Assembly (NCBI GenBank): GCA_013336165.1
Contig: JAAXUF010000009.1
Span: forward strand, 311-64,310
Direction: 5' to 3'
Origin: Coriobacteriia bacterium
Lineage (GTDB): Bacteria; Actinomycetota; Coriobacteriia; Anaerosomatales; JAAXUF01
Length of the DNA stretch: 64,000 nucleotides
Part shown: positions 1-64,000 of the stretch, piece after piece
Position numbering within the stretch: position 1 is the first letter of the stretch
Layout of the letters: each line of letters starts with the position of its first letter
The notes under the pieces: generated by a model
The model's input: only the letters and a program-made list of their open reading frames with translations
What the model was told of the DNA's origin: nothing
Databases searched by the model: none
Position numbers and translations under genes: made by a program

Positions 1-28
1 ACCTTCCGCAGATAGCCTTCCGTATCGT

Positions 29-592
29 ATGCGCGATGACTTTCTCTCTAAGGCGGAGTTGTCGTTCTATCGCGTTCTTCACAATGCGGTCGACGGTCGC
101 GCGGTTATCTGCCCAAAGGTGAACCTGTGTGACGTCTTCTTCGTGGTTCGTCCCAATGAGAACATGGCTGCGCGCGGACGCATCAGCCAGAAGCATGTCG
201 ATTTCCTGCTCTGTGAGTCAGATACGCTGCGTCCAGTGCTCGGCCTGGAGTTGGACGATTCGAGTCATGCTCGGCAGGATCGGCAGCAGCGCGATGAGTT
301 GGTTGACTCGGTGTTTCAAGCAGCGGGACTGCCGTTGCTTCACATTCAGGTTCGATCAAGCTATAGCGTCGGTGAGATCGCGGCCCAACTCGCGCCGTTC
401 CTAAGGGACTCCGGGCGCACTGTGCCAGTTACGCCGCCCGTCGCTGTGTCCTCGGCAGATGGCGCTCCGGTCTGTCCCAAGTGCGGGGTGCAGATGGTGC
501 TTCGAACAGCTGGCCGGGGTGCGCGGCAGGGGGGCCAATTCTACGGGTGTGTCAACTATCCCAAATGCCGCGAAACGGTTCAGCTCGGATGA
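29..592 (+). CDS. DUF2726 domain protein with C-terminal topoisomerase-type C4 zinc finger
   Basis: N-terminal FLSKAELSFYRVL...VDFLLC...LELDDSSH pattern typical of DUF2726. C-terminus CPKCG...FYGCVNYPKC matches the zf-C4 topoisomerase motif. Followed by an attC. Confidence 0.75.
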   Translation: MRDDFLSKAELSFYRVLHNAVDGRAVICPKVNLCDVFFVVRPNENMAARGRISQKHVDFLLCESDTLRPVLGLELDDSSHARQDRQQRDELVDSVFQAAGLPLLHIQVRSSYSVGEIAAQLAPFLRDSGRTVPVTPPVAVSSADGAPVCPKCGVQMVLRTAGRGARQGGQFYGCVNYPKCRETVQLG

Positions 593-609
593 AATGTGTG
601 CGCTGGTGG

Positions 610-695
610 ATCTAACACGTGTTTCGAGCTGACTCGCAGATAGTCGTCGCACTCTGAAAGCGTTACGCTCGCAGCTCAAACACTGGACGTTGGAC
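610..695 (+). repeat. attC site (family A)
   Basis: R''-like ATCTAAC (610-616). Arm GTGTTTCGAGC pairs with GCTCAAACAC leaving one extrahelical C. R' is GTTGGAC (689-695). Lies 18 nt after the stop of the preceding ORF. Confidence 0.7.
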
Positions 696-719
696 AGACC
701 AAACACGAGATTGGGCCAC

Positions 720-1985
720 TTGAGAGTAGCAATCATCGCGCTGGGTAGCCGTGGTGACGTGCAGCCGCACGTTGCGCTCGGGGTGGGACTCAGGCGGGCG
801 GGGCATTCGGTTCGAGTAGTGACTTCCAGCGACTTCGGGGATCTCGTCCGGGCTCACGAACTGGAATTCTGTGACACAGGGGTGAGTACCGAGGCCATCG
901 CCAACGAGATGCATGACCTCCTGGAAGCTGGAAATTTCCTGAAGATCATGACCGCGATGGGTGTTTCGGCAGAACGGGTGGCGGTCCAGGCTGCGACGAA
1001 CGGTCTCGCGGCGTGCAAAGAATCCGACGTAATCTTGAGTGGCCTGGGCGGGCTGTTCGTCGGGCACGCGCTCGCGGAGAAGCTTGGTGTTCCGTTCGTA
1101 CAGGCCTACCTGTATCCGTTCTCGCCAACCCGCGAGTTTCCCGGCGTGCTCACGCCAGTGCCTCAGACACCGCTCACGTCTTGGGCGAACGCTCCGTCAC
1201 ATCGCGCCACCCGGCAGATGCTGTGGCAGACGACTCGATCGGCGGACGCCACCGTCCGGGTGAAGGTCCTGGGTCTCAAGCCGTCGGCCTTCTGGGGTCC
1301 GTTCGGCGAACTGGCTGGCGAGGACCAACTGAGCCTGTACGGATACAGCGAGCATGTGATCCCGGTACCGCATGATTGGCCGCCCCAGAATCATGTCACG
1401 GGCTACTGGTTCCTTGAGCCTTCCTTGGAGTGGCGTCCGCCGACAGAACTGGTTGCCTTCCTTGAGGCGGGTCCGCCGCCGGTGTACGTCGGGTTCGGAA
1501 GCATGGGGAGCAAGAACCCGGAGGCGACGGCGGATCTGGTGCTGGAGTCCCTGCGACGGACCGGGCAGCGCGGCGTTCTCTCTTCCGGATGGGGCGGGCT
1601 AACAAAGAACGATCTCCCCGACTCCGTGTGCATGATAGGTTCAATCCCGCATGCTTGGCTTTTCTCTCGCATGACGGCAATCGTCCATCATGGCGGCGCT
1701 GGAACGACGGCTGCGGCGTTGTCGGCTGGCGTACCTTCGATCGTGACACCCGTGATGGGGGACCAGGCCTTCTGGGCGGGGTGTGTCAGCGGCCTTGGGG
1801 TCGGTCCCAAGGCGGTCCCTCGGCGCAAACTCACCGTCGAACGTCTGAGCCGGGCGATCGAGGCCGCCGTCAGCGATAGCGCGATGCGCGCGAGGTCGGC
1901 GAATCTCGGCGAGCAGATTCGGGCAGAGGACGGGATCACCAAAGCCGTCGACCTGATCGAGCGGCGCTTCGAGACGGCACGGTAA
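720..1985 (+). CDS. GT1-family glycosyltransferase (MGT / sterol-glucosyltransferase-like)
   Basis: N-terminal (M)RVAIIALGSRGDVQP and C-terminal HHGGAGTTAAAL..GVP....P..GDQ..WA nucleotide-sugar signature. The track start at 690 is the attC R' box itself, so the in-frame TTG at 720 is preferred. Confidence 0.85.
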   Translation: MRVAIIALGSRGDVQPHVALGVGLRRAGHSVRVVTSSDFGDLVRAHELEFCDTGVSTEAIANEMHDLLEAGNFLKIMTAMGVSAERVAVQAATNGLAACKESDVILSGLGGLFVGHALAEKLGVPFVQAYLYPFSPTREFPGVLTPVPQTPLTSWANAPSHRATRQMLWQTTRSADATVRVKVLGLKPSAFWGPFGELAGEDQLSLYGYSEHVIPVPHDWPPQNHVTGYWFLEPSLEWRPPTELVAFLEAGPPPVYVGFGSMGSKNPEATADLVLESLRRTGQRGVLSSGWGGLTKNDLPDSVCMIGSIPHAWLFSRMTAIVHHGGAGTTAAALSAGVPSIVTPVMGDQAFWAGCVSGLGVGPKAVPRRKLTVERLSRAIEAAVSDSAMRARSANLGEQIRAEDGITKAVDLIERRFETAR

Positions 1986-1988
1986 GCT

Positions 1989-2044
1989 GTCCAACGGATC
2001 AACCTGACTCGCTACGCTCGCAGGTTATCCGCCCAACGTTAGCT
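1989..2044 (+). repeat. short attC site
   Basis: GTCCAAC (1989-1995). Arm GGATCAACCTG pairs with CAGGTTATCC with one bulged C. Ends in GTTAGCT (2038-2044). 56 bp, starting 3 nt after the stop codon. Confidence 0.55.
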
Positions 2045-2145
2045 CAACCCATGAGCGAGTTCCGGGTTCGGCGTAGCTTTCGTTGTTGGAACCTGTCGCT
2101 GAATGCTACGATTAGGAAATTCGGCCGACTGAAAGGAGGCGACGG

Positions 2146-2220
2146 ATGCATCACATAGGGTCATCGGCGTTCACAGCGCCCATGTATTCGTATGCCTCCA
2201 TTCCGGTGCCCCGCATCTGA
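2146..2220 (+). CDS. Candidate 24-aa leader micro-ORF (MHHIGSSAFTAPMYSYASIPVPRI)
   Basis: Strong SD AAAGGAGG 6 nt upstream of the ATG. The stop codon sits in the loop of a hairpin (GGTGCCCCGC 2205-2214 / GCGGGCACC 2228-2236) just upstream of rsgA. Not in the ORF track because it is under 60 aa. Confidence 0.25.
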   Translation: MHHIGSSAFTAPMYSYASIPVPRI

Positions 2221-2254
2221 CTTGACTGCGGGCACCTCGTCGGAAGGACCCGCG

Positions 2255-3349
2255 ATGCTCAATACCCCTGCGTTGTGTCTCCTCGGCTACTCGCCGCGCT
2301 GGCAGGCGCTATTTGCTCAATTCGACGGCACGGACACATATCCGGCCCGCGTAGTCCGTGCTGATCGAGGAAGCGCGTTGATCGCGTCATCGGACGGCAT
2401 ATGCCGTGCGAAGCCCTCGACCGCTCTAGTGAAAGCTGCTCGCGGCTCTATCGACTTGCCTGTCGTTGGTGACTGGGTTGTAGTTCATGCCCCGCAAGGT
2501 ATCGACGTACCTCTCATCGAGGCAGTATTGGCGCGCACGAGCGCAATCACCAGAGGTGATCCGGGAGAGCCCTCTGTCGCCCAAATCCTCGCTGCCAATG
2601 TCGATACCGTGTTCCTCGTCCATCCCATTGACGCGGGACCCAATCTCCGTCGCATCGAGCGCGAGTTGTCGCTGGTCTGGGATTCGGGAGCCGTTCCTGC
2701 AGTTGTTCTGACCAAGGCCGACGCATCTGCCGCACCCGACGCTGCTCTTGCGGCAGTCCAGGCCGTGGCAATCGGGTGTGAAGTTCTTGTCACAAGTGCC
2801 GTAAGTGGCCTCGGCGTGGACTTGCTGCCCCGCTACGTGGAAGATCGAAAGACGGCGGTGTTGCTGGGGCCTTCTGGGGCGGGCAAGTCGACGCTGACCA
2901 ACGCGCTCCTCGGCGAAGAGCGTCAGGAGACGTGCGGAGTTCGCATGAGCGACCATCGAGGTAGGCACACAACGGTCGTACGCGAGTTGATTCAGCTGCC
3001 CGGTGGGGGCATCCTTATTGATACCCCGGGGTTGCGCGCGCTTGCGTTGACCGGTTCAGAAGTCGGTATCGCCGCAACCTTCCCAGAGATCGAGGAGGAG
3101 GCGCGCTCCTGTCGTTTTCGGGATTGCACTCACAACGACGAGCCGGGCTGCGCAGTTCGGGCTGCCGTTGAGTTGGGCAAACTGCCCGCGAGTCGCTTGG
3201 CGAACTATCACAAGCTGATGCGTGAAGCAGAGGTCGCTGCGATGAAGACCGACTGCCGCCTTCGGGCTGAGGAGGTTCGGAAGTGGAAGGTCATCCAGAA
3301 AGCGGCCAAGGACTTCCACAGGCAAACCGGCAAGCCACCCCAGCGGTGA
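2255..3349 (+). CDS. rsgA: Ribosome small-subunit biogenesis GTPase RsgA (YjeQ)
   Basis: Circularly permuted GTPase order: LTKAD (G4), then GPSGAGKSTL (G1), then DTPG (G3). C-terminal zinc motif CRFRDCTHNDEPGC. Start taken at the internal ATG (MLNTPAL...). Confidence 0.9.
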   Translation: MLNTPALCLLGYSPRWQALFAQFDGTDTYPARVVRADRGSALIASSDGICRAKPSTALVKAARGSIDLPVVGDWVVVHAPQGIDVPLIEAVLARTSAITRGDPGEPSVAQILAANVDTVFLVHPIDAGPNLRRIERELSLVWDSGAVPAVVLTKADASAAPDAALAAVQAVAIGCEVLVTSAVSGLGVDLLPRYVEDRKTAVLLGPSGAGKSTLTNALLGEERQETCGVRMSDHRGRHTTVVRELIQLPGGGILIDTPGLRALALTGSEVGIAATFPEIEEEARSCRFRDCTHNDEPGCAVRAAVELGKLPASRLANYHKLMREAEVAAMKTDCRLRAEEVRKWKVIQKAAKDFHRQTGKPPQR

Positions 3350-3433
3350 GGCCGGCGGACGCTTCGGGCAGGCGACGAAAGAGGTACGATTCCCGAAGCA
3401 CTAGGCTCGCAGCTCAAATGTCAGATGTTAGCC
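3347..3433 (+). repeat. attC site (mixed type)
   Basis: Long imperfect palindrome (GCTTCGGG...CCCGAAGC core). Its right end is homologous to family A (CTCGCAGCTCAAATG) and it ends in GTTAGCC (3427-3433). The rsgA stop TGA is at its left edge. Confidence 0.5.
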
Positions 3434-3453
3434 GTATTGCTGGGAGGTCAGCA

Positions 3454-4092
3454 TTGCTGGGACCGGATCCAAACACCAAGCACCCGATGGCTGGCTTTCC
3501 ACAGGTCTGTTTCATCAAGAACACGGTATCCAGTCCCAACATCCTTATCGGGGACTACACCTACTATGATGACCCTGTGGACTCGGAGGATTTCGAGCGC
3601 AATGTTCTCTACCACTACCCGTTCATGGGCGACAAGCTGATCATCGGCAAGTTCTGCGCCCTGGCTACCGGTGTTCGGTTCATCATGAACGGCGCCAACC
3701 ACAAGTTGAGTGGCCTATCGACATATCCGTTCAGCATCTTCGGCAATGGGTGGGAGCGCGTCACTCCGTCAATGGATGAGTTGCCCGTAAAGGGCGACAC
3801 CGTGATCGGCAATGACGTATGGATCGGATACGAGTCGCTCGTCATGCCCGGCGTGCACATCGGCAACGGTGCGATCGTTGCCGCTCGGTCTGTGATCGTC
3901 TCGGACGTCGAGCCCTACATGATCGTCGGGGGCAATCCCGCTCGGCCCATCCGGCCGCGTTTCTCGCAGGACGTGATTGATGCACTACAGGAGATCGCAT
4001 GGTGGGACTGGGACGTCGCAAGGATCTCGGACAATCTGGAGGCCATTGTCGGCGGCGATATCGACTTGCTTAGAAGTGCGGGAAACGGCTAA
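3454..4092 (+). CDS. Xenobiotic acyltransferase (XAT) family, Vat-type streptogramin A O-acetyltransferase
   Basis: LGPDPNTKHPM...YHYPFMGDKLIIGKFCA...IMNGANH...YPF..FGNGWE...GDT.IGNDVWIG...GGNPA..IR.RF...WW.W matches my recollection of Vat(D)-like proteins end to end. TTG start at 3454 has GGGAGG 6 nt upstream and lies after the attC crossover point. Confidence 0.85.
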   Translation: MLGPDPNTKHPMAGFPQVCFIKNTVSSPNILIGDYTYYDDPVDSEDFERNVLYHYPFMGDKLIIGKFCALATGVRFIMNGANHKLSGLSTYPFSIFGNGWERVTPSMDELPVKGDTVIGNDVWIGYESLVMPGVHIGNGAIVAARSVIVSDVEPYMIVGGNPARPIRPRFSQDVIDALQEIAWWDWDVARISDNLEAIVGGDIDLLRSAGNG

Positions 4093-4170
4093 CAAAGGCA
4101 TCAGCAGAACGCCAAGAAGTAGACTGACCTGAGAGGCTATGCGCGTCTGCTCATGCCTCAGACGTTAGGC
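4087..4170 (+). repeat. attC site (family B)
   Basis: GGCTAAC (contains the vat TAA stop). Arm GGCATCAGCAGAACGC pairs with GCGTCTGCTCATGCC leaving bulges. R' is GTTAGGC (4164-4170). Confidence 0.75.
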
Positions 4171-4258
4171 TGACTGACTCGCAGATGGTCGTCGCTCTCC
4201 GAAAAGCGCTACTCTTTCAAGAGCGGCGCGGCCGCTGCTCAAACGTCAAACGTCAGAC
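4171..4258 (+). repeat. attC remnant (family A/C core and right arm only), abutting the previous attC
   Basis: Begins directly with the TGACTGACTCGCAGATGGTCGTCGC core. It has no left arm and ends GCTCAAACGTCAAACGTCAGAC (degenerate R' GTCAGAC). Confidence 0.5.
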
Positions 4259-4282
4259 CCATCAGCGAGACAAGGGGGTCGG

Positions 4283-4935
4283 GTGCGCGCCATCGTGCGT
4301 TCAGCTGGGAGGCTTCCGGAGGGGACTGCGGATGATCCGCGACTGACGGTTGTTGAGGCCGACCTCCTGTCCCTTAGCGCCGAGGATCTTGTTGAGCACG
4401 TTCGCGGCTGTGATGCAGTCATCTCGTGTCTCGGTCACGTCATCAGCGTCAAGGGAGTGCTTGGTCCACCGTATGATCTAGTCACACGGGCCACGGCGCG
4501 ACTCTGTGAGGCGATTCAAGATTCGCAGCCGGATGCGCCCGTGAAATACATCCTCATGAGCAGCGTCTCAGTCGATCACCCTGACGCGCCCGATGAGCGG
4601 CGCGGCACGATGGAAGAGGTGCTCCTATGGGTTCTCCGCGGGTTGGTCCCTCCGTCAAGGGACAACCAGCGAGCTGCGGGCTTCCTTCATGGCGAGATGG
4701 GGCGAGCAATCCATTCGTGCGGTGGGTCACGGTTCGCCCGGACACTCTCATAGAGGGTGAGGCTTCGGCATACTCGCTTCACGAGAACCTAGTGAGCAGC
4801 CTCTTCAAGCCGGGCAGTACGAACATGGCGAACGTTGCGAGTTTCATGTGCGACCTAGCAACTGATCCTGAATCGTGGGACAGGTGGGAGGGCAGACTGC
4901 CCGTGATCGTCAACGAATCTAGTTCAGAAGGGTGA
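4283..4935 (+). pseudogene. NAD(P)-binding (NmrA/SDR-like) protein, N-terminally truncated and frameshifted
   Basis: Two overlapping frames (4283-4753 and 4627-4935) read as one protein, with a shift near 4700 (...FLHGEMG / NPFVRWVTVRPDTLIEG...). The Rossmann GxxGxxG N-terminus is missing. Confidence 0.6.
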
Positions 4936-4949
4936 CAATGAGGGCGTAA

Positions 4950-5037
4950 GTTCAAGTAAACGTTTCGAGCAGACTCGCAGATAGCGTTCGTGCTCTGAAA
5001 GCGCTACGCGCGCTGGCTCAAACGTTAGACGTTGGGC
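4950..5037 (+). repeat. attC site (family A)
   Basis: GTTCAAG..AACGTTTCGAGC pairs with GCTCAAACGTT leaving an extrahelical C. Shares the ACTCGCAGATAGCGTTCG core. R' is GTTGGGC (5031-5037). Confidence 0.7.
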
Positions 5038-5058
5038 AGACACACTGAGGGGGCGCCC

Positions 5059-5505
5059 ATGAAGCGTTACGATTGGCTCCGGCTGGTTCTGTGCGGTCTC
5101 GTGGCCGGTGCGGTCTGGAATCTGAGCTCGGCGGTGCTCCTTGCGGTCCTTGCACCTGACTTCGTGCCCTTGATGCAAGGGAGCGCACCCTATCCTGCAT
5201 TTGGTGGCGAGGTCTTCTATGTCGTCGATCTTACTATGGGGATATGGGCGGTCTGGCTATTCTCGGCAATCACCCCTCGGTATGGAGCGGGACCGGTGAC
5301 TGCGGCCATCGTCGGTGTCGCTTGGTGGCTCTTGGCTACTCTCCAGAGCGTCAAGTGGGTAGCACTGGGGTTCGCTGAGCTCGGAGCGGACGTTCTTCTG
5401 CTGGGGGCTTTGACGTTGGGCGCAGCGATTCTCGCGTCAGCGGCAGGCGCATGGCTCTACCGCAGAGCGTCCAAGCCATCGCCGCAACGCCCTTCAGCGA
5501 CGTAG
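5059..5505 (+). CDS. Hypothetical integral membrane protein
   Basis: About four hydrophobic helices. ATG has GAGGGGG 5 nt upstream and lies after the attC crossover. Confidence 0.55.
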   Translation: MKRYDWLRLVLCGLVAGAVWNLSSAVLLAVLAPDFVPLMQGSAPYPAFGGEVFYVVDLTMGIWAVWLFSAITPRYGAGPVTAAIVGVAWWLLATLQSVKWVALGFAELGADVLLLGALTLGAAILASAAGAWLYRRASKPSPQRPSAT

Positions 5506-5723
5506 GGGGCAGAGTCGCTATCATCCCGGTCGCCCGGCGTGATGTGGATCGCCATGATTGACGTGGCAAGCGCTTGGGCCGCTGCCCCGGCAAGTCTTCC
5601 AGCTGACGCGCTAGGCGGTGGCGTATCCTGCAAGTTGAGTGGCGCGCAGCTGAAGCGCCACTTGGACAGACGGTGGAGTGCCCCTCGCCTGCGGGGAGAC
5701 CGAATCGCACTTGGGAGGTTTAC

Positions 5724-6335
5724 GTGTTCACTGCGCAATTCCTGCTGACTGCACTCGTGGTTGTGCTGATCCCGGGTACAGGAGCGCTCTACACGATCTC
5801 GACCGGGATTGCCCGCGGCTCACGCGTTGGGGTGGCTGCTGCTTTCGGGTGCACGATCGGGATCGTGCCGCATCTTCTGGCGAGCGCTTTGGGGCTCTCG
5901 GCGATCATAAACATGGGAGCTCAGGTCTTCTCGGGAGTCAAGCTTGCCGGGGCTTGCTACCTGCTCTATCTGGCATGGCAGACGTGGAAAGAAGCAGGCC
6001 GGTTCTCAGCTCAAGGGGATACCGTTGAGCGCGGGCTGGCAGAAGTGGCGTGGCGGGGTGTGGCACTTAATCTCCTCAACCCCAAGCTCACCATCTTCTT
6101 TCTCGCGTTCCTGCCCAACTTCATCACTCCCGGCTCATCGGCGATGCAGCAGCTGGCGGGGTTGAGTGCGGTGTTTATGGTCATGACGTTTGTCGTCTTT
6201 TCCCTCTACGCCGTCATTGCGAGTGCGGCGCGCTTGATCTTCAGCGGGACTTCGCAAGCGATGCGCTGGCTCCAGCGGTCATTCGCTGTCGTGTTCGCCG
6301 GTTTGGCCGTGGAGTTGGCCTTGAGCGATCGGTGA
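5724..6335 (+). CDS. LysE/RhtB-family amino-acid exporter
   Basis: N-terminal FLLTALVVVLIPGTGALY motif and a six-helix pattern typical of the LysE family. GTG start with GGGAGG upstream. Confidence 0.8.
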   Translation: MFTAQFLLTALVVVLIPGTGALYTISTGIARGSRVGVAAAFGCTIGIVPHLLASALGLSAIINMGAQVFSGVKLAGACYLLYLAWQTWKEAGRFSAQGDTVERGLAEVAWRGVALNLLNPKLTIFFLAFLPNFITPGSSAMQQLAGLSAVFMVMTFVVFSLYAVIASAARLIFSGTSQAMRWLQRSFAVVFAGLAVELALSDR

Positions 6336-6354
6336 TGAGGTTGGACGGTCTTGA

Positions 6355-6462
6355 CTCTAACAAACGTTTCGAGTTGACTCGCAGAAGGTTTGCGCCTTCT
6401 GAGAGCGCTAGCGCTACTCTGATGACTGTGCATCGCCGCCGCTGATGCCTCAGACGCTGGGC
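6355..6462 (+). repeat. Chimeric attC site (family A left half, family B right arm)
   Basis: Left half CTCTAACAAACGTTTCGAGTTGACTCGCAGAAGG. Right arm GCCGCTGATGCCTCAGACGCTGGGC, with R' GCTGGGC at 6456-6462. Confidence 0.6.
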
Positions 6463-6547
6463 AGACGAGGGCGGGGCCGGAGTGGCTGGCGCATTTGGGT
6501 GTTCCTGTCAGACAGCGCCTTGTCGCTTGAGTAGGGGGTTGGCATTC

Positions 6548-7084
6548 GTGAAGTACGTCGCGTTGCTGCGCGGGATCAATGTCGGCAAGGGTGCTCGCGT
6601 GCCCATGAAGACCCTGCAGGTTCTTTTCGAGGGTCTCGGGCTTCGCGACGTTGTCACTTACTTGAACTCGGGCAATGTAGTATTCAGCTCATCTCTGAGT
6701 GCCCTTGATCTTGCGTGTGTGCTCGAAGACGAGCTTGAGCGAGCGTTCGGCGCGAAGATCCCGACTCTGGTGAAGACGTCGGCGGATGTGATCGCGATAG
6801 CGGACTCGATACCGAGCGAGTGGGGAAACGGCGAGGGCGAACAGACCTATGTCGCGTATCTGTTCAGTGATGTCGACAAGCCGGATCTCATGTCGGAGCT
6901 GCCGGTCAGAATGGAGTACTTGACTATCTTCTACACGCCCGGGGCCATCGTCTGGAACATCAAGCGAGAGAACTACAATCGCAGCCACATCACCAGAATC
7001 GCGGGACACAGCTCCTACTCTCGGATGACCACGAGGAACGTCAACACGGCGAGGAAGCTCGCGGCGCTTTGCGCTGAGTCCTGA
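6548..7084 (+). CDS. DUF1697 family protein
   Basis: VKYVALLRGINVGKGARVPMKTL...TYLNSGNVVF is the characteristic DUF1697 N-terminus. GTG start with GGGGG upstream. Confidence 0.8.
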   Translation: MKYVALLRGINVGKGARVPMKTLQVLFEGLGLRDVVTYLNSGNVVFSSSLSALDLACVLEDELERAFGAKIPTLVKTSADVIAIADSIPSEWGNGEGEQTYVAYLFSDVDKPDLMSELPVRMEYLTIFYTPGAIVWNIKRENYNRSHITRIAGHSSYSRMTTRNVNTARKLAALCAES

Positions 7085-7100
7085 CGGCGGTGTCGCTGCC

Positions 7101-7179
7101 TGACAACGTTTCGAGCAGACGGCGAAGGGGTACCCTTTCGAGAGCAACACGCCTGCCGCTCAAACGTCAGACGTTGGGC
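7101..7179 (+). repeat. attC site (family A/C)
   Basis: TGACAAC, then CGTTTCGAGCAGACGGCG pairing with CGCCTGCCGCTCAAACG with bulges. R' is GTTGGGC (7173-7179). Confidence 0.7.
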
Positions 7180-7258
7180 GGACGAAAGAGTTCTGAGTCT
7201 CTCGACCGTGAGCCAAACTCATCCCGATGCGCCGAGCCGCTGATGCACCACGTTAGAC
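7180..7258 (+). repeat. attC remnant (family B right arm only), abutting the previous attC
   Basis: GCCGCTGATGCACCACGTTAGAC is homologous to the right arm at 6438-6462. Ends in GTTAGAC (7252-7258). No convincing left arm. Confidence 0.4.
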
Positions 7259-7270
7259 GGAGAAAACGCC

Positions 7271-7363
7271 ATGAGCTTTCAGGAATCGATTCGCGTGTGT
7301 TTGACGAAGTACGCTGACTTCAGCGGCCGTGCCTCGAGGCCTGCAATGGGGACATATTCATGA
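7271..7363 (+). pseudogene. DUF805 (YhaH-like) N-terminal fragment
   Basis: MSFQESIRVCLTKYADFSGRASR matches the conserved DUF805 N-terminus as I recall it. The frame stops after 30 codons, before any transmembrane segment. Confidence 0.4.
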
Positions 7364-7467
7364 AATGCGTTTCGTGCAACGGTGCACGAAACATCGGGTG
7401 TTCTGCCTGTGGGGCAACCGGGAGAAGGACTTGCGCATCCTGTAGTGGTACAGGTCTCGAGCAATAG
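7360..7467 (+). CDS. 35-aa CxxC-rich zinc-ribbon-like micro-ORF
   Basis: MKCVSCNGARNIGCSACGATGRRTCASCSGTGLEQ has three CxxC(x)G repeats resembling a DnaJ-type zinc finger. ATG overlaps the previous stop (ATGA). May be a fragment. Confidence 0.25.
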   Translation: MKCVSCNGARNIGCSACGATGRRTCASCSGTGLEQ

Positions 7468-7660
7468 CACCATGACGCTTGCCCGATCGGGTGACGGTTC
7501 AGCCAGCACAATCGCCGGCACTTTGGAGCCCACACTGCGAGTCACCTGACCTTGCGGCTGCCTATTCAACATGAGGAACCGTGTTCGCGATCCTAGCGGA
7601 AGGCGGAATCGGAAGGGCGTTGGGCTCGTTGGGAATATTGTAGGATGGCTAGGCTTTGTA

Positions 7661-7754
7661 CACTTGGCAGAAGTCACAAGCTGACTCGCAGATAATCGTC
7701 GCGTTCCGAAAACGTTACGTTCGCAGCTCAAACGTCAAACGTCAGAGGTTGGGC
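7661..7754 (+). repeat. attC site (family A, degenerate left arm)
   Basis: Core GCTGACTCGCAGATAATCGTCGC...CGTTACGTTCGCAGCTCAAACG is nearly identical to the site at 610-695. R' is GTTGGGC (7748-7754). Confidence 0.55.
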
Positions 7755-7776
7755 AGAGAGAAGAGGGGAGCGCAGT

Positions 7777-8259
7777 ATGGTCAGGCAGAATACGGTGTTG
7801 TCAGTGGGCGATAAGGCGCCTGATTTTTCACTGCCTGATGCGCTCACCGGCGAGATTGTCACGCTGACCAGCCTGTTGGGCAAGCCTCTGCTGGTCTATT
7901 TTGCTCGGGGCACTTGGTGCCCGACCTGCCGCAAGTGGATGAGCATCTTAGAGGAGCACGTGCCGGAACTGAAGAGGCGGGGGGCCGGAGTCGTGACAAT
8001 AATGGCCCAGAGACCCGCCAGAATGCGTGACGACCTCAAGGAAACGCCGTATTCCTTCCCTGTTCTGGCGGACGCTGACCGCACTGTGGTGAGAGAGTGG
8101 GGTGTGTACGTGAAGGCCAACTTCGAATCCATCAATATCGCCCGGCCCGCCAACTTCGTTATAGACGCTTCAGGTACAATCAGGTTCATGCATATCGCCA
8201 GTGTTCAGTTCGAGTTCGCCTCGCTTGACGGCATTTTCGCTACTCTCGACGCGTTGTAG
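7777..8259 (+). CDS. AhpC/TSA-family peroxiredoxin / thiol-disulfide oxidoreductase
   Basis: VGDKAPDFSLPD...LVYFARGTWCPTC is a thioredoxin-fold redoxin motif. RBS GAGGGGAG upstream. Confidence 0.85.
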   Translation: MVRQNTVLSVGDKAPDFSLPDALTGEIVTLTSLLGKPLLVYFARGTWCPTCRKWMSILEEHVPELKRRGAGVVTIMAQRPARMRDDLKETPYSFPVLADADRTVVREWGVYVKANFESINIARPANFVIDASGTIRFMHIASVQFEFASLDGIFATLDAL

Positions 8260-8400
8260 ATCCAAGGGACATCAGTTGAGCCGTAGACGTTCGACGGACT
8301 GATAGTCTCTAGTTTGCGATGATGCGAGAGCTTAGCCAATCGGCCAGCGCGAGTCCCAAAACCGCCATTCCCAGACGCCCTTTCCGGTTTCGGGTGCCCG

Positions 8401-8796
8401 TCAGTCCGCGTCGATGAGCTCCTGCATGCGATCGAGGTCTCGGAATGTGATCGTATCCTCCCCGACGTCGAACAGCAGCGGGATTGCCTTCATCTGCTCG
8501 AGGGTGTCAAGCGAGGGGCTTGATGCTTCTTCTCTAGGTAGCACAACGAATCGCGGTGGCATGCCCGCAACCCACGCCCCCTGATACACCAGATCGTAGA
8601 CGGCGTCGTCTGCACTCGGCTTGAACTCGAAGAGAGCTCGGGCTCTGTCGCCGAGTCCGATTATGTAGAGTGCTCGATGCATTCCGGTAGTGTCGCTTGA
8701 GGACTGATAGCCGCGCTCGGCCAACTCGGTGCGAAGCGCGCAGCTCACGGCGCCGAAATCGATCGGAACACCTGTTTGGTTGTTCTCGTCATTCAT
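8401..8796 (-). CDS. Hypothetical protein (the only minus-strand ORF within the array)
   Basis: Reasonable amino-acid composition with an acidic C-terminus and no recognisable family. Start taken at the internal ATG (MNDENNQ...). The track ORF extends to 8856. Confidence 0.45.
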   Translation of the reverse strand: MNDENNQTGVPIDFGAVSCALRTELAERGYQSSSDTTGMHRALYIIGLGDRARALFEFKPSADDAVYDLVYQGAWVAGMPPRFVVLPREEASSPSLDTLEQMKAIPLLFDVGEDTITFRDLDRMQELIDAD

Positions 8797-8863
8797 GCTG
8801 CCCTGCACCTCGCTTCCAGTGTCATCTTCTGAGCCGGATTGGCACGATGGTATCACGGGGAGT

Positions 8864-8946
8864 TGCTAACAGACGTTCGAGCAGACGGCGAAAGCGCTAC
8901 TTTTTCGAGAGCGGCGCGGCCGCTGTTCATGCCCCAGACATTAGGC
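8864..8946 (+). repeat. attC site (family C/B mosaic)
   Basis: TGCTAAC (8864-8870). Core GAGCAGACGGCGAAAGCGCTAC...GAGCGGCGCGGCCGCTG. Ends CATGCCCCAGACATTAGGC with R' ATTAGGC (8940-8946). Confidence 0.6.
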
Positions 8947-9063
8947 GGGTCGTACGAGCTGCTTGGCGATGAGGTTGAAGTTGCTCGATACTTCGATCTG
9001 GCCGCCAGTCTTGGTATCGGTCACCAACCGGAGAGAACACTCCATGTCCGAGAGAGAATTGCC

Positions 9064-9309
9064 ATGAAGCTTGAGAAGGAAACAGAGAGGTATCTGCTCG
9101 ATTCGATCAAACGTTTCTTCGTCGAGGACATGGACGAGGAGATCGGCGACCTCAAAGCGATGCGTGTTCTCGATTTCTGCACTAGGGAGATCGGACCGAG
9201 CATCTACAATCAGGCGATCGCGGATGCTCAGGTATTCTTCCAGGAGAAGGTGTCGGACTTGGGTGGCGTACGATACGAGGGCGAGTTCGATTTCTGGAAG
9301 AAGCGGTGA
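9064..9309 (+). CDS. DUF2164 family protein
   Basis: MKLEKETERYLLDSIKRFFVEDMDEEIGDLKA..VLDF....IGP.IYNQAI.DA is the DUF2164 pattern. The upstream part of the track ORF crosses an attC and is discarded. Confidence 0.7.
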   Translation: MKLEKETERYLLDSIKRFFVEDMDEEIGDLKAMRVLDFCTREIGPSIYNQAIADAQVFFQEKVSDLGGVRYEGEFDFWKKR

Positions 9310-9358
9310 GGCCTGGTTGCACCCGCTTTCTGATGGGGTGCGGATAATCGGCAGATTC

Positions 9359-9442
9359 GTCGACAAGGGCATCGAGAGCGGGCGGCGAAAGCGGTACGCA
9401 AATGACGGTGCATGACCGCCGCTCATGTCTCAGACGTTGGGC
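9359..9442 (+). repeat. attC site (family B/C)
   Basis: GTCGACAAGGGCATCGAGAGCGGGCGG pairs with CCGCCGCTCATGTC. R' is GTTGGGC (9436-9442). Confidence 0.65.
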
Positions 9443-9649
9443 TGACCGGCGTCATTGGGGACTCAGTCGCGGCCGACTTGATTTGGGGGTGGATGTCAGA
9501 GGAGGTGGCGTGGTGGTACAGCGTGTCGGGATGAAGGGACGTGTGCGGCTTACGCCAGTCGTTGTCCGACATTCTCGTTTCATTGGGGCTCGCAGCTGTG
9601 CTCTACTGGCGATCGTGATGTCCGGTCGGGGGTGCTGCCGAGCGGGCGG

Positions 9650-9720
9650 GCCGAACAGAACGCCAAGAGGTAAACTGACCGGAGAGGGTTGCGCGTCTGT
9701 TCGTGCCTCAGACGCTGGGG
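9650..9720 (+). repeat. attC site (family B)
   Basis: GCCGAAC, then CAGAACGCCAAGAGGTAAACTGACCGGAGAGG...GCGCGTCTGTTCGTGCCTCAGACGCTGGGG. R' is the degenerate GCTGGGG. Confidence 0.6.
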
Positions 9721-9760
9721 GCTAGGCAAGCGTGACATCGGGCTATCGAACGGAGTGACC

Positions 9761-10237
9761 GTGCGAACAGTTCAGGAGGCTCTACCCGGATCACTGACTC
9801 CAGACCTGATTGCACCGTGCGGCATGAATTGCGGTCTGTGCAGAGGTCATCTCAGAGACAAGAACCGCTGCCCCGGCTGCAACGGGGATGATGCGGCGAA
9901 GCCGCGATACTGTCTAACGTGCAAGATCAGAGAGTGTGACACCGTCGCCAGTGGTGCGGGCTCGTTCTGTTACGAGTGCACGACCTTCCCTTGCGCTCGG
10001 TTACGTCAGCTCGACAAGCGATACCGTACCAAGTACGGGATGAGCATGACGGAGAATCTTCTCCGGATTCGTGAGACCGGCCTCGAGGCCTTCGTTGCCG
10101 ATGAGAGGCTGAGATGGGCGTGTCCGGAGTGTGGTTCCCTTCTATGCGTCCATCTCCCGGACTGCGGCGTTTGCGGCCATCCTCGGGATTTCTCAGGGCC
10201 GCCCAGCAAGGGCATCGAGCAGAACGCCAAGAGGTAA
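9761..10237 (+). CDS. DUF3795 domain (Cys-rich) protein
   Basis: APCGMNCGLCRGHL...NRCPGC.....KPRYCLTCKIRECD is typical of DUF3795. GTG start with GGAG upstream. The last nine codons (KGIEQNAKR) and the stop are encoded by the attC left arm. Confidence 0.75.
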   Translation: MRTVQEALPGSLTPDLIAPCGMNCGLCRGHLRDKNRCPGCNGDDAAKPRYCLTCKIRECDTVASGAGSFCYECTTFPCARLRQLDKRYRTKYGMSMTENLLRIRETGLEAFVADERLRWACPECGSLLCVHLPDCGVCGHPRDFSGPPSKGIEQNAKR

Positions 10238-10285
10238 ACTGACCGGAGAGGTCATGCGCGTTTGCTCGTGCCTAACGCGTTAGAT
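10201..10285 (+). repeat. attC site (family B)
   Basis: GCCCAGCAAGGGCATCGAGCAGAACGCCAAGAGGTAAACTGACCGGAGAGG...GCGCGTTTGCTCGTGCC. R' is GTTAGAT (10279-10285). Confidence 0.7.
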
Positions 10286-10305
10286 GGAGAGGGCGGGAAC
10301 TGAGG

Positions 10306-10530
10306 GTGAGGGATACCAGCAAGACAATAGGCAAGTTGATCGACGGAGCGGGTGTCTCGATCGTCAGTTCCATCGACAAAGACGGCTTCCCAAACTCCAA
10401 GGCCATGCTTGCGCCAAGGAGGAGGGAAGGCATAAGACGCATCCTCTTCACGACGAACACGTCTTCAATGAGGGTTGGTCAGTATCTCGAGAATCCGAAG
10501 GCATGCGCAATCGGGCAGACTCGCGGGTAG
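10306..10530 (+). pseudogene. Pyridoxamine 5'-phosphate oxidase-fold protein, C-terminally truncated (74 codons)
   Basis: VSIVSSIDKDGFPNSKAML....EG....LFTTNTSS.RVGQ...NPKAC is the N-terminal half of a PNPOx split-barrel protein. The frame runs into the next attC and stops. Confidence 0.5.
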
Positions 10531-10578
10531 ACTGACCTAGGAGCGTGAGCGCGTCTGCCCATGCCCTAGGCGTTACTC
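10498..10578 (+). repeat. attC site (family B, left end uncertain)
   Basis: GGGCAGACTCGC pairs with GCGTCTGCCC. Shares the GTAGACTGACCTAGGAG core. Ends CATGCCCTAGGCGTTACTC (R' GTTACTC 10572-10578). Confidence 0.55.
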
Positions 10579-10607
10579 CGGAACCAGCAGCACGATGGGG
10601 AGGGCTT

Positions 10608-11246
10608 GTGAGGTTTCGTGTGGGTCCCGTTCCGGATGACCCCGGCTTCTGTCCTGAAGTGGGCGGCTGGACTAGGCTGAAAGAGCCGTCACTCGGCTGG
10701 CTGATGGTACTCTCGATACCGCTCGCGGTGGGGATTGCCGCAAGCCTTCTGTTCACGTGGAGCCTCATCGGCCAGATGCACGGTGCGACAGGCGAGGTCA
10801 GTTTCGCCATCACCACCGGCGGGGCTCTTGCGGCTCTCCTTGCGCTCTTGGCCATGGTCGTCGCGCACGAGTTTCTTCACGTTCTCTCGCTGCCGCAATT
10901 CGGCCTTGGCCCTGCCACCACGCTCGGATTCTGGCCGCAGGCGTTCACGCCGTATGTGTCCTATGAAGGTGAACTGTCGCGAGGTCGGCAGATCGTGGTC
11001 GGGGTCGCACCGTTTCTCATCCTGTCGGTCGTCCCACTGCTCGCCGGACTCATCTTCGGCGTTGCGCCGCCGCTCGTAGTCGTGCTCGGTGCGCTCAACG
11101 GATTTGGGTCATCGGCCGATCTCATCGGTGCGGCTATGGTCGCATTTCGGGTGCCTGCTTGCGGTCGCATTCGCAGTAGAGGCGATGAAACGTGGTGGCG
11201 CTCCTGGGACGAGTGTCTGCGTGAGAGGGGAACGCATGCACGATGA
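10608..11246 (+). CDS. DUF3267 (putative zincin-like membrane peptidase)
   Basis: HEFLHVLSLP motif flanked by transmembrane helices. GTG start with GGGGAGGG upstream. Confidence 0.65.
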   Translation: MRFRVGPVPDDPGFCPEVGGWTRLKEPSLGWLMVLSIPLAVGIAASLLFTWSLIGQMHGATGEVSFAITTGGALAALLALLAMVVAHEFLHVLSLPQFGLGPATTLGFWPQAFTPYVSYEGELSRGRQIVVGVAPFLILSVVPLLAGLIFGVAPPLVVVLGALNGFGSSADLIGAAMVAFRVPACGRIRSRGDETWWRSWDECLRERGTHAR

Positions 11247-11760
11247 TGGAGTACGACCGAAGCGCGTGGTCGTAAGAGATCTCATGCAGCAAGGCTATGA
11301 ATACCTGCTGCTTGAGCCGCAGGGCAAGGGGTTCGACCCGCGTTTTGAACCCGAACTCACTCCGCAGGAAATGCTGCGCCTCGGTGTGTTCGGCGGCAGA
11401 TATCTCACTGATTGTCGCGACGAGTTCCCCGACTCCTGGTATGAGGGCGCCAAGCTCTGCCACGATCGACACGACCCGGGCCTCAACTTCTTCGGCGTCA
11501 ACGCCAGCCTGCCGCTTGCCGAGTGGCAGCGCCGCGGATGGATCTACCCCGAAGATCCGAGGGGCTGGTTTCAGTGGTATTGTCGGTACTGGATGGGTCG
11601 CAGGCTACCGTACCAAGACCTGCGGCAGATTGGGCGATGGCGCGCGTTTCGTCGGCACGCAGGTCAGGTGCGCGCGCATTGTCTGCCCGGGGACGACAGC
11701 TGTCGTCCGAAGCAGCGCCAAACCCTGTTGAACTGGGCGTATGATAGCCGTCTGCTGTAG
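11236..11760 (+). CDS. Conserved hypothetical protein (Trp/Arg-rich; WFQWYCRYWMGRR motif)
   Basis: Good coding character. ATG overlaps the previous gene by 11 nt. I recognise it as a conserved family but cannot name it. Confidence 0.6.
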   Translation: MHDDGVRPKRVVVRDLMQQGYEYLLLEPQGKGFDPRFEPELTPQEMLRLGVFGGRYLTDCRDEFPDSWYEGAKLCHDRHDPGLNFFGVNASLPLAEWQRRGWIYPEDPRGWFQWYCRYWMGRRLPYQDLRQIGRWRAFRRHAGQVRAHCLPGDDSCRPKQRQTLLNWAYDSRLL

Positions 11761-11761
11761 C

Positions 11762-11822
11762 AGGCATGACAAAGGCATTGAGCAAGACGCCATGAGGCCG
11801 GACCTGCCGGCATGACGAGGAG
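11762..11822 (+). repeat. attC left half only (family B), right arm and R' missing
   Basis: GCATGACAAAGGCATTGAGCAAGACGCCATGAGG matches family B left arms. No complementary arm or GTT box before the next ATG (11828). Confidence 0.35.
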
Positions 11823-11827
11823 ACGAC

Positions 11828-12733
11828 ATGCGGATCGAGGATCTGAGGCGCTACATCAAGAACACCGAGAAGATGGTGGTCCCGACCAAAGTCGCATCGA
11901 CAATGCAGGGCATCGGCATGCTCCGCCGACTACCTCTGGGACTTCAGCGCTACATAGTCAATAGGGGAGCGCGAACCAACCCGTACATGAGTTTCGTCGT
12001 TGAGCCGTATGGCGTCTTCTTGGCGTTTGAGATCGTTGATACCGATGCGGCCACACGGCTCTTGCCGCCGGGTTACAGCCTGTTTCCGTCGGCGATGTTC
12101 GGCAATACCGCGAAGCGGCCATGCGCGATCATCAGCGCCTTCAACGTTCACACGAGCGTCTTCTGGGGGAGTCGCGTGGAGTTCTACCTGATCGCGGAGA
12201 ATTGCAGGACCGGACTCCTCTCTTGGATCATTGATGAGTACGAGAGCAACGCGCCCAGCTACGACCCGAGCCGGGGCTTCATCGACCCGAGCACGTCCCA
12301 TTCTGTGGTCACCACGTCATATCGGGGTGAGGTCATCGTTGATGTTGTGAGCGCGCAGTCCGCCAACAGTCTTGCCCTCGTCGCTGACCTGAACAACAGT
12401 GTGCTCGCCGAACTCGATCAGCGCCTGTGGGTCGAGGGCAATCTGTCGGTCGACTACGGCGGTGAGCTGCAACAGTGTACCAAGCCCTTCAGCTTGGTGT
12501 TCGACCCGAATGAGATGACTCAGGCGCTGAAGCTTCCGCTCGATGGTATCTCGCTGTGCACCAACACCTTCGGCGCCGGCCTGCTGGACACGACGCCGTT
12601 CGAGGCGGCGTGCTTCCCCTATGCGCAGCACTTCATCACAACCGGCGTCCCGACTGCCACCTCGATGCGGACGGCCGAGGATCTTGAGCAGGCCGTGACT
12701 GAGCTCAATGACCAGCTGAGCGTCCCGCACTAG
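11828..12733 (+). CDS. Hypothetical protein (301 aa)
   Basis: Long ORF with RBS GAGGAG upstream. No family recognised with confidence. Confidence 0.6.
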   Translation: MRIEDLRRYIKNTEKMVVPTKVASTMQGIGMLRRLPLGLQRYIVNRGARTNPYMSFVVEPYGVFLAFEIVDTDAATRLLPPGYSLFPSAMFGNTAKRPCAIISAFNVHTSVFWGSRVEFYLIAENCRTGLLSWIIDEYESNAPSYDPSRGFIDPSTSHSVVTTSYRGEVIVDVVSAQSANSLALVADLNNSVLAELDQRLWVEGNLSVDYGGELQQCTKPFSLVFDPNEMTQALKLPLDGISLCTNTFGAGLLDTTPFEAACFPYAQHFITTGVPTATSMRTAEDLEQAVTELNDQLSVPH

Positions 12734-12819
12734 CTGGTGGACTACCGCGACGCGGCAGTCTGGTCCATGTCGGTTCGGAGGCCGCGCGCCGGACCAACAG
12801 AACGTCGAGGGAGGCTCCG

Positions 12820-13380
12820 ATGGCCAAGTTGATTTTCTCGATGGTTGAGTCACTCGATGGCTACGTCGCGGATCCAGCAGGCAAGTTTGACTGGGCTGAG
12901 CCGGATGAGGCGGTGCACACGTTCATCAACGAACTTGAGCGCCCGGTCGGCACCTATCTGTTCGGCCGTCGGATGTACGAGGTAATGGTCGTGTGGGAGA
13001 CCTTAGACGGGCTTGCTGATCAGCCGTCGTTCATCAAGGAATTCGCTAAGATCTGGCGGGCCGCCGACAAGATTGTCTACTCGTCAACGCTTGACTCCGT
13101 GTCTAGCGCGCGAACGAGGATCGAGCGGGATTTCGACCCTGCTGCGATCCGGCGAATGAAAGAGGAAGTCGTGGGCGACATCTCTGTGGGTGGGCCCGGT
13201 ATCGCTGCCCAGGCAATACGTGCCGGCTTGGTGGACGAGTACCAGCTGTTCGTTGCGCCGGTCATTGTTGGAGGTGGCATTCGGTCGCTCCCTGACGGGG
13301 TTCGACTCAAACTCGAGCTTGTGGATGAGCGTCGCTTCGATAACGGCATGGTATATATGCACTATCGTCCCGCCACCTGA
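12820..13380 (+). CDS. Dihydrofolate-reductase-like (RibD C-terminal domain) family protein
   Basis: MAKLIFSMVESLDGYVADP.GKFDW.......F...L....TYLFGRRMYE is typical of the RibD_C/DHFR-like family. RBS GAGGGAGG. Confidence 0.8.
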   Translation: MAKLIFSMVESLDGYVADPAGKFDWAEPDEAVHTFINELERPVGTYLFGRRMYEVMVVWETLDGLADQPSFIKEFAKIWRAADKIVYSSTLDSVSSARTRIERDFDPAAIRRMKEEVVGDISVGGPGIAAQAIRAGLVDEYQLFVAPVIVGGGIRSLPDGVRLKLELVDERRFDNGMVYMHYRPAT

Positions 13381-13393
13381 CGATACGTTAGGT
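13375..13393 (+). repeat. Minimal attC-like junction (R''/R' boxes without arms)
   Basis: ACCTGAC-gatac-GTTAGGT. The two 7-mers are near reverse complements, and the stop TGA of the preceding gene is inside the left box, as in full sites. Confidence 0.3.
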
Positions 13394-13432
13394 CGGACGT
13401 GTGCTTGTCCATCGCATGAATCGAGGGCTTTC

Positions 13433-13912
13433 ATGTCGGACGCTTCAGCCACATGGTTCCGATCCAAGATCGACTGGTGGATCGGACTGATCCTTGTAGT
13501 GTTGCCATTCATCGAACTTGGAGGTCTGGCCGCTGCCCTACTGGCTGGCGACCGTGAAGCGGCCACTGCGATGGCAATGGGCAGCGGGCTTGTCGCGGCG
13601 ATCTACGGCCTGCTGTTGATCCCGATCCGTTACGGGATCACGGAAGATAGACTGATCATCCGCTTCGGCGTCGTCCGAAGGAGTATCCCACTGAGTGATA
13701 TTCGCGAGGTTCATCCGACACGCAATCCTTTGGCTTCTCCTGCGCTGTCGCTGGACAGGCTCGCGATTCGAGTCGATGAGGGCTTCATTGGGATGAGCCT
13801 CGTTTCGCCTTCAGAGCGTGAGGAGTTCCTGTCGTTGCTTGCGAGCAGCGCGGGGCTCTCACGCGAAGGCAATCGACTGGTGCGTATCAGGGACAGTATG
13901 CCGTCGGCCTGA
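13433..13912 (+). CDS. Bacterial PH-domain membrane protein (YdbS/DUF304-like)
   Basis: Two N-terminal transmembrane helices followed by YGITEDRLIIRFGVVRRSIPLSDI.....NP. The track ORF start at 13190 overlaps the previous gene and is rejected. Confidence 0.65.
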   Translation: MSDASATWFRSKIDWWIGLILVVLPFIELGGLAAALLAGDREAATAMAMGSGLVAAIYGLLLIPIRYGITEDRLIIRFGVVRRSIPLSDIREVHPTRNPLASPALSLDRLAIRVDEGFIGMSLVSPSEREEFLSLLASSAGLSREGNRLVRIRDSMPSA

Positions 13913-13990
13913 CAAGGCATCGAGCAGAACGTCGGAAGTAGACCGGCCTGAAGGCGTGTGAGCGTCTGCTCATGCGCAACACTTTAGGAC
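13908..13990 (+). repeat. attC site (family B)
   Basis: GCCTGAC (contains the TGA stop), then AAGGCATCGAGCAGAACGTC pairing with GAGCGTCTGCTCATGC. R' is the degenerate TTTAGGA (13984-13990). Confidence 0.6.
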
Positions 13991-14193
13991 GACGACGGGA
14001 GCCAGCCTTCACGAGACCGAGCCACTCGCGTACCATCGCTTTGGCTGCTTGAGTGCCCAGTGCCGCGCTAGTTAGGAGTCCGAATGCAGTCTGCTCGTTT
14101 CCGACGACACAGAGACCCCGATGGCAAGGGGTTGAACATCATTCCGTCGGCCCACCACAGCGCGTCTGTCCGTGTCTTCGTTTTGGAGACGGC

Positions 14194-15465
14194 ATGAAGA
14201 CTCGCAGCGATGGCTGGCTCCGCACGGTCCTTATCATCTTCACCGGGCAGACCTTCTCCCTTCTGGGGAGTTCCGCGGTCAATTTCGCACTCGTGTGGTG
14301 GCTGACCGCCGAGACCGGCTCCGCAGCACTCCTTGCTTACGCTTCAATAGCAGCAATACTGCCGCAGGCCGTTCTCGGGCCGATCGCCGGCCCCTTCATC
14401 GATCGATGGGATCGACGATTCACGATGATCGTCGCCGATCTGATGATCGCGGCAACAAGTGTTTGGCTTCTGCTCGCGTTCGCGGAAGGTGCGCCCTCGG
14501 TGACGCTTATCATGCTCGTCATCGCGCTTCGATCCGCGGGCGCGGCGTTTCACACTCCGGCGAGCCAAGCGGCGGTTCCCATGTATGTGCCGGCGGACCA
14601 GCTGATGCGAGTCGCTGGATGGAGCTTCTTCATGAGCTCCGGTGTAGCGATGGCGGGACCTGTCCTGGGGGCATTCATGATGGCGGCCACGTCGATCTCG
14701 GCGGTCATGGCTGTCGACATCGTTGGGGCCGGGATCGCCGTCGCATCGCTCCTGATAGTCCGCATCCCCAATCCCCAGAGAGACGAGAGTGAATCAGGGC
14801 GCATCGACTTCGTCGCCGAGTTCGTCGACGGCTGGCGGGAGCTGATCCGACACCGAGGGCTACTGGATCTGACGCTCGTGCTCGCGATGGTCACGCTCCT
14901 GTATATGCCGCTCAACGCGCTGTTTCCGCTGATGACGTTCTCGCACTTCAGCGGTGATGCGGCCGCTGCGAGCTACGTTGAGGTGGCGTTCGGTGCGGGT
15001 ATGCTCGTTGGGTCGATGATGATCGGCGTGATGTCGCGGCGCTTCTCAGGCGTGCAGCTTGTCGGCGCAGGCATCCTTCTCGTGGGCGGAATGCTTGCCG
15101 TCTCGGGCATGCTGCCGTCATCCGCGTTCTGGGTCTTCGTGATGATGTGCGTGCTGATGGGGTTTTCGGTTCCGCTCTTCGGCGCTCCGATCACCGCCAT
15201 GTTCCAGGGACTCATCGATCCAGCGAAGCTGGGGCGTGTGATGTCGCTCTATATGACGATCGCGATGCTTGCGGCACCAGTAGGGTTGTTGGTCGCAGGC
15301 CCGCTGGCAGAACAGGTTGGCGTGGCTCCGTGGTTCGCGATCTCGGGCGTGCTTATAGCGGTGATGGGGCTCGTAGCTTGGTCACTCCCGGCCGTTCGCG
15401 CACTCGATGCGGCCACGGGCCTTGCGACTGCCGGCCCTGCCGCTATCGAGGAACGGGCGTTCTGA
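14194..15465 (+). CDS. MFS transporter
   Basis: About 12 hydrophobic helices and the GPIAGPFIDRWDRR loop motif typical of the enterobactin-exporter-like MFS_3 group. Internal ATG chosen as start. Confidence 0.8.
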   Translation: MKTRSDGWLRTVLIIFTGQTFSLLGSSAVNFALVWWLTAETGSAALLAYASIAAILPQAVLGPIAGPFIDRWDRRFTMIVADLMIAATSVWLLLAFAEGAPSVTLIMLVIALRSAGAAFHTPASQAAVPMYVPADQLMRVAGWSFFMSSGVAMAGPVLGAFMMAATSISAVMAVDIVGAGIAVASLLIVRIPNPQRDESESGRIDFVAEFVDGWRELIRHRGLLDLTLVLAMVTLLYMPLNALFPLMTFSHFSGDAAAASYVEVAFGAGMLVGSMMIGVMSRRFSGVQLVGAGILLVGGMLAVSGMLPSSAFWVFVMMCVLMGFSVPLFGAPITAMFQGLIDPAKLGRVMSLYMTIAMLAAPVGLLVAGPLAEQVGVAPWFAISGVLIAVMGLVAWSLPAVRALDAATGLATAGPAAIEERAF

Positions 15466-15499
15466 CCATGGCATGGAGCAAGCTCGCAGGAGGATAACG

Positions 15500-16009
15500 G
15501 TGGGTACACTCGACAGCGATCTGAGTGAGTTGCGCGATTACCTCGGCGAGGGCTCGATCCAGAGGGCCTATGCGGCGATCGTCGGGTATATGGCACGGCT
15601 CCGAACGCACTTCGCGAGCAGTCAAGGTGAGCGGGCGGTTTCGAGTCTGTACCAGGGCTACTTCGACATGACCTACTTCGCGCTGTTCCCGCCCGCCCTC
15701 AAGTCTCGTGACCTTAAACTCGCAATCGTGTTCGACTACGAGTCGTTCGGGTTCGAGGTGTGGCTTGCCGCGCGCAATCGCAAGGTACAGCGGGAGTACT
15801 GGGAGCTGTTCAGAGGAAGCAGCTGGCCCGACTACCGTGTCGTCGAACCCGCCGCCGGCGTCGACGCGATCGTCGAGTACAACGTTGCATGCGGGTTCGC
15901 ACTTGATGATTCCGAAGCACTCACCGCGCGGATTGAGGATGCGGTGGTGGCTCTTCTCGGCGATATCGAGCAGTTCCTTGCGATTCACGACCCGCGCCAA
16001 GCGGGCTGA
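15500..16009 (+). CDS. Hypothetical protein (169 aa), probably co-transcribed with the MFS gene
   Basis: GTG start with AGGAGG 6 nt upstream, only 34 nt after the MFS stop. No family recognised. Confidence 0.55.
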   Translation: MGTLDSDLSELRDYLGEGSIQRAYAAIVGYMARLRTHFASSQGERAVSSLYQGYFDMTYFALFPPALKSRDLKLAIVFDYESFGFEVWLAARNRKVQREYWELFRGSSWPDYRVVEPAAGVDAIVEYNVACGFALDDSEALTARIEDAVVALLGDIEQFLAIHDPRQAG

Positions 16010-16088
16010 CGAGCGTTTCGCGCAGAGCGCCAAGAGGTAGACTGACCGGAGAGGTTATGCGCGTCTACTCGGACCTCAGATGTTGGCA
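16004..16088 (+). repeat. attC site (family B)
   Basis: GGCTGAC (contains the TGA stop). Core GCGCCAAGAGGTAGACTGACCGGAGAGG is identical to other B sites. R' is GTTGGCA (16082-16088). Confidence 0.7.
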
Positions 16089-16132
16089 TGTACCGCGGCC
16101 GAGAGGATCAACGAGCGGTGGGCGGGAGAATC

Positions 16133-16888
16133 GTGGGTAAGCGTGTCACGGCCATTGGCGGCGTGGCAGTCGAGTATGCCGTTGCTGGCAGCGGCACGCC
16201 CGCCATCGTTCTGCTCAACGGCGCCGGAGGCCCGTTGGAGGGATGGGTTCGAGTCCTTGCGCCGCTCGAGGCTGTCAGCACCGTCGTAGCCTACAATCGT
16301 CTCGGCATCGGTCGAAGCAGTAAGCCCTCGGAGCCGCAGACCGGAGACGTCGTGGTCCGCACGCTCCACGCGCTGCTCGAGGGGCTGGGCCTGCGTCCGC
16401 CTTACGTTCTCGTAGGTCACTCCCTTGGAGGACTGTACGTCAACCTGTTCGCTCGCACGTATCCGCTGGAGGTCGCTGCCGTCGTCTTCCTGGATTCCGC
16501 GGCACCCGAGGACTCCACGCTGGTCGATGAGTACAGCACCAGCCTTCAGCGTCTCGCGCAACGAGTGGCGGATGCGGTGTTCGGGCGAGACGAGTTCGGC
16601 GAGGCAGCATGCGTTCCGAAGACCGTGGACATAATCGCGCGCGCGAACGCCTTCCCGCCGGTGCCAGTCGTGGTCGTCAGCGCAGGCAGACCCGCTCGAG
16701 GCATTCCTCCTGCTGTCCGCGCTGCGCGTGCTCGGAATCAAGAGGGGCTGGTTGCTCTTTCGCCATTGGGTCAACACTTGATAGCCGGTAAGAGCGGGCA
16801 CTTCCCACAGATCAGCGAACCAGGCCTCGTAAGCGAGACGATTCGATCGGTGGTGGCTTCGGTCAGAGAGAGCGTGCAGGAGTCTTGA
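16133..16888 (+). CDS. Alpha/beta-fold hydrolase
   Basis: Nucleophile elbow GHSLGG and an N-terminal LLNGAGG oxyanion region. GTG start with GGGAGA upstream. Confidence 0.8.
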   Translation: MGKRVTAIGGVAVEYAVAGSGTPAIVLLNGAGGPLEGWVRVLAPLEAVSTVVAYNRLGIGRSSKPSEPQTGDVVVRTLHALLEGLGLRPPYVLVGHSLGGLYVNLFARTYPLEVAAVVFLDSAAPEDSTLVDEYSTSLQRLAQRVADAVFGRDEFGEAACVPKTVDIIARANAFPPVPVVVVSAGRPARGIPPAVRAARARNQEGLVALSPLGQHLIAGKSGHFPQISEPGLVSETIRSVVASVRESVQES

Positions 16889-16916
16889 GAGGATTCATCG
16901 AAAGAGAGGAGGCGAC

Positions 16917-17288
16917 ATGAGGGCTCGAAGCCTGTGGTCTCGCATCCTTGTCGTCGTTGGTGGGATCGGGATGCTCCTCGGCGCGGTCGATCCGCTCGAG
17001 GGTTCGGTGGTCATTCTCGTCGGCAGCGCGATGGTGCTGCTCGGGATACTCCTCGGTCAGGAGGAGCGCCGCGTGCTGCTCTACTGGGCTGCCGTCTTCG
17101 CTCTCATCGCTTTGGGCGTGGCGGCCATGGTTGCCCTGAGCGCCGTCGGTGGCATCGGGGGGACGAGTGGACATTCGATGTGGTGGGGTGTCTTGGTCCT
17201 GCCCTATCCCGTTGGCTGGATCATGGGCATGGCGAGTCTGCTGTTCAGGCTGGTCAGGAGCGCTCGTCACCGCCACGCGGCCACCTGA
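16917..17288 (+). CDS. Hypothetical membrane protein (4 TM)
   Basis: RBS GAGGAGG upstream of the ATG. Strongly hydrophobic. Confidence 0.55.
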   Translation: MRARSLWSRILVVVGGIGMLLGAVDPLEGSVVILVGSAMVLLGILLGQEERRVLLYWAAVFALIALGVAAMVALSAVGGIGGTSGHSMWWGVLVLPYPVGWIMGMASLLFRLVRSARHRHAAT

Positions 17289-17375
17289 TACCGCCGTGTT
17301 TCATGCATCAGATGCAGAAGGACGATCGAGCTAGGCTTCGCAGGCAGGTTCCGGATACGACAGGCTTGCGCTGAC

Positions 17376-17477
17376 TGCTAACCTGCACGTCCGGCAGACA
17401 ACACGCCGCGAGAGCGGTAACCTTTGTCGCAGGCGCATGCAGTGGCGTATTGAAACTGACGCGCAAAGACGTCAGGC
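17376..17477 (+). repeat. Candidate terminal or degenerate attC
   Basis: Left box TGCTAAC is identical to the one at 8864. Right box GTCAGGC (17471-17477) lies 19 nt before the GNAT start. Arm pairing is weak. Confidence 0.3.
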
Positions 17478-17495
17478 GCAACAGAGGGGGACAGC

Positions 17496-18017
17496 ATGTC
17501 TGAAGCCGTGATCCGTTCTGAAACCCCGCAGGATATCGACGCCATTCGGGAGATAAACGTCGCCGCGTTCCTGATCCATCCATACAGTCATCAGACTGAG
17601 CACCTGATAGTGGAAGCTCTGCGTGCAGACAGTGCTCTGACAATCTCGCTCGTGGCCGTGCTGGACGGGGGTCCTGTGGGGCACATCGCTTTCTCCGAAG
17701 CGGTCATAGGAGAGTCGGGGCAGCAAGGATGGTTCCTACTCGGTCCTGTAGCGGTGTTTCCCGGGCTCCAGCGCGAGGGCATCGGTTCTGCGCTGGTGTC
17801 AGCTGGGCTTGATGAGCTTCGTGCGCGGGGTGCGAGCGGTTGCGTGCTGGTTGGGGATCCGGAGTTTTACGGGCGCTTCGGCTTTCGTTCCTACCCCGGT
17901 CTCACCTACGAGGGCGTTCCCAGCGAATACGTGTTGTGTCTGCCGTTCGGCGGTGCGGCGCCAGTAGGGGCAGTTCGCGCTCATGAGGCGTTTGAGATCG
18001 AGACGGATCTTGGGTAG
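17496..18017 (+). CDS. GNAT-family N-acetyltransferase (YhbS-like)
   Basis: QREGIGSALVSAGLDELRARG acetyl-CoA binding motif. RBS AGAGGGGG. Confidence 0.85.
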   Translation: MSEAVIRSETPQDIDAIREINVAAFLIHPYSHQTEHLIVEALRADSALTISLVAVLDGGPVGHIAFSEAVIGESGQQGWFLLGPVAVFPGLQREGIGSALVSAGLDELRARGASGCVLVGDPEFYGRFGFRSYPGLTYEGVPSEYVLCLPFGGAAPVGAVRAHEAFEIETDLG

Positions 18018-18066
18018 GCGTTGGCTGACAAGGATCACGATGGGACGGAGTCGTATCTAGCACGTC

Positions 18067-18507
18067 CTAGTCGTCGTCCTCGTCGTCGTCCAAGGCGATC
18101 AGCGACTCGAAACTGGGCATCGTCTCTTCCGAGAGAAGATGTGGACGGTTTGTTGCGCCTGTTTCGTCATCGGTGTCCGGAAATGAGATCAGTTCGAGCG
18201 TCGAGCTGTCGCCGTGAAGCATGAAGCGCCAGCGCTCGGGGGTATCGGCGAGTTGCTCGAAATCGACGAAGCGGAACGACATCACGTTGAGGAACAGGCA
18301 GCCGTTGACCACCAGTGTGGCCGACTCGGGGTCGGCGAGCAGCTTGACGAGGGCGGCGCGTCCTTCATTCACGGTCTCGCCATGGACGACGAAGCGGTAT
18401 TCGAGGTTGTCGAGCGTTTCCAGCGCACGCAGCATGTCTCGCGGACCTGCAAGCGTTCCGCTGCCGATCATGCATGGTGCGAGGTCTGAGTTGAGACGAG
18501 AATCCAT
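18067..18507 (-). CDS. Hypothetical protein with poly-acidic C-terminus
   Basis: Internal ATG (MDSRLNS...). Ends ...LDDDEDDD. No family recognised. Confidence 0.5.
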   Translation of the reverse strand: MDSRLNSDLAPCMIGSGTLAGPRDMLRALETLDNLEYRFVVHGETVNEGRAALVKLLADPESATLVVNGCLFLNVMSFRFVDFEQLADTPERWRFMLHGDSSTLELISFPDTDDETGATNRPHLLSEETMPSFESLIALDDDEDDD

Positions 18508-18664
18508 CGGGCGGCTCCGTATATGGGTGCACAAAGAAGTTCGTTTGACGGATTGTAGCACCCGCCATGCCGAGATCGTCTCGGCGCCGGCTTGAGGATG
18601 ATAGGGGCAAGACTGCGGTAGACTCTGGAGTGACGATTCTTTCGCGCCGGGAGGAGACCTCAAC

Positions 18665-20686
18665 GTGGGTAGGCAGCGAAGCGGCGGCAAGGGTAAGTCA
18701 GGTACACGGGGGAAAGCGGGGGGCTATCTCACCGGGCGGATTTCGATGACGCGGCACGGGTACGGGTTTGTCGGCGCGCCCGAGGGCGACTTCTTTGTGG
18801 CTGCTCGCGACACCGACGGCGCAATGCACGGCGATACCGTCTCATTGCGAGTTGACAAGAACCGCATGCGCCTCGGTCGCTCGGGGGTGGTTGTTCGCGT
18901 TCTGGAGCGTGCCAACACAACCGTGGTCGGCAGATTCGATCGGCACGGCGCCATCGGCATCGTTACGCCGGCCGACGCGCGCATGCGACATGACATCTTC
19001 GTTGCCTCGACCGGAATCGGTGACGCCACCACCGGCGACATCGTTGTCGCACGGCTCACGGGGTATCCGTCCCGCGCACACTCGGCGCAAGGCTACATCG
19101 AGGAGATCGTCGGGCGCGATGGCGACCCCGGAATGCAGATCGAAGTCATCATCCGCGAGCACGGCCTGCGCACCGAATTTCCGCAGGCGGTCGCCGATGA
19201 GGCTGCGCGCCTGCGGCTCGATGTAGAAGCGGCGCTTGCCCGCGAGCCGGATCGCATCGACATTCGCGACCGGTTCACATTCACGATCGATCCGGTCGAT
19301 GCGCGCGACTTCGATGACGCGATCACGATCGAGCACATCGATGGGCGGGTGCGCATGGGCGTGCACATCGCGGACGTGAGCCACTACGTACCATGGGACT
19401 CCTCGATCGACAACGAGGCCCGGCTGCGGGCCACCAGCGTCTACCTCGTGGATCGCGTGCTGCCGATGCTTCCCGAGGAGCTCTCCAACGGTATCTGTTC
19501 GCTCAATCCCAACGAGGATCGCTTGGCGTTCTCTGTCGATATGATGCTGTCAAAGGACGGCGTGGTGGAGTCGGCTACGTTCTTTCCCTCGGTCATTCGC
19601 TCCAAGAGGCGCTTTGACTACGACCAGGTCGATCGCTGGCTTTCCGGCGAGGAGCCTTTCCCCGAAGCGGATAGCGAGAACGCTCTGCGCGACTTCGCGC
19701 GGATGTCTGCCAAGATCGGGGAACGCCGGATCGCGCGCGGAGGGCTGGACTTCGAGACGGTCGAGGCCAAGGTCCGGCTCGATTCGGACGGCAAGCCCCT
19801 CGAGGTGATTCTGCGCGAACGCACGGTGGCGACCAACTCGATCGAGGAGGCCATGATCGCCGCCAACGAGGCGGTTGCGCGACACATGCGCGACGCGAAG
19901 GCGCCCATGATCTACCGCATCCACGAGGATCCGGACCCTGAGGCGCTTGGCCAGATCGCACTCGTCCTCAAGGAGTTCAACTACCCCATGAAGGACATTC
20001 ACGGTGCATCTCCGGCGACGTTCCAGCGAATCATCACTTTCGCCCACGGACGTCCCGAGAAGTACCTCGTGAACTCGCTGCTCGTGCGCGCCCTCGAGCG
20101 TGCGCGCTACGTCGACTACCTCGGCCCGCACTTCGGGCTCGCGAGCGAGGCCTACACTCACTTCACCAGCCCCATTCGCCGCTACCCCGACCTCATCGTG
20201 CACCGCCTCTTGAAGGCCCAGCTGCGCGGCACGCTCGCAACCGACCCCGCCGCCTCGCGCATGGCGCCGGAACTCACCTGGCTCGCCGAACACTCCTCGC
20301 AGATGGAACGCGAAGCCGAGATGGCCGAGAACGACTCGACGCGCTTCAAGCTCTGCGAGCTCATGGCCGATCACATCGACGAGGAGTTCGACGGGCTGGT
20401 CACGGGTGTGGCCAACTTCGGGTTGTTCGTCCAGCTCGAAAACACCGCCGAGGGACTCGTGCATGTCGACTCGCTGCCGGGAGGGCCGTACCGCTATGAC
20501 GCCGAGCGGCATGCGCTGTTCTCGGAGAAGCGGTCCGAGACGTTTCGATTGGGACAAGGCGTCCGGGTGCGCATCGTCAGTGTGTCGCCCGGCGACTCTC
20601 GGATCGACATGGAGCCGGCAGGGGCATCCGCGACAAGGCCGCAGCCCAAACCGCAGCCGCCACGGGAACCTCGCAAGCGCGGGTAA
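18665..20686 (+). CDS. rnr: Ribonuclease R
   Basis: Cold-shock-like N-terminal domains, RNB catalytic core (IDP..A.D.DDA, HFGL....YTHFTSPIRRY.D) and a C-terminal S1 domain with a basic tail. Confidence 0.95.
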   Translation: MGRQRSGGKGKSGTRGKAGGYLTGRISMTRHGYGFVGAPEGDFFVAARDTDGAMHGDTVSLRVDKNRMRLGRSGVVVRVLERANTTVVGRFDRHGAIGIVTPADARMRHDIFVASTGIGDATTGDIVVARLTGYPSRAHSAQGYIEEIVGRDGDPGMQIEVIIREHGLRTEFPQAVADEAARLRLDVEAALAREPDRIDIRDRFTFTIDPVDARDFDDAITIEHIDGRVRMGVHIADVSHYVPWDSSIDNEARLRATSVYLVDRVLPMLPEELSNGICSLNPNEDRLAFSVDMMLSKDGVVESATFFPSVIRSKRRFDYDQVDRWLSGEEPFPEADSENALRDFARMSAKIGERRIARGGLDFETVEAKVRLDSDGKPLEVILRERTVATNSIEEAMIAANEAVARHMRDAKAPMIYRIHEDPDPEALGQIALVLKEFNYPMKDIHGASPATFQRIITFAHGRPEKYLVNSLLVRALERARYVDYLGPHFGLASEAYTHFTSPIRRYPDLIVHRLLKAQLRGTLATDPAASRMAPELTWLAEHSSQMEREAEMAENDSTRFKLCELMADHIDEEFDGLVTGVANFGLFVQLENTAEGLVHVDSLPGGPYRYDAERHALFSEKRSETFRLGQGVRVRIVSVSPGDSRIDMEPAGASATRPQPKPQPPREPRKRG

Positions 20687-20770
20687 CGGCTACGACTGTT
20701 GGCGTACTGGTTCACAGGAACGCGGAAGGATAGACTGGTCTGGTCAAACTGTCGACTCGGAGGCTAGTCC

Positions 20771-21835
20771 ATGCATAATCAGGACCTCGATTTTCTGCGC
20801 GAACTCGTGGAGGCGCCTTCGCCTTCAGGTTTCGAGCAGCCGGCCGCGAAGGTATTTCGCGACCGCCTCACAAAATCAGCTGACAAGATTGAAACGAACG
20901 TCATGGGTTCCGTGCACGCGATCTTGAAGGGCACGGCGACCAATGGCGTTTCGGTGATGCTCGCGGGGCACATCGATGAGATCGGCATGATGGTCAACTA
21001 TATCTCTGCCGAAGGCTTCGTCTCGTTCTCGGCGATCGGCGGCGTGGATGCTGCGATCCTCCCGGGCATGCGAGTGCGCGTTCACACGAAGGACGGTACG
21101 CTGCTCGGCGTGATGGGCCGCAAGCCGATCCATCTTATCGAGGAGGACGAGCGCAAGACCATCACCAAGCTCGACAAGCTGTTTATCGACCTCGGCATGT
21201 CGGGCGAGGAGGTCAAGAGCGTAGTCAGGATCGGGGACCCGATCACGTTCGACGTTGGCCTCGAAACCTTTGGCGACGATCTGGCTGTCTCGCGGGCATT
21301 CGACGACAAGATGGGCGCCTGGATTGCGGCGCGCGTTCTTGAGGAGGTCAAGGCTGCCGGCGGCGCGCCGGGCGACCTGATCGCCGCTGGCACGGTTCAG
21401 GAAGAGGTTGGGCTGCGCGGGGGCATCACTTCCGCTTACGGCGTGAACCCGGTCGTGGGCATCGCCGTCGAGGTGGGACACGCTACCGACTATCCCGATA
21501 TCGACAAGCGCAAGCACGGCGAGGCCAGCTGCGGCGCCGGGCCGATCATCGCCCGCGGGCCCAATATCAACCCGGCCTTGTTCGACCTGCTGGTCGAAGC
21601 CGCCGAGAGCGCCGGTGTCACCTACCAGCTCGGCGCCGAGCCGCGCGGTACCGGGACCGACGCCAACGCGATCCAGTTGTCGCGCGGCGGCAAAGCGGCC
21701 GCTCTCATCTCCATCCCGCTGCGCTACATGCACACGCCGACCGAGGTGCTCTCTCTCAAGGACCTCGACGCCGCAGTCGCGCTGCTGACGCGCTTCGTAC
21801 TCGACCTTAAGCCGGAGACGGACTTCACGCCGTAG
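20771..21835 (+). CDS. M42-family metallopeptidase (FrvX/YsdC-like aminopeptidase)
   Basis: L.EAPSPSG.E, AGHIDEIG, RAFDDK.G and QEEVGLRG motifs. Confidence 0.9.
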   Translation: MHNQDLDFLRELVEAPSPSGFEQPAAKVFRDRLTKSADKIETNVMGSVHAILKGTATNGVSVMLAGHIDEIGMMVNYISAEGFVSFSAIGGVDAAILPGMRVRVHTKDGTLLGVMGRKPIHLIEEDERKTITKLDKLFIDLGMSGEEVKSVVRIGDPITFDVGLETFGDDLAVSRAFDDKMGAWIAARVLEEVKAAGGAPGDLIAAGTVQEEVGLRGGITSAYGVNPVVGIAVEVGHATDYPDIDKRKHGEASCGAGPIIARGPNINPALFDLLVEAAESAGVTYQLGAEPRGTGTDANAIQLSRGGKAAALISIPLRYMHTPTEVLSLKDLDAAVALLTRFVLDLKPETDFTP

Positions 21836-21855
21836 GCTGAATCCGCACTCGACAA

Positions 21856-21898
21856 ACACAAAACGGGTCGCTCCCAATCGGGCGACCCGTTTTGTGTG
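21856..21898 (+). terminator. Rho-independent (bidirectional-looking) terminator
   Basis: ACACAAAACGGGTCGC / GCGACCCGTTTTGTGT perfect 16-bp stem. The 3' arm of the stem is T-rich. Confidence 0.7.
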
Positions 21899-21942
21899 TG
21901 GCTCAGACGCTACAATGGATCTGCTCAATCGAGGAGGATGCA

Positions 21943-22413
21943 ATGGAGCGCCAAGAGAAACTCATCGCAAACAACAAGAAGGCGTACCACGACTATTTCG
22001 TGGACGAGGTTTTTGAGTGCGGCATCGAACTGACGGGGAGCGAGGTCAAGTCACTGCGCGACAGCCACGCATCGCTGCGTGAATCATATGCGACCATTCG
22101 CAAAGGAGAGGTCTTTCTTCTCGGCGTGCACGTCGCTCCCTACAGCCACGGCAACCGTTCAAATGTCGATCCCAACAGGTCCCGGAAGCTTCTCATGCAC
22201 AAGAAGGAGATCCGCTACCTCATGGGCAAGACGAAGGAGCGCGGGTTCACGCTCGTGCCGCTGAGGATGTACTTCACGCCAGCCAACCTCGTGAAGGTGG
22301 AGATCGGCCTGGCACGCGGGAAGAAGAACTACGACAAGCGTGCCGACATTGCCGAGAAGGACCAGAAGCGCGATGTGGAGCGCGCGCTCAGGGAACGTCA
22401 GAAGGGGGCGTAA
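21943..22413 (+). CDS. smpB: SsrA-binding protein SmpB
   Basis: NKKA.HDY.......GIEL.G.EVKS.R pattern and a basic C-terminal tail. RBS GAGGAGG. Confidence 0.95.
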   Translation: MERQEKLIANNKKAYHDYFVDEVFECGIELTGSEVKSLRDSHASLRESYATIRKGEVFLLGVHVAPYSHGNRSNVDPNRSRKLLMHKKEIRYLMGKTKERGFTLVPLRMYFTPANLVKVEIGLARGKKNYDKRADIAEKDQKRDVERALRERQKGA

Positions 22414-22583
22414 GCGGTGAAGCCGCGGGGGCGGGGAGGTTCTGGGCGTCTGCCGAAGGTACGGTAGCTGCCGCTCGGCACACAGTTCGCTGATCTGTGG
22501 TCGCAGGGGACCCCGCGCGCGGGTATACTCTCGAAAGCGACCTGACGGTCACGGCACCTTGATACGTCGATCTCTCCCCATAT

Positions 22584-22934
22584 GGGGGCGACTGGATTCG
22601 ACACGATAGTTCTGAGGGAGGAAGCAGGTCGCGGTCTCCTCGCCGCGTTAAACAGGGGTAAACGCCAATTAACTGGCACCAATAAATATGCTCTCGCTGC
22701 CTAAATAGCCAGCGACGCTGACCCGATACACGTCTCCGGTATCGGCAAAGCGCAACTCAGGAGACTGCCGCTTCGGACGTAGTCTGTATGCCGTAGCGAA
22801 AGACTGAACTGACTGGGAAGGGACACGCCGGTCACGGTGCGTCGTCCCGACCGAGACCCAAGCTGTGACTGAACCTGGAGATGCCTCCCAGGGTGCTACC
22901 GTGGACCGGAGTTCGATTCTCCGCGCCTCCACCA
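22584..22934 (+). ncRNA. ssrA: tmRNA (SsrA)
   Basis: 5' GGGGGCG pairs with 3' CGCCUCC-A-CCA, including the G3:U pair. 3' end has a T-arm GGAGUUCGAUUCUCC. Internal tag frame 22657-22704 encodes GKRQLTGTNKYALAA followed by a stop. Confidence 0.9.
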
Positions 22935-22943
22935 TACATTCGG

Positions 22944-22972
22944 GCCCGGCCGGAAACGGTCGGGCTCTTTTC
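22944..22972 (+). terminator. Rho-independent terminator after ssrA
   Basis: GCCCGGCC / GGTCGGGC stem followed by TCTTTTCT. Confidence 0.6.
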
Positions 22973-23071
22973 TGTTGCGTTTGCTCCTCGTACAACTCCT
23001 GGTCGTGCTGCCCGAAAGTCAGCGTGGGATACAATCCCACAAGGATCCCAACCGGCACGAAAGGCGGTGTC

Positions 23072-23458
23072 ATGAAACGCACGTGGGGATTTGCTCCCGA
23101 GGAATGGGCGCAGGCTCGACGTAGCCTCATGACCCTGCTCGCCGAGACGGCCGTTTGCCACTCCACGGTCACGTACGGTGAGGTTGCGCGACGGGTGTTT
23201 GACGGCCGGGTGAGTGCTCGGTCCTCGGCATTGATGGATCTGCTCGGCGAGGTGGACGAGCTTGAGAACGCCGAACGCGGAATCATGATCGCGTCGCTGG
23301 TCGTCCGGGCCGACACGGGGATGCCGGGCGAGGGCTACTTCACCTTCGCTGCTCAAGAGCTCGGCCGAGAGGCCCTCGATGACCCGCGCGCCTTCTGGTT
23401 CGCTGAGGTCAAGCGCGCGTGGGACGCGTTCTCGGACGGCGCTGGGGGCGCGCTGTGA
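23072..23458 (+). CDS. Hypothetical protein (128 aa; TYGEVA motif suggests an MGMT/Atl-like winged-helix fold)
   Basis: Internal ATG downstream of the tmRNA. The fold assignment rests on VTYGEVARRV only. Confidence 0.45.
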   Translation: MKRTWGFAPEEWAQARRSLMTLLAETAVCHSTVTYGEVARRVFDGRVSARSSALMDLLGEVDELENAERGIMIASLVVRADTGMPGEGYFTFAAQELGREALDDPRAFWFAEVKRAWDAFSDGAGGAL

Positions 23459-24330
23459 ACGGCGTGCGCGCTATCGGCGTGCTGCGGGGCGAAAGCATGG
23501 GACTCGTCACGGGCGTCACATGGGTGCCTATCGGAGCGTTCGCGGCACCGGTGCCCAAGAAGTCCTCGAGTGCTGCGTACGCACTCACCGAGCTCGCGAG
23601 TACGCTCGATGTCGACTTTGCGTTCGTCCCGGCTGGCCAGGAGCGCTCTGCCGAGGCGGTACGGCGACTTCACCATGCAGGCGCAGCGGCGTTTTGGTCT
23701 GTGGCCGGCGTCTTCGGGCGGGTGGCAGATCGCATCGGGTGGGCCGAAGCGCTTCGGGCGACGGCCGGCGGGCCCGGTGCGCTTGCCGCAGCGCTCGCGC
23801 AGGAGCTGCATGCTGCTCTCGACCAGGTGCGGGAGGGTGTTGCCGCCGAGGCAGACGCGGTAGTCGTCGCCGACGACTTCGCGGGCGCAACCGGCTTTCT
23901 GATCTCTCCCGACTTCGTCCTCGACGCGCTTGTGCCCTGCTATCGGCTGCTTGCCGCCGAGGCGCATGCCGCCGGCATACCCGCCGTCTTCCACTCCGAC
24001 GGCGACGTCCGCGCCCTCTACCCGGCGCTGAAGCGTGCCGGATTTTCCGGCGTTCATCTGGCGGGCCTGGGTGGCGATGACCTCGAGGCGTCGCTGGAGG
24101 CGGCTGGGCGCCACGGCCTGATGGCGCTGGGCGGCATCGAAGTGGCCGCGCTCCGCCGAGAAGGCGCTGCGCGCATAGGGACGCGCTCGGGCACATTTGC
24201 ACTCGATGGCGGGCTCATGGTGTGCGACGACGGAGGCTTCAACGATGCCGAGGAGGTCGCAGACTACGTCGTGGCAGTGGACGCGGCTCGCCAAGCCTAC
24301 GTTCAGGTCCGCGGCGACCTCAGCCTTTAG
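23455..24330 (+). CDS. Uroporphyrinogen-decarboxylase-like (URO-D / MtaA-CmuA-type) family protein
   Basis: VVADDFAGATGFLISP..........Y..L......AGIP..FHSDGDV pattern. GTG start overlaps the previous stop (GTGA). Confidence 0.55.
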   Translation: MNGVRAIGVLRGESMGLVTGVTWVPIGAFAAPVPKKSSSAAYALTELASTLDVDFAFVPAGQERSAEAVRRLHHAGAAAFWSVAGVFGRVADRIGWAEALRATAGGPGALAAALAQELHAALDQVREGVAAEADAVVVADDFAGATGFLISPDFVLDALVPCYRLLAAEAHAAGIPAVFHSDGDVRALYPALKRAGFSGVHLAGLGGDDLEASLEAAGRHGLMALGGIEVAALRREGAARIGTRSGTFALDGGLMVCDDGGFNDAEEVADYVVAVDAARQAYVQVRGDLSL

Positions 24331-24901
24331 GGCGCCGACCGGTCACCAACGTGTGCCACTCGAGCGGCCTGTGTACGACAACGTCCGTGAAACCCGCCGC
24401 CGAGAGGATCTCGGCCAACTCGGCACCGGAGAGACGCACCGCCTGCGGGGGACCCTTTGGGGTATCAATGGGAGCCCAATCGACTACGAGAATCTGCCCG
24501 GCGGGTGCTAGGAGCCGCAACGCTTCGCGGTACGTCGCCGGAGGGTTGGCGAGTTCGTGGTGCACGTTGATGGTCACGACGAGGTCGGCCGTACTGTCCG
24601 GAAGAGGGATCGAGGTCTCCTCTGCAAGCAGGGGTACGAAACGCTCGCCGAAGACGCTCACGCGATTCTTGGTCATCCACTCGATCATCACGGGTTCGAT
24701 GTCGACTGCGTAGACTGTCGCTTGCGGCGCCATCTCGGCGAATCTGGCGGCGAACAGGCCTGTGCCCGCTCCGATCTCAACGATGACGCGAGGTGTGGGA
24801 TCGCCAAGAGCATCCCACATGCGCACAGGATCGAGTTGCACGAAGCGGCCCGGATCGTTGAGCTTCTCGAGTTTCGCGAGGTCGAACTTCATGTGTGCCA
24901 T
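24320..24901 (-). CDS. Class I SAM-dependent methyltransferase
   Basis: Motif [14 protein letters not shown], followed by VYAVDIEP. Confidence 0.85.
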
Positions 24902-25009
24902 GGAGGCCTTTCGTGTGTTGGCGATCGCATTCCTGAGTCTATGGTATCGCAAGGGCCCTGTTGTCAGAATCTCGTGCTACCGTGTGCGAACGCGCACCGA
25001 AGGGATCCC

Positions 25010-26830
25010 ATGACTCTACGCACCACGGATATTGCTACGACGCTCGCCGAGGTCTTCGGCTATGGGCAGTTTCGCCCGCATCAGCGCGAGATAGTGGAAC
25101 ACGTGATTGGCGGGGGAGACGCATTCGTCCTTATGCCCACGGGGGGTGGCAAATCACTGTGCTTCCAGCTTCCGGCGCTGCATCGGCGGGGCACGGCGAT
25201 CGTGGTCTCGCCGCTTATCGCGCTCATGAAGGACCAGGTGGATGCGCTGCAGGCCAACGGCGTTGCGGCGGATTGTCTGAACTCCTCGCTAACGCCGGAG
25301 AAGGCGGCGTGTGTCCTTCGTGATCTGCGCGCAGGGAGGCTTGACCTGCTCTACGTGGCCCCAGAGCGACTGATGCTCGACGGGTTCCTCGACTTTCTGG
25401 GCACGGTCGAGATCGCGCTCTTTGCGATCGATGAAGCTCATTGCGTGAGCCAGTGGGGCCACGACTTCCGCCCGGAGTACGTGAAGCTCGGCGCACTGAG
25501 AAGCCTGTTCCCGAACGTTCCTTTCGTGGCACTCACCGCGACCGCAGACGACCAGACCCAAGCCGATGTGCGCGAGCGCCTGCGTATCGGCGACGCACCC
25601 GTGTTTGCCGGCGGCTTCGACCGCCCCAACATCCGCTACACCGTCACCGATAAGCGCGCGCCGTTGGCGCAGCTTGAGCGCTTCATCGCTGAGCACCCGG
25701 GGGACTCCGGCATCGTGTACGCGCTGTCGCGCAAGCGGGTCGAGCAGGTCGCGGTCGGGCTGCGCAAGGCCGGTGTTTCAGCAGCCGCCTATCATGCCGG
25801 CCTGTCGGCCGCTGAGCGCACTCGCGTGCAGGACGGTTTTCTTCGCGACGAGATCTGCGTTGTCGTCGCGACCGTCGCCTTTGGAATGGGAATCGACAAG
25901 CCCGACGTCAGGTTCGTCGTCCACTACGACATGCCCAAGAACATCGAAGGCTACTACCAGGAGACCGGCCGAGCCGGCCGCGACGGAGTCCATGCCGAGG
26001 CTCTGTTGCTCTTTGGCCTGCAGGATGCCGTCACCGCCCGCAGCCTGATCGAAAACAGCGCCAACGCCGAGCAGGTCCGCATTGAGTTGCACAAGCTCTC
26101 TGCGATGATCGCGTTCGCGGAAGCCACCACATGCCGCCGAAGGGTGCTTCTCGGCTACTTCGGCGAGCCAACCGAGGCCGACTGCGGCAACTGCGACGTC
26201 TGTCTTGATCCTCCGCAGCTCTTCGACGCCACGGTCGACGCGCAGAAGGCGCTCTCGGCGATCTACCGCACGGGCGAGAGGTTCGGGATCGGGCACGTCA
26301 TCGATGTACTCAAGGGCGCCGACAACGACAAGATCCGTCAATGGGACCACCAGAGGTTGTCGGTGTACGGCATCGGTGCGGAACGCTCACGTGACGAGTG
26401 GACGAGCATCATTCGGCAGCTCATCCACCTGAACTACGTGCGGCAGGACATTGCCGCTTTCTCGGCGCTCAAGCTTCAGGCATCCGCCCGCGATTTGCTG
26501 CGTGGCGAGGTCGCGGTGCGCCTCGCCGCCCCGCGCGCCAAGGCGCCCAAGGTGGCGAAGAAGCCTCGGCGTTCGGGCGCTCTGGCCGGCATGGACGTGG
26601 ATGACGGGCTCTTCGAGCGGCTGCGCGAACGTCGCAGAGAACTAGCTGCCGAACAGCGGGTTCCGGCGTACGTCGTGTTTTCAGACGCGACTCTGGCGGA
26701 GATGGCAGCGCACAAGCCTTCAAGTCGTGACGAGCTGCTCGAGGTCACCGGCGTAGGGGCCGTCAAACTTGAGCGCTATGGGGAGACTTTTCTCGCAGTG
26801 ATCGCCGGCTTCGAAACGGGTTCGCTCTAG
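25010..26830 (+). CDS. recQ: ATP-dependent DNA helicase RecQ
   Basis: [34 protein letters not shown], the zinc-binding CRR...YFGE....CG.CD.C, and a C-terminal HRDC domain. Confidence 0.95.
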
Positions 26831-26877
26831 TCTCGGTGCTCCAAGCAGCCAGATCCGGAAACGCTCGCGAAACAACC

Positions 26878-26919
26878 CTACATTGTTGTCGCATGACACT
26901 ACATTCGTGTCGCATACAC
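26878..26919 (+). promoter_or_regulatory. Tandem imperfect 21-bp direct repeat, candidate enhancer (UAS) for the nif promoter
   Basis: CTACATTGTTGTCGCATGACA (26878-26898) is immediately followed by CTACATTCGTGTCGCATACAC (26899-26919). Both lie about 45-90 bp upstream of the -24 element. Confidence 0.45.
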
Positions 26920-26960
26920 TCTGCTGAAACTCCATGAAACCGCAGGTCAGGGGCTTGTAA

Positions 26961-27899
<939 letters not shown>

Positions 27900-27903
27900 C
27901 ACC

Positions 27904-29361
27904 ATGCCCTCTCCAGACATCAACCAGACCCAGAAGCTGATAGACGAGGTTCTCGAGGCGTATCCCGAGAAGACTCGCAAAGACCGCGCAAAGCATGTGA
28001 AGCCGAACGATCCCAGCGGGGAGTGCTCCAGCTGCGCCGTGAAGTCCAACGTCAAATCGCGGCCGGGGGTTATGACGGTTCGCGGGTGCGCCTACGCCGG
28101 CTCCAAAGGAGTGGTGTGGGGACCAGTCAAGGACATGGTTCACATCAGCCACGGCCCCGTCGGATGCGGGGCATACAGTAACTGGTCTCGCCGCAACTAC
28201 TACAACGGCAGCACTGGGGTCGATGCGTTTGGCACCATGCACTTCACGAGCGACTTCCAGGAGCGCGACATCGTCTACGGAGGTGACAAGAAGCTCGCGG
28301 TCATCATCGACGAAGTCAACACGCTCTTCCCGCTGGCGAAAGGCATCAGCATCCAGTCGGAGTGCCCGGTCGGGCTTATCGGCGACGACATTGAGTCCGT
28401 CGCCAAGGTCAAGACCGTCGAGTGCGGCAAACCGGTCGTTCCGGTGCGCTGCGAGGGCTTCCGCGGCGTGTCTCAGTCGCTCGGTCATCACATCGCCAAT
28501 GACGCGATCCGCGATCACGTATTCGGCAAGGTCGGCACGGACATCGCGACGACGCCGTACGACGTCACGATCATCGGCGACTACAACATCGGCGGAGACG
28601 CATGGGCTAGCCGCCGCATCCTCGAGGACATGGGGCTGCGTGTTATCGCCCAGTGGACGGGCGACGCGACGATCGCCGAGCTTGGCAACGCGCCCAAGGC
28701 CAAGCTCAACCTCGTTCACTGCTACCGGTCGATGAACTACATCTGCCGCTACATGGAAGAGACCTGGGGCACGCCTTGGGAGGAGTACAACTTCTTTGGG
28801 CCGACGAAGATCTACGCGTCGATCCGCGCCATCGCCTCTCACTTCGACGACACCATCAAGGCCAACGCCGAGGCGCTCATCGAGCGCATGAGGCCTGAGA
28901 TGGACGCCATCATCGCCGAGTACATGCCGCGTCTCGAGGGCAAGACCGTGATGCTCTACGTCGGCGGCCTGCGGCCCCGGCACATCATCGGCGCGTACGA
29001 GGACCTCGGTATGGAGATCATCGCCGCCGGCTACGAGTTCGCGCACGCCGACGACTACAAGAAGACGCACCCGAGGCTCAAAGAGGGCGCCGTGATCATG
29101 GACGACGCCACGCCTTACGAACTCGAGGAGTTCACCAAACGCCTGAAGCCCGACCTTGTCGGCAGCGGCGTCAAGGAGAAGTACGCCTACCATAAGATGG
29201 GCGTGCCGTTTCGCCAGATGCACTCGTGGGACTACTCGGGCCCGTACCACGGTTTCGACGGTTTCAAAGTATTCGCCCGCGACATGGACATGACCGTCAA
29301 TAGCCCCGTGTGGGGTCTCGTACGCAAGCCTGCGTGGGCGAGCGAACGCGCTGCAGGTTAG
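27904..29361 (+). CDS. nifD: Nitrogenase MoFe protein alpha chain NifD
   Basis: P-cluster Cys context ([19 protein letters not shown]). FeMo-co ligands in [11 protein letters not shown] and [15 protein letters not shown]. Confidence 0.95.
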
Positions 29362-29371
29362 GAGGTCACGG

Positions 29372-30883
29372 ATGCAAACGACAGATCATAACGATCTCTT
29401 CACACAGCCCGAGTACATCGAGCAGTTCGAGCGCAAGCGCGAGTTCGAAGGGTGTTCGAGCCGCGCCGAGGTCGCCGAGGTCGCCGAGTGGACCAAGTCA
29501 GCCGAGTACCGCGAGGCGAACTTCGCCCGCGAGGCGGTTTCGATCAACCCATGCAAGGCATGTCAGCCTCTCGGCGCCGTGCTCGCTGCGCTGGGCTACG
29601 AGAAGACGCTGCCGTTCGTACAGGGTTCGCAGGGCTGCACCGCCTACTTTCGCTCGCACCTCTCGCGCCATTTCAAGGAGCCGATCGCAGCGGTCTCAAG
29701 CTCGATGACGGAGGACGCGGCGGTCTTCGGCGGCCTCTCGAACATGACCGAGGGCCTCGAGAACGCCTACGCCCTCTACCACCCGGAGATGATTGCGGTC
29801 TCCACCACCTGCATGGCCGAGGTCATCGGTGACGACCTGCGCGCCTACATCAAGCAGTCCAAAGACAAGGGAGCCGTTCCGGATGAGGTGCCGGTGCCGT
29901 TCGCACACACCCCCAGCTTCACCGGCAGCCACCTCAACGGCTACGACGCGATGACCAGAGGAATCCTCTCGGAATTGTCAGGCGGAAGCGCCGCCGAGAA
30001 GAACGAAACGATCAACATCATCCCCGGCTTCGATGGCTACGCAGGTAACTTGCGTGAGTATCGGCACCTGCTCGACTGGATGGGTGTCAAGTACACCATG
30101 CTCGGCGACTATTCGGCTGTCGTTGACGCCCCGGCGTTTGGCGAGTACGAGCTCTACCCAGCCGGTGCCACGACGTTTAACGAGGTGCGCGAGGCCGGCA
30201 ACGCGAAAGCCACTGTCGCGATGCAGCAGTGGTCGACCGTCAAGACCGGCGAGTTCGTGCACGACGAGTGGGGACAGGAATTCGTTGCCGGCCCGATGCC
30301 GATCGGCATCACCGCTACCGACGCGCTGCTTGCCGAGGTCACTCGGCTGACCGGTAGGCAGCTTTCGAAGCGTTTGGAGGTTGAGCGTGGCCGTGCGGTT
30401 GACGCCATGCTCGACTCGCACCCCTACATCTTCGGCAAGCGCGTTGCCCTTGTCGGCGATCCTGACGTGCTTCTCGGCCTCATCAGCTTTCTGCTCAAGG
30501 TGGGGGCCCGGCCGGTTCACATCGTCGCGACCAACGGTGACAAGAAGTTCAAGAAGGCCGCGGATGCGCTTCTGGCATCCTCGCCCTACGGCTCCGACGC
30601 GACCGTGTGGGTCAAGAAGGACATGTGGCACCTGCGCTCACTCATGTTCACCGAGCCGGTCGACCTGCTGCTTGGGCCCTCGAACGCCAAGTTTCTGTGG
30701 CGAGACACGGGCACCACGTTTGTGCGCGTTGGCTTTCCGATCTTTGACCGCCATCACCTCCACAAGAGGCCGATCGTCGGGTACAACGGCGCGATCAACC
30801 TGCTCGCCGACATCGTCAACACGCTGCTGGACGAGCTCGACCGCAAGGCGATGGATACTCCGTCGTTTGATCTGATCCGGTAG
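29372..30883 (+). CDS. nifK: Nitrogenase MoFe protein beta chain NifK
   Basis: INPCKACQPLGA, GSQGCTAYFRSH and TTCMAEVIGDD motifs. Immediately follows nifD. Confidence 0.95.
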   Translation: MQTTDHNDLFTQPEYIEQFERKREFEGCSSRAEVAEVAEWTKSAEYREANFAREAVSINPCKACQPLGAVLAALGYEKTLPFVQGSQGCTAYFRSHLSRHFKEPIAAVSSSMTEDAAVFGGLSNMTEGLENAYALYHPEMIAVSTTCMAEVIGDDLRAYIKQSKDKGAVPDEVPVPFAHTPSFTGSHLNGYDAMTRGILSELSGGSAAEKNETINIIPGFDGYAGNLREYRHLLDWMGVKYTMLGDYSAVVDAPAFGEYELYPAGATTFNEVREAGNAKATVAMQQWSTVKTGEFVHDEWGQEFVAGPMPIGITATDALLAEVTRLTGRQLSKRLEVERGRAVDAMLDSHPYIFGKRVALVGDPDVLLGLISFLLKVGARPVHIVATNGDKKFKKAADALLASSPYGSDATVWVKKDMWHLRSLMFTEPVDLLLGPSNAKFLWRDTGTTFVRVGFPIFDRHHLHKRPIVGYNGAINLLADIVNTLLDELDRKAMDTPSFDLIR

Positions 30884-30893
30884 GAGCGGACCC

Positions 30894-33542
30894 ATGTCAG
30901 TCTCACTGGATAAGCTTCTGGAGTCCGGCTGTCAGTCAGAGGCCCAGCACAAGGTGTGCCGCTCCCGCGGAGGGGAGTCGTGCGCGTTCGACGGTGCCGC
31001 GATTGTGCTCATGCCGATCGCAGACGCGGCGCATGTCATCCACGGCCCCATATCGTGCGCCGGCAACGCGTGGGAAGGCCGCGGCGTTCACTCGACTGCC
31101 GGCGACTTTCACCTGCGTGGATTCACGACCGATGTCTCCGAGATGGATATCGTCTACGGTGCCGAGAAGAAGCTTGCCGAGACGGTCCGCGAGGTCGTGC
31201 GGCGCGAACAACCAAAGGCGGTCTTCGTCTACTCGACGTGCGTGACCGGACTCACTGGCGAAGACATCGACGGAGTCTGCGGATCACTTTCGGTCGAACT
31301 CGCGCTTTCTGTGGTTCCGGTGAATGCGCCGGGGTTTGTGGGTCCGAAGAACCTCGGCAATCGGATTGCCGGTGAAGCGCTGCTTGAGCACGTCATCGGA
31401 ACGGCCGAGCCGACGGTGACCACACCCACCGATATCGTAATCATCGGTGAGTACAACGTGGGTGGTGACCTCGATCTCATCGAGCCGCTTCTGGATGAGT
31501 GCGGGATTCGGGTTCTGTCACGAATCACCGGCAACGCAACCTTCGAGGAAGTGCGTCATGCACACCGCGCCAGACTGTCGGTGCTCGTGTGCAGCCGTGC
31601 GCTCATCAATGTGGCGGTAGGCCTGCAGCGCGGCTGGGCAGTTCCATACCTGGAAGTGTCCTTCTTCGGGGCGACCGAGATTGTGCGCTCACTTCGATCG
31701 ATTGCAGAGGCGTTGGAGCTTGTGTCGCCAGAGGCCGTCGGTGTGCGCCAGCGCGTCGAAGAGGTCATCGCACGGCGGCAAGAAGAGCTCGATGAGCGTC
31801 TGGCGCCCTATGTCGGCGCCCTCAAAGGCAAGCGGGCGATCCTGTACTCCGGCGGCGTGAAGAGCTGGTCGATGGCGTCCGCACTCACCGATTTGGGCAT
31901 CGAGATTCTTGCAGTCGGCACCAAGAAGTCCTCGGCTGAAGACGAAGAGAAAGTGAAGCAGGTCTTAGGAAGCGGCGTTCGACTGATCGAGAACATCTCG
32001 CCGGCCATCATCCGCAAGATCATGGCCGAGGAGCGAGGCGATCTGTTGGTCGCCGGCGGGCGCAACCGCTATCTCGCCGCAAAGGAAGGCTGGCCTTTCG
32101 TCGACGTGAACCAGGAGCGGGAGACCGCCTACGCCGGCTTCGAAGGACTCGTGAACCTTGCTCGGGATCTTTCGGCGAGTGTTGCCTTCTACGACCGGCA
32201 GAGACGTGACCGCTTCTGTTCTTTGCCTGCGGCTCAGACGCCGGTTCGCACGGAGGAGCGCGTCGGGTCCATCGATCCGCTCAAAAACGCTCCGACTTTG
32301 GGCGCAGCCTTGGCGCTGCAGGGCGTGGATCGGTCAATCCCCGTGTTGCATGCGGCGCAGGGGTGCACCTTCCTGGGCAAGGTCCTGGCTATCCGGCACT
32401 TCAACGAGCCGATTGCTCTTTCCACCACGAAGCTCTTCACTGAGGATGTCGTGCTAGGTAGCGACGAGGGCGTCAGCACAGTCGTCCGCTCGCTTGTGGA
32501 AGCCTCGTCTCGGCCGGATGTCATTGCGCTTGTCAGCGGCGGCCTGGCCGAGGTACGGGGCGACGATGTCGCGACACTGGCGCGCCGACTCGATCACCAG
32601 TTCGAACCTGCGATCATTGCGATTCGGGCTCCCGACTATCACGGTAGCCTCGAAGACGGCTATCTTGCCGCAGTCCGTTCCCTCCTGCGTCTTGCCGAGG
32701 ACGCCGCATTCGAGGCACCAGCGGCCTCAAGACAAGTCACGGTGCTCGCCGGTTCGCATCTTTCCCCGGCTGACGTGTGTGAACTCAAAGACATGGTGGA
32801 GTCGTTCGGCCTGCGGCCGATAATGCTCCCGGACCTGTCAGCCCTTGACGGCAGTCGGGAGGGTTTCTCGGCGCTGGCCGCGGGTGGAGTCATGCTGGCC
32901 GACATCTGCCGGCTTTCGGCGTCTGCGCACACGCTGGTGTTGGGCGCGTCGCTCGAACCAGCCGCTCACGATCTTGCAGAGCGTTTCGGCACTCCGCTCT
33001 CGGTGTTTGATGCGGTGTGCGGTGTCGAAGCGACCGATTCACTTCTCGCGGCGCTGGTCCTGCTCTCAGGCAGGTCGGTTGCAGGGCGCTTTGAGCGTGA
33101 TCGGCGCATCGCCATCGACGCGATGCGCGACGCACACCTGCGCATCTCAGGCAGGCGAGTCTGCCTCGCGCTGGAATCCGATCACGCCATGTCCATGTCT
33201 GCGATTTTCGACGAGATGGCGGCCCGTCCCGTATGCGCCATCATCCCGACGCGAGCCGTCGTCGCTTCCCGGATTCTCGCCGATGAGGTCGTGGTCGGCG
33301 ATCTGGCCAGCGTACCCGGGGGAATCGATCTGCTGGTATCGAACTCCCACGCCCATCGCACGGCCGCTTCCGCAGGAGCAGTTCTCTTTGAGACCGGGTT
33401 CCCACAGTTCGAGACCCATGGCGCGTCACGCCAGCTTTCCGTTGGATACCGGGGCGCAGCAAGGGTCGTCGATGCCGTGGCGAATCTGCTTTCGCCCAAT
33501 CGAACAAACCAGAATGTCATCGGAGAAAGGGGATCCAATTGA
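30894..33542 (+). CDS. nifEN: Fused NifE-NifN FeMo-cofactor scaffold protein
   Basis: One 882-aa frame. The N-terminal half is NifE-like (CAFDGA..VL.PI.DA.H..HGPI.C, YSTCVTGLTGEDI). From about residue 470 it is NifN-like (IDPLKNAPTLGAALALQGVDRSIPVLHAAQGCT). Confidence 0.85.
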   Translation: MSVSLDKLLESGCQSEAQHKVCRSRGGESCAFDGAAIVLMPIADAAHVIHGPISCAGNAWEGRGVHSTAGDFHLRGFTTDVSEMDIVYGAEKKLAETVREVVRREQPKAVFVYSTCVTGLTGEDIDGVCGSLSVELALSVVPVNAPGFVGPKNLGNRIAGEALLEHVIGTAEPTVTTPTDIVIIGEYNVGGDLDLIEPLLDECGIRVLSRITGNATFEEVRHAHRARLSVLVCSRALINVAVGLQRGWAVPYLEVSFFGATEIVRSLRSIAEALELVSPEAVGVRQRVEEVIARRQEELDERLAPYVGALKGKRAILYSGGVKSWSMASALTDLGIEILAVGTKKSSAEDEEKVKQVLGSGVRLIENISPAIIRKIMAEERGDLLVAGGRNRYLAAKEGWPFVDVNQERETAYAGFEGLVNLARDLSASVAFYDRQRRDRFCSLPAAQTPVRTEERVGSIDPLKNAPTLGAALALQGVDRSIPVLHAAQGCTFLGKVLAIRHFNEPIALSTTKLFTEDVVLGSDEGVSTVVRSLVEASSRPDVIALVSGGLAEVRGDDVATLARRLDHQFEPAIIAIRAPDYHGSLEDGYLAAVRSLLRLAEDAAFEAPAASRQVTVLAGSHLSPADVCELKDMVESFGLRPIMLPDLSALDGSREGFSALAAGGVMLADICRLSASAHTLVLGASLEPAAHDLAERFGTPLSVFDAVCGVEATDSLLAALVLLSGRSVAGRFERDRRIAIDAMRDAHLRISGRRVCLALESDHAMSMSAIFDEMAARPVCAIIPTRAVVASRILADEVVVGDLASVPGGIDLLVSNSHAHRTAASAGAVLFETGFPQFETHGASRQLSVGYRGAARVVDAVANLLSPNRTNQNVIGERGSN

Positions 33543-33979
33543 AAGTCGCATTCGCCAGCACAAGAGGCACGACGGTAGACGAGCACTTCGGCCGAGCCAG
33601 CGCCTTCTCTATCTACGACATCACGCCGAACGCCGCTGTCTTCGTGGAGTTGCGCAGAGTTGCAGAGGGAGACGTGGACGTCGCGGTCGTAGAGTCGCGG
33701 GGCATGGGTGAGCTGCACGAAAGTGCGATTGCCAATAAGGTCGATCAACTCGCTGACTGCAAGATCGTCTACTTCACCGAGATAGGCGGCCCCTCGGCCG
33801 CGAAGCTGATTCGGCGTGGCATCATGCCGCTCAAAGTGGAGCGATCGAGTTCGATTGAGCTGCTCACTGAGAATCTCATTGAGACCATGCGTTACCGTCC
33901 TGCGCCGTGGATGCGCAAGATCCTAGCATCAGATGCCCAGCGCGAAGCAAAAACCGCCAGCCAGACCGGAGAGAGGTAA
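33539..33979 (+). CDS. nifX: NifX (FeMo-co carrier, NifX/NafY-like)
   Basis: (M)KVAFASTRGTTVDEHFGRASAFSIYDI is the NifX N-terminus. TTG start overlaps the nifEN stop. Confidence 0.8.
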   Translation: MKVAFASTRGTTVDEHFGRASAFSIYDITPNAAVFVELRRVAEGDVDVAVVESRGMGELHESAIANKVDQLADCKIVYFTEIGGPSAAKLIRRGIMPLKVERSSSIELLTENLIETMRYRPAPWMRKILASDAQREAKTASQTGER

Positions 33980-33984
33980 CCGAC

Positions 33985-34302
33985 ATGAAGATGGTGCGAG
34001 CGTTCGTTAGGCCCGAGAAGGAACAGGAGATCGTTCAGGCTCTCGAGGGCGCCGGGTTTGGCTCTCTTACGAAGATGCCGGTCTTTGGCCGCGGCAAGCA
34101 AAAGGGGCTGCAGGTCGGCCCGATCTACTACGACGAGCTTCCCAAGACTCTGCTCATGATGGTTGTCGATGACGCCGACACCGCGGCCGTCATCGGCGTC
34201 ATCGAAGACAAGGCACGGACTGGGTTCATTGGCGACGGCAAGATCTTCGTCTCGCCGGTCGAGGAGGCCTACACGATCAGGACCGGGGAGGCAGGGCTGT
34301 GA
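33985..34302 (+). CDS. nifI1: PII-family nitrogenase regulator NifI1
   Basis: 105 aa. MKMVRAFVRPEK...T-loop GRGKQKG...GDGKIFVSPVEEAYTIRTGE. Position in the nif operon. Confidence 0.85.
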   Translation: MKMVRAFVRPEKEQEIVQALEGAGFGSLTKMPVFGRGKQKGLQVGPIYYDELPKTLLMMVVDDADTAAVIGVIEDKARTGFIGDGKIFVSPVEEAYTIRTGEAGL

Positions 34303-34724
34303 GAGAGATCACCGCGATCATTCGCCGAGACAAGCTCCCGGCGACCAAGAGTGCACTCGCCGAGATCGGCTACCCCTCTCTGACCATCCAAAGCGTCGAG
34401 GGCCGCGGCAAGCAGCGCGGAAACGTCGCCTGTCAGTTGCAGGATATGGATGAGGACGGTGCAACCTGCAACTCACTCCATGTGAAGCTCAGGCCCACGC
34501 CATCGGCCTACGCACTCGAGCACACCTTGCCCAAGGTCGCTCTCTACGTACCCAAGCGGTTGTTGACTGTCGTCGTTCCCGATGAGGCCGCCCACGAGGT
34601 TGTCTCGGCGATCATCGCCGTGAACCGGACCGGCCAGTTTGGCGACGGCAAAATCTTCGTCTCCGTGATCGACGAGGCAGTGCGCATCCGGACTCTTGAA
34701 GTCGGCGCCGAGGCGGTGGCGTGA
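34299..34724 (+). CDS. nifI2: PII-family nitrogenase regulator NifI2 (extended T-loop)
   Basis: 141 aa. MREITAIIRRDKL...GRGKQRG, then a ~35-aa insertion, then GDGKIFVSVIDEAVRIRT. Overlaps the nifI1 stop. Confidence 0.8.
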   Translation: MREITAIIRRDKLPATKSALAEIGYPSLTIQSVEGRGKQRGNVACQLQDMDEDGATCNSLHVKLRPTPSAYALEHTLPKVALYVPKRLLTVVVPDEAAHEVVSAIIAVNRTGQFGDGKIFVSVIDEAVRIRTLEVGAEAVA

Positions 34725-34999
34725 TGTCGTCTACCACGCGGGACGGACGGTCGTGGCGGCCGGGCTACATCGATTCGGTGGACTACGACGCGTGCATCGG
34801 CTGTGGCCGTTGTTACAAGGTATGCGGGCAGGGTGTGCTTGCGCCGATCGCCAAGCCCTACGAGGCCGACGACGATGACGAGTACGGTGACGACTTCGGC
34901 AACACGGTCATGAGCATCGCCGATCCGGGCGCGTGCATCGGATGTGGGGCGTGCGCGCGAGTTTGCGCTAAGAAAGCACAGGTACACGTTGCAGCATAG
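34721..34999 (+). CDS. nif-specific 2x[4Fe-4S] ferredoxin III (FdxB-like)
   Basis: CIGCGRCYKVC...acidic DDDDEYGDD linker...CIGCGACARVC, with the W.P.YI..VD..AC N-terminal pattern. Confidence 0.8.
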   Translation: MMSSTTRDGRSWRPGYIDSVDYDACIGCGRCYKVCGQGVLAPIAKPYEADDDDEYGDDFGNTVMSIADPGACIGCGACARVCAKKAQVHVAA

Positions 35000-35050
35000 G
35001 TGTCGAGAAGCAACACACATGTCAAGCGCCACCGGACGGAGGGCATAGAG

Positions 35051-35971
35051 ATGACCGGAGGCATCCCGCACGTAGCTTGCAGCGCTCGGGCAAATGAGCG
35101 GCTGGTAATGGCGAATCATCCGTGCTTTTCGGCGGATGTGCATCGGCGACTGGGTCGGATTCACCTTCCCGTTGCGCCGGAGTGCAACATCCAGTGCGGT
35201 TACTGCATACGCAAATTCGACTGCGTGAACGAGTCTCGCCCCGGAGTGGCGAGCACGATTCTCTCACCGGAGGAGGCGCTCGATCGTATGAGGGCGGTTG
35301 TAGAGCGTGGCGGGGGAGCGATCGCGGCAGTGGGCATCGCGGGACCGGGCGATCCGCTGGCCAACGACGCGACGTTCGAGACGCTTGACCTTGTGCGAGC
35401 GGAATACCCTGAGGCGATTCTGTGCGTGTCGACCAACGGTCTCGCACTGCCCGACCGCCTGCGCGATCTTGTCGCCGCGGGTGTCCGCTCGCTCACTATT
35501 ACCATCAACGCGGTCATGCCCGAGACTGCGGAGATGGTCTACTCCTGGGTCACAGACCCGGCCGGGAAACGGCTGCGAGGTCGGGAAGCTGCTGAGGAGC
35601 TGCTTGACCGGCAGTGGGATGGCCTGCGGCGTGCGGTCGCGGCAGGCCTTGTCGTGAAGGTGAACTCCGTGCTGATTCCGGGAGTCAACGAGGCAGAGCT
35701 TCCGGCGCTCGCGCTGCTAGCTGCCGAGTCGGGCGCGCGTTTGGGCAACATCCTGCCGCTCATTCCGCAGGCGCGCTTCCGTGACGTGATGCCGCCGTCT
35801 CCCTCTCAGATCCATGCTGCGCGCGCGGCGTGCGGCGAATACCTCGCACAAATGACGCACTGCAACCAATGCCGAGCGGATGCGTGCGGGCTCATTGGCC
35901 AAGACCGTGACATGGAAGCCGAAACGCTTATGTCACGGCTGTCGGATGACTATCTCGAAGCCGTGTCGTGA
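35051..35971 (+). CDS. nifB: Radical-SAM FeMo-co biosynthesis protein NifB (SAM domain only, no NifX-like C-terminal domain)
   Basis: HPCFS...GRIHLPVAPECNIQCGYCIRKFDCVNESRPGV. RBS GGAGGG. Confidence 0.9.
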   Translation: MTGGIPHVACSARANERLVMANHPCFSADVHRRLGRIHLPVAPECNIQCGYCIRKFDCVNESRPGVASTILSPEEALDRMRAVVERGGGAIAAVGIAGPGDPLANDATFETLDLVRAEYPEAILCVSTNGLALPDRLRDLVAAGVRSLTITINAVMPETAEMVYSWVTDPAGKRLRGREAAEELLDRQWDGLRRAVAAGLVVKVNSVLIPGVNEAELPALALLAAESGARLGNILPLIPQARFRDVMPPSPSQIHAARAACGEYLAQMTHCNQCRADACGLIGQDRDMEAETLMSRLSDDYLEAVS

Positions 35972-36011
35972 CGTTTTGGACGTCTCGGCGACGATCCTGT
36001 AGGCTACCCTC

Positions 36012-36497
36012 ATGAGCCATCTTCGCCGACAAGACCGCGCCATTACAGACCCTGCTGAGGTTGATCGCATCCTTTCCGCCGGCAGGTTCGTAACCCTCGC
36101 CATGGTCGATGGCGATGAGCCGTACGCCGTGACACTCAGCTACGGCTATGATTGTGAGCGCCACCGGTTGTGCTGCCACGTGGCGCCCATTGGACGCAAG
36201 CTCGACATAGTCGCGGCCAATTCGCGCGTTTGCGCTACGGTAGTCGAAGACCTCGGCTATTTGGCCGGCGAGTGCGCCCATCCGTTCGCCTCGGTCGTTC
36301 TCACCGGCATGGCGCGCGTACTCGAGGATCCCGACGATGTCCGCCTCGCGATGCGCACACTCATCGGTCAGCTTGAGTCCGCCGAGGATGCGGCTGCGGT
36401 TTGGGAGCGAAACCACCTCGACGCCGACGCTGTCTATACACGTTTTCGGGTGCTTGTGATCGATATCGGCACCGTGTCTGCAAAACGCGGCCAGTGA
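36012..36497 (+). CDS. Pyridoxamine 5'-phosphate oxidase-fold flavoprotein (NimA-like)
   Basis: MSHLRRQDRAITD..E...IL......TLAMVDGDEPY.V.LSYGYD pattern. Confidence 0.75.
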   Translation: MSHLRRQDRAITDPAEVDRILSAGRFVTLAMVDGDEPYAVTLSYGYDCERHRLCCHVAPIGRKLDIVAANSRVCATVVEDLGYLAGECAHPFASVVLTGMARVLEDPDDVRLAMRTLIGQLESAEDAAAVWERNHLDADAVYTRFRVLVIDIGTVSAKRGQ

Positions 36498-36578
36498 CGC
36501 GGCGTTTTCCGGCCGGTTGCGGGAACACTCTCTCTGAGCGTCTGTAACACCACGGGCGCAGGTGCAGGGGAGGCGTGT

Positions 36579-36806
36579 GTGGACAAGTCAGGGGCGGCAT
36601 CCGCCTGTATCTGTCCTTCGTGTCCGACCTATGTCGACTGCGACAAGCGGCTTGCATTCTGCGTCGAAGATGATGAAGAGAGTCGTTGTATCGTCACCGA
36701 GCGGGGTTGCATGTGCGGAAGCTGCCCCGTTGAAGCGGAGATGGGTTTCATGCTCGCCTATTACTGTACCTTGGGGGGAGACAGCGCTCGAGAACGGGTA
36801 CGATAG
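36579..36806 (+). CDS. DUF2769 Cys-rich small protein
   Basis: CICPSCPTY..C......FC.......C......C.CGSCPV is the DUF2769 signature. GTG start with GGGGAGG upstream. Confidence 0.7.
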   Translation: MDKSGAASACICPSCPTYVDCDKRLAFCVEDDEESRCIVTERGCMCGSCPVEAEMGFMLAYYCTLGGDSARERVR

Positions 36807-36849
36807 TGCCACGTGATCTAATGCTCACCCAAAAACGTAGGAGGACGGC

Positions 36850-37554
36850 GTGGCCACAGCAGTCGATCGTCAGCACTACGCACTGCAGACCATCTTCTCG
36901 TTCTTTCTCGGCCTCATGGTTCTCGCGGTAGTTGGCGTTGGAGTCAACACGTTCTATCCGTCGCCTGATGAGAAGTACAACACGCAGATCCAACAGTTGT
37001 ATCGCGATCAGGAGGCCTTCAACCTGAAATCATCAGGCGGGGCGTCGCTGAGTGCCGAGGACCAGGCCAAGGTTCAGGCAATCCAGAGGCAGATCGACGA
37101 CCTTACCAACAAACAGCAGGCCGAAATGAAGGACTGGGCACGCGGCACGAGCATCATCCTCGTGCTGTTTGCGACCCTGGTGATGGGAGTCTCTCTGGTT
37201 CGGAGCGAACAGCTGCGCGTGATCTCAAACGGACTACTGCTCGGCGGGTTGTTCACGATGGTGTACGGATCGGGTTGGACTATCTTCTCGGGGAACTCGG
37301 TCACGCGGTTTATCGTCATCGTTTTCGCGCTCGTAGTGACGCTGGGTTTGGGCTATGCGAAGTTCGTGTACGGACGCAAGCTTGCACGGGAGGACGCGAT
37401 CACGGTTGCGTCCTCGGCCGGGGTGGGTGCGGCTGGGCCATCCGACGTTTTTGATGGCCTTGCGGGACGCGTTACCCAACTGGAAGAGCGTCTCAACGCC
37501 GTCGCCGCCGCTCTCGGAACTTCGAATCTCGGACGCGAAAAGCATCCGGAGTGA
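36850..37554 (+). CDS. Hypothetical membrane protein with coiled-coil segment
   Basis: RBS AGGAGG. One transmembrane helix, a Gln-rich coiled coil, three further transmembrane helices and a C-terminal amphipathic region. Confidence 0.6.
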   Translation: MATAVDRQHYALQTIFSFFLGLMVLAVVGVGVNTFYPSPDEKYNTQIQQLYRDQEAFNLKSSGGASLSAEDQAKVQAIQRQIDDLTNKQQAEMKDWARGTSIILVLFATLVMGVSLVRSEQLRVISNGLLLGGLFTMVYGSGWTIFSGNSVTRFIVIVFALVVTLGLGYAKFVYGRKLAREDAITVASSAGVGAAGPSDVFDGLAGRVTQLEERLNAVAAALGTSNLGREKHPE

Positions 37555-37573
37555 CCACAACTCGCGGTGCGTG

Positions 37574-38002
37574 CTACCCCTCATCGGCGAAGCACTCCGA
37601 ATAGCTTGAGCACGCGCTGCAACTTGGCGCCTTGCACGTGTTGAACCCGCCCCAACGGCAGAGCCGCCGGTAGATGAATTTCTTCCAGCGCATATCCATG
37701 ATGTTGTCGTGGGCAAACGGCTCGAAGCACGTTTCGAGAAGGATTCGCAACTCCTGCCGGTTAGCGAGTTCCAGATCGCGCCATAGATGCTGTTCGCCGA
37801 GACACCCCGCGGCGACAGCTCGAGCTACGGCGTCAGTCACTACCGGGTCGAAACCGGGCGTCGCCTCGGCCAGCAGCATCATGCGGATCGCGTCAAACTC
37901 GGCTTGCCGTTCGGCCGTCGCAAACCGTGATTCCGGGCCACTGGGGCCCGTGATAAGAGCGATCGCAGCGTCCACGGCAGAGCTTCTGTTGCAAGGCGTC
38001 AC
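37574..38002 (-). CDS. nifQ: NifQ (molybdenum donor for FeMo-co synthesis)
   Basis: HLWRDL.L..R.EL..L....F.....N...MRWKKF.YR.LC, plus the C-terminal Cys cluster CKAPSCSACSSYSEC. Start is 2 nt after the nifA stop codon. Confidence 0.8.
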   Translation of the reverse strand: MTPCNRSSAVDAAIALITGPSGPESRFATAERQAEFDAIRMMLLAEATPGFDPVVTDAVARAVAAGCLGEQHLWRDLELANRQELRILLETCFEPFAHDNIMDMRWKKFIYRRLCRWGGFNTCKAPSCSACSSYSECFADEG

Positions 38003-38004
38003 GG

Positions 38005-39537
38005 CTAGGCTCCTTCCAGGTCGTACTTGCGCATCTTGTACGCCAATTGGCGTGGTGTGATTCCCAGCTCACGGGCCGCACGAGCCTGTACGTAGGTATG
38101 TCGGCGCAGTGCGATGAGAATGCGACGGCGTTCGAGGGCTTCTATCTCCTCGTTTAACGAAAGCCCATCTCCGCCCTCGTCGGCCATGTCATGCAGCAGC
38201 AGGTGCTTTGGCAGATCGCGAGGGTGGATTGTGTCCGTCTCGGCTAGGACCACCAGACGGTGCAGTGTGTTCTCGAGTTCGCGGATGTTGCCCGGCCATC
38301 CATATTCTAAGAGGATGTGCATGGTCTCGCGTGTGAGCTCAATGGTGCTTCCGGTCGCTTGGGAGAAGCGGTTCAGGAAATGCTCGATGAGCAGCGGGAG
38401 GTCTTCTCGGCGATCACGCAGTGCAGGCAGGAAGATCGGGACGACGTTCAGGCGCCAGTACAGGTCCTCGCGAAACTCTCCGCTGCGCATCATCTGCTCG
38501 AGGTTGCGGTTCGTGGCGCTGACGATCCGGGCATCGCTTGTGAGAGTCTTTGTGCCGCCGAGCCGCTCGAATGTCCTTTCCTGCAGCACGCGCAGGAGCT
38601 TGGCCTGCAGAGAGGGAGGGACGTCGCCTATCTCGTCGAGGAAGATGGTGCCGCCTCGTGCGAGTTCGAAGCGGCCCTGTTTGCTTGAGATAGCGCCGGT
38701 GAAAGCGCCCTTCTCGTAGCCGAACAGCTCCGCCTCCAGCAGGTTTTCCGGGAGAGCAGCGCAGTTGATCGCCACAAACGGACCCTTGGGCTTGAGTCCC
38801 TGGTAGTGAAGCGCGTGGGCGATCAGTTCCTTACCAGTGCCGCTTTCGCCACGCAGAAGCACCGTGGCCTGTGAGCGCGCCACCTTCGACGCGATTCTGA
38901 ACACCTCCTGCATGGCATCGGAGTCGCCGATGATGTTGGGCAGCGAGTACCGCCCGCGCAACTCACCTCGGAGCCGGTCGCGATCCTCCACTTCGTGCTG
39001 GTAGATCCAGTACAGCCGAACCGCATGCGCAATGATCGAGGCCACAATCTCGAGCACACGGATGTTTTCTTCGAGGGACACATCTTCATCGGCGAATACG
39101 CGATCAGCCGAGAGCACCCCCAATACGCTCCCGCGAAGCACAATCGGAACAGAGATGAAGCCGATGTCGGCCCGCTCCGGTCTGGAGCCGGTGCGGTTCA
39201 GAAAGAGGGGCTCCTGGCCGACGTTGGGGATCGCCATCGTCTTGCCGCTCGACGCGACCTGGCCCACCACACCCTCGCCGGTGCGGTAGACCCCACGCGC
39301 GATTTCGGCACGCGTGAGTCCGTGAGCCGCCGCAATCCTGAGTTCGCGGGTCTCGGGATGGATGAGCGCCACGGTTGCGCGGGAAAGACCCAGGCCTTGA
39401 GAGAGGACTCGCATGGATCGCCTGAGATTGCGATCGATGTCGAAGCTCGACGCCATGGCTTGGCTGACGTCGAGCAGCACCGCGAGTTCAACGGTTCCCA
39501 CTGTGGCGTTGGACGAAGGATCTGCTACATTCATCAT
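38005..39537 (-). CDS. nifA: sigma54-dependent transcriptional activator NifA (GAF - AAA+ - HTH)
   Basis: GAF domain ending in IPNVGQEPLFLNRTG. GESGTGKE Walker A. ELFGYEKGAFTGA. C-terminal HTH ARELGITPRQLAYKMRKY. Start taken at MMNVADP because the longer track ORF runs into the csp promoter. Confidence 0.85.
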   Translation of the reverse strand: MMNVADPSSNATVGTVELAVLLDVSQAMASSFDIDRNLRRSMRVLSQGLGLSRATVALIHPETRELRIAAAHGLTRAEIARGVYRTGEGVVGQVASSGKTMAIPNVGQEPLFLNRTGSRPERADIGFISVPIVLRGSVLGVLSADRVFADEDVSLEENIRVLEIVASIIAHAVRLYWIYQHEVEDRDRLRGELRGRYSLPNIIGDSDAMQEVFRIASKVARSQATVLLRGESGTGKELIAHALHYQGLKPKGPFVAINCAALPENLLEAELFGYEKGAFTGAISSKQGRFELARGGTIFLDEIGDVPPSLQAKLLRVLQERTFERLGGTKTLTSDARIVSATNRNLEQMMRSGEFREDLYWRLNVVPIFLPALRDRREDLPLLIEHFLNRFSQATGSTIELTRETMHILLEYGWPGNIRELENTLHRLVVLAETDTIHPRDLPKHLLLHDMADEGGDGLSLNEEIEALERRRILIALRRHTYVQARAARELGITPRQLAYKMRKYDLEGA

Positions 39538-39605
39538 TGGCTTAGTGAAACACGGCTCTGTTTCGGGACCATGAAATATAGGTTGCGCGTCATCGGCGAG
39601 TCGTG

Positions 39606-39614
39606 TGCTATACT
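39606..39614 (+). promoter_or_regulatory. Candidate extended -10 promoter element for csp
   Basis: TGC-TATACT. This would give a 5' UTR of about 105 nt, as is usual for cold-shock genes. No well-spaced -35 element. Confidence 0.3.
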
Positions 39615-39724
39615 CTCCGCAGGATCCGAAGGGGATCCAGTTTCGCGGCGTGGCGTTTCGCGCAGATTGCGGAATGTTGCGTCGCTTTGTTTTTTGCCCT
39701 GCGGGGCAGGAGAGTGAGTTTAGA

Positions 39725-39928
39725 ATGGCTGAAGGTACAGTTAAGTGGTTCAACGCTGACAAGGGCTATGGCTTCATCTCGCGTACGGATGGCGACGATC
39801 TGTTCGTCCATTTTTCCGAGATCCAGACCAGCGGCTTCAAGACCCTCGAAGAGGGCCAGGCCGTTTCGTTCGAGGTCACCACTGGCCAGAACGGCAAGCT
39901 GCAGGCCACCAAGGTCTACGCCAAGTAG
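39725..39928 (+). CDS. cspA: Cold-shock protein (CspA family)
   Basis: [15 protein letters not shown]....[12 protein letters not shown]1/RNP2 motifs. 67 aa. Confidence 0.95.
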
Positions 39929-39955
39929 TCTAACGGCTTCATAGCAAACGTTCAG

Positions 39956-39986
39956 AAGAGCGGCCCTCAAAAGGGGCCGTTCTTTT
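39956..39986 (+). terminator. Rho-independent terminator after csp
   Basis: AAGAGCGGCCC / GGGCCGTTCTT stem with TTC after it. Confidence 0.7.
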
Positions 39987-40045
39987 CGCGTTGTTGGGCA
40001 TATACCGTGAGACCCAATGACGAGACCATGGGAGGGGCTTCAAAC

Positions 40046-40414
40046 ATGGAAGGCTACATCGAAGTGCCGCTGGCGGCACCCTTGGTCGAAGGTACGATGA
40101 CATCCGTAGAGGTCGAAGACCACGAGCTGCTTGTAGCGCTGGTCGGGGGGCGCTACTACATCTCCGACGCTCGCTGCCCGCATCTCCACGGCCATCTGGC
40201 AAAGGGCGTCTTGGACGGCACGGTTGTGACATGCCCCCTCCATCACTCGCAGTTCGATCTTTCGGACGGCCATGTAGTGCGCTGGACCGACTGGACGGGT
40301 GCCGTGCTCGGCATCTCTGAACTGGTCAGGCACCCTCGGCCTCTGCGCACCTATGAGGTCGCGGTTGAAGCCGGTCGTGTGCTCGTCGGTCCCGAGAAGC
40401 CGCCGGTCCCGTGA
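40046..40414 (+). CDS. Rieske [2Fe-2S] domain protein
   Basis: CPHLHGHL...CPLHHSQF ligand motifs. RBS GGAGGGG. Confidence 0.85.
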   Translation: MEGYIEVPLAAPLVEGTMTSVEVEDHELLVALVGGRYYISDARCPHLHGHLAKGVLDGTVVTCPLHHSQFDLSDGHVVRWTDWTGAVLGISELVRHPRPLRTYEVAVEAGRVLVGPEKPPVP

Positions 40415-40442
40415 GCCGAGGTAGACAAGCTATACTGGCCTC

Positions 40443-41348
40443 ATGCAGTCTCAACCCATTGGTATCTTCGATTCCGGTCTCGGCGGTCTGACGGTCGCGC
40501 GCGAAATCGCGCGCGCGCTGCCGCACGAGTCGCTCGTCTATCTTGGTGACACTGCGCGATACCCGTATGGCCCGCGCGACTTGGCCGAGGTGCGGCGGTT
40601 TGTGCTTGAGATTGGCGCGTGGCTGGAACGCCGCCAAGTCAAGATGCTGGTCATCGCATGCAACACCGCAACCGCTGCCGGGCTCGAATTGGCTCAACGG
40701 TCGTTCTCGGTGCCTGTGATCGGAGTCATCGAGCCGGGTGCGCGGGCGGCGGTGCAGGCTACCAGGAACCGCCGAGTCGGAGTGATCGGCACGGTCGGCA
40801 CCATTGAGTCGGGCGCGTACAGCCGCGCGGTGCGTGCGCTCGACGCCGGTGTGACCGTCTTCAGTGTGGCGGCTCCGCGTTTTGTCGACATCGTCGAAGA
40901 AGGCTTGCGGCTCGATGTGGGCGCTGTCGAGGGGCTGATGGCGGACTCGGCCGACGTGTTCGTCCGTCCGGCGTTCCACGCGATTGCTCGTCAGTACCTC
41001 GATCCGTTGAAACGCACCGGGATCGACACCCTCGCGCTCGGCTGCACGCATTTTCCGCTGCTTTCGGCGGCGATCGGGTCCGTGGTAGGACCGCGCGTAC
41101 GCATCATCTCGTCGGCCGAGGAGACGGCACGCGAGGTGGCCGAGACGCTCCTGCGCCGTGACCAGCTGACGCTGGCCGATGGCCGTCCGCCTCGGCACCT
41201 GTTTGCCACCACAGGCGACGTGCAGGAGTTCGAGCAGCTGGGCTCGCGGGTGTTCGGCGCGCCAATCGGCGAGGTCGAGCATGTCGCGCTCGAGCAGCTG
41301 GCTGCGGGAGCGGCCGAGGGAACGGCGAAAGAGGGCTCATGCGACTGA
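40443..41348 (+). CDS. murI: Glutamate racemase MurI
   Basis: IGIFDSGLGGLTV, LVIACNTA and LGCTHFPLL. Confidence 0.95.
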   Translation: MQSQPIGIFDSGLGGLTVAREIARALPHESLVYLGDTARYPYGPRDLAEVRRFVLEIGAWLERRQVKMLVIACNTATAAGLELAQRSFSVPVIGVIEPGARAAVQATRNRRVGVIGTVGTIESGAYSRAVRALDAGVTVFSVAAPRFVDIVEEGLRLDVGAVEGLMADSADVFVRPAFHAIARQYLDPLKRTGIDTLALGCTHFPLLSAAIGSVVGPRVRIISSAEETAREVAETLLRRDQLTLADGRPPRHLFATTGDVQEFEQLGSRVFGAPIGEVEHVALEQLAAGAAEGTAKEGSCD

Positions 41349-42109
41349 CGGTACTCGGCTCGGCGGCGAGCTACGCGGGACCCGGTCAGGCGTGCACGGG
41401 GCACTATCTCGAGGCGGGTGGGGCTCGGGTGCTGCTGGACTGCGGCAACGGAGTGCTTTCGAACCTCGGGAAGGTGACCGATCCCCTCGCGCTCGATGCA
41501 GTCTTTGTCACGCACGCTCACCCTGACCATTTCGCTGATCTCTACGCACTGAACTCCCTCCTCCGTTATGCCCCCGAGGGTCCACGGCCTCCGCTCGCGC
41601 TCTACATGCCCGAGGGACTGTGGGAGGCGCTCTGCGGCCCCGTCAACACGCGCATCGCTACCGATCTGGCTCTCGCGTTTGTGCCGGTGCTGCTTGTCGA
41701 TGGCGAGAGCGTGGCTGTCGGCGATCTGACGATCACACCGCGCCGAGTCGACCACATCGAGCCTACGTATGCGCTGGTGGCCGAGGCCGACGGTGCCAGG
41801 CTGGTCTACACCGCTGACACGGCGCCCGGCCCCGCTGCGTTCGCCGTATCGCTGGGCGCCGATCTGCTGCTCGCCGAGGCGACGTTTCCGGAGGCCTATG
41901 CCGGGTTTGGGCCGCACATGACGGCATCGCAGGCGGGGGCGCTCGCTCGAGACGCAGGCGTGAGAGCGCTCGTGCTTGCCCACGTGTGGCCGACAAACGA
42001 CCGCGCGGCGATGGTGACTTATGCTGCCGCGGTATTCGACGGCCCGGTGGTCGTCGCGAACGAACTGGATGTGTTCGAGATCTCGCCTGTGGGCGGAAAG
42101 GACGACTAG
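41339..42109 (+). CDS. MBL-fold metallo-hydrolase
   Basis: FVTHAHPDH motif. Occupies the same position as the MBL gene between murI and rph in mycobacteria. Confidence 0.85.
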   Translation: MRLTVLGSAASYAGPGQACTGHYLEAGGARVLLDCGNGVLSNLGKVTDPLALDAVFVTHAHPDHFADLYALNSLLRYAPEGPRPPLALYMPEGLWEALCGPVNTRIATDLALAFVPVLLVDGESVAVGDLTITPRRVDHIEPTYALVAEADGARLVYTADTAPGPAAFAVSLGADLLLAEATFPEAYAGFGPHMTASQAGALARDAGVRALVLAHVWPTNDRAAMVTYAAAVFDGPVVVANELDVFEISPVGGKDD

Positions 42110-42856
42110 ATGACGAACCGACTTGAAGGCCGCGCGCCCGATGCGCTGCGCCCTGTGCGGATCACGCGCCGCTACCTGAAGCACGCGATGGGGAGCTGCA
42201 TCTTCGAGCTCGGCGACACGCGCGTGCTGTGCGTGGCGTCGATCCAGGAGGGCGTCTCGTCGTGGAGGCGCGGCAGCGGGCTTGGATGGGTGACGGCGGA
42301 GTACGCGATGCTGCCGGCGGCCACGCACACCCGCTCACGCCGCGAGAGCTCCTCCGGCGGCCCCAAAGGCCGCACGCAGGAGATCCAGCGCCTGGTGGGC
42401 CGCTCGCTGCGCTCCGCAGTCGACATGGGCGCTCTCGGTGGCGAAGTGACGGTGACCGTGGACTGTGACGTCCTGCAGGCCGACGGCGGTACTCGAACCG
42501 CGTCGATCACCGGCGCATACATCGCGCTTCACGACGCGTTCTCGGAGTGGATGGCGGCTGGCAAGATCGCGCGCCTGCCGTTTCTGGAGCAGATCGCCGC
42601 CACAAGTGTGGGCATGGTCGACGGCACGCTCCTGCTCGACCTCGAGTATGCTGAGGACTCCATTGCCGAGGTCGACATGAACGTCGTCATGGACGGCCGC
42701 GGGCGCTTCATCGAGGTGCAAGGCACCGGCGAGCAGACGCCGTTCGACCGCAAGCGCCTCGACGCGATGCTCGATCTGGCCACCGGAGGGATCGGGCGGC
42801 TGCTGGAGATCCAGCAGCACGTTCTTTCGGAGGACCTGGATGTCTACGAATCCTGA
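42110..42856 (+). CDS. rph: Ribonuclease PH
   Basis: GR....LRP........K.A.GS......T.VLC.AS, ...GWVTAEY.MLP..T..R and DCDVLQADGGTRTASITGA. Confidence 0.95.
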   Translation: MTNRLEGRAPDALRPVRITRRYLKHAMGSCIFELGDTRVLCVASIQEGVSSWRRGSGLGWVTAEYAMLPAATHTRSRRESSSGGPKGRTQEIQRLVGRSLRSAVDMGALGGEVTVTVDCDVLQADGGTRTASITGAYIALHDAFSEWMAAGKIARLPFLEQIAATSVGMVDGTLLLDLEYAEDSIAEVDMNVVMDGRGRFIEVQGTGEQTPFDRKRLDAMLDLATGGIGRLLEIQQHVLSEDLDVYES

Positions 42857-43460
42857 CGGCTCCACGCTAACGGTCGTCGTCGCCACATCGAATCGCGGCA
42901 AGCTTACCGAGATCCGCTCGGCACTGAACTTCGAGGGCTGGCGCTTCGTCTCCGCCGACGAGCTCTCCGATGAGTGGCCAAGTCCCGACGAGACCGGCAC
43001 CACCTTTGAGGACAACGCGCGCATCAAGGCCCGGGCGGCGTTCGAGCGCTTCGGCATGCCGGCGCTCGCAGACGATTCCGGTCTCGAAGTCGACGCGCTC
43101 GGCGGCGAGCCCGGCGTCTACTCAAGCCGCTATGCCGGCGAGTGCGCCGCCGATGCCAAGAACAACGCGCGCCTGCTCCTCGCGCTCAAGGAGGTTCCCG
43201 CAGCCGAGAGGAGCGCTCGCTTCCGGTGCACGATGGTGCTCGTGGAGGACGACGGATCAGAGGTCGTCGCGAACGGAACCTGCGAGGGGAAGATTGGCTT
43301 TCAGCTACGTGGGGACGGCGGTTTTGGCTACGACCCGCTCTTTCTGCCCGACGCCATCCCCGGTCACACCATGGCCGAGCTTTCACTCGCCGAGAAGAGC
43401 GCTATCAGTCACCGCGGGGCGGCGTTGCGCGATCTGCGCGCCAAGCTCAAGCGCGGCTGA
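42840..43460 (+). CDS. rdgB: Non-canonical purine NTP pyrophosphatase RdgB (ITPase)
   Basis: VVATSN.GK..E, DDSGLEVDALGG.PGVYS.RYAG, GFGYDP.F and SHRG.A. Confidence 0.95.
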   Translation: MSTNPDGSTLTVVVATSNRGKLTEIRSALNFEGWRFVSADELSDEWPSPDETGTTFEDNARIKARAAFERFGMPALADDSGLEVDALGGEPGVYSSRYAGECAADAKNNARLLLALKEVPAAERSARFRCTMVLVEDDGSEVVANGTCEGKIGFQLRGDGGFGYDPLFLPDAIPGHTMAELSLAEKSAISHRGAALRDLRAKLKRG

Positions 43461-43533
43461 GACCGCGGCGATTCTCCTGTTGGGAATGGTATGCTGCGCC
43501 GATAGGAAAATCGGCAGGAAGACGGGTCGAAGC

Positions 43534-43749
43534 ATGTTCGTGAAGTTCACCGATAAGCGCGGGCAGTCTTGGACTGTCAACCTGGATCATGTGGTCTCGG
43601 TACTCCACGACGGTGATACGCATCTGCTGACGCTTTCGAGCGGGCAGGAGATTGCTGTCGGCGCTGAAGCGGTTCCAATGCTGGTGGTGTCGGGAGACCC
43701 CCGGAAGATCGGCTACCAGATAGCCATGGGGATGTTTGGCGTCAACTAG
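43534..43749 (+). CDS. Hypothetical small protein (71 aa)
   Basis: ATG-initiated tail of a longer out-of-frame track ORF. Plausible composition, no family recognised. Confidence 0.35.
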   Translation: MFVKFTDKRGQSWTVNLDHVVSVLHDGDTHLLTLSSGQEIAVGAEAVPMLVVSGDPRKIGYQIAMGMFGVN

Positions 43750-43752
43750 CAT

Positions 43753-43781
43753 TTGCCCCTGAGCAGCCCTCTCCCTATACT
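43753..43781 (+). promoter_or_regulatory. Candidate sigma70-type promoter for tRNA-Pro
   Basis: TTGCCC-N17-TATACT, 44 nt upstream of the tRNA 5' end. Confidence 0.45.
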
Positions 43782-43824
43782 GTTCGATGCTCGCCTCGCC
43801 AAGAGGTCGGCGGTTTGGGCAATT

Positions 43825-43901
43825 CGGGCTGTAGCGCAGCTTGGTAGCGCATCTGCTTTGGGAGCAGAGGGTCGCAGGTTCAAATCCTGTCAGCCCGACC
43901 A
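43825..43901 (+). tRNA. tRNA-Pro (anticodon TGG)
   Basis: Acceptor CGGGCTG/CAGCCCG, anticodon loop TTTGGGA, T-arm GGTTCAAATCC, encoded CCA. Confidence 0.9.
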
Positions 43902-44357
43902 TGTGCAAATGAAGGCCCTTTCGGAGTCCATTTCGAGGACGCTGAAAGGGTCTTTCCACTGGTAGGACGCTATGTGACCGTCTTGTACGAGCAGGTTACA
44001 AAGTACCCCAGCGAGGATCTCGCGCCTTGTCTCCTCATCAGCGCAGGAAAAGTCGATATGCGCGCATGCCGCTTGCCGAGCCAAGCCTTCAACCTGCGCA
44101 GTCAGTCCGACAGGCTTCTCTGAGAGCGCCGAAAGACGGCGTTCCAAAGTGACTCTCTCGGTTTCGAGTTCGGCGGACTTCGCGGTGTATGTCGCCTTGT
44201 CGATTACGGCATCCAGCAATGAATTCAAGAGGGCAGCGGACCGGCGCTGGTTGGCATCAAGAGCGCGGCGGATAGTCTGGCGCTGTTCGTCGAAGGCGAC
44301 CATACATCGTTGCGCGAACCCTCGCGTGAGAAGAGGGCATCGCATGTGATCACGCAA
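43890..44357 (-). pseudogene. C-terminal remnant of a large serine recombinase, overlapping the tRNA-Pro 3' end
   Basis: Coiled-coil segment (...AELETERVTLERRLSAL...) followed by ...REILAGVLCNLLVQDGHIASYQWKDPF, which resembles large-serine-recombinase C-termini. The N-terminal catalytic and recombinase domains are absent. Confidence 0.45.
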
Positions 44358-44479
44358 AGGCCGGAGAGCTTCCTCCGGCCTTTGCGCTCATCGATTCTAC
44401 GCGACGGCTTCGTCGTGGCGCCGATGAACCCGAGCCGAGTTCTTCCTCGACGGGCGCGATTCACCAAGTGGGTCTCCGC

Positions 44480-46579
44480 CTACGGCAGTGTGCGTACCTT
44501 CGGCTCGCGCGCCCACTGGCGAGTCTTTGCTGCCTTGATGAAAGCTTTGGGGTCGGCGGCGTCGATGACGCCTGCGTCGGCAGTGACGCCGGCGGTCTTG
44601 AGGAGTGCCTTGGCACCTTCGTCGGCGGCGATGGCCTTGAGGTGGCCGAATGCATCCCGCACGAAGTCAACCGCGGCACCTTCCTTGGCAAGCTGCTTCG
44701 CGCTTACGTCGGACAGGATCACCGCCACCGCGTCGAAGATCACCGACGGCGTCCCGGCGAGTTGGTTCTCGATAACCTCGGACTTGCCGCCTCCGAGCTT
44801 GACCTCGCCGATCTTGGGCGCCACCACCTTGACGACGGCCCCGGCAGCGTGCGCCGCCTTCCGGATCGCGTCAATCGCCGCGCTGTCGGATCCGTTGGCA
44901 ATGAGAATGCCCACTGAACGACCCTTGAGCGTGTCCTTCATCTTGCTAATGAGGCCCAACGGGGGCGATTTCGCCAAGTCTTGAATGTGGGCTGCCGCTT
45001 GAGGAGCTGCCGGAAGCGTAGCCATATTCAAGCCGGTGGCGACGCGTTTGGCCAGTGAGGCGTCAATGTTGCGCAGGTGTCCGACAATCGCTTCTCGCAC
45101 GTGTGGCGTCTGCACCTTGGACAGTTCAAACACGTACGCCGATACGATGTGAGCCTGCTCCGCGGGGCTCTGGCTGCGGTAGAACTGGCGGGGTTGGCTG
45201 TAGTGATCGGCGAAGCTTGCCGGCCGAATGCGGCGCTTGAGCCCGTGATCGATGGAGACCGCGGCGCTAGCGAATCCGTGGGGGGACTCGAGGGGCCGAT
45301 CTGGCTCGAGTGACTGCGGCTCGTAGTTGGTTCGGCCGCTTGGCACCGCCATCTGCATGTGCCCGTCGCGCTGGTTGTTGGTCACGGGGCACTTGGGTGA
45401 GTTGATCGGGATCTGGTGGAAGTTCACTCCGCCAAGACGTGAGAGCTGCGTGTCGGTATAGGAGAAAAGCCGACCCTGCAGGAGCGGGTCGTTGCTGAAG
45501 TCCATGCCCGGCACGATGTTGGCGGGGCAGAAGGCGACCTGCTCGGTTTCGGCGAAGAAGTTGTCGGGCCAGCGGTTGAGCACCATGCGCCCGACGGGCG
45601 TGAGCGGCACGAGTTCCTCCGGGATCAGTTTCGTGGGGTCGAGATGGTCGAAGGGGAAGCCGTCCGCCTCTTCCGGCGTGAACAGCTGGACGAAAAGCTC
45701 CCACTCGGGAAACGCGCCAGCTTGAATGCTGTCAAACATGTCGCGGCGGTGGAAGTCCGGATCCGCGCCGGCGAGTTTGACTGCCTCATCCCAGAGGGTG
45801 GACTGCAGCCCGAGCTTGGGGCGCCAATGGAACTTAACGAACGTGCTGTAGCCCGAACGGTCGATGAACCGGAAGCTGTGGACGCCGAATCCCTCGATCA
45901 TGCGCAAGGAGCGGGGAATCGTGCGGTCCGACATCGCCCAAATGACCGCGTGCATCGACTCAGGCGTGAGCGAGACGAAATCCCAGAAGGTGTCGTGTGC
46001 ACTTGCGGCCTGCGGGAACCCACGATCCGGCTCCATCTTCACGGCGTGGACGAAGTCAGGGAACTTGATGGCATCCTGGATGAAGAAGACCGGAACGTTG
46101 TTGCCCACGAGGTCCAGGTTGCCTTCCTCTGTGTAGAACTTAACGGCGAAGCCACGTATGTCGCGGGGAGTGTCGACTGATCCCGATCCGCCAGCGACGG
46201 TTGAGAAGCGAGCAAAGACCGGGACTTTGACGCCGACCTGGGTGAAGATCTTCGCGGTCGTGACCTTGCTCAGCGAGTTCGTAAGCTCGAAGAAGCCGTG
46301 CACTCCCGTGCCACGCGCGTGTACGATGCGCTCTGGGATGCGCTCGTGGTCGAAGTGCATGATCTTCTCTCGGAGGACGAAGTCCTCGAGCAATGTCGGC
46401 CCATGATCTCCGGCGTGCAGCGAGTTCTGGTCGTCCGACACTTGGACGCCTTGGTTTGTCGTTAGCGGAGGGTGTTCTCCTCCGGCGTGTTGGTGCAACT
46501 CACCGGCGTTACCGGTTTCGCGGGCACCTATCCCTGCCGCGTGCTTGCCCTTGGCGGGCACCTTCTTCTGGGCACTCAT
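44480..46579 (-). CDS. katE: Large-subunit monofunctional catalase (HPII type)
   Basis: [35 protein letters not shown], and a ~150-aa C-terminal DJ-1/flavodoxin-like extension. Start at the second ATG after AGGAGG. Confidence 0.95.
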
Positions 46580-46772
46580 CATGACCTCCTGCGTGTTGCA
46601 CTCTCCGCCGAGCCAAGCGACCCTGCCTGTCTTACCTACCCATGAGAGATCTGCGAGAATCGCGACATAGCGAGCGGCATCATTCTCCCCGCCGGTCGCG
46701 CAGTCAGGTGGCGTGACGTGCGGCGGACGTGACCGGGACATCGGTTTGCAGCTGATCCCGTGCCGATCAAAC

Positions 46773-46801
46773 AAGAAGGGTACCCGTGGGGTGCCCTTCT
46801 T
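46773..46801 (-). terminator. Hairpin terminator between the secreted-protein gene and katE
   Basis: AAGAAGGGTACCC / GGGTGCCCTTCTT stem. On the minus strand it is followed by GTTTGAT. Confidence 0.4.
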
Positions 46802-46836
46802 GTGAGTACGCCTCTATCGGAGGAACGGCCCTGATC

Positions 46837-47271
46837 TTACCGCAGGCCGAACAACCCCCTGAAGCGCTCAACGAAGTTGTTGAAAAGATTGCTAATTCTG
46901 GCGCTGATCTCCGCCGGCACGTTGGTGTCGTTTCCGATGCACACTTCGTTCTGTGCGAGCACGCGCTGGGCATAGGCGGATGGGTTGGCGGGGGTCATGG
47001 CCGGCTCAGGCTGCATACTTGCTACCTGCGAGCGAACCTGATTCTGTCCCTGAGACTGAACGCCCGGAACCGTCGCCGGCACCTGCAAACCAGTGCCATC
47101 TTGCAGACGATCCTGTATGCAGTCAGGGACTTGGTCGCCGATGGGGTTCGTGCAGATTCCGGTTCCGGTACCCGTGCCTGCCGTTGTGCCGTTGCGGCCT
47201 GCGGCAAATGCGGGGACCGTCATGGACATCAGCAGGACCAACGTCAGTGCGGCAAACAGTGTTCGTTTCAT
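46837..47271 (-). CDS. Secreted low-complexity (Gly/Thr/Gln-rich) protein
   Basis: Signal peptide MKRTLFAALTLVLLMSMTVPAFA. Last gene of the ECF sigma/anti-sigma operon. Confidence 0.6.
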   Translation of the reverse strand: MKRTLFAALTLVLLMSMTVPAFAAGRNGTTAGTGTGTGICTNPIGDQVPDCIQDRLQDGTGLQVPATVPGVQSQGQNQVRSQVASMQPEPAMTPANPSAYAQRVLAQNEVCIGNDTNVPAEISARISNLFNNFVERFRGLFGLR

Positions 47272-47348
47272 GGGGTGTCCCTTCGTTGCGTTATGTGCTC
47301 TCACTCAAGAGAACGCGCCGAGGCATTACCGCGTTACGGGTGGTCCTG

Positions 47349-48110
47349 CTAATTCCCGAGGCCTCGTTGGGTGCCGTTCTGCTGAATTTGTCCGCCGGAT
47401 CCTGCTGAGCCGGTGCTGCTGTCAGATCCTGAGACGCCGCCGCCTGATCCGCTTCCTGAGGAGCCGGAGCCCGGGGCTGGCTCCTGGGGCGTACCGCTGC
47501 CGCCAGAAGAACCGGCGCCTTCATTCGAAGGACCCGCGCTGCCGGCGCCCTGCTGAGCGTCGTTCTCGGCCGAGATGGCCTTCTCGATCGCAGTCTGTGC
47601 CCAATCGGGAACCTCACCGATACGGCTCTGTATACGCAAGAGTTCCTGTTCCTGAAGTCCGGTCACACCGCCAGCGATGTGCACACTGTCGCGCAACTGC
47701 TCAAGCACACCCGCAACATCGGCCTGGGTTGCGCCCGTCCGGCGGGCGAGAGCGCCTGCCTCTTCAGCCCGCCGTTCCGCCAACCCGACGAGCACCTGCC
47801 GCTCCAGCGAACCTGTCGGTAGCACCGCGACGATCGCGTTCTCTACCGCACGCTTGACGGGATAGAGCGTGCTGCCGGGGAGCGACCCGTTGGCTGCATA
47901 CGCCACACCACCGCCGAATAGGACGGTAGCCGCTGTCACCGCCGCCGCGATGCGTCGCGATTGCGCCAAGAAGAAGCCAGACCGTGTTCGTGGCTGAATC
48001 GTGCTCATCACGCGCCGACGCACATCGGCACGTGCCTGATCCGGCATCGACTCGGCGGCCGTTCGGAGCGCTGTCACAGGCATGTGCTCGAAATCCTCAT
48101 GCGTTTCCAT
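47349..48110 (-). CDS. Anti-sigma factor-like membrane protein (DUF5667-type extracytoplasmic domain)
   Basis: Short cytoplasmic N-terminus, one transmembrane helix, LPGS.LYP.KR..E pattern, and a Gly/Ser-rich tail. Overlaps the sigma-factor stop by 14 nt. Confidence 0.65.
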   Translation of the reverse strand: METHEDFEHMPVTALRTAAESMPDQARADVRRRVMSTIQPRTRSGFFLAQSRRIAAAVTAATVLFGGGVAYAANGSLPGSTLYPVKRAVENAIVAVLPTGSLERQVLVGLAERRAEEAGALARRTGATQADVAGVLEQLRDSVHIAGGVTGLQEQELLRIQSRIGEVPDWAQTAIEKAISAENDAQQGAGSAGPSNEGAGSSGGSGTPQEPAPGSGSSGSGSGGGVSGSDSSTGSAGSGGQIQQNGTQRGLGN

Positions 48111-48657
48111 ATGAGCTATCCTCCTGCAATATGCGAGCGAGCGATTTGACCGCCCGATGCTGAAGTTGCTTCACAGCATTCTCATTCTTACCGAGAGACT
48201 CGGCCGTCTCCTTGATGCTCAAGTCCCACCAGTAGCGAAGCGCGATGACTGAGGCCTGTTCTTCTGTGAGCAATCGCACTGCGCTCCGGAGCATCTCGGC
48301 ATCCGCGCGCGCTACCGCGAGCACTTCGGCGCTGTCTGCCCACACCGTATCGTCAGGCGCGCCATCGGTGGGGATCGGCCTTCGCTCGCCGCGCCGGTAC
48401 TCATCGACCGCGGCGTTGCGAGCGATGCGGAAGAGCCACGCCGAGAACGGCACTCCGTTGTTGTCGTACGATCCGAGTGATTCCCATACTTTGAGGAACA
48501 CGGTTGCAGTCACATCCTCGGCATCGTGTGCCGAACTCGTGCGCGATCGTACGAACGCGTACACCCTGTTGGCGTATTCGTCGTAGAGTCTGCCGAAGGC
48601 GATGCTATCGCCCTTCTTGGCTCTGGCGATCAGCCGCGTGAGCTTCTTCTCCGTCAC
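48097..48657 (-). CDS. ECF-type RNA polymerase sigma factor
   Basis: Region 2 (F..LY.....VY.F......A.DV....FLK.W) and region 4 (...VI.LRY...LS..E.A..LG......K.L..RA...L). Confidence 0.9.
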   Translation of the reverse strand: MTEKKLTRLIARAKKGDSIAFGRLYDEYANRVYAFVRSRTSSAHDAEDVTATVFLKVWESLGSYDNNGVPFSAWLFRIARNAAVDEYRRGERRPIPTDGAPDDTVWADSAEVLAVARADAEMLRSAVRLLTEEQASVIALRYWWDLSIKETAESLGKNENAVKQLQHRAVKSLARILQEDSSYGNA

Positions 48658-48901
48658 ATGGTTTCCTGCCTGCTGGTTCCTATGGGGGTAACGTTTCGAC
48701 GCAGAGCAAGGTTACGGGAGACGACAACTCCGGTTGCAGCATGGCTCGCCCTTGTGGTCTGTGTGGGCCGCACCGCAGCGCTGTCTTACTCGAGGCTCAT
48801 GGTACACGCACCAGCTGTTCACGCCACATCACTAGGGAACTACAAGAGGTCCCGGGGGATGCCGCATGCAAGAAAGGGCGAGTCGGGGCGAAGCGTGAAC
48901 G

Positions 48902-48930
48902 TTGACATATACATGCGATGAACATACAAT
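48902..48930 (+). promoter_or_regulatory. Near-consensus sigma70 promoter (TTGACA-N17-TACAAT)
   Basis: TTGACA 48902-48907, 17-nt spacer, TACAAT 48925-48930. Sits in a conspicuously AT-rich patch about 90 nt upstream of the phosphoribosyltransferase ATG. Confidence 0.55.
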
Positions 48931-49019
48931 GCATATAACAGCTATATGTAGATCGACCGATGTCCTGTCGATCGAGAGGCACAAATCGGACAGCAGGTTC
49001 TACGGATTGGAGGTGCGCT

Positions 49020-49655
49020 ATGTCAGTCGATAGGAGCGTCGCCGGTGAGAGGCTTGCACACACCCTGGCGCAAATAACGGACCGGACCGGCACCGTCGTC
49101 GTTGGAATCCCGAAAGGCGGCGCTTTGGTGGGCGCCACAGTCGCGTTAGGCTTGGGCGTAGCTTACGAGTGCGTGCCAGTCTGTCGCATAGGCGTCCCAT
49201 GCTTTCCCGAACTCACGCTGGGTGCGATAGATCCCGACGGCTTTGCTACAGTCGATCCGCACACTCAGCTCACTCGATATGAGCTGACGAGATCACGAGG
49301 CGAACTGGCGCAGCACCTTCGCAGTGAGACCGACCGCTGCCGAGGAGGCCGTGAGTTCGTGGACCTCGAAGGACGCAACGTGATAGTCGTCGACGACATG
49401 GCCGAGACCTATCTCGTTGCACAGTCCGCAGCGGAGTACATGCGGCGTCACGGCGCCTCCCGGGTTGTCTTTGCCTCACCGGTGGGGTCGGATGACGCGA
49501 TGCCGCGTCTGCGCGAACTCTACGACGACGTCGTCGTTGGCAGGGTAGTACCTCGGACCGCTGTTCTGAGTTTCTACTCAGGCGAGCTTCCGAGCGAAGA
49601 GGAGATTCACGAGTGTATGGGGCGTGCCTGGGACGCATCGCCAGCGGCTGGGTGA
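49020..49655 (+). CDS. Type I phosphoribosyltransferase-family protein
   Basis: VVVGIPKGGA and the PRPP loop VIVVDDMAET. RBS GGAGG. Confidence 0.75.
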   Translation: MSVDRSVAGERLAHTLAQITDRTGTVVVGIPKGGALVGATVALGLGVAYECVPVCRIGVPCFPELTLGAIDPDGFATVDPHTQLTRYELTRSRGELAQHLRSETDRCRGGREFVDLEGRNVIVVDDMAETYLVAQSAAEYMRRHGASRVVFASPVGSDDAMPRLRELYDDVVVGRVVPRTAVLSFYSGELPSEEEIHECMGRAWDASPAAG

Positions 49656-49748
49656 GATACTGTGATCCGGTGAAGACGGCTTGATTGCCTCGCAAGTAGT
49701 CGACATCTAGCGTGGATGCAGGATCACGACGGATTAGGAGCGCACAGT

Positions 49749-50207
49749 ATGACTGGTGAGGATCTGCGATGCTGCGAAGTTGAGGACAACGAGCGTGCGG
49801 GTCGACGCTGCTGCGGCCGAGGCCATGCAGGCGGCGGTGGAGGGCATGGCACGCTTGTTGAGCCGGCTGCGATTGCGGCCCTCCTTACCGGGGGGAGCCA
49901 CGGCTATGACCTGCAACGGATCATCCTTGAGATGACCGATGGCCAAGTCGATGCGGACGCGGGGGGACTATACCGCGTGTTGCGCCGACTTGAGGGTGAG
50001 GGCTACGCAGTATCGGCATGGTGTGAGGAGGGTTCGGGCCCACGGCGTCGTGACTATGAGCTCACAAGCGAGGGTCTTGAGCTTGCGCGGCATTGGATTC
50101 AGCACTTACGAGAGCGCGAGACGGTGGCGGGCCTGCTTGCTGGTCTGCTGGAGAGCGGGCTCGTCGAGAACGACGGGGACCGATCGGCAGAAAGTGCTCA
50201 GCAATGA
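49749..50207 (+). CDS. PadR-family regulator with Cys-rich N-terminal extension
   Basis: Winged helix ...GGSHGYDL...GLYRVLRRLEGEGY......E..GPRRRDYELT.EG. N-terminus contains RCCEV....RRCCGRGH. Confidence 0.8.
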   Translation: MTGEDLRCCEVEDNERAGRRCCGRGHAGGGGGHGTLVEPAAIAALLTGGSHGYDLQRIILEMTDGQVDADAGGLYRVLRRLEGEGYAVSAWCEEGSGPRRRDYELTSEGLELARHWIQHLRERETVAGLLAGLLESGLVENDGDRSAESAQQ

Positions 50208-50563
50208 AGGTCGCCATCAGCGCGTTGGAGCCCACACTCGAGTCGAGAGTCGATGAACGCTTTGGCAGGGCAGCGCATCTGTTGATTGTCGACACAGAAA
50301 CGCTTGAGTTGGAGGTCCTCGACAACAAAGTGAACCAGCAGGCGCTCAAAGGCGCCGGCTTCGGCGCAGCGGAGGCCGTATGTGGACACGGGGCTGAGGC
50401 CGTGCTGACCGGTCATCTCGGGCCGAATGCGTACAAGGCCCTGCAAGCGGCAGGTGTACGGGGCTATGGCGCGGCAACCCTGACCGTGAGGGAGGCCATT
50501 GATCGGTTCAACTCGGCCTCGCTCGAACCGCTTTCTGAGGGCGAAAGCCATGTGGGGATGTAG
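50204..50563 (+). CDS. NifB/NifX-family (dinitrogenase FeMo-cofactor-binding domain) protein
   Basis: MKVAIS........V.ERFGRA..LLIVD......EV..N.......GAG..AAE.V...GAEAVLTG..GPNA. ATG overlaps the PadR stop (ATGA). Confidence 0.75.
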   Translation: MKVAISALEPTLESRVDERFGRAAHLLIVDTETLELEVLDNKVNQQALKGAGFGAAEAVCGHGAEAVLTGHLGPNAYKALQAAGVRGYGAATLTVREAIDRFNSASLEPLSEGESHVGM

Positions 50564-50625
50564 TTCGTTGGGTAACTCAGCCGGACCACTGATGGCTCCG
50601 GACCGACAGATGAGAGGATATGCGC

Positions 50626-51009
50626 ATGAGTGACCGAATCAGGCTTGCTGTTCCGACGGTTGGCGAAGGTGGATTGAAGGCGGAGCGCTCGGGGCATTTT
50701 GGGCACTGCGACTGTTTCACCGTGATCGACATGGAGAATGGCGAGATAGTCGAGGTTTCCGTTGTCGGCAACCCCCCTCATGTCGAGGGTGGCTGCCTGG
50801 CACCTGTCAATCTTCTCGCCTCCCACGGCGTCAACGCGCTCGTGGCCGGCGGTATGGGTGCGCGTCCACTCATGGGATTCAAGGACGTGGGCATCAGGGT
50901 GTTCTTCGACAACCAGACGCCGGGCGTGGGCGATGTCGTGAGTAGAGTTCTGCAAGGCGAGTTGCCGGTCATGGAGCTGGACAACGCCTGCGGCGGCGGA
51001 AACCACTAG
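50626..51009 (+). CDS. NifB/NifX-family (FeMo-cofactor-binding domain) protein, second copy
   Basis: IRLAVPT........SGHFGHCDCFTVIDMENGEIV.......PPH.EGGC..PV.LL...GVNALVAGGMG.RP. Confidence 0.75.
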   Translation: MSDRIRLAVPTVGEGGLKAERSGHFGHCDCFTVIDMENGEIVEVSVVGNPPHVEGGCLAPVNLLASHGVNALVAGGMGARPLMGFKDVGIRVFFDNQTPGVGDVVSRVLQGELPVMELDNACGGGNH

Positions 51010-51026
51010 CTGCTGTGAGAGGCAGC

Positions 51027-51947
51027 ATGAGCGCCCAAGCCGATCATTTCACGCTGGCGGTGGCCTCGGGCAAGGGGGGTACCGGCAAGACGCTGGTCTC
51101 GAGCAATCTTGCTGCAATGGTCGCCGCCAGCGGACTCGCGACGACGCTTGTCGACTGCGATGTTGAGGCGCCGAACGACCACCTCTTCTTCGACGTGAGC
51201 GCCGAGGTGACGTTGCGGGTCGACGCGTTGGTCGCAGAGGTCGACTCGACGGCCTGCACGGCGTGCGGCGTGTGCCGAAATGCTTGCGCCTATGGAGCGT
51301 CGCGCATCTTCGGTCCTTCGGCAATCGTATTCGACGAGTTGTGCCACGGTTGTGGGCTCTGCGTCGACATGTGCCCGACGGGGGCGATGCACGAAGTGGC
51401 GCGCCGTGTGGGCGAAGTGTGTGTTGGGGTACCCACCGCTAGGGACGGCTTAACGGTAGTGACCGGCCGGCTTGATGTGGGACAGGTCAAGGCACCGCTG
51501 GTGATTAGAGCAGCCCGCGAGGCCGGCCGTTCGTGCGGCGCCAGGTTCGTGGTGCTGGATGCGCCGCCTGGCGTGGCTTGTTCGGCGGTCGCCTCCATGC
51601 GCAACGCGGATGCATTGCTGCTTGTGACCGAGCCAACGCCGTTTGGACTGCACGACTTGGAGTTGAGCTTGCGCCTAGGGAGCGATCTGAGACTGCCGAT
51701 GGGCGTCTTCTTGAACCGCGACGCCGGCGAACCATCCGACGCTCTTGACCGCTTGGCTGAGCGCTATGGCGCGTCGATTCTGGGTCGTTTGCGTTTCGAC
51801 CGGCGGATCGCCGAGACCTACGCCCGCGGCGCGCTTGTGGTAGATGTCGTGCCCGGCGTGCGTGAGGTCTTGGCGGAAGCCTTCAGGAGCATACGCAGGC
51901 ATGCTGGCGCGAAGTCGCACGCGAACCGAGAGATAGTGCTTCGATGA
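51027..51947 (+). CDS. MinD/ParA-superfamily P-loop ATPase with inserted 2x[4Fe-4S] ferredoxin domain
   Basis: VASGKGGTGKT P-loop. CTACGVCRNACAYG and CHGCGLCVDMCPTG cluster motifs. Confidence 0.8.
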   Translation: MSAQADHFTLAVASGKGGTGKTLVSSNLAAMVAASGLATTLVDCDVEAPNDHLFFDVSAEVTLRVDALVAEVDSTACTACGVCRNACAYGASRIFGPSAIVFDELCHGCGLCVDMCPTGAMHEVARRVGEVCVGVPTARDGLTVVTGRLDVGQVKAPLVIRAAREAGRSCGARFVVLDAPPGVACSAVASMRNADALLLVTEPTPFGLHDLELSLRLGSDLRLPMGVFLNRDAGEPSDALDRLAERYGASILGRLRFDRRIAETYARGALVVDVVPGVREVLAEAFRSIRRHAGAKSHANREIVLR

Positions 51948-52843
51948 AGACAATCGTTGTGGCATCCGGCAAGGGCGGTACGGGGAAGACTACACTGGCT
52001 GCGCTGTTTGCCCACCTTGCTGCGCGCAAACGGGTGGTGGCTGTTGCCGACGCCGACGTTGAGGCATCGAACCTTCCGCTCGCTCTGCACGCCCACGAAA
52101 TCATGCGTGAGCCGTTTGTTGGAGGGGCGCGAGCCGAGATTGATTCGAGCCTGTGCCGCAGCTGCGGGCTGTGCGACAGCGTCTGCAGGTTCGGGGCAAT
52201 CTCTGAAGGAGCCAACGCTCTGCGAGTGGTTGACCCGTGGGCATGCGAGGGATGCGGCTACTGTGCGCGCGTCTGCGTGGCCGAGGCCGTCCGAATGTGT
52301 TCTTCGAGCGCCGGCATAGCGTGTCTCGGCGAGAGTGCGGCGGGTCCGATCGCGTATGGGCAACTCGGCCCGGGCGAAGACCTTTCCGGGAAGCTCGTGA
52401 CCGAGGTGCGCCGGCTCGGAAAGGAAATCGCTGAGCGGGAGAGCGCACAGCTTCTGATCGTCGATGGCCCTCCCGGCGTGGGATGCCCCGTCATTGCCGC
52501 GATCACGAACACCGATCTGCTGGTGGCGGTTGCCGAGCCTACGATCTCAGGCGAGCACGATTTGTCGCGTCTGGTTGATCTAGCGAGCCGACTCGGCGTG
52601 CCTGTGGTGGTTGTGCTCAACAAGGCTGACCTCTCCACATCTGGCGCGGATCGTATTCGAGCGTTGGCGGAGAAGCACGAACTTCCGCTCCTTGCCGAGA
52701 TTCCCTTCGACGCTGCGCTGGGTCGCGCGTTGGAACGCATGGCGTTCGAACCTGCCGTAGCAATTCCGGCGGCAAACGGAGAGGGAATGCGCGCAATCGA
52801 AATCGCGTGGGGCGCACTGGAGAGTCATCTGGGGTTGACGTAA
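51944..52843 (+). CDS. MinD/ParA-superfamily P-loop ATPase with inserted 2x[4Fe-4S] ferredoxin domain (paralog)
   Basis: VASGKGGTGKTT. CRSCGLCDSVCRFG and CEGCGYCARVCVAE. Start overlaps the previous stop. Confidence 0.8.
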   Translation: MKTIVVASGKGGTGKTTLAALFAHLAARKRVVAVADADVEASNLPLALHAHEIMREPFVGGARAEIDSSLCRSCGLCDSVCRFGAISEGANALRVVDPWACEGCGYCARVCVAEAVRMCSSSAGIACLGESAAGPIAYGQLGPGEDLSGKLVTEVRRLGKEIAERESAQLLIVDGPPGVGCPVIAAITNTDLLVAVAEPTISGEHDLSRLVDLASRLGVPVVVVLNKADLSTSGADRIRALAEKHELPLLAEIPFDAALGRALERMAFEPAVAIPAANGEGMRAIEIAWGALESHLGLT

Positions 52844-52954
52844 CGGCGCCGGATGCGCTGTACACGCCGCAATTCATGCTGGGATAATCGGTTAGTCTAG
52901 AGCAAGAACGTCACGGTACTCGCCGTGACTCGACTGAGTCAAAGGAGGCTTACC

Positions 52955-53869
52955 GTGGAAGACGGTGCCCAAGAGGAGGCTGCAAGTGCCACAGCCGGAT
53001 CGTGCGGCTCATGCAGCGATGCAACATGCTCTGCCAACAAACGCGTGCAAGGTGAGGGAGACAAGGATTTCGAGGACCGGCGTAAGTTGCAGGCGAGGCT
53101 CTGTCGCGTGCAACACAAAGTCGCCGTCCTGTCAGGGAAGGGCGGCGTAGGCAAGAGCACAGTCGCCGTGAACATGGCCGTCGCCTTGATGCTGGCGGGT
53201 AAGCGCGTCGGCCTGCTCGACATAGATATCCACGGCCCGAGCGTTCCAACGATGCTGGGTCTCGAAGGAGCCACCCTTATCGGTTCAGAGGATGGATTGC
53301 TGCCTGTCGATGCGGGCGGGATCAAAGTGATGTCCATCGGTTTCATGCTGCGTAATCACGACGATGCACTCATATGGCGAGGCCCTGTGAAGACAGGGAT
53401 CATCAGGCAGTTCCTTGCCGATGTCGAGTGGGGGGATCTGGACTATCTCATCATCGACACTCCTCCCGGAACGGGAGACGAGTTGCTGTCAATCTGCCAC
53501 ATGATCGGAGATATCGACGGGGCGGTGATAGTCACCACACCACAGAAGGTAGCCTCGGTCGATGTGCGGAAATCCATCACATTCTGTCGGAAGCTTGAGG
53601 TTCCGGTGCTTGGGATCGTGGAGAACATGAGCGGATTCGCTTGTCCTCACTGCGGTGAGGTCACGACAATCCTGAGTTCCGGCGGTGGCCGGGAGATTGC
53701 TCAAGATATGGGTGTCCGATTCTTGGGGGCGATTCCAATGGATCCTCAGATCGCGGACGCATGCGACAGCGGTCGTGCTTTCGTCGAGCACTTCGCCGCA
53801 TCGCCCACAGCGGAGGCGATGCAGGCGGTCATCCGGCCGGTGCTCGAATTGGACCGCGTTGAAGACTAA
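52955..53869 (+). CDS. Mrp/NBP35/ApbC-family Fe-S cluster carrier ATPase
   Basis: VLSGKGGVGKST, DLDYLIIDTPPGTGDE, and the bridging-cluster CPHCG motif. Cys-rich N-terminus GSCGSCSDATCS. GTG start with AAGGAGG upstream. Confidence 0.85.
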   Translation: MEDGAQEEAASATAGSCGSCSDATCSANKRVQGEGDKDFEDRRKLQARLCRVQHKVAVLSGKGGVGKSTVAVNMAVALMLAGKRVGLLDIDIHGPSVPTMLGLEGATLIGSEDGLLPVDAGGIKVMSIGFMLRNHDDALIWRGPVKTGIIRQFLADVEWGDLDYLIIDTPPGTGDELLSICHMIGDIDGAVIVTTPQKVASVDVRKSITFCRKLEVPVLGIVENMSGFACPHCGEVTTILSSGGGREIAQDMGVRFLGAIPMDPQIADACDSGRAFVEHFAASPTAEAMQAVIRPVLELDRVED

Positions 53870-53931
53870 GAGAGCCGACAGACGTGCAGGAGCAACGTGG
53901 CCGTGGCACATGAGCGGCCGCAATCAACGGA

Positions 53932-54327
53932 GTGAATGAAGGAATGGAGCGGATGATGCAGAGAGAGCGACCTTCTGTCGACGCGTGGCTTGCCGAAGTC
54001 AAAACTGGACCTGAAGCGCCGGGTGTTGGCATGTGCCTCATACACAACGGTATTGTGAGGGGAACCTCCCGGAGTGGCGCTGTCGTCACAGGGATGGAGT
54101 TGTCGTACAACCCGGATCGCCTCGGTGAGGTGATTGAACAGGTCTCGCATATGGATGGCGTTGCGTATGTGCGCGCATGGGTGAACAGCGGCACGCTTCA
54201 GGTGGGCGACGACATCATGTACGCGCTGGTGGCTGGAGACATCCGAGAGCACGTGTTCGGGGCGCTTCAGGAACTGGTGCGCAAGATCAAGACCGAGGTT
54301 GTCGACGAGATGGAGAACCGCGCGTAG
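53932..54327 (+). CDS. MoaE-like (molybdopterin synthase large-subunit fold) protein
   Basis: G....IHNGIVRG......V.GMELSY...........HMDGV.YVRAWVNSGTLQVGDDIMYALVAGDIREHVF resembles the MoaE pattern (F.G.VR...V..L.YE.Y...HR.G.L.VGE...V.V...HR..AF). Start is uncertain. Confidence 0.5.
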   Translation: MNEGMERMMQRERPSVDAWLAEVKTGPEAPGVGMCLIHNGIVRGTSRSGAVVTGMELSYNPDRLGEVIEQVSHMDGVAYVRAWVNSGTLQVGDDIMYALVAGDIREHVFGALQELVRKIKTEVVDEMENRA

Positions 54328-54352
54328 GCTCCGATGCTCACCACCGCGTTCT

Positions 54353-55375
54353 TCATCCGAAGAACTCGGTATCGATGCAATCGAGGAATTCGGGTGCGAG
54401 ATACGCCTTGATCTTTTCGTAGGTGTACTCGTTGCGCAGTGTGCGCCGCGGGTCTTGGTACTCGACGTATGCCATCGCACACCAGGCAATGCCGCGCAGA
54501 CAGGTGATGGACAGATACTGTTCGAAGCGCGATTCGAGCGCATGGGTGGAGAAACGTCCGTTGACCGCGGTGCAGTACAGGCCGAGGAACTCGGCCATCT
54601 GTTCGCGAGTCAGGACGGTCTCGGTCTTCCACAGCGTCGTCGTGGGAGCGAGAAAGTGAGCTATGTCCTGCGCTACATCGCCTAGGATGGGCTTCTCCCA
54701 GTCGACCAGATAGTTGGGTCGGGCCGGCCCGTTGACGAGGAAGTTCGCCGCATTGAGTTCCGTGTTGACGACATGCCGCTCCGTCTCGGGAATGCCATGG
54801 CCAGTTGCCATGTGCGCGAGTCGGCCGGCCTTCTTCGCGAGCTGTTCGAGTGCTGCCGAGATGTGCGGAGTCGCGAAGGGCGAGTCCGTGTAGACGGCGA
54901 GCATGTCACGACTCTCTTGGACTATCGCGTCAGGGAGGTCTTCAGGACGCACGAGGTGGCACTCGGCCGGCACGGGCACGCTGTGCACGTCGGCAAGGAT
55001 TTCGGCTGCCAGCACGATGCCCGTCTCGTACACGAGCGGCCTGCCGGGCAGGAACTCCATCACAAGCACGCCATACGGCAGACGCGAACGTGATCCGTCC
55101 ACGTAGTAAGCATGTGGCGTGCGGCCACTGTGTTCCAGCAGCTGTAGCGCCTTGAATTCGTAACCGATCTGGTCGTCCAGATGCATCTGGCTACCCATAT
55201 TGACGCGCAGCACAAGATGTTGGCCGCTCACTGGATGCGTGAACTTGAAATTCGCGTTGTATTCGCCTTGTCCGATCGGCGTGAGAGGGAGTTCGACACC
55301 GACTGGAATGCCGAGAGCAACTCGCAAGTCGGCGGCGTCGCGCAGGTATTCCTCCAACTCCAATGTGGAGATCAC
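54353..55375 (-). CDS. Phosphotransferase (APH / choline-kinase fold) family protein
   Basis: N-lobe G.GEYNANF, catalytic region ...NTELNAANFLV (H.D....N-like) and DWEKP.LGDVAQDIAHF. Confidence 0.75.
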   Translation of the reverse strand: MISTLELEEYLRDAADLRVALGIPVGVELPLTPIGQGEYNANFKFTHPVSGQHLVLRVNMGSQMHLDDQIGYEFKALQLLEHSGRTPHAYYVDGSRSRLPYGVLVMEFLPGRPLVYETGIVLAAEILADVHSVPVPAECHLVRPEDLPDAIVQESRDMLAVYTDSPFATPHISAALEQLAKKAGRLAHMATGHGIPETERHVVNTELNAANFLVNGPARPNYLVDWEKPILGDVAQDIAHFLAPTTTLWKTETVLTREQMAEFLGLYCTAVNGRFSTHALESRFEQYLSITCLRGIAWCAMAYVEYQDPRRTLRNEYTYEKIKAYLAPEFLDCIDTEFFG

Positions 55376-56463
55376 TCTGAGACCCCCTCGGCCACGCTGT
55401 CTCTTTCAACGAAGAAGTCAGTCACGGGGCCGGTGCCCGCGCCCGCATCCGAATATACGAACAAGGACCCGTTCTCGATATGCAGGTCCACACGCTGGCC
55501 GGGGGCGAAAGCAACGAGTGATCGTGCGGTCAGCGTGTTTTCACCCGTGGTGACCCGCACCATGTAACCATCACCGCAATACGTGGAGCTGATGACCTCC
55601 AGCACCCCATCAGGCTTAAGCCGCACACCCCTATGACGAACAACAGCAGTGGCAGGGCCGTTGGCCGAGCAGGCCGTGCCGCAGGCTCCCATGCAGGGGA
55701 CCACCAGCTCGTTCGCGCGAAACGCTCCATTGACAATCGCGCCATTGAACACAGTGCAGTCACCAAAGCAGCTTGCCACCTCTGCCGACGCGGGATGTTC
55801 ATAGAGGTCGATCGGTGCACCGTACTGCACGATCGCGCCGTCATGCATGTAGACGATATGGTCGGACACCATGAGCGCCTCAGTGGCGTCGTGTGTAACC
55901 AGCACTGTGGTGATGCCGAGTTTGCGGTGCAGATCCACGACGAGATGCTGCATCTCGGCTCGCAGACTCTCGTCCATACCCGAGAATGGTTCGTCGAGCA
56001 GGAGCAAGCGAGGTTGTGCCGCGAGCGCCCGAGCGAGGGCCACGCGTTGTTGCTGACCACCCGAGACTTCATGGACGCCGCGTCGGCCCAGTCCCTCAAG
56101 ATGCATCAGCCCAAGCAACTCATGTGCGATTTCAAGTCGTCTTGTGCGAGGCATGCCCTGCATCTTCAGCGGGAAGGCGATGTTGTCCTCAAGACTCATG
56201 TTTGGGAAGAGACGGACGTCCTGAAAGACCACGGAGGCACGGCGCTGGTGCGCCGGGACGTCGTTCACGGGTTGGCCATCGATCTCGATCGTACCGGCAT
56301 CCGGGTACAGGATTCCGGAGATCAACTTGAGTGTCGTGCTCTTGCCCGCCCCTGATGCCCCTAGTATGGAGACAAACTCGCCATCGGCCACATCGAATGA
56401 GATGCCGTGCAGGATACGTCTGCCGTCAATTGTGAGTTCGAGATCGCGAACCACGAGACCCAT
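55372..56463 (-). CDS. ABC transporter ATP-binding protein (PotA/FbpC-like with C-terminal TOBE domain)
   Basis: GASGAGKST, the signature motif VSGGQQQRVALARAL, and LLLDEPFS. Confidence 0.9.
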   Translation of the reverse strand: MGLVVRDLELTIDGRRILHGISFDVADGEFVSILGASGAGKSTTLKLISGILYPDAGTIEIDGQPVNDVPAHQRRASVVFQDVRLFPNMSLEDNIAFPLKMQGMPRTRRLEIAHELLGLMHLEGLGRRGVHEVSGGQQQRVALARALAAQPRLLLLDEPFSGMDESLRAEMQHLVVDLHRKLGITTVLVTHDATEALMVSDHIVYMHDGAIVQYGAPIDLYEHPASAEVASCFGDCTVFNGAIVNGAFRANELVVPCMGACGTACSANGPATAVVRHRGVRLKPDGVLEVISSTYCGDGYMVRVTTGENTLTARSLVAFAPGQRVDLHIENGSLFVYSDAGAGTGPVTDFFVERDSVAEGVSE

Positions 56464-56474
56464 GACAAACCTTT

Positions 56475-57305
56475 CTAGAGGAAGAGACTCCTGGTCTCAC
56501 GCATGCCGAGTTTCTTGAGAATCCACTCGAACAGCAGGAAGACCGCGAATGTGGAGACCAGAAACACGAGGCTGTAGGAAGCAGCGATGGTGCGGTCGCC
56601 GGACGACAGGAAGGGAAACATCACTACGGCAAACGTCTTCATGGAGCCACCGCCAACAAGCAACGTGAGGAAGTACTGACTAAACGACACGATATAGGCC
56701 ATCGAAGCCGAAGCCAAGATGCCCGGAAGCAGCGATGGCACTGTGACATGCACGAGCGTCTGCCGGCGCGAGGCGCCCAGCACGCGTGACTGCTCTTCGA
56801 GTCGGGGGCCTGCCGCCGCCATCACGTCGGTCATGATGCCAATTGCGTATGGCAGTGCAACAACGGTATGCGCGATGATGACGCCCAGCATCGTCCCGCC
56901 CAGCCCAACGCGCAGAAACGCCACCTGAATACCCATCGCGAACACCGCAGCCGGCACGATGAACGGCAGGATCGTTGCAAAGCGGAAAAGGTCCTTACCG
57001 AGAAACTCGTAGAAGACGAGTGCTCGTGCCGAAAGCGACGCGATCACGATGCAGAGGACCGAAACCGCGACGGCAATGAGGATGCTGCGGGCCAAGACAC
57101 CGCCGATCGGGGCATGCCCATTGAATATTTCGGCGAGTCCGCGGGTGGAGAGTGCCGAGGGAAGCAGGTTTGGCCAGGGCCACCGGTCGACGAAAGCCCA
57201 CACCGCAATGGTTGAGAGCGGGACGAACACGACCAGCAGGTAGATGCCGAAGAAGACTCGCATGGCGCGAGAGTATCGGCGAGCGGATGGCGACTGGGCG
57301 GGCAT
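56475..57305 (-). CDS. ABC transporter permease
   Basis: Six transmembrane helices and an EAA-like loop (...EEQSRVLGASRRQTLVHVTVP). Start chosen downstream of the preceding permease stop. Confidence 0.8.
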   Translation of the reverse strand: MPAQSPSARRYSRAMRVFFGIYLLVVFVPLSTIAVWAFVDRWPWPNLLPSALSTRGLAEIFNGHAPIGGVLARSILIAVAVSVLCIVIASLSARALVFYEFLGKDLFRFATILPFIVPAAVFAMGIQVAFLRVGLGGTMLGVIIAHTVVALPYAIGIMTDVMAAAGPRLEEQSRVLGASRRQTLVHVTVPSLLPGILASASMAYIVSFSQYFLTLLVGGGSMKTFAVVMFPFLSSGDRTIAASYSLVFLVSTFAVFLLFEWILKKLGMRETRSLFL

Positions 57306-57310
57306 TCGCG

Positions 57311-58225
57311 TCACCGGCCCCTTCGCTCTCGTTGGATGATGCGCAAGTACAGCCATGCGAGAATGAGTGTGATGAACGACATGATCCCGTTGAGCGCCAT
57401 CGCATGGGCGCGGTCAAGCAGCTCCGGACTGCTGTACTCGATGTAGGCGAGTACAGGCAAGGCACGCGGCAGCGTCGAACCCAACAAAAGCGGCACCTCG
57501 TATGAGCCGAAGGCGAACGCGAAGACGATCAGGAACGACTTTGCTATTGCAGGAGAACTCAAAGGAACAGTGACCGCGAAGAACGTTCGCAGTGGTGAGG
57601 CACCTAGACTCGAAGCGGCCTCGGAGAAACGGTCGCTGATACTTCCCATGATGGCAAACGTGGAAAACGCGACAAATGGAATCTCCTTCCAGAGATACAC
57701 AAGGATGATTGCCCACCCTTGTGAGGAGCCCACCACCGTTGGGAAATCGGCTTGTGAGCCGATCACGCCGATCGAATTGAGTACGCGCGCCAGTAGACCG
57801 CTACCGCTGAAGAGGGAGATTACCGACAGCGCCACGACCGTATGCGCAGTCATGATCGGAATCTGAACGCTTGCGAGACGTCCAGTGCGCCCTACGCGAA
57901 GGCGCGTAATGACTGCCGAGAGGGTCACGCCTCCCATTGTGGCGAGCACGGACGATGCGGCGGCAACGTACAGACTGAAGAGGATCGACGAGATCAGATC
58001 GGAACGGGTGAGGGCCTCGGTGTAGTACTCAAGCGTCGGCGTGGTCAGGCCGAGATAGGGCATAATACCGAAACCTTGGAGGATCCCGTTCAGCACTCCA
58101 TATGCGAAGAGTAAGGCCAGCAGCATGGCAGGCAGAATGAGCAGGTAGGGAGCGAGACAAGAGCGCGACGTGGCCAATAAGCGCGGCCTGCGGCCAGCGG
58201 AACCCCGCTCATTGTCTTGAAGCAC
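57311..58225 (-). CDS. ABC transporter permease
   Basis: Six transmembrane helices and an EAA loop (FSEAASSLGASPLRTFFAVTVP). Confidence 0.85.
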   Translation of the reverse strand: MLQDNERGSAGRRPRLLATSRSCLAPYLLILPAMLLALLFAYGVLNGILQGFGIMPYLGLTTPTLEYYTEALTRSDLISSILFSLYVAAASSVLATMGGVTLSAVITRLRVGRTGRLASVQIPIMTAHTVVALSVISLFSGSGLLARVLNSIGVIGSQADFPTVVGSSQGWAIILVYLWKEIPFVAFSTFAIMGSISDRFSEAASSLGASPLRTFFAVTVPLSSPAIAKSFLIVFAFAFGSYEVPLLLGSTLPRALPVLAYIEYSSPELLDRAHAMALNGIMSFITLILAWLYLRIIQRERRGR

Positions 58226-58292
58226 TGTTCTCTCCTCCTCCGATCACCGGCTCCGGGTGTGTCGCAGCACTCATGCCGCGAGCAGTTTGCGA

Positions 58293-59576
58293 TTATTTGC
58301 CGACGACCTCGGATGTCCAAAGCTTCTCAATGAGAGTGATGACTCCGCCGGAGACCTCGGGAAGTCGATGAGCAAGGAGTTCGGAGAGAGAAAGAGTTCC
58401 CTTGCCGAGGCTCACGGACTTGAAGGCCGCCTGCGTGTTCGAATCGACTTTGGAAACGTCAAGGACGGTGACCGTCTTGAGAGTCTCGTATTGTGAAAGC
58501 TGAATCTTTGGAGAGAGAATCTCGTTGATGGCGACCAACGCGGCGGCCTTATGGGGTGCGTTTTTTGCGATGGCCATGAAGTTCGTGTTTCCAACTGTGC
58601 CCTCGCGCAAGATGAACGATTGAGTGGTGTCGGGAATGAGGCCGGATTTGACGTCGTTGATCCAGCCGAACGGGTCGTAGGTCATATGGAGAACCAACTC
58701 GCCATCCTGAAACATCGTGTAGACGGTGCCCGAGTCGGCCGGAAATGTTGTGCCGTTTTTCCAGAGGTAGGGGTTGAGGCTGCGGAGGTACTTCAAGCCC
58801 GGTTCGACAAGATCGCGGATGGCCTTCTCGTCGTTTGCGTTCATCGCAGTGAGTTTCTTCCATTGGTCGGCGCCCATAGCGCTTGCTAGGAGACAGGAGA
58901 TGAATGCGGTACCCGTGAAGTCGCCGGCGGCAGGGTAGGTCACTCTTCCTTTGTTCGCTTTGCAGAAGGTGAAGAAATCGGCGGCCGTTGACGGGGGAGT
59001 GGGTGTCTTCTTGATGTCGACGAGCAAGACCATCTGCGCCTTGCCGTAGGGTGCTTCATAGCCGTTGTTGGGCTTGCCGAAGTCGTAGGTGATCTCGGTG
59101 TTCGCGTCAACGTAGTCTCTGAAATTGGGCAGCCTCTGGCAGAATGGCCCGTAGAGGTAGCCATTCTGCATGGTCGAGTAGAAGTTCTCACCGTTGATCC
59201 AGATGAAGTCGATCGAACCCTCCTTGGCGCCTGCCTGCATCTCGCCGGAGAGCTGCGTCAGGACATCATTGATGCCCATTGGAACGCGCTTGAGCGTGAT
59301 GTCGTAGTCCTTCTTGAGGGCGTCAGTAACCGTCGTGTCGAGCCACTTGTTGCGGTTCTCATCGCCGCCCCAACCGTAGAACGAGACGCTCTTGCCCTTG
59401 GCTTCCGCGACGATGGCGCTCCAATCGGCGTTGTCGATGTTGAAAGCGGCCGAGCCGGAATCGCCCGATTTCGCGGCGCAACCCCACAGAGCGCCGCTCG
59501 ATAGGGCTGCAACACCCGTGAGTCCTGCGAATTCGACGAACTGGCGACGCGTAAGCGGCCGGTTTCTGAGTTCCAT
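58293..59576 (-). CDS. ABC transporter substrate-binding lipoprotein (YnjB-like), Tat-type signal
   Basis: RRQFVEFAGLTGVAALSSGALWGC has twin-Arg plus a lipobox. FYGWGGDENRNKW...GSIDFIWINGENF pattern. Confidence 0.85.
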   Translation of the reverse strand: MELRNRPLTRRQFVEFAGLTGVAALSSGALWGCAAKSGDSGSAAFNIDNADWSAIVAEAKGKSVSFYGWGGDENRNKWLDTTVTDALKKDYDITLKRVPMGINDVLTQLSGEMQAGAKEGSIDFIWINGENFYSTMQNGYLYGPFCQRLPNFRDYVDANTEITYDFGKPNNGYEAPYGKAQMVLLVDIKKTPTPPSTAADFFTFCKANKGRVTYPAAGDFTGTAFISCLLASAMGADQWKKLTAMNANDEKAIRDLVEPGLKYLRSLNPYLWKNGTTFPADSGTVYTMFQDGELVLHMTYDPFGWINDVKSGLIPDTTQSFILREGTVGNTNFMAIAKNAPHKAAALVAINEILSPKIQLSQYETLKTVTVLDVSKVDSNTQAAFKSVSLGKGTLSLSELLAHRLPEVSGGVITLIEKLWTSEVVGK

Positions 59577-59804
59577 GCGATGCTTCTCCTTCGTGGTTTG
59601 TCTTCCTGGCCCTATCGGCGTGATGCAAGCAGGTTGGCAGTGCCATTTTCGCTGTCGCCACCATGGGACTACTATAAGACATAGTCCACTAGTAGAGATA
59701 CACTACTAACATCACGATTTCGAGAATCTCGGATGGCAATCTATGTCCTTGCGCATGGTGGGACACTCGCATCTACGAACTCGCGCGAAAGGGGAAACGC
59801 CGCA

Positions 59805-60710
59805 ATGTCCTACGGTCCCAAGCGTGTCATCTTCGACTTCGACAACACCATGGGCATTCCTGGATGCGATATCGACGATGGCTTGGCACTTCTCTTCCTC
59901 CTCGGCCACCCTGAACTCGCTACGGTCATTGGCGCCACGACTGCCTACGGCAACAACCTCGTTGACACCGTGTACGCCAATACCCAACTCATGTTCGGCG
60001 AGTTGGGTCTCAGCATTCCCGTCTTTCGCGGTTGTCAGGACGCAAGCCATCCGACGAGCGATGCCTCCGAGTACCTCGCGCGAACGGTTGCAGCAAATCC
60101 CGGTGAGGTGTCGATCGTGGCGACAGGCTCCCTGACCAACCTGCGAGGTGCTCAGCTAATCGATCCCGGCTTCTTGCACAATGTTCGCGAGATCGTTCTT
60201 ATGGGTGGTATCACGCAAACACTCGTCTTTGACGGCATCGTCATGGACGAACTCAACTTTGCCTGCGATCCCGTTGCGACGGAACTCGTGCTCTCAAAGG
60301 GGAGGAATGTGAGCGTCGCGACGGGCAACAACTGCTTAAAAGCGTTCTTCGCCGCCGAGGAGTTCGAGAGACGCTTCGCACCTTCAGCCGAAAACCCCGC
60401 CGGGAGCTATCTCTGGAGCAAATGCCGTTACTGGTTCCGCGATATGAGCGAACGGTACCATCTCGGCGGTTTCCACTGCTGGGATGTTGTTTCTGCAGCC
60501 TATCTTGTGAAGCCGGAACTCTTTGATGACGATGTGCACGACGTCGCGATGTCCGAGCGAGCGCTGAGCATTGGCTACCTCGAGCCCGCGTTCTCAGGAG
60601 TGCCGCACGCGCTCGTGAACGAGCCTGTGATACGAAGTGAGCAAGAATTCGTCGGGACAGTCTACGCAGCGTGGGAGCGCGCTCTTGGGCTGCTCGCCGC
60701 CGAGGTCTAG
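59805..60710 (+). CDS. Nucleoside hydrolase (IU-NH family)
   Basis: VIFDFDNTMGIPGCDIDDGLAL is a DxDxxxDD-type Ca/ribose-binding motif variant. RBS GAAAGGGG. Confidence 0.8.
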   Translation: MSYGPKRVIFDFDNTMGIPGCDIDDGLALLFLLGHPELATVIGATTAYGNNLVDTVYANTQLMFGELGLSIPVFRGCQDASHPTSDASEYLARTVAANPGEVSIVATGSLTNLRGAQLIDPGFLHNVREIVLMGGITQTLVFDGIVMDELNFACDPVATELVLSKGRNVSVATGNNCLKAFFAAEEFERRFAPSAENPAGSYLWSKCRYWFRDMSERYHLGGFHCWDVVSAAYLVKPELFDDDVHDVAMSERALSIGYLEPAFSGVPHALVNEPVIRSEQEFVGTVYAAWERALGLLAAEV

Positions 60711-61129
60711 TCCGCAGCGACTACCTGATTCTTCGCCTGGGCGGTTCGAAGCATGCTGATAAGCTCACCGACGGCTGCCCGATAGCAGGTGAGGGTGTCG
60801 ACCCAGCGCGCCATGCAGGCGCACCCGCTGTCCGTCAGATGGAAGAGCTTCTTGGCGGGACCCGACTCCGACGTGTTCCAGACTGAATCAACGTATCCGA
60901 GTTCCTCCATCTGGCGAAGGGAGCGGTAGACGCCCGTGGCATCAGGCTTCTGGCCTCCGAACATCGGAGATTCAGCCAAGAGTTGCACAATCGCGTAGCC
61001 ATGGAGATCCTCGTCGGCCAGAATGCTCAGAATGGCCGGCTGTACGAGCCGATCGAGGGTCTTTCCCGTACAGCAGCATTCCCGGAACTCGTTGTCGGAC
61101 TTGGGTGCACAGATCGGCATGTACTGCAT
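60707..61129 (-). CDS. PadR-family regulator with Cys-rich N-terminal extension
   Basis: ECCCTGKTLDRLVQPAILSILADEDLHGYAI...GVYRSLRQMEELGY. Its stop codon overlaps the nucleoside hydrolase stop codon by 4 nt (convergent genes). Confidence 0.8.
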   Translation of the reverse strand: MQYMPICAPKSDNEFRECCCTGKTLDRLVQPAILSILADEDLHGYAIVQLLAESPMFGGQKPDATGVYRSLRQMEELGYVDSVWNTSESGPAKKLFHLTDSGCACMARWVDTLTCYRAAVGELISMLRTAQAKNQVVAAD

Positions 61130-61248
61130 CTCCAGAATTCAACAGACGAAGCAAATCGCTTGGGTGTTTGCTTCCGATTTCCTTGTTGGTTTGAGCCGCT
61201 TCAGAATACTCCATTTGGTGAAGACGTTGCCGAGTGGGTGGTAGCACC

Positions 61249-61277
61249 TTGAAGTATTGCCGTGTGTTCTGTAGATT
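61249..61277 (+). promoter_or_regulatory. Candidate promoter for the tRNA cluster
   Basis: TTGAAG-N17-TAGATT, about 49 nt upstream of tRNA-Gly. Confidence 0.3.
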
Positions 61278-61325
61278 GTTCAGGCTACGAAGCGCGAATC
61301 ATGTGATCCACGCTTCGAACTGTCT

Positions 61326-61401
<76 letters not shown>

Positions 61402-61470
61402 TTGACAACTAGCGTCGCCAAAGGGTACCGTACCGCTTCGCGGCACAAGCCTAGAAGGACGGCGTCATAT

Positions 61471-61547
61471 GCGCCCGTAGCTCAGCTGGATAGAGCGGGA
61501 GACTTCTAATCTCTAGGTCGGGGGTTCAAATCCCTCCGGGCGTGCCA
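61471..61547 (+). tRNA. tRNA-Arg (anticodon TCT)
   Basis: GCGCCCGTAGCTCAGCTGGATAGAGC D-arm, anticodon loop CTTCTAA, T-arm GGTTCAAATCC, encoded CCA. Confidence 0.9.
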
Positions 61548-61556
61548 GCCACTCAT

Positions 61557-61633
61557 GGTGGATGTAGCTCAGTTGGCAGAGCGCCGGACTGTGGCTCCGG
61601 AGGTCGCGGGTTCGAGCCCCGTTATCCACCCCA
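61557..61633 (+). tRNA. tRNA-His (anticodon GTG)
   Basis: Extra 5' G(-1) opposite discriminator C, anticodon loop CTGTGGC, T-arm GGTTCGAGCCC, encoded CCA. Confidence 0.9.
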
Positions 61634-61683
61634 AGAGTTGATTTCGCGCTTTGAGGCGGTCACTCGTCGAAGGCGTTGCATAC

Positions 61684-61759
61684 GGGCCGCTAGCTCAGTT
61701 GGTAGAGCAGGGGACTCTTAATCCCAAGGTCCGGGGTTCGACCCCCCGGCGGCCCACCA
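61684..61759 (+). tRNA. tRNA-Lys (anticodon CTT)
   Basis: Acceptor GGGCCGC/GCGGCCC, anticodon loop CTCTTAA, T-arm GGTTCGACCCC, encoded CCA. Confidence 0.9.
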
Positions 61760-61773
61760 CCGTATTTGATGAA

Positions 61774-61802
61774 AGCAGGCTCCCCAAGGGGCCTGCTTTT
61801 TG
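61774..61802 (+). terminator. Rho-independent terminator after tRNA-Lys
   Basis: AGCAGGC / GCCTGCT stem followed by TTTTT. Confidence 0.65.
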
Positions 61803-61932
61803 GTTCGGGCCTGCGCTCTCCGCGGTTCTTCGACTTGCACTCTCGAATGCGATGCTCGGCACTCGCGAGTTGCCCCGGAGTTCACGGGGGGTGATTCGGC
61901 GGTTTATTTGCTATAGTGTTGAGCCGTTCTGC

Positions 61933-62016
61933 GCGGGCGTGGCGGAATGGCAGACGCGCCGGATTTAGGTTCCGGTGAGGAGACTCGTGGAGGTTCAAGT
62001 CCTCTCGCCCGCACCA
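61933..62016 (+). tRNA. tRNA-Leu (anticodon TAG)
   Basis: Long variable arm. Acceptor GCGGGCG/CGCCCGC, anticodon loop TTTAGGT, T-arm GGTTCAAGTCC, encoded CCA. Confidence 0.9.
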
Positions 62017-62067
62017 GATGACTTATCGCCGGTCGGCCAGGGTCGACGAAACAAGAAGGGATCACTC

Positions 62068-63573
62068 GTGCTCACCACATCAGTCGAGCGGCTCGAAGGC
62101 AACAACGCCAAACTCACGGTAACCGTCTCGGCGGATCAAGTCGATTTGGCTGTTACCGAGGCGTACAAGAAGATCAGCGCGAACTTGCGCATTCCTGGCT
62201 TCAGAAAGGGCAAGGTTCCGCGCCCTGTTATCGACACCCATGTCGGCCGCGAGCAGGTGCTGATGGAGGCCACAGAGGAACTCGTTGAGTCCGCGTACCG
62301 TGAGGCCATCATCGAAGAGGATCTTCGCACCATCACCAACCCCGAGATCTCCGTCGACCAGCCCGTGGGAGAAGGCGAAACATTCACCTTCTCCGCCCAA
62401 CTGCAACTGCGGCCGGAACTTGCGCTTTCCGCTTACGACGACATCACAGTCACCGTTCCGCCGGCAGAGGTCTCCGATGCCGAGGTAGACGCCGGGCTGG
62501 ATCAGCTGCGCGATCGTGTTGCATCTTTGGAGCCGGTCGAGGATCGCGGCATCGAGGCAGGTGACTTCGCCATCATCTCATTCACCGGCTACATGGATGG
62601 CGAGCCCTACGAAGGCAACGTCGTCGACAAGTCCCTCTACGAGCTTGGCCGTGGCATGATGCCGGTCGAGTTTGACCAGGGATTGCTCGGCCTCAAGGCC
62701 GGCGACGAAACTGTCGCTGAGTTCCCGATGCCGGCGGAATCCGCAAATGCCGAGGTCGCAGGCAAGACCGCCCGCTTCGAAATCACCGTGAATGAGGTCA
62801 AGATCAAGCGCCTCCCCGAGCTCAACGACGAGTTGGCGGTGAACTTTGGTTTCGACAACATGGAGAGCATGCGTGCGGATCTTCGTGCGAGTCTGCAGCA
62901 AGGCGTAGCCAAAACGTACGCGCGCGCTAAGGAGAAGGCTGCTCGCGAAGAGCTGGCCCGTCGTCTTGAAGGCGACATCCCCGCCGTGCTGTCCGAGTCT
63001 CGCGCTCAGAATATGCTGCAATCATTCATGAAGCAGCTTGAGAATGAAGGGCTGTCGTTGGATGTGTACTGCGATGCATACAACATCAAGCCTGAGGAGA
63101 TTCTCGCCGATATCCGCAAGGATGCCGAGGAGAACGTGCGCGAGGACCTTGCACTCGAGTCCCTGTTTCGTGCGCTCGGCATGCAGGTGACGCAGGAAGA
63201 CGTCGACGCGACCTATGCGGAGCTTGCAGAGGGCATGGGCACGACCGTCGACGAACAGCGCGCGCGGTGGGGCCAGGCGCAAGCGCCCGTGCTGTGGGAG
63301 ATGGTCATGCATCGCAAGGCGACAGGCTGGTTGCTGGAGAACATCGAGACCGTGATAGCCGAGCCGGGCGCGGAAAAAGCGGCCGCTGCGGGTACGAAGA
63401 AGACAACGACGAAGAAGACGACGAAGAAGAAGACGGCCAAGAAGGCCGCTGAGCCGGTGGAGCAGCCTGTAGAGGCGCCAGCCGACTCGCAAGCAGAGCC
63501 GGCCAAGAAGACGACCAGGAAGAAGGCCAAGCCGGCCGAGCCGTCTGCGGACGCGCCCGCCGAGAACGCCTAG
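62068..63573 (+). CDS. tig: Trigger factor with Lys/Thr/Ala-rich C-terminal tail
   Basis: [13 protein letters not shown] ribosome-binding motif and a central FKBP-like domain. GTG start, because the longer track ORF overlaps tRNA-Leu. Confidence 0.95.
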
Positions 63574-63599
63574 GTTTCTTTCAGAGGAGTGACGAAAGC

Positions 63600-64000
63600 A
63601 TGAGTATTTCCGATATCAAAGCCCTTGTACCCATCGTTATCGAACAGACAGGCCGAGGCGAGCGCAGCTTTGACATCTACTCGCGACTGCTCAATGAGCG
63701 GATCGTGTTTCTCGGCACGGAGATCGACGATCACGTGGCCAACCTCGTGATCGCTCAGCTCCTGCACCTCGAGAGCGCGGAGCCGGACAAGGACATCAAC
63801 CTCTACATCAACTCGCCCGGTGGTTCAGTGACTTCCGGTTTGGCAATCTACGACACCATGCAGTACATCAAGTGCGACGTGTCGACGATCTGCGTTGGCC
63901 AGTGCGCCAGCATGGCCGCCGTGCTGCTCGCCTCCGGCGCGCCCGGCAAGCGCTACGCATTGCCGCACTCGCGCGTGCTCATCCACCAGCCTTGGGGCGG
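63600..64000 (+). CDS. clpP: ATP-dependent Clp protease proteolytic subunit ClpP (partial, runs off the window)
   Basis: My own translation gives [39 protein letters not shown]...[12 protein letters not shown]...[18 protein letters not shown]. Not in the track because there is no stop in the window. Confidence 0.9.

Follow-up and report, generated by a model that had tools for sequence, protein, structure and literature searches.

The left end of the 64-kb window (the whole stretch of DNA analyzed here) is occupied by short genes separated by imperfect palindromes, which the first-pass annotation had read as integron attC sites, and this raises the question of whether the block is a gene-cassette array and, if so, in what state. 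Our analysis indicates that the region from position 1 to approximately 18,060 is very probably a chromosomal cassette array of integron type, seen here in its distal part, and that it is probably eroding. In operational terms it is a CALIN, the IntegronFinder category for grouped attC sites without an integron integrase (Cury 2016, PMC4889954; Néron 2022, PMC9024848).

We identified 22 genes in the array, which are short and functionally unrelated. All of them are on the plus strand except the one at 8401–8796, as noted in the first-pass annotation, and Pfam agreed with the gene families named there, further recognizing a frameshifted NAD_binding_10 gene, a DUF7000 gene, and a GNAT gene.
1–18,060, plus strand: whole cassette-array region (covariance-model matches and synteny); left side cut by the window/contig end, right side bounded by a conserved core gene at 18067–18507 (minus strand)
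29–592, plus: DUF2726 with topoisomerase-type zinc ribbon (Pfam)
720–1985, plus: GT1 glycosyltransferase (Pfam)
2255–3349, plus: RsgA-like GTPase (Pfam; exact protein on Logan contig L001)
3454–4092, plus: hexapeptide-repeat acetyltransferase (Pfam; gene call on L001)
4283–4935, plus: NAD_binding_10 pseudogene, 5′-truncated and frameshifted (two ORFs; Pfam positions 23–106 and 136–184 in two frames)
5059–5505, plus: small membrane protein (ORF; no Pfam family above cut-off)
5724–6335, plus: LysE translocator (Pfam)
6548–7084, plus: DUF1697 (Pfam)
7777–8259, plus: AhpC/TSA peroxiredoxin (Pfam)
8401–8796, minus: sole reverse-strand gene (ORF and gene call on L090; no Pfam or PADLOC match)
9064–9309, plus: DUF2164 (Pfam)
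9761–10237, plus: DUF3795 (Pfam)
10608–11246, plus: DUF3267, putative zincin (Pfam)
11236–11760, plus: gene without Pfam match (ORF)
11828–12733, plus: gene of 301 aa without Pfam or PADLOC match (ORF)
12820–13380, plus: RibD_C, DHFR-like (Pfam)
13433–13912, plus: bacterial PH domain, bPH_4 (Pfam; gene call on L091)
14194–15465, plus: MFS transporter (Pfam; gene call on L091)
15500–16009, plus: DUF7000 (Pfam)
16118–16888, plus: alpha/beta hydrolase (Pfam)
16917–17288, plus: small membrane protein (ORF)
17496–18017, plus: GNAT acetyltransferase, last gene of the inserted region (Pfam; missing at the syntenic position in relatives L086 and L087)

Exact protein matches all came from sample SRR11449212 and showed the same gene order. 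The closest metagenome relative of the 29–592 product (61% identity) sits in another attC array, L014. Because no attC lies between the peroxiredoxin gene and the gene at 8401–8796, these two share one cassette.

In the relatives L086 and L087, the order ftsE-ftsX-ctpA-(tetR)-small minus-strand gene-rnr is found without any attC. Since ftsEX-ctpA lies directly upstream of rnr there, everything left of about 18,060 is an insertion, so that the array first placed at 1–17,477 is present but its region ends near 18,060. The host is probably Coriobacteriia-like (Actinomycetota), judging from synteny and one marker, RNase R, with 76–81% identity to MAG proteins labelled Coriobacteriia. The genome also carries nif and is environmental.

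The attC sites were searched with a home-made covariance model (R1), trained with 11 attC sites from the unrelated MAG L003 only, which recovered the true class 1 attC sites of aadA1 (35.9 bits) and dfrA1 (21.2 bits). Sixteen matches at E<0.1 were obtained in 1–18,100 and 18 in a search of the whole window, all of which were on the plus strand and inside 610–17,477, and scores reached 58 bits. The remaining 46 kb of the window yielded no match at E<0.5 (best E=0.57), and 734 kb of metagenome loci used as control DNA gave two matches, one of which is a real array. Direct-repeat families D1–D8 were likewise restricted to 600–16,100 of the window. The sites fall into two sequence types, type A (GTTTCGAGC...GACTCGCAGATA...GCTCAAAC) and type B (GGCATCGAGCAGAACGCCAAGARGTARACTGACC...TCTGCTCATGCC), and the core of each is present in four copies versus 0.02–0.17 expected by chance. 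Among the genome contigs searched, the 20-nt type-B core had a single genuine match, the attC at L003:5056–5141, which resembles the site at 4087–4170 in sequence. The individual sites, all on the plus strand, are as follows.
610–695, plus: intact type-A attC with a bulged C; R″ ATCTAAC, R′ GTTGGAC; 58.1 bits, E 2e-12; hairpin on both strands, helices paired 5/5, 6/6 and 8/10
1985–2044, plus: short attC, intact; R″ GTCCAAC at 1989–1995, R′ GTTAGCT; 26.5 bits, E 2e-4; hairpin fold
3350–3433, plus: attC-like, degenerate R″ GGCGGAC, R′ GTTAGCC; 17.8 bits, E 0.008–0.036
4087–4170, plus: attC type B, intact; GGCTAAC/GTTAGGC; 51.3 bits; acetyltransferase stop codon within R″
4172–4258, plus: truncated attC abutting 4087–4170; left arm missing, R′ GTCAGAC, GTT lost; 16.8 bits; helix 2 with 0/6 pairs
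4951–5037, plus: attC type A; degenerate R″ TTCAAGT, R′ GTTGGGC; 34.1 bits; bottom strand forms a hairpin
5596–5672, plus: partial and degenerate attC; model positions 13–65 only, R′-like CTTGGAC; 25.2 bits
6355–6462, plus: chimeric attC (left arm A, right arm B); R′ GCTGGGC, GTT lost; 24.1 bits; 4/6 and 5/10 pairs, minimum-energy fold without hairpin
7098–7179, plus: attC type A; GCCTGAC/GTTGGGC; 44.0 bits; bottom-strand hairpin of -16.8 kcal/mol
7678–7754, plus: attC remnant, type A; core and right arm, R′ GTTGGGC at 7748–7754, left arm degenerate; missed by the covariance model, local alignment with 610–695 scoring 80 vs 18±2.3 shuffled (z=27)
8864–8946, plus: chimeric attC (left arm A, right arm B); R′ ATTAGGC, GTT lost; 29.5 bits; helix 2 with 3/6
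9358–9442, plus: type-B-like attC; CGTCGAC/GTTGGGC; 32.4 bits
9637–9720, plus: attC type B; R′ GCTGGGG, GTT lost; 28.3 bits; hairpin on both strands, compensatory L″/L′ arm changes relative to 4087–4170
10201–10285, plus: attC type B; degenerate R″ GCCCAGC, R′ GTTAGAT; 41.1 bits; overlaps the 3′ end of the DUF3795 gene
10494–10578, plus: weak type-B attC-like site inside/after a truncated 83-aa ORF; R′ GTTACTC; 13.3 bits, E 0.5; families D1/D2
11763–11800, plus: type-B attC, left half only; local alignment z=5.8, 0/200 shuffles
13907–13989, plus: attC type B; GCCTGAC/TTTAGGA, GTT lost; 32.8 bits; bPH_4 stop codon in R″
16004–16088, plus: attC type B with weak L helix; GGCTGAC/GTTGGCA; 23.5 bits; six G.T wobbles
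17426–17477, plus: weak last attC-like match; R′ GTCAGGC; 18.2 bits, E 0.006–0.03

These sites, 60–108 nt in length, retain the R″-L″...L′-R′ hairpin, in which 88.3% of cells were paired versus 28–37% when the partners were slid. Compensatory changes were found in 16 of 21 pairs, and none of 500 shuffles reached the observed values. A bulged C (extrahelical G on the bottom strand) occupies column 16 in 14 of 16 sites, the identical column in the aadA1 attC, and bottom-strand folding gave hairpins at several sites. The CGTTT-C-GAGC/GCTCAAACG bulge described at first pass was seen at 610, 4951, and 7098, and so were the stop codons embedded in the left box (R″) at 4087, 13907, and 16004. The attC reading is thus borne out by an independent covariance model, by the restriction in strand and position, and by the covarying hairpin with its extrahelical base; the placement of sites 3′ of co-oriented unrelated genes, the absence of the region from the syntenic locus of relatives, and the DUF2726 homologue in the L014 array lend further support. 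On sequence grounds, the region to about 18,060 is a real integron-type gene-cassette array.

The array is probably eroding. Only ten of the 16 sites end in the GTT that had been proposed for the sites generally, and six have lost this triplet. Both AAC and GTT are kept in only three of 16 window sites, versus 8/11 in L003, 4/4 in L014, 3/3 in L089, and both class 1 control sites; the difference between 3/16 and 12/15 (L003 and L014 only) gave p=0.001 in a Fisher test, with a reference set that is small and was partly used to train R1. GAC variants of R″ also occur in two of 11 sites of the healthy-looking L003 array, so some "degenerate" window sites may still work. Two sites are chimeras of both attC types, and the cassette genes include at least one pseudogene with a frameshift. 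The description of a palindrome after almost every gene held up to about 10.6 kb and failed beyond, where most junctions (the distal 7.5 kb) are without attC; overall, local alignment against shuffles detected no statistically supported site at seven junctions (8260, 11246, 12733, 13380, 15465, 16888, and 18017). Lost triplets, chimeras, the pseudogene, attC-free junctions, and the lack of an integrase within 64 kb together suggest that many cassettes are probably frozen into the chromosome.

The integron integrase acts on attC as a folded bottom strand, which it joins to attI by recombination at the G|TT of R′. From what is generally established about integrons, every promoterless gene would, together with its 60–108-nt attC, have entered as a circular cassette via this enzyme, and new cassettes inserted at attI would have displaced older ones away from it, which would place integrase and attI left of the window. 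An intI near the array, considered in the first-pass annotation, did not appear: no tyrosine recombinase is encoded anywhere in the 64 kb, IntI1 had no tblastn match in the window, and neither attI nor a Pc promoter was seen there. The parent contig (65,960 bp) ends at most 1.96 kb past the window, truncating the array, and the "integron" is readable only as a cassette array or CALIN.

It is possible, though rather unlikely, that the block belongs, as its distal part, to a sedentary chromosomal integron that is complete and active, with a working intI, attI, and Pc just past the left end of the contig or on a different contig of this genome and with degenerate sites as tolerated natural variation. 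The array reaches the edge of a short contig, short-read contigs from this sample are interrupted within attC repeats, and draft assemblies inflate CALIN counts according to the IntegronFinder authors (PMC9024848); the CALIN label may therefore be an assembly artefact. The ten sites with GTT, several of which fold well, also fit this possibility, as does orientation: GC skew is positive throughout the window, so that the leading-strand template would carry the attC bottom strands, the arrangement of 25 of 30 sedentary chromosomal integrons and of large stable ones (PMC5371416). Against it stand the six sites without GTT, the chimeric and half sites, the pseudogenized cassette, and the attC-free junctions. 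Moreover, the sole two related arrays with a readable upstream end, from soil MAGs (L088, CAVQNN010000001.1, labelled uncultured Actinomycetes bacterium, and L089), both have a 5′-truncated intI remnant directly upstream and co-oriented with the cassettes, and up to 2022 none of the complete actinobacterial genomes had yielded a complete integron (PMC9024848). By analogy with L088/L089, an intI of the array considered here would point the same way as the cassettes and could be truncated as well.

A genomic island brought by an ICE, a phage, or a tmRNA-targeting integrase, with incidental palindromes, is very improbable. The block is indeed an insertion relative to relatives, and a tmRNA gene, a classical island target, lies 4.5 kb away; however, conserved genes (rnr, M42 peptidase, and others) separate the two, no integrase, transposase, conjugation, or phage genes were found in the block or the rest of the window, attC core motifs had no match in IMG/VR, and the GC content of the block is near that of the core. 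Still less credible are REP/MITE-like or terminator-like intergenic palindromes unrelated to integrons: the repeats are intergenic, related in sequence, and richer in top-strand G.T wobbles than A.C mismatches (36 vs 11), as expected of an RNA-level hairpin but measured on an RNA-model alignment that favors G.U pairs, whereas a family indifferent to gene orientation is ruled out within the window and the relatives' loci by confinement to one strand and one 18-kb block, no T-run follows the hairpins, the R″/R′ boxes and extrahelical base are in attC register, and a model from an array in a different genome detects these sites as well as clinical attC.

The reading as an eroding cassette array can be compared with known systems. 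Like CALINs, it has at least two co-oriented attC sites, spaced by under 4 kb, with no intI within reach, although 16–19 sites over 18 kb far exceed the CALIN average of about six. CALINs have been proposed to be degraded integrons (PMC4889954; PMC9024848), and such an origin is suggested here by half sites and by mutations in the core triplets. In Xanthomonas sedentary chromosomal integrons, integrases are often inactivated and arrays are under genetic erosion (Loot 2017, PMC5371416); these resemble our chromosomal array in moderate size, mutually similar attC, and signs of decay. Their hosts, however, are Gammaproteobacteria, and the five integrons of opposite orientation to replication are all from Xanthomonas (PMC5371416), unlike the apparent orientation here. 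Vibrio VCR arrays share alike attC within an array (two families in the window), short, promoterless-looking, co-oriented cassettes of diverse or unknown functions, and the orientation relative to replication, but the window segment is far smaller, with many degenerate sites, no recognized toxin-antitoxin cassettes, and no integrase seen. The array matches L088 and L089 in the style of its cassettes and in overall attC architecture, and the well-formed L003/L088 array holds a type-B attC with a sequence near that of 4087–4170. In contrast to the decayed sites of the window, whose array has its upstream end outside, L088 and L089 have nearly all core triplets intact, several toxin-antitoxin cassettes, and the truncated intI on the same strand. 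The array is notable for its probable host, a member of Actinomycetota, where integrons are rare.

Short ORFs, 22 in number, fill the window from position 1 to ~18,060, and only one of them is not on the + strand. Pfam assigned these ORFs to unrelated families, including DUF2726 with a Zn ribbon, GT1, an RsgA-like GTPase, a hexapeptide acetyltransferase, NAD_binding_10, LysE, DUF1697, AhpC/TSA, DUF2164, DUF3795, DUF3267, RibD_C, bPH_4, MFS, DUF7000, alpha/beta hydrolase, and GNAT; five ORFs had no family, and the NAD_binding_10 cassette is frameshifted and truncated at its 5' end. The ORF map and the Pfam assignments thus bear out the first-pass annotation, which had described short, unrelated genes from the left edge to ~17.5 kb, co-oriented with one exception. 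None of 10 cassette proteins was assigned by PADLOC to a known defence system. Two tiny ORFs are located at 7271-7475, between the attC site at 7098-7179 and a site remnant at 7678-7754, and the one at 7361-7468 encodes a DnaJ-type zinc-finger peptide (CxxCxGxG). The two may represent cassette debris or a micro-protein cassette.

About 19 attC sites of two related sequence types were identified in this chromosomal context, and the direct-repeat families D1-D8 all lie within 600-16,100. Type A has the layout ...AAC-N4-GTTT-C-GAGC...GACTCGCAGATA...GCTCAAAC-N7-GTTGGRC, and type B the layout GGCTAAC-AAA-GGCAT-C-GAGCAGAACGCCAAGARGTARACTGACC...TCTGCTCATGCC-TCAGAC-GTTAGGC. Each core is present in four copies, compared with 0.02 and 0.17 expected by chance. 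The largest site-to-site spacing is ~2.1 kb, within the 4 kb used for clustering attC sites, and sites that follow a gene begin at -42 to +90 nt from its stop codon. No Rfam family matched the array at its gathering score, and no match to the attC cores was found in IMG/VR. The pattern RYYYAAC...GTTRRRY proved too strict as a site finder and recovered a single true site (610-695).

The type-B core was scanned against GTDB genome contigs, which returned one chance match and part of a 346-kb soil MAG contig (L003). The minus strand of L003 carries a textbook array with a GCCTAAC...GTTAGGC hairpin after every small gene, and its genes include PIN, HigBA, and MazEF-type toxin-antitoxin pairs. Eleven L003 sites were aligned and folded with RNAalifold, which yielded R''/R' and L''/L' helices with compensatory changes in 11 of 21 pairs; a covariance model (R1) was built from this alignment alone and run with filters off. 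The aadA1 attC of R100 and the dfrA1 attC, both taken from PLSDB, served as positive controls and were recovered by R1, the former exactly at 4001-4060 (35.9 bits) and the latter with 21.2 bits. A covariance-model check of the kind proposed with the original reading, made here with R1, was positive for the window, with 16-18 matches of 17-58 bits (18 at E<0.1). Every match is on the + strand and within 610-17,477. The best match in the remaining 46 kb had E=0.57, 734 kb of unrelated metagenome loci gave two matches (one of which is a real array), and nothing significant was found in the syntenic loci of two relatives labelled as Coriobacteriia (L086 and L087). Within the DNA covered, dispersed repeats of the REP or MITE kind, which would be scattered between genes across the genome in both orientations, are excluded by the single orientation of the sites and by the lack of copies in the window from 18 to 64 kb and in L086 and L087.

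In the model-guided alignment of 16 window sites, 88.3% of cells are paired, compared with 28-37% after sliding of the 3' partners, and both sides have changed in 16 of 21 pairs. None of 500 shuffles reached any of the observed pairing measures, in a comparison that favours the observed values because the alignment was fitted to the model. Between the two L'' sub-helices, 14 of 16 sites have a single unpaired C, aligned with the C of GTT-C-AAGCC in the aadA1 attC; on the recombinogenic bottom strand this is the extrahelical G. Loops range from 4 to 50 nt. DNA folding produced clean hairpins at 610, 1985, 4087, 4951, 7098, 9637, and 10494, and none at 6355, 7655, 8864, 9358, 13907, and 16004. 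The palindromes with bulged bases reported at first pass are therefore supported by pairing, covariation, and the bulged C, but six sites fold without a clean hairpin. In the attC helices (alignment A2), 36 G.T wobbles of the top strand compare with 11 A.C mismatches, which would be wobbles on the bottom strand; R'' often reads TGAC opposite GTTG or GTTA, giving mismatches on the recombinogenic bottom strand. Relaxed selection could account for the G.T excess, as could selection acting on the sense strand or on RNA, but the alignment was made with an RNA model, which favours G.U.

Many of these sites appear eroded. Per-site inspection placed the R'' and R' boxes in register in nearly all sites, as expected from the 7-mers that had been proposed (one containing (A/G)AC at the start and GTTRRRY at the end), but the GTT of R' is kept in only 10 of 16. 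Sites with a changed or unaligned R' box are as follows:

6355, R' GTT changed to GCT
9637, R' GTT changed to GCT
8864, R' GTT changed to ATT
13907, R' GTT changed to TTT
4172, R' GTT changed to GTC
17426, R' GTT changed to GTC
5596 (the sixteenth site), partial, without an aligned R' box

The AAC of R'' is kept in five sites only, and both triplets are kept in three of 16 (610, 1985, and 4087). Both are retained in 8/11 sites of L003, in 4/4 of L014 (another array), in 3/3 of L089 (a related array with an integrase remnant), and in both of the class 1 controls; a Fisher test restricted to L003 and L014 (12/15) versus the window (3/16) gave p=0.001. Two sites, 6355-6462 and 8864-8946, are chimeric, combining a type-A left arm (GTTTCGAG) with a type-B right arm (GCTSATGCC); the L helix cannot form and the GTT is lost in both. 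Deletion between adjacent attC sites of different types could have generated them. At 4087-4258, two attC-like sites stand back to back, one base apart and with no gene between them, the first an intact type B and the second (4172) a type A without its left arm; this pair may be an emptied or collapsed cassette.

Junctions between genes show a gradient along the array. Up to 10.3 kb, 14 of ~15 junctions have a model match, versus four of ~11 beyond, so the initial description of a site after almost each gene holds for the first part of the array but not for the rest. Partial sites at 7678-7754 and 11763-11800 are statistically supported against shuffles, and seven junctions contain nothing above shuffled sequence. 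Remnants identified by eye at junctions 12733, 13380, 15465, 16888, and 18017 were no better than shuffled sequence and were discarded. The junction counts fit a model in which, we infer, the oldest, distal cassettes decay first. Under one possible course, the integrase would have been lost or truncated, the attC core triplets would be mutating, adjacent attC sites would be merging into chimeras, and the MFS, RibD_C, abhydrolase, and GNAT cassettes, among others, would be becoming fixed as ordinary chromosomal genes.

A scan of metagenomes with the DUF2726 protein identified relatives of at most 61% identity, and 78 of 80 loci carried no attC. For the DUF2726 and Zn-ribbon cassette, the closest homologue available (61% identity) is located in L014, a 4.6-kb sediment-metagenome contig whose canonical array (1039-4590) contains four GTCTAAC...GTTAGAC sites, and its neighbours differ from those in the window. 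This homologue in different surroundings is the sole hint that any gene of the window array may have moved as a cassette.

The integrase expected beside the array was not found in the 64-kb window. A tblastn search of its six frames with IntI1 from R100 gave nothing below E=1.5, from which we infer that no tyrosine recombinase of any kind is encoded within the 64 kb. The contig end truncates the array on its left, and the parent contig (65,960 bp) contains at most 1.96 kb outside the window; the proximal end, where an attI site and a Pc promoter would precede the first cassette, is beyond the window. Logan contigs of SRR11449212, from the same run, are 100% identical to the window and break inside the attC sites at 610-695, 4087-4170, and 9637-9720, which explains the assembly break. 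Exact look-ups of the proteins encoded at 29-592, 59-592, and 720-1985 and of RNase R returned nothing or only short Logan contigs from the same sample, and an exact 40-mer from the left edge of the window was absent from metagenome contigs.

Integrase remnants are present in two related arrays. In L088 (CAVQNN010000001.1, the contig that includes L003), the 11-site array begins ~200 bp after a same-strand intI remnant (9535-9815) that corresponds to IntI1 residues ~228-330 (55% identity), contains an in-frame stop and a frameshift, and directly abuts an unrelated SRPBCC (Polyketide_cyc2) gene. In L089, a 132-aa ORF (2548-2946) corresponds to IntI1 residues 212-330 (61% identity), includes the IntI-specific ALDRKYP...WQWVFPQ segment, and precedes three canonical attC sites in the same orientation; no N-terminal part of intI was found upstream of it. 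The N-terminal two-thirds of intI are missing in both, and these arrays are inverted (co-oriented) integrons with decapitated integrases. The best 120 word-index matches to the IntI C-terminal fragment (P0125-P0244) were all 79-133 aa long. Several were scrambled at the N-terminus or lacked an internal segment, so that ...TEQxYxQWV runs directly into FPQENRWKN. A special mini-integrase family, which such short matches might suggest, was rejected because an exhaustive search (P0245-P0393) placed full-length proteins (at least 300 aa) among the best 150; the short matches mostly look like fragmentary metagenome genes and intI pseudogenes.

Downstream of 18,060, the window encodes housekeeping functions, namely RNase R, an M42 peptidase, tmRNA, RecQ, nifHDK-EN-B, catalase, a tRNA cluster, and trigger factor. 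RNase R has its best relatives (76-81% identity) among proteins of MAGs labelled Coriobacteriia bacterium. A Geobacter-like host, first suggested by nifEN and NifA, was rejected on the basis of these RNase R matches and of synteny. L086 and L087 share the gene order ftsE-ftsX-ctpA-(tetR)-small(-)gene-rnr-...-M42-smpB without attC sites, and their small reverse gene is the orthologue (70% identity) of window 18,067-18,507. Everything to the left of this gene is therefore an insertion relative to these two contigs, and the GNAT gene (17,496-18,017) belongs to the inserted region. A sedentary chromosomal integron would have more than 10 cassettes with mutually similar attC sites and would be inherited vertically within a lineage; however, the two nearest relatives available, with ~80% identity in RNase R, lack the array. 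GC skew is positive across the whole window, so that the attC bottom strands fall on the template of the leading strand, as in 25 of 30 sedentary chromosomal integrons (PMC5371416).

Several other features of the locus were recorded. The array end is followed 4.5 kb downstream by the tmRNA gene (22584-22934), which encodes the tag peptide GTNKYALAA and has no integrase or island boundary next to it. A complete-looking nitrogenase cluster spans 26976-39762, in a genome that RNase R and the local gene order connect with Coriobacteriia (Actinomycetota):

26976-27899, nifH
27904-29361, nifD
29372-30883, nifK
30894-33542, fused nifEN
35000-35971, nifB
38005-39762, - strand, NifA-like sigma-54-type activator

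A repeat pair spaced by ~410 bp (34216/34626) between nifEN and nifB might correspond to PII-like nifI genes. At 61326-63573, a cluster of five tRNA genes (Gly, Arg, His, Lys, and Leu) precedes trigger factor, in whose gene short 26-nt GAAGA-rich tandem repeats (63392-63525) likely encode an acidic or lysine-rich stretch near the C-terminus.

Taken as a whole, the reading as an integron-type cassette array is essentially right, and a complete or active integron goes beyond the evidence. A CALIN has at least two attC sites within 4 kb of each other and no nearby intI, and this array, located at a contig edge, belongs to that class; it is not a complete integron, with no IntI-type integrase gene beside it in the window. 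An integrase without cassettes is termed In0. A 2022 survey of finished genomes with IntegronFinder 2.0 identified no complete integron, one In0, and few CALINs in Actinobacteria (PMC9024848); a later review listed Actinobacteriota among the phyla with integrons detected (PMC8618304). We found no paper linking integrons with Coriobacteriia. At about 19 sites over 18 kb, the array is larger than a typical CALIN (mean ~6 attC), and it is visibly decaying, much like the eroding arrays of Xanthomonas (PMC5371416). The element is of a kind already known, its host is unusual, and its mechanism is not new, integron arrays being well understood.

The array shares one contig with the core genes rnr, ssrA, nifHDK, and tig, which have their nearest relatives in Coriobacteriia MAGs. 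Its extent makes it substantial added evidence of integron cassettes reaching Actinomycetota. It is quite possible, if somewhat short of probable, that environmental Coriobacteriia and other Actinomycetota own or recently owned "inverted" sedentary chromosomal integrons, of which the window would hold one in the course of fossilising. The grades of decay, from intact sites through point-mutated GTT, chimeric sites, and half sites to no site, provide a useful natural series for the domestication of cassettes into chromosomal genes. The attC type that the window has in common with Danish soil MAG arrays with truncated, co-oriented intI hints that Actinomycetota of soil and sediment share one integron lineage, which may be dying out.

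Follow-up and report, generated by a model that had tools for sequence, protein, structure and literature searches.

Sigma-54 has been reported to be absent from the Actinobacteria (PMC3162934), and the IntegronFinder 2.0 survey found a complete integron in no Actinobacteria among the complete RefSeq genomes (PMC9024848). Both statements are widely repeated, and both go back to surveys of cultured or complete genomes. The Anaerosomatales isolates have been described as strict anaerobes, catalase-positive and with a Gram-positive wall, and sigma-54, integrons and nitrogenase go unmentioned in that description (PMC9686372). We analysed a stretch of 64,000 nt from a Coriobacteriia bacterium (GCA_013336165.1, JAAXUF010000009.1:311-64310), which is called the window hereafter. 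In it, an integron cassette array, a nif operon, a NifA-like gene and actinobacterial core genes share one 66-kb contig (C26). Our main reading, to which a probability of about 0.85 is given, is that a Coriobacteriia order, most likely the Anaerosomatales, has order-wide sigma-54 and integrons and carries nif in about one seventh of its species, and that none of these was recently acquired by the window genome. The features of the window were as follows.

1-16100, plus strand: cassette array of co-oriented cassettes with about 18 attC sites (between 600 and 16100), recognised as repeat families ending in GTTRRRY with hairpin folds
18665-26830, plus strand: core block between the array and nif, with RNase R, M42 peptidase, SmpB, tmRNA and RecQ (Pfam, tmRNA search)
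26878-26914, plus strand: two imperfect copies of the palindrome (G)CGACA-N4-TGTCG(C), a candidate activator binding site (found by conservation; binding role putative)
about 26965-26980, plus strand: sigma-54 -24/-12 promoter TGGCAC-N5-TTGC, TGGCACGGCGATTGC, the best match in the window
27042-35971, plus strand: nif operon of nifH, nifD, nifK, a nifEN fusion, two PII-like genes and nifB (curated profile scores)
38005-39762, minus strand: NifA-like sigma-54 enhancer-binding protein (GAF, AAA+ with GAFTGA, HTH; TIGR01817), convergent with the nif operon
40007-40414, plus strand: Rieske [2Fe-2S] ferredoxin-like gene just upstream of murI (NCBIfam Rieske-type ferredoxin; Pfam Rieske on the Logan contig)
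40443-41348, plus strand: murI, glutamate racemase (TIGR00067, 229 bits, cut-off 147)
41339-42109, plus strand: MBL-fold protein, candidate Rv1339-like atypical class-II cyclic-nucleotide phosphodiesterase (NF041851, 160 bits, below the cut-off of 400)
42110-42856, plus strand: rph, RNase PH (TIGR01966, 338 bits, cut-off 142)
42840-43460, plus strand: rdgB, non-canonical purine NTP pyrophosphatase (TIGR00042, 181 bits, cut-off 145)
44480-46774, minus strand: catalase HPII (NF008422, 946 bits)
61326-62016, plus strand: tRNA cluster of Gly, Arg, His, Lys and Leu (ARAGORN, Rfam)
61975-63573, plus strand: tig, trigger factor (TIGR00115, 346 bits, aligned over residues 44-453), whose true start lies after tRNA-Leu
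63600-63998, plus strand: clpP (NF001368, 232 bits; TIGR00493, 224 bits), both scores being under the cut-offs since the window ends within the gene

The M. tuberculosis block Rv1338-Rv1341 is, as we take it, made up of the same four gene families as 40443-43460 in the same order and orientation (murI, the Rv1339 MBL cAMP phosphodiesterase, rphA and an rdgB-like gene). In the window, the four genes all lie on the plus strand; two of their junctions overlap, by 10 and 17 nt, and at the third the genes abut directly, so that they look like one operon. The MBL protein matched Pfam Lactamase_B_2 and Apyc1 (on an identical Logan contig) and has the motif THAHPDH at residue 58, in agreement with the [T/S]HXHXDH signature defined for Rv1339 (PMC9293780). 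Nevertheless, its score of 160 bits was well under the cut-off of its best-matching curated model, 'cyclic nucleotide-degrading phosphodiesterase', and it was 31-43% identical to its counterparts in actinobacteria outside the order. The window murI was 71-76% identical to those of two order relatives, the complete genome G234 and the closest named relative, L011, both of which carry the four-gene block. The contiguous block was also seen in many Actinomycetes and Acidimicrobiia, such as Spirillospora, Sinomonas and Cellulosimicrobium. In Collinsella, among the nearest class relatives, murI-rph-rdgB was kept and the MBL gene lost. The non-actinobacterial loci (Geobacter, other 'delta' MAGs and a Planctomycetia-labelled MAG) had rph-rdgB only, and in Heliorestis murI was located 4 kb upstream of rph without an MBL gene. 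The arrangement that the sequence-only reading had pointed out thus stood and recurs across actinobacteria, and the operon of murI, the MBL gene, rph and rdgB is housekeeping DNA of actinobacterial descent.

The genome of the window is a MAG of 2.0 Mb in 28 contigs, 99.5% complete and with an estimated contamination of 0.26%. By GTDB kinship it was placed in the class Coriobacteriia of the phylum Actinomycetota, the class name being inferred from two genomes of the same GTDB class (G299 and G311) that are 93-94% identical to Collinsella aerofaciens DNA over 3 kb. In a tree of Rph and RdgB, which covers these two genes only, the window, L011 and G234 joined the Coriobacteriales loci with an SH-aLRT of 98, and the Coriobacteriia clade was nested in an Actinomycetota clade, the latter also with 98. 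Moreover, the closest RpoN homologues (76-83% identical) are labelled '[Coriobacteriia bacterium]' by NCBI. The actinobacterial host proposed earlier was therefore confirmed by the class placement and the tree. The proposal had also leaned on the tRNA-tig-clpP order, the Lys-rich tail of the trigger factor and the high GC content. All of these are present (the tail is about 70 aa, basic and Lys/Ala/Thr/Pro-rich; GC is about 61%, ranging over 0.57-0.66 within the window and over 0.56-0.63 among the contigs), but neither tig-clpP nor a high GC content singles out Actinobacteria. The window is part of the normal chromosome of an actinobacterium that is uncultured and of a strictly anaerobic type.

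The order of the window genome comprises 146 species and is set apart from the gut Coriobacteriales. It is most likely the Anaerosomatales (OPB41), a name given by matching assembly statistics alone. By the same statistics alone, both Anaerosomatales type strains, Anaerosoma tenue and Parvivirga hydrogeniphila, appear to fall within the order, as G421 and G286, respectively. The genomes of these organisms are small (1.8-2.1 Mb) and GC-rich, and the window genome is likewise small; however, its GC is 61% compared to about 67% for the two, and it belongs to family f1, whereas the A. tenue- and P. hydrogeniphila-like genomes belong to f2. Both of the latter carry rpoN, as does the window genome in the same GTDB order, and the A. 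tenue-like genome also has intI and at least nine attC sites. Nif is present in the window genome, whereas none was found in these two.

The rest of the genome had been named as the place to look for rpoN and intI, and both were found there, on contigs C7 and C22. RpoN, encoded at C7:39495-40847, scored 398 bits against TIGR02395 (cut-off 277), with all three conserved regions present (PF00309, PF04963 and PF04552). An rpoN over the cut-off was detected in 139 of the 146 order genomes, in 10 of 175 other Coriobacteriia and in 8 of 401 species (2%) of a phylum sample that spans Actinomycetota and has no Frankia genome among its members. The identity of RpoN to that of the window genome tracked kinship, being 78-81% within the same family and 53-79% in the other families of the order. 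The genome encodes exactly two GAFTGA activators, the NifA-like protein and an NtrC-type regulator adjoining rpoN, and the operon of rpoN, histidine kinase and enhancer-binding protein is kept in G421 and G286. Exact -24/-12 matches were not enriched genome-wide, with 6 found and about 5 expected. The order has kept, or very early gained, an operon of rpoN, a histidine kinase and an NtrC-type activator, which is present in about 95% of its species.

In sedentary chromosomal integrons of Treponema denticola, Chlorobi and others, intI is reportedly co-oriented with the cassettes, as Boucher in 2007 and Nemergut in 2008 are said to have described. The window genome resembles this group in having its array 3' of intI and co-oriented with it. 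It likewise has a full-length IntI that includes the integron-specific segment; its attC sites are canonical too (R'' RYYYAAC, R' GTTRRRY, hairpins of about 85-100 nt), and its array is also long, with cassettes mostly of unknown function or of toxin-antitoxin type. Unlike the known sedentary integron hosts, the host here is a Gram-positive-type actinobacterial order. IntI, encoded at C22:4693-5634, scored 483 bits against the full length of TIGR02249 (cut-off 265), aligned over positions 2-315, and this cut-off was reached in none of 14 control genomes. C22 is a contig of 7 kb, and several other small contigs also have attC sites. Two strict attC hairpins were located on C22 at 0.7-1.6 kb 3' of intI; they share its strand and belong to the attC families of the window array. 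Elsewhere in the genome, the strict detector found about one site per 100 kb. The window array and intI are on different contigs, C26 and C22, whose ends have no overlap. The layout of intI followed by attC on the same strand was seen at 5 of 6 intI loci of relatives, including G234, G527 and G502, and in G421 as well. An intI over the cut-off was present in 96 of the 146 genomes of the order, in 80 of the 98 high-quality ones, and in 24 of the 401 species (6%) of the phylum sample. The order is predicted to carry a chromosomal integron, with intI co-oriented with an array that starts 3' of it, in two thirds to four fifths of its species, and the window array probably belongs to the integron system of the order.

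IntI did not follow species kinship, since the same-family proteins were 71.5% identical to that of the window genome and those of other families 68-74%. Furthermore, the genes upstream of intI differed from those in the relatives. Integrons may therefore move among lineages rather than be strictly inherited.

Regarding nitrogen fixation, NifH, NifD and NifK scored 468, 802 and 752 bits, each over its cut-off; NifEN scored 898 bits, and NifB 316 bits, slightly below the cut-off. NifD, of 485 aa, gave 753-820 bits against MoFe alpha chains with lengths of 477-505 aa, whereas the longer chains of the 1MIO/4WES type (518-534 aa), which we take to be clostridial-type, gave 385 bits. By these scores, the nitrogenase is predicted to be of the Mo type, of the Azotobacter/Klebsiella kind (group I) and with no long clostridial NifD insertion. 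NifD over the cut-off was detected in 21 of the 146 order genomes, spread over nine families, and in 6 of the 401 species of the phylum sample (1.5%). About one species in seven of the order carries the Mo-nitrogenase operon nifHDK-EN-PII-PII-B, and the nif gene order was the same across the order and in f29, another actinobacterial family. To our knowledge, Frankia, the textbook nitrogen-fixing member of the Actinomycetota, is without rpoN and NifA. The window order is of the same phylum and shares with Frankia a Mo-nitrogenase, but it has rpoN and NifA.

The NifA-like protein missed the curated NifA cut-off marginally, by 14 bits (TIGR01817, 514.5 versus 528.85), and its best PDB match was 9qq6, 'Nif-specific regulatory protein', with 388 bits, the next activator having 286. 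Orthologues 70-78% identical to it (67-76% by a second comparison for the same places) adjoin nif and are convergent with it in G527, G475 and G474. The sigma-54 promoter lies 62 nt upstream of the nifH ATG (27042), and the same -24/-12 element precedes nifH in G527 (family f99) and in G475 and G474 (both f1). The element was absent before nifH in the actinobacterial families f29 and f79, and a full rpoN was not found in the sampled genomes of these two families. In all four order genomes examined, which represent two families, TGTCGC is located exactly 78 nt upstream of TGGCAC, and none of them has the canonical TGT-N10-ACA upstream of the promoter. Most likely, the convergent NifA-like activator would bind the candidate palindrome, which lies about 78 nt before the -24 element, and, once bound, would open the sigma-54 holoenzyme complex at TGGCAC-N5-TTGC before nifH. 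The system is similar to that of Klebsiella and Azotobacter in its GAF-AAA+(GAFTGA)-HTH activator adjoining nif, in the TGGCAC-N5-TTGC before nifH, in the typical enhancer distance of the candidate upstream site and in the sequence type of NifD. However, the window has the CGACA-N4-TGTCG palindrome in place of TGT-N10-ACA, two PII (NifI-like) genes inside the operon, a fused nifE-nifN and a short NifB, and no more than two enhancer-binding proteins are encoded in its whole genome.

How far back these traits reach was considered at the level of the phylum. It is conceivable, but in our judgement rather doubtful, that sigma-54 and integrons were ancestral to Actinomycetota or a wider monoderm group and were lost in the well-studied crown lineages. 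Their supposed absence would then be a sampling artefact of cultured crown groups, and both systems would be old, stable in several deep anaerobic actinobacterial branches, and might date to the phylum ancestor. In line with this, full-scoring rpoN was found outside the order in the phylum family f35 and the class family f3, with weaker rpoN-like matches in f27; intI passed the cut-off in at least nine more phylum families, two of which (f13 and f65) have attC arrays beside it; and f29 has the same nifHDK-EN-PII-PII order with NifD 72-73% identical. However, the RpoN of f35 (38-39%) and of f3 (33%) was no closer to that of the window genome than the RpoN of Geobacter (37%). It is therefore equally likely that rpoN entered the ancestor of the order by an ancient transfer and that it was retained from an actinobacterial forebear. 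In addition, the IntI tree was star-like and mixed the classes, with an IntI from another class (f65) nested within the diversity of the order. The traits may have been acquired anciently, in the founding ancestor of the order or earlier.

A recent arrival of the integron array and of nif, NifA and sigma-54 in the window genome or its immediate ancestor from another phylum, such as Desulfobacterota-like or proteobacterial anaerobes, is very improbable. The scarcity of rpoN, intI and nifD in the phylum sample and the pairing of an Azotobacter/Klebsiella-type NifD with NifA would suit it, as would the mildly atypical codon use of the cassette ORFs (average z about -0.9) and the lower GC of contig C16 (0.574). 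Nevertheless, the counts for rpoN, intI and nifD within the same order largely refute it, and the nif order, the convergent NifA and the promoter are kept across families. The synonymous codon use of nifHDK, nifEN, nifB, nifA, rpoN and intI was host-typical (z of -0.4 to +2.2 relative to the long ORFs of the genome), and RpoN identity goes with kinship. The order-wide distribution, the conserved nif promoter and the host-like codon use therefore leave a recent cross-phylum transfer unsupported. The sequence-only reading had called sigma-54 and integrons unexpected in Actinobacteria, which holds across the phylum but not within the lineage itself. Since the relatives routinely carry rpoN and intI, and in part nif and NifA, the window genome is unexceptional in its lineage. 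Of the two origins offered at that time, the deep-branching anaerobic lineage that breaks the rules was upheld and the recent cross-phylum acquisition was not.

That the combination is an artefact, from a MAG of mixed contigs or from C26 being chimeric, part actinobacterium and part Gram-negative anaerobe, can be practically set aside: the assembly is of 28 contigs in which no SSU (16S) rRNA gene was found, intI is on a separate 7-kb contig and attC sites are on several small ones, but the estimated contamination is very low, the array, nif and the actinobacterial core are on one contig with uniform GC, SmpB is likewise near nif in G475 (3.3 kb upstream of nifH), the attC families of C22 are those of the window, and the single-contig, closed genomes of the order G234, G527 and G502 carry rpoN and intI, with nif too in G527.

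An order of Coriobacteriia with order-wide sigma-54 and integrons remains our preferred reading. What is new here is a whole Gram-positive-type Coriobacteriia order with both systems, documented by the counts, the conserved rpoN-kinase-activator operon and the intI-attC layout in closed genomes. If the more doubtful reading, that of old and stable systems in several deep branches, were true, the order would moreover be the first clade of Gram-positives whose chromosomal integrons are native and near-universal, and its cultured member, the A. tenue-like genome with intI and attC sites, would be the place to test attC recombination in a monoderm. The cultured strains of the order make the avoidance of Gram-positives by integrons experimentally approachable. 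For annotation, the results caution against calling such modules contamination in these MAGs. Moreover, the order adds a lineage of potential subsurface nitrogen fixers, and its nitrogenase operon, common to another actinobacterial family and here wired to NifA and sigma-54, is a natural case of regulatory rewiring.

The window, positions 311-64310 of contig C26, belongs to a genome assembly that comprises 1.99 Mb in 28 contigs, is 99.5% complete and 0.26% contaminated, and contains no 16S gene. Two genomes of the same class by GTDB kinship (G299 and G311) gave a 93-94% match to 3 kb of Collinsella aerofaciens DNA, and the genome was therefore assigned to class Coriobacteriia, phylum Actinomycetota. 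A tree of Rph and RdgB, with an SH-aLRT of 98 for the Coriobacteriia clade and for the Actinomycetota clade, agreed with this class call. The actinobacterial host proposed from core synteny in the sequence-only reading was thus right. The closest RpoN homologues carried the NCBI label '[Coriobacteriia bacterium]'; the best 120 matches of that database search were all from the own lineage, and no outgroup was reached. The genome falls in an order of about 24 families, represented by 146 species genomes, that is most likely Anaerosomatales/OPB41.

The synteny itself was borne out by NCBIfam scans, in which four genes, mutually overlapping or abutting, filled 40443-43460:

40443-41348, co-oriented with the next three genes: murI
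41339-42109, co-oriented with murI, rph and rdgB: MBL-fold hydrolase gene
42110-42856, co-oriented with murI, the MBL gene and rdgB: rph
42840-43460, co-oriented with murI, the MBL gene and rph: rdgB

The best NCBIfam model for the MBL protein was 'cyclic nucleotide-degrading phosphodiesterase', with a score below the cut-off; the protein contains THAHPDH, consistent with the [T/S]HXHXDH signature that defines Rv1339 and its relatives (PMC9293780). A survey of Rph relatives, one genome per species, yielded 80 loci with flanks. The contiguous murI-MBL-rph-rdgB block was common in Actinomycetes and Acidimicrobiia, and Collinsella and its kin had murI-rph-rdgB with the MBL gene missing. Only rph-rdgB was found in Geobacter, other 'delta' MAGs and a Planctomycetia-labelled MAG, and rph alone in a Sericytochromatia MAG; in Heliorestis, murI was 4 kb distant and the MBL gene was absent. 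The full block was also present in a closed genome of the order (G234) and in the closest named relative (locus L011); the L011 proteins were 58-76% identical to those of the window (MurI 76, MBL 58, Rph 72, RdgB 69%). Judged by this distribution, the four-gene block is a fair actinobacterial marker, whereas the rph-rdgB pair is not one, and neither are tig-clpP and high GC. The latter features were present as described, with five tRNA genes upstream of tig and clpP, a Lys/Ala/Thr/Pro-rich trigger factor tail of ~70 residues, and a GC content near 61%.

At NCBI, the MAG that holds L011 (CAYXQU010000109.1) and L093 bears the label 'uncultured Eubacteriales bacterium'. Since its rpoN match was identical in contig number, coordinates and score to that of G520, a GTDB member of the order, this label is probably wrong.

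On the strength of the actinobacterial host, the integron array and the sigma-54/NifA system had been considered unexpected. The presence of rpoN, intI and nifD was counted in three genome sets. A concatenated RpoN+IntI+NifH+NifD+NifA query, with the two best candidates scored per genome, yielded rpoN and nif but missed intI, and single-family searches were then used.

Table. Genomes with a match above the curated cut-off in the own order (n=146), in other members of the class and in a phylum sample (n=401 species). The class entry covers 175 other Coriobacteriia for rpoN, and only the class members within the phylum sample for intI and nifD.
rpoN: own order 139/146; class 10/175, all family f3; phylum sample 8/401
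intI: own order 96/146; class 0; phylum sample 24/401, the order and 9 other families
nifD: own order 21/146; class 0; phylum sample 6/401, the window's own genome, four of family f29 and one of family f79

Thus, the modules were indeed rare in the phylum sample, but rpoN and intI were routine in the order itself, where nifD was confined to a minority. Among the 98 high-quality genomes of the order, intI was found in 80 at E <= 1e-40 and nifD in 14, the latter in 9 families. The rpoN-bearing Coriobacteriia of family f3 (e.g. G377, G601, G634, G659) have larger genomes of 2.2-4.0 Mb; their RpoN was ~33% identical to that of the order, with no kinase-regulator pair adjoining, and G659 had two copies. 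The f3 rpoN probably has a separate history.

The sigma-54 system has been reported missing from Actinobacteria (PMC3162934), and complete integrons absent from Actinobacteria among complete RefSeq genomes (PMC9024848); a review counts Actinobacteriota among the phyla in which integrons have been detected (PMC8618304). The paper describing Anaerosomatales makes no mention of sigma-54, integron or nitrogenase (PMC9686372), and a mercury-methylation survey remarks in passing on nitrogenase genes among the 'Actinobacteria' methylators, a group to which OPB41 genomes belong (PMC7438021). The literature searched on integrons and nifH in Coriobacteriia and on Anaerosomatales contained no description of these traits for the order.

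When the rest of the genome was searched, as the sequence-only reading had suggested, rpoN was located on contig C7 and intI on contig C22. The rpoN gene heads an rpoN-histidine kinase-regulator operon, after which two further genes follow:

C7:33817-40871, minus strand: rpoN, histidine kinase, NtrC-type GAFTGA response regulator, small heavy-metal-associated (CopZ-like) protein, 860-aa GAF + PP2C-phosphatase protein

This NtrC-type regulator and the NifA-like protein of the window were the only two enhancer-binding proteins in the whole genome. The rpoN-kinase-regulator trio was kept in the two order members resembling Anaerosoma tenue (G421) and Parvivirga hydrogeniphila (G286). A genome-wide scan for exact sigma-54 promoters gave 6 matches, with about 5 expected from shuffled sequence, and was therefore unable to define the sigma-54 regulon.

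The nif cluster of the window was confirmed, together with its convergent activator. By PDB scores, NifD is of the Azotobacter/Klebsiella type, and among solved structures the activator came closest to a Nif-specific regulator. The best -24/-12 match of the window, TGGCACGGCGATTGC, lies 62 nt upstream of the nifH ATG and was noted together with the ribosome-binding site GAAGGAGG; the same promoter precedes nifH in three order members (G527, G475 and G474). The classical NifA site TGT-N10-ACA was not found upstream of the nifH promoter, whereas a palindrome, (G)CGACA-N4-TGTCG(C), stood in its place. Its TGTCGC half lies exactly 78 nt 5' of TGGCAC in all four order members examined, which represent two families; in the window the palindrome occurs as two imperfect copies at 26878-26914, with equivalents at three other loci (L113, L118, L123). 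Because the activator scored 14 bits under the curated NifA cut-off and TGT-N10-ACA was missing, it is best called NifA-like. We infer from this arrangement that the NifA-like protein would bind the CGACA-N4-TGTCG palindrome and, once bound, would activate the sigma-54 promoter of nifH.

Family f29, with small genomes in the same phylum, has the same nif operon under different control. Its members L115 (G149) and L117 (G093) showed the order nifHDK-EN-PII-PII, with NifD 72-73% identical to that of the window; rpoN was undetectable in the sampled f29 genomes, and no sigma-54 promoter was seen upstream of nifH in the two examined, where the upstream regions were AT-rich. Family f79 (L116 = G384) has the order nifH-PII-PII-D-K-EN-B and a NifD just 40% identical to the window's. 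With this third nif type, therefore, several nitrogenase lineages exist in uncultured Actinomycetota.

Two further features of the window were recorded:

22584-22934: tmRNA, tag peptide GTNKYALAA, adjoining smpB
44480-46774, minus strand: catalase, large-subunit HPII type

The same smpB neighbourhood lies just upstream of nif in G475, as in the window. The catalase occurs in a lineage of strict anaerobes and is consistent with the report that both Anaerosomatales isolates are catalase-positive (PMC9686372).

The integron array described earlier was present as attC-delimited cassettes in the first 16 kb of the window, and the genome's integron integrase was found on C22, a 7-kb contig:

C22:4693-5634, minus strand: intI, integron integrase, 483 bits against the integron-integrase model
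C22:3117-3201 and 3890-3973, same strand as intI and 3' of it: attC hairpins, sequence families as in the window array
C22:215-844, minus strand: two small adjoining ORFs in the cassette part by intI, one XRE/HigA-like

The last pair looks like a toxin-antitoxin cassette, a kind common in chromosomal integrons. Contig C16 (32 kb, GC 0.574) carries 12-15 further attC sites and is almost all cassette array. The array as a whole may be longer than 50 kb, equal to about 2.8% of the genome and split over C22, C4, C16 and C26 (the window's contig); the ends of C22 and C26 showed no overlap with each other or with the remaining contigs. The layout of intI followed by same-strand attC sites recurred in G234, G527, G502 and the A. 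tenue-like G421 (at least 9 sites), and outside the class in families f13 and f65. A conserved insertion site was rejected, as in 11 relatives' loci intI did not have beside it the three genes that lie upstream of it on C22. IntI identities were 68-74% whatever the family, and the tree was star-like with classes mixed, giving no discrimination of vertical inheritance from horizontal transfer. Integrons are a persistent trait of these lineages, though their descent may not be strictly vertical.

Recent cross-phylum import into this genome found no support in codon usage: synonymous codon use of nifHDK, nifEN, nifB, nifA, rpoN and intI was host-like (z -0.4 to +2.2, inside the host range), and the cassette ORFs were mildly atypical, as expected of cassettes. 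Moreover, RpoN identity to the window genome's protein tracked kinship (78-81% within the family, 53-79% in other families). The nifH-D-K-EN-PII-PII-B order with convergent NifA was shared by G527 (family f99) and by G475 and G474 of the window's own family (f1). A binning artefact was ruled out, because closed single-contig genomes of the order bear rpoN and intI, and G527 nif as well.

The surprise therefore belongs to the lineage and not to the genome: an anaerobic, Gram-positive-type actinobacterial order routinely carries sigma-54 and integrons, and a minority of it has a nitrogenase predicted to be driven by NifA/sigma-54. All components are of known kinds; how they are distributed at the level of the lineage seems not to have been described in the literature searched. 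The cultured strains of the order offer a means to test why so few Gram-positives otherwise have integrons and sigma-54.
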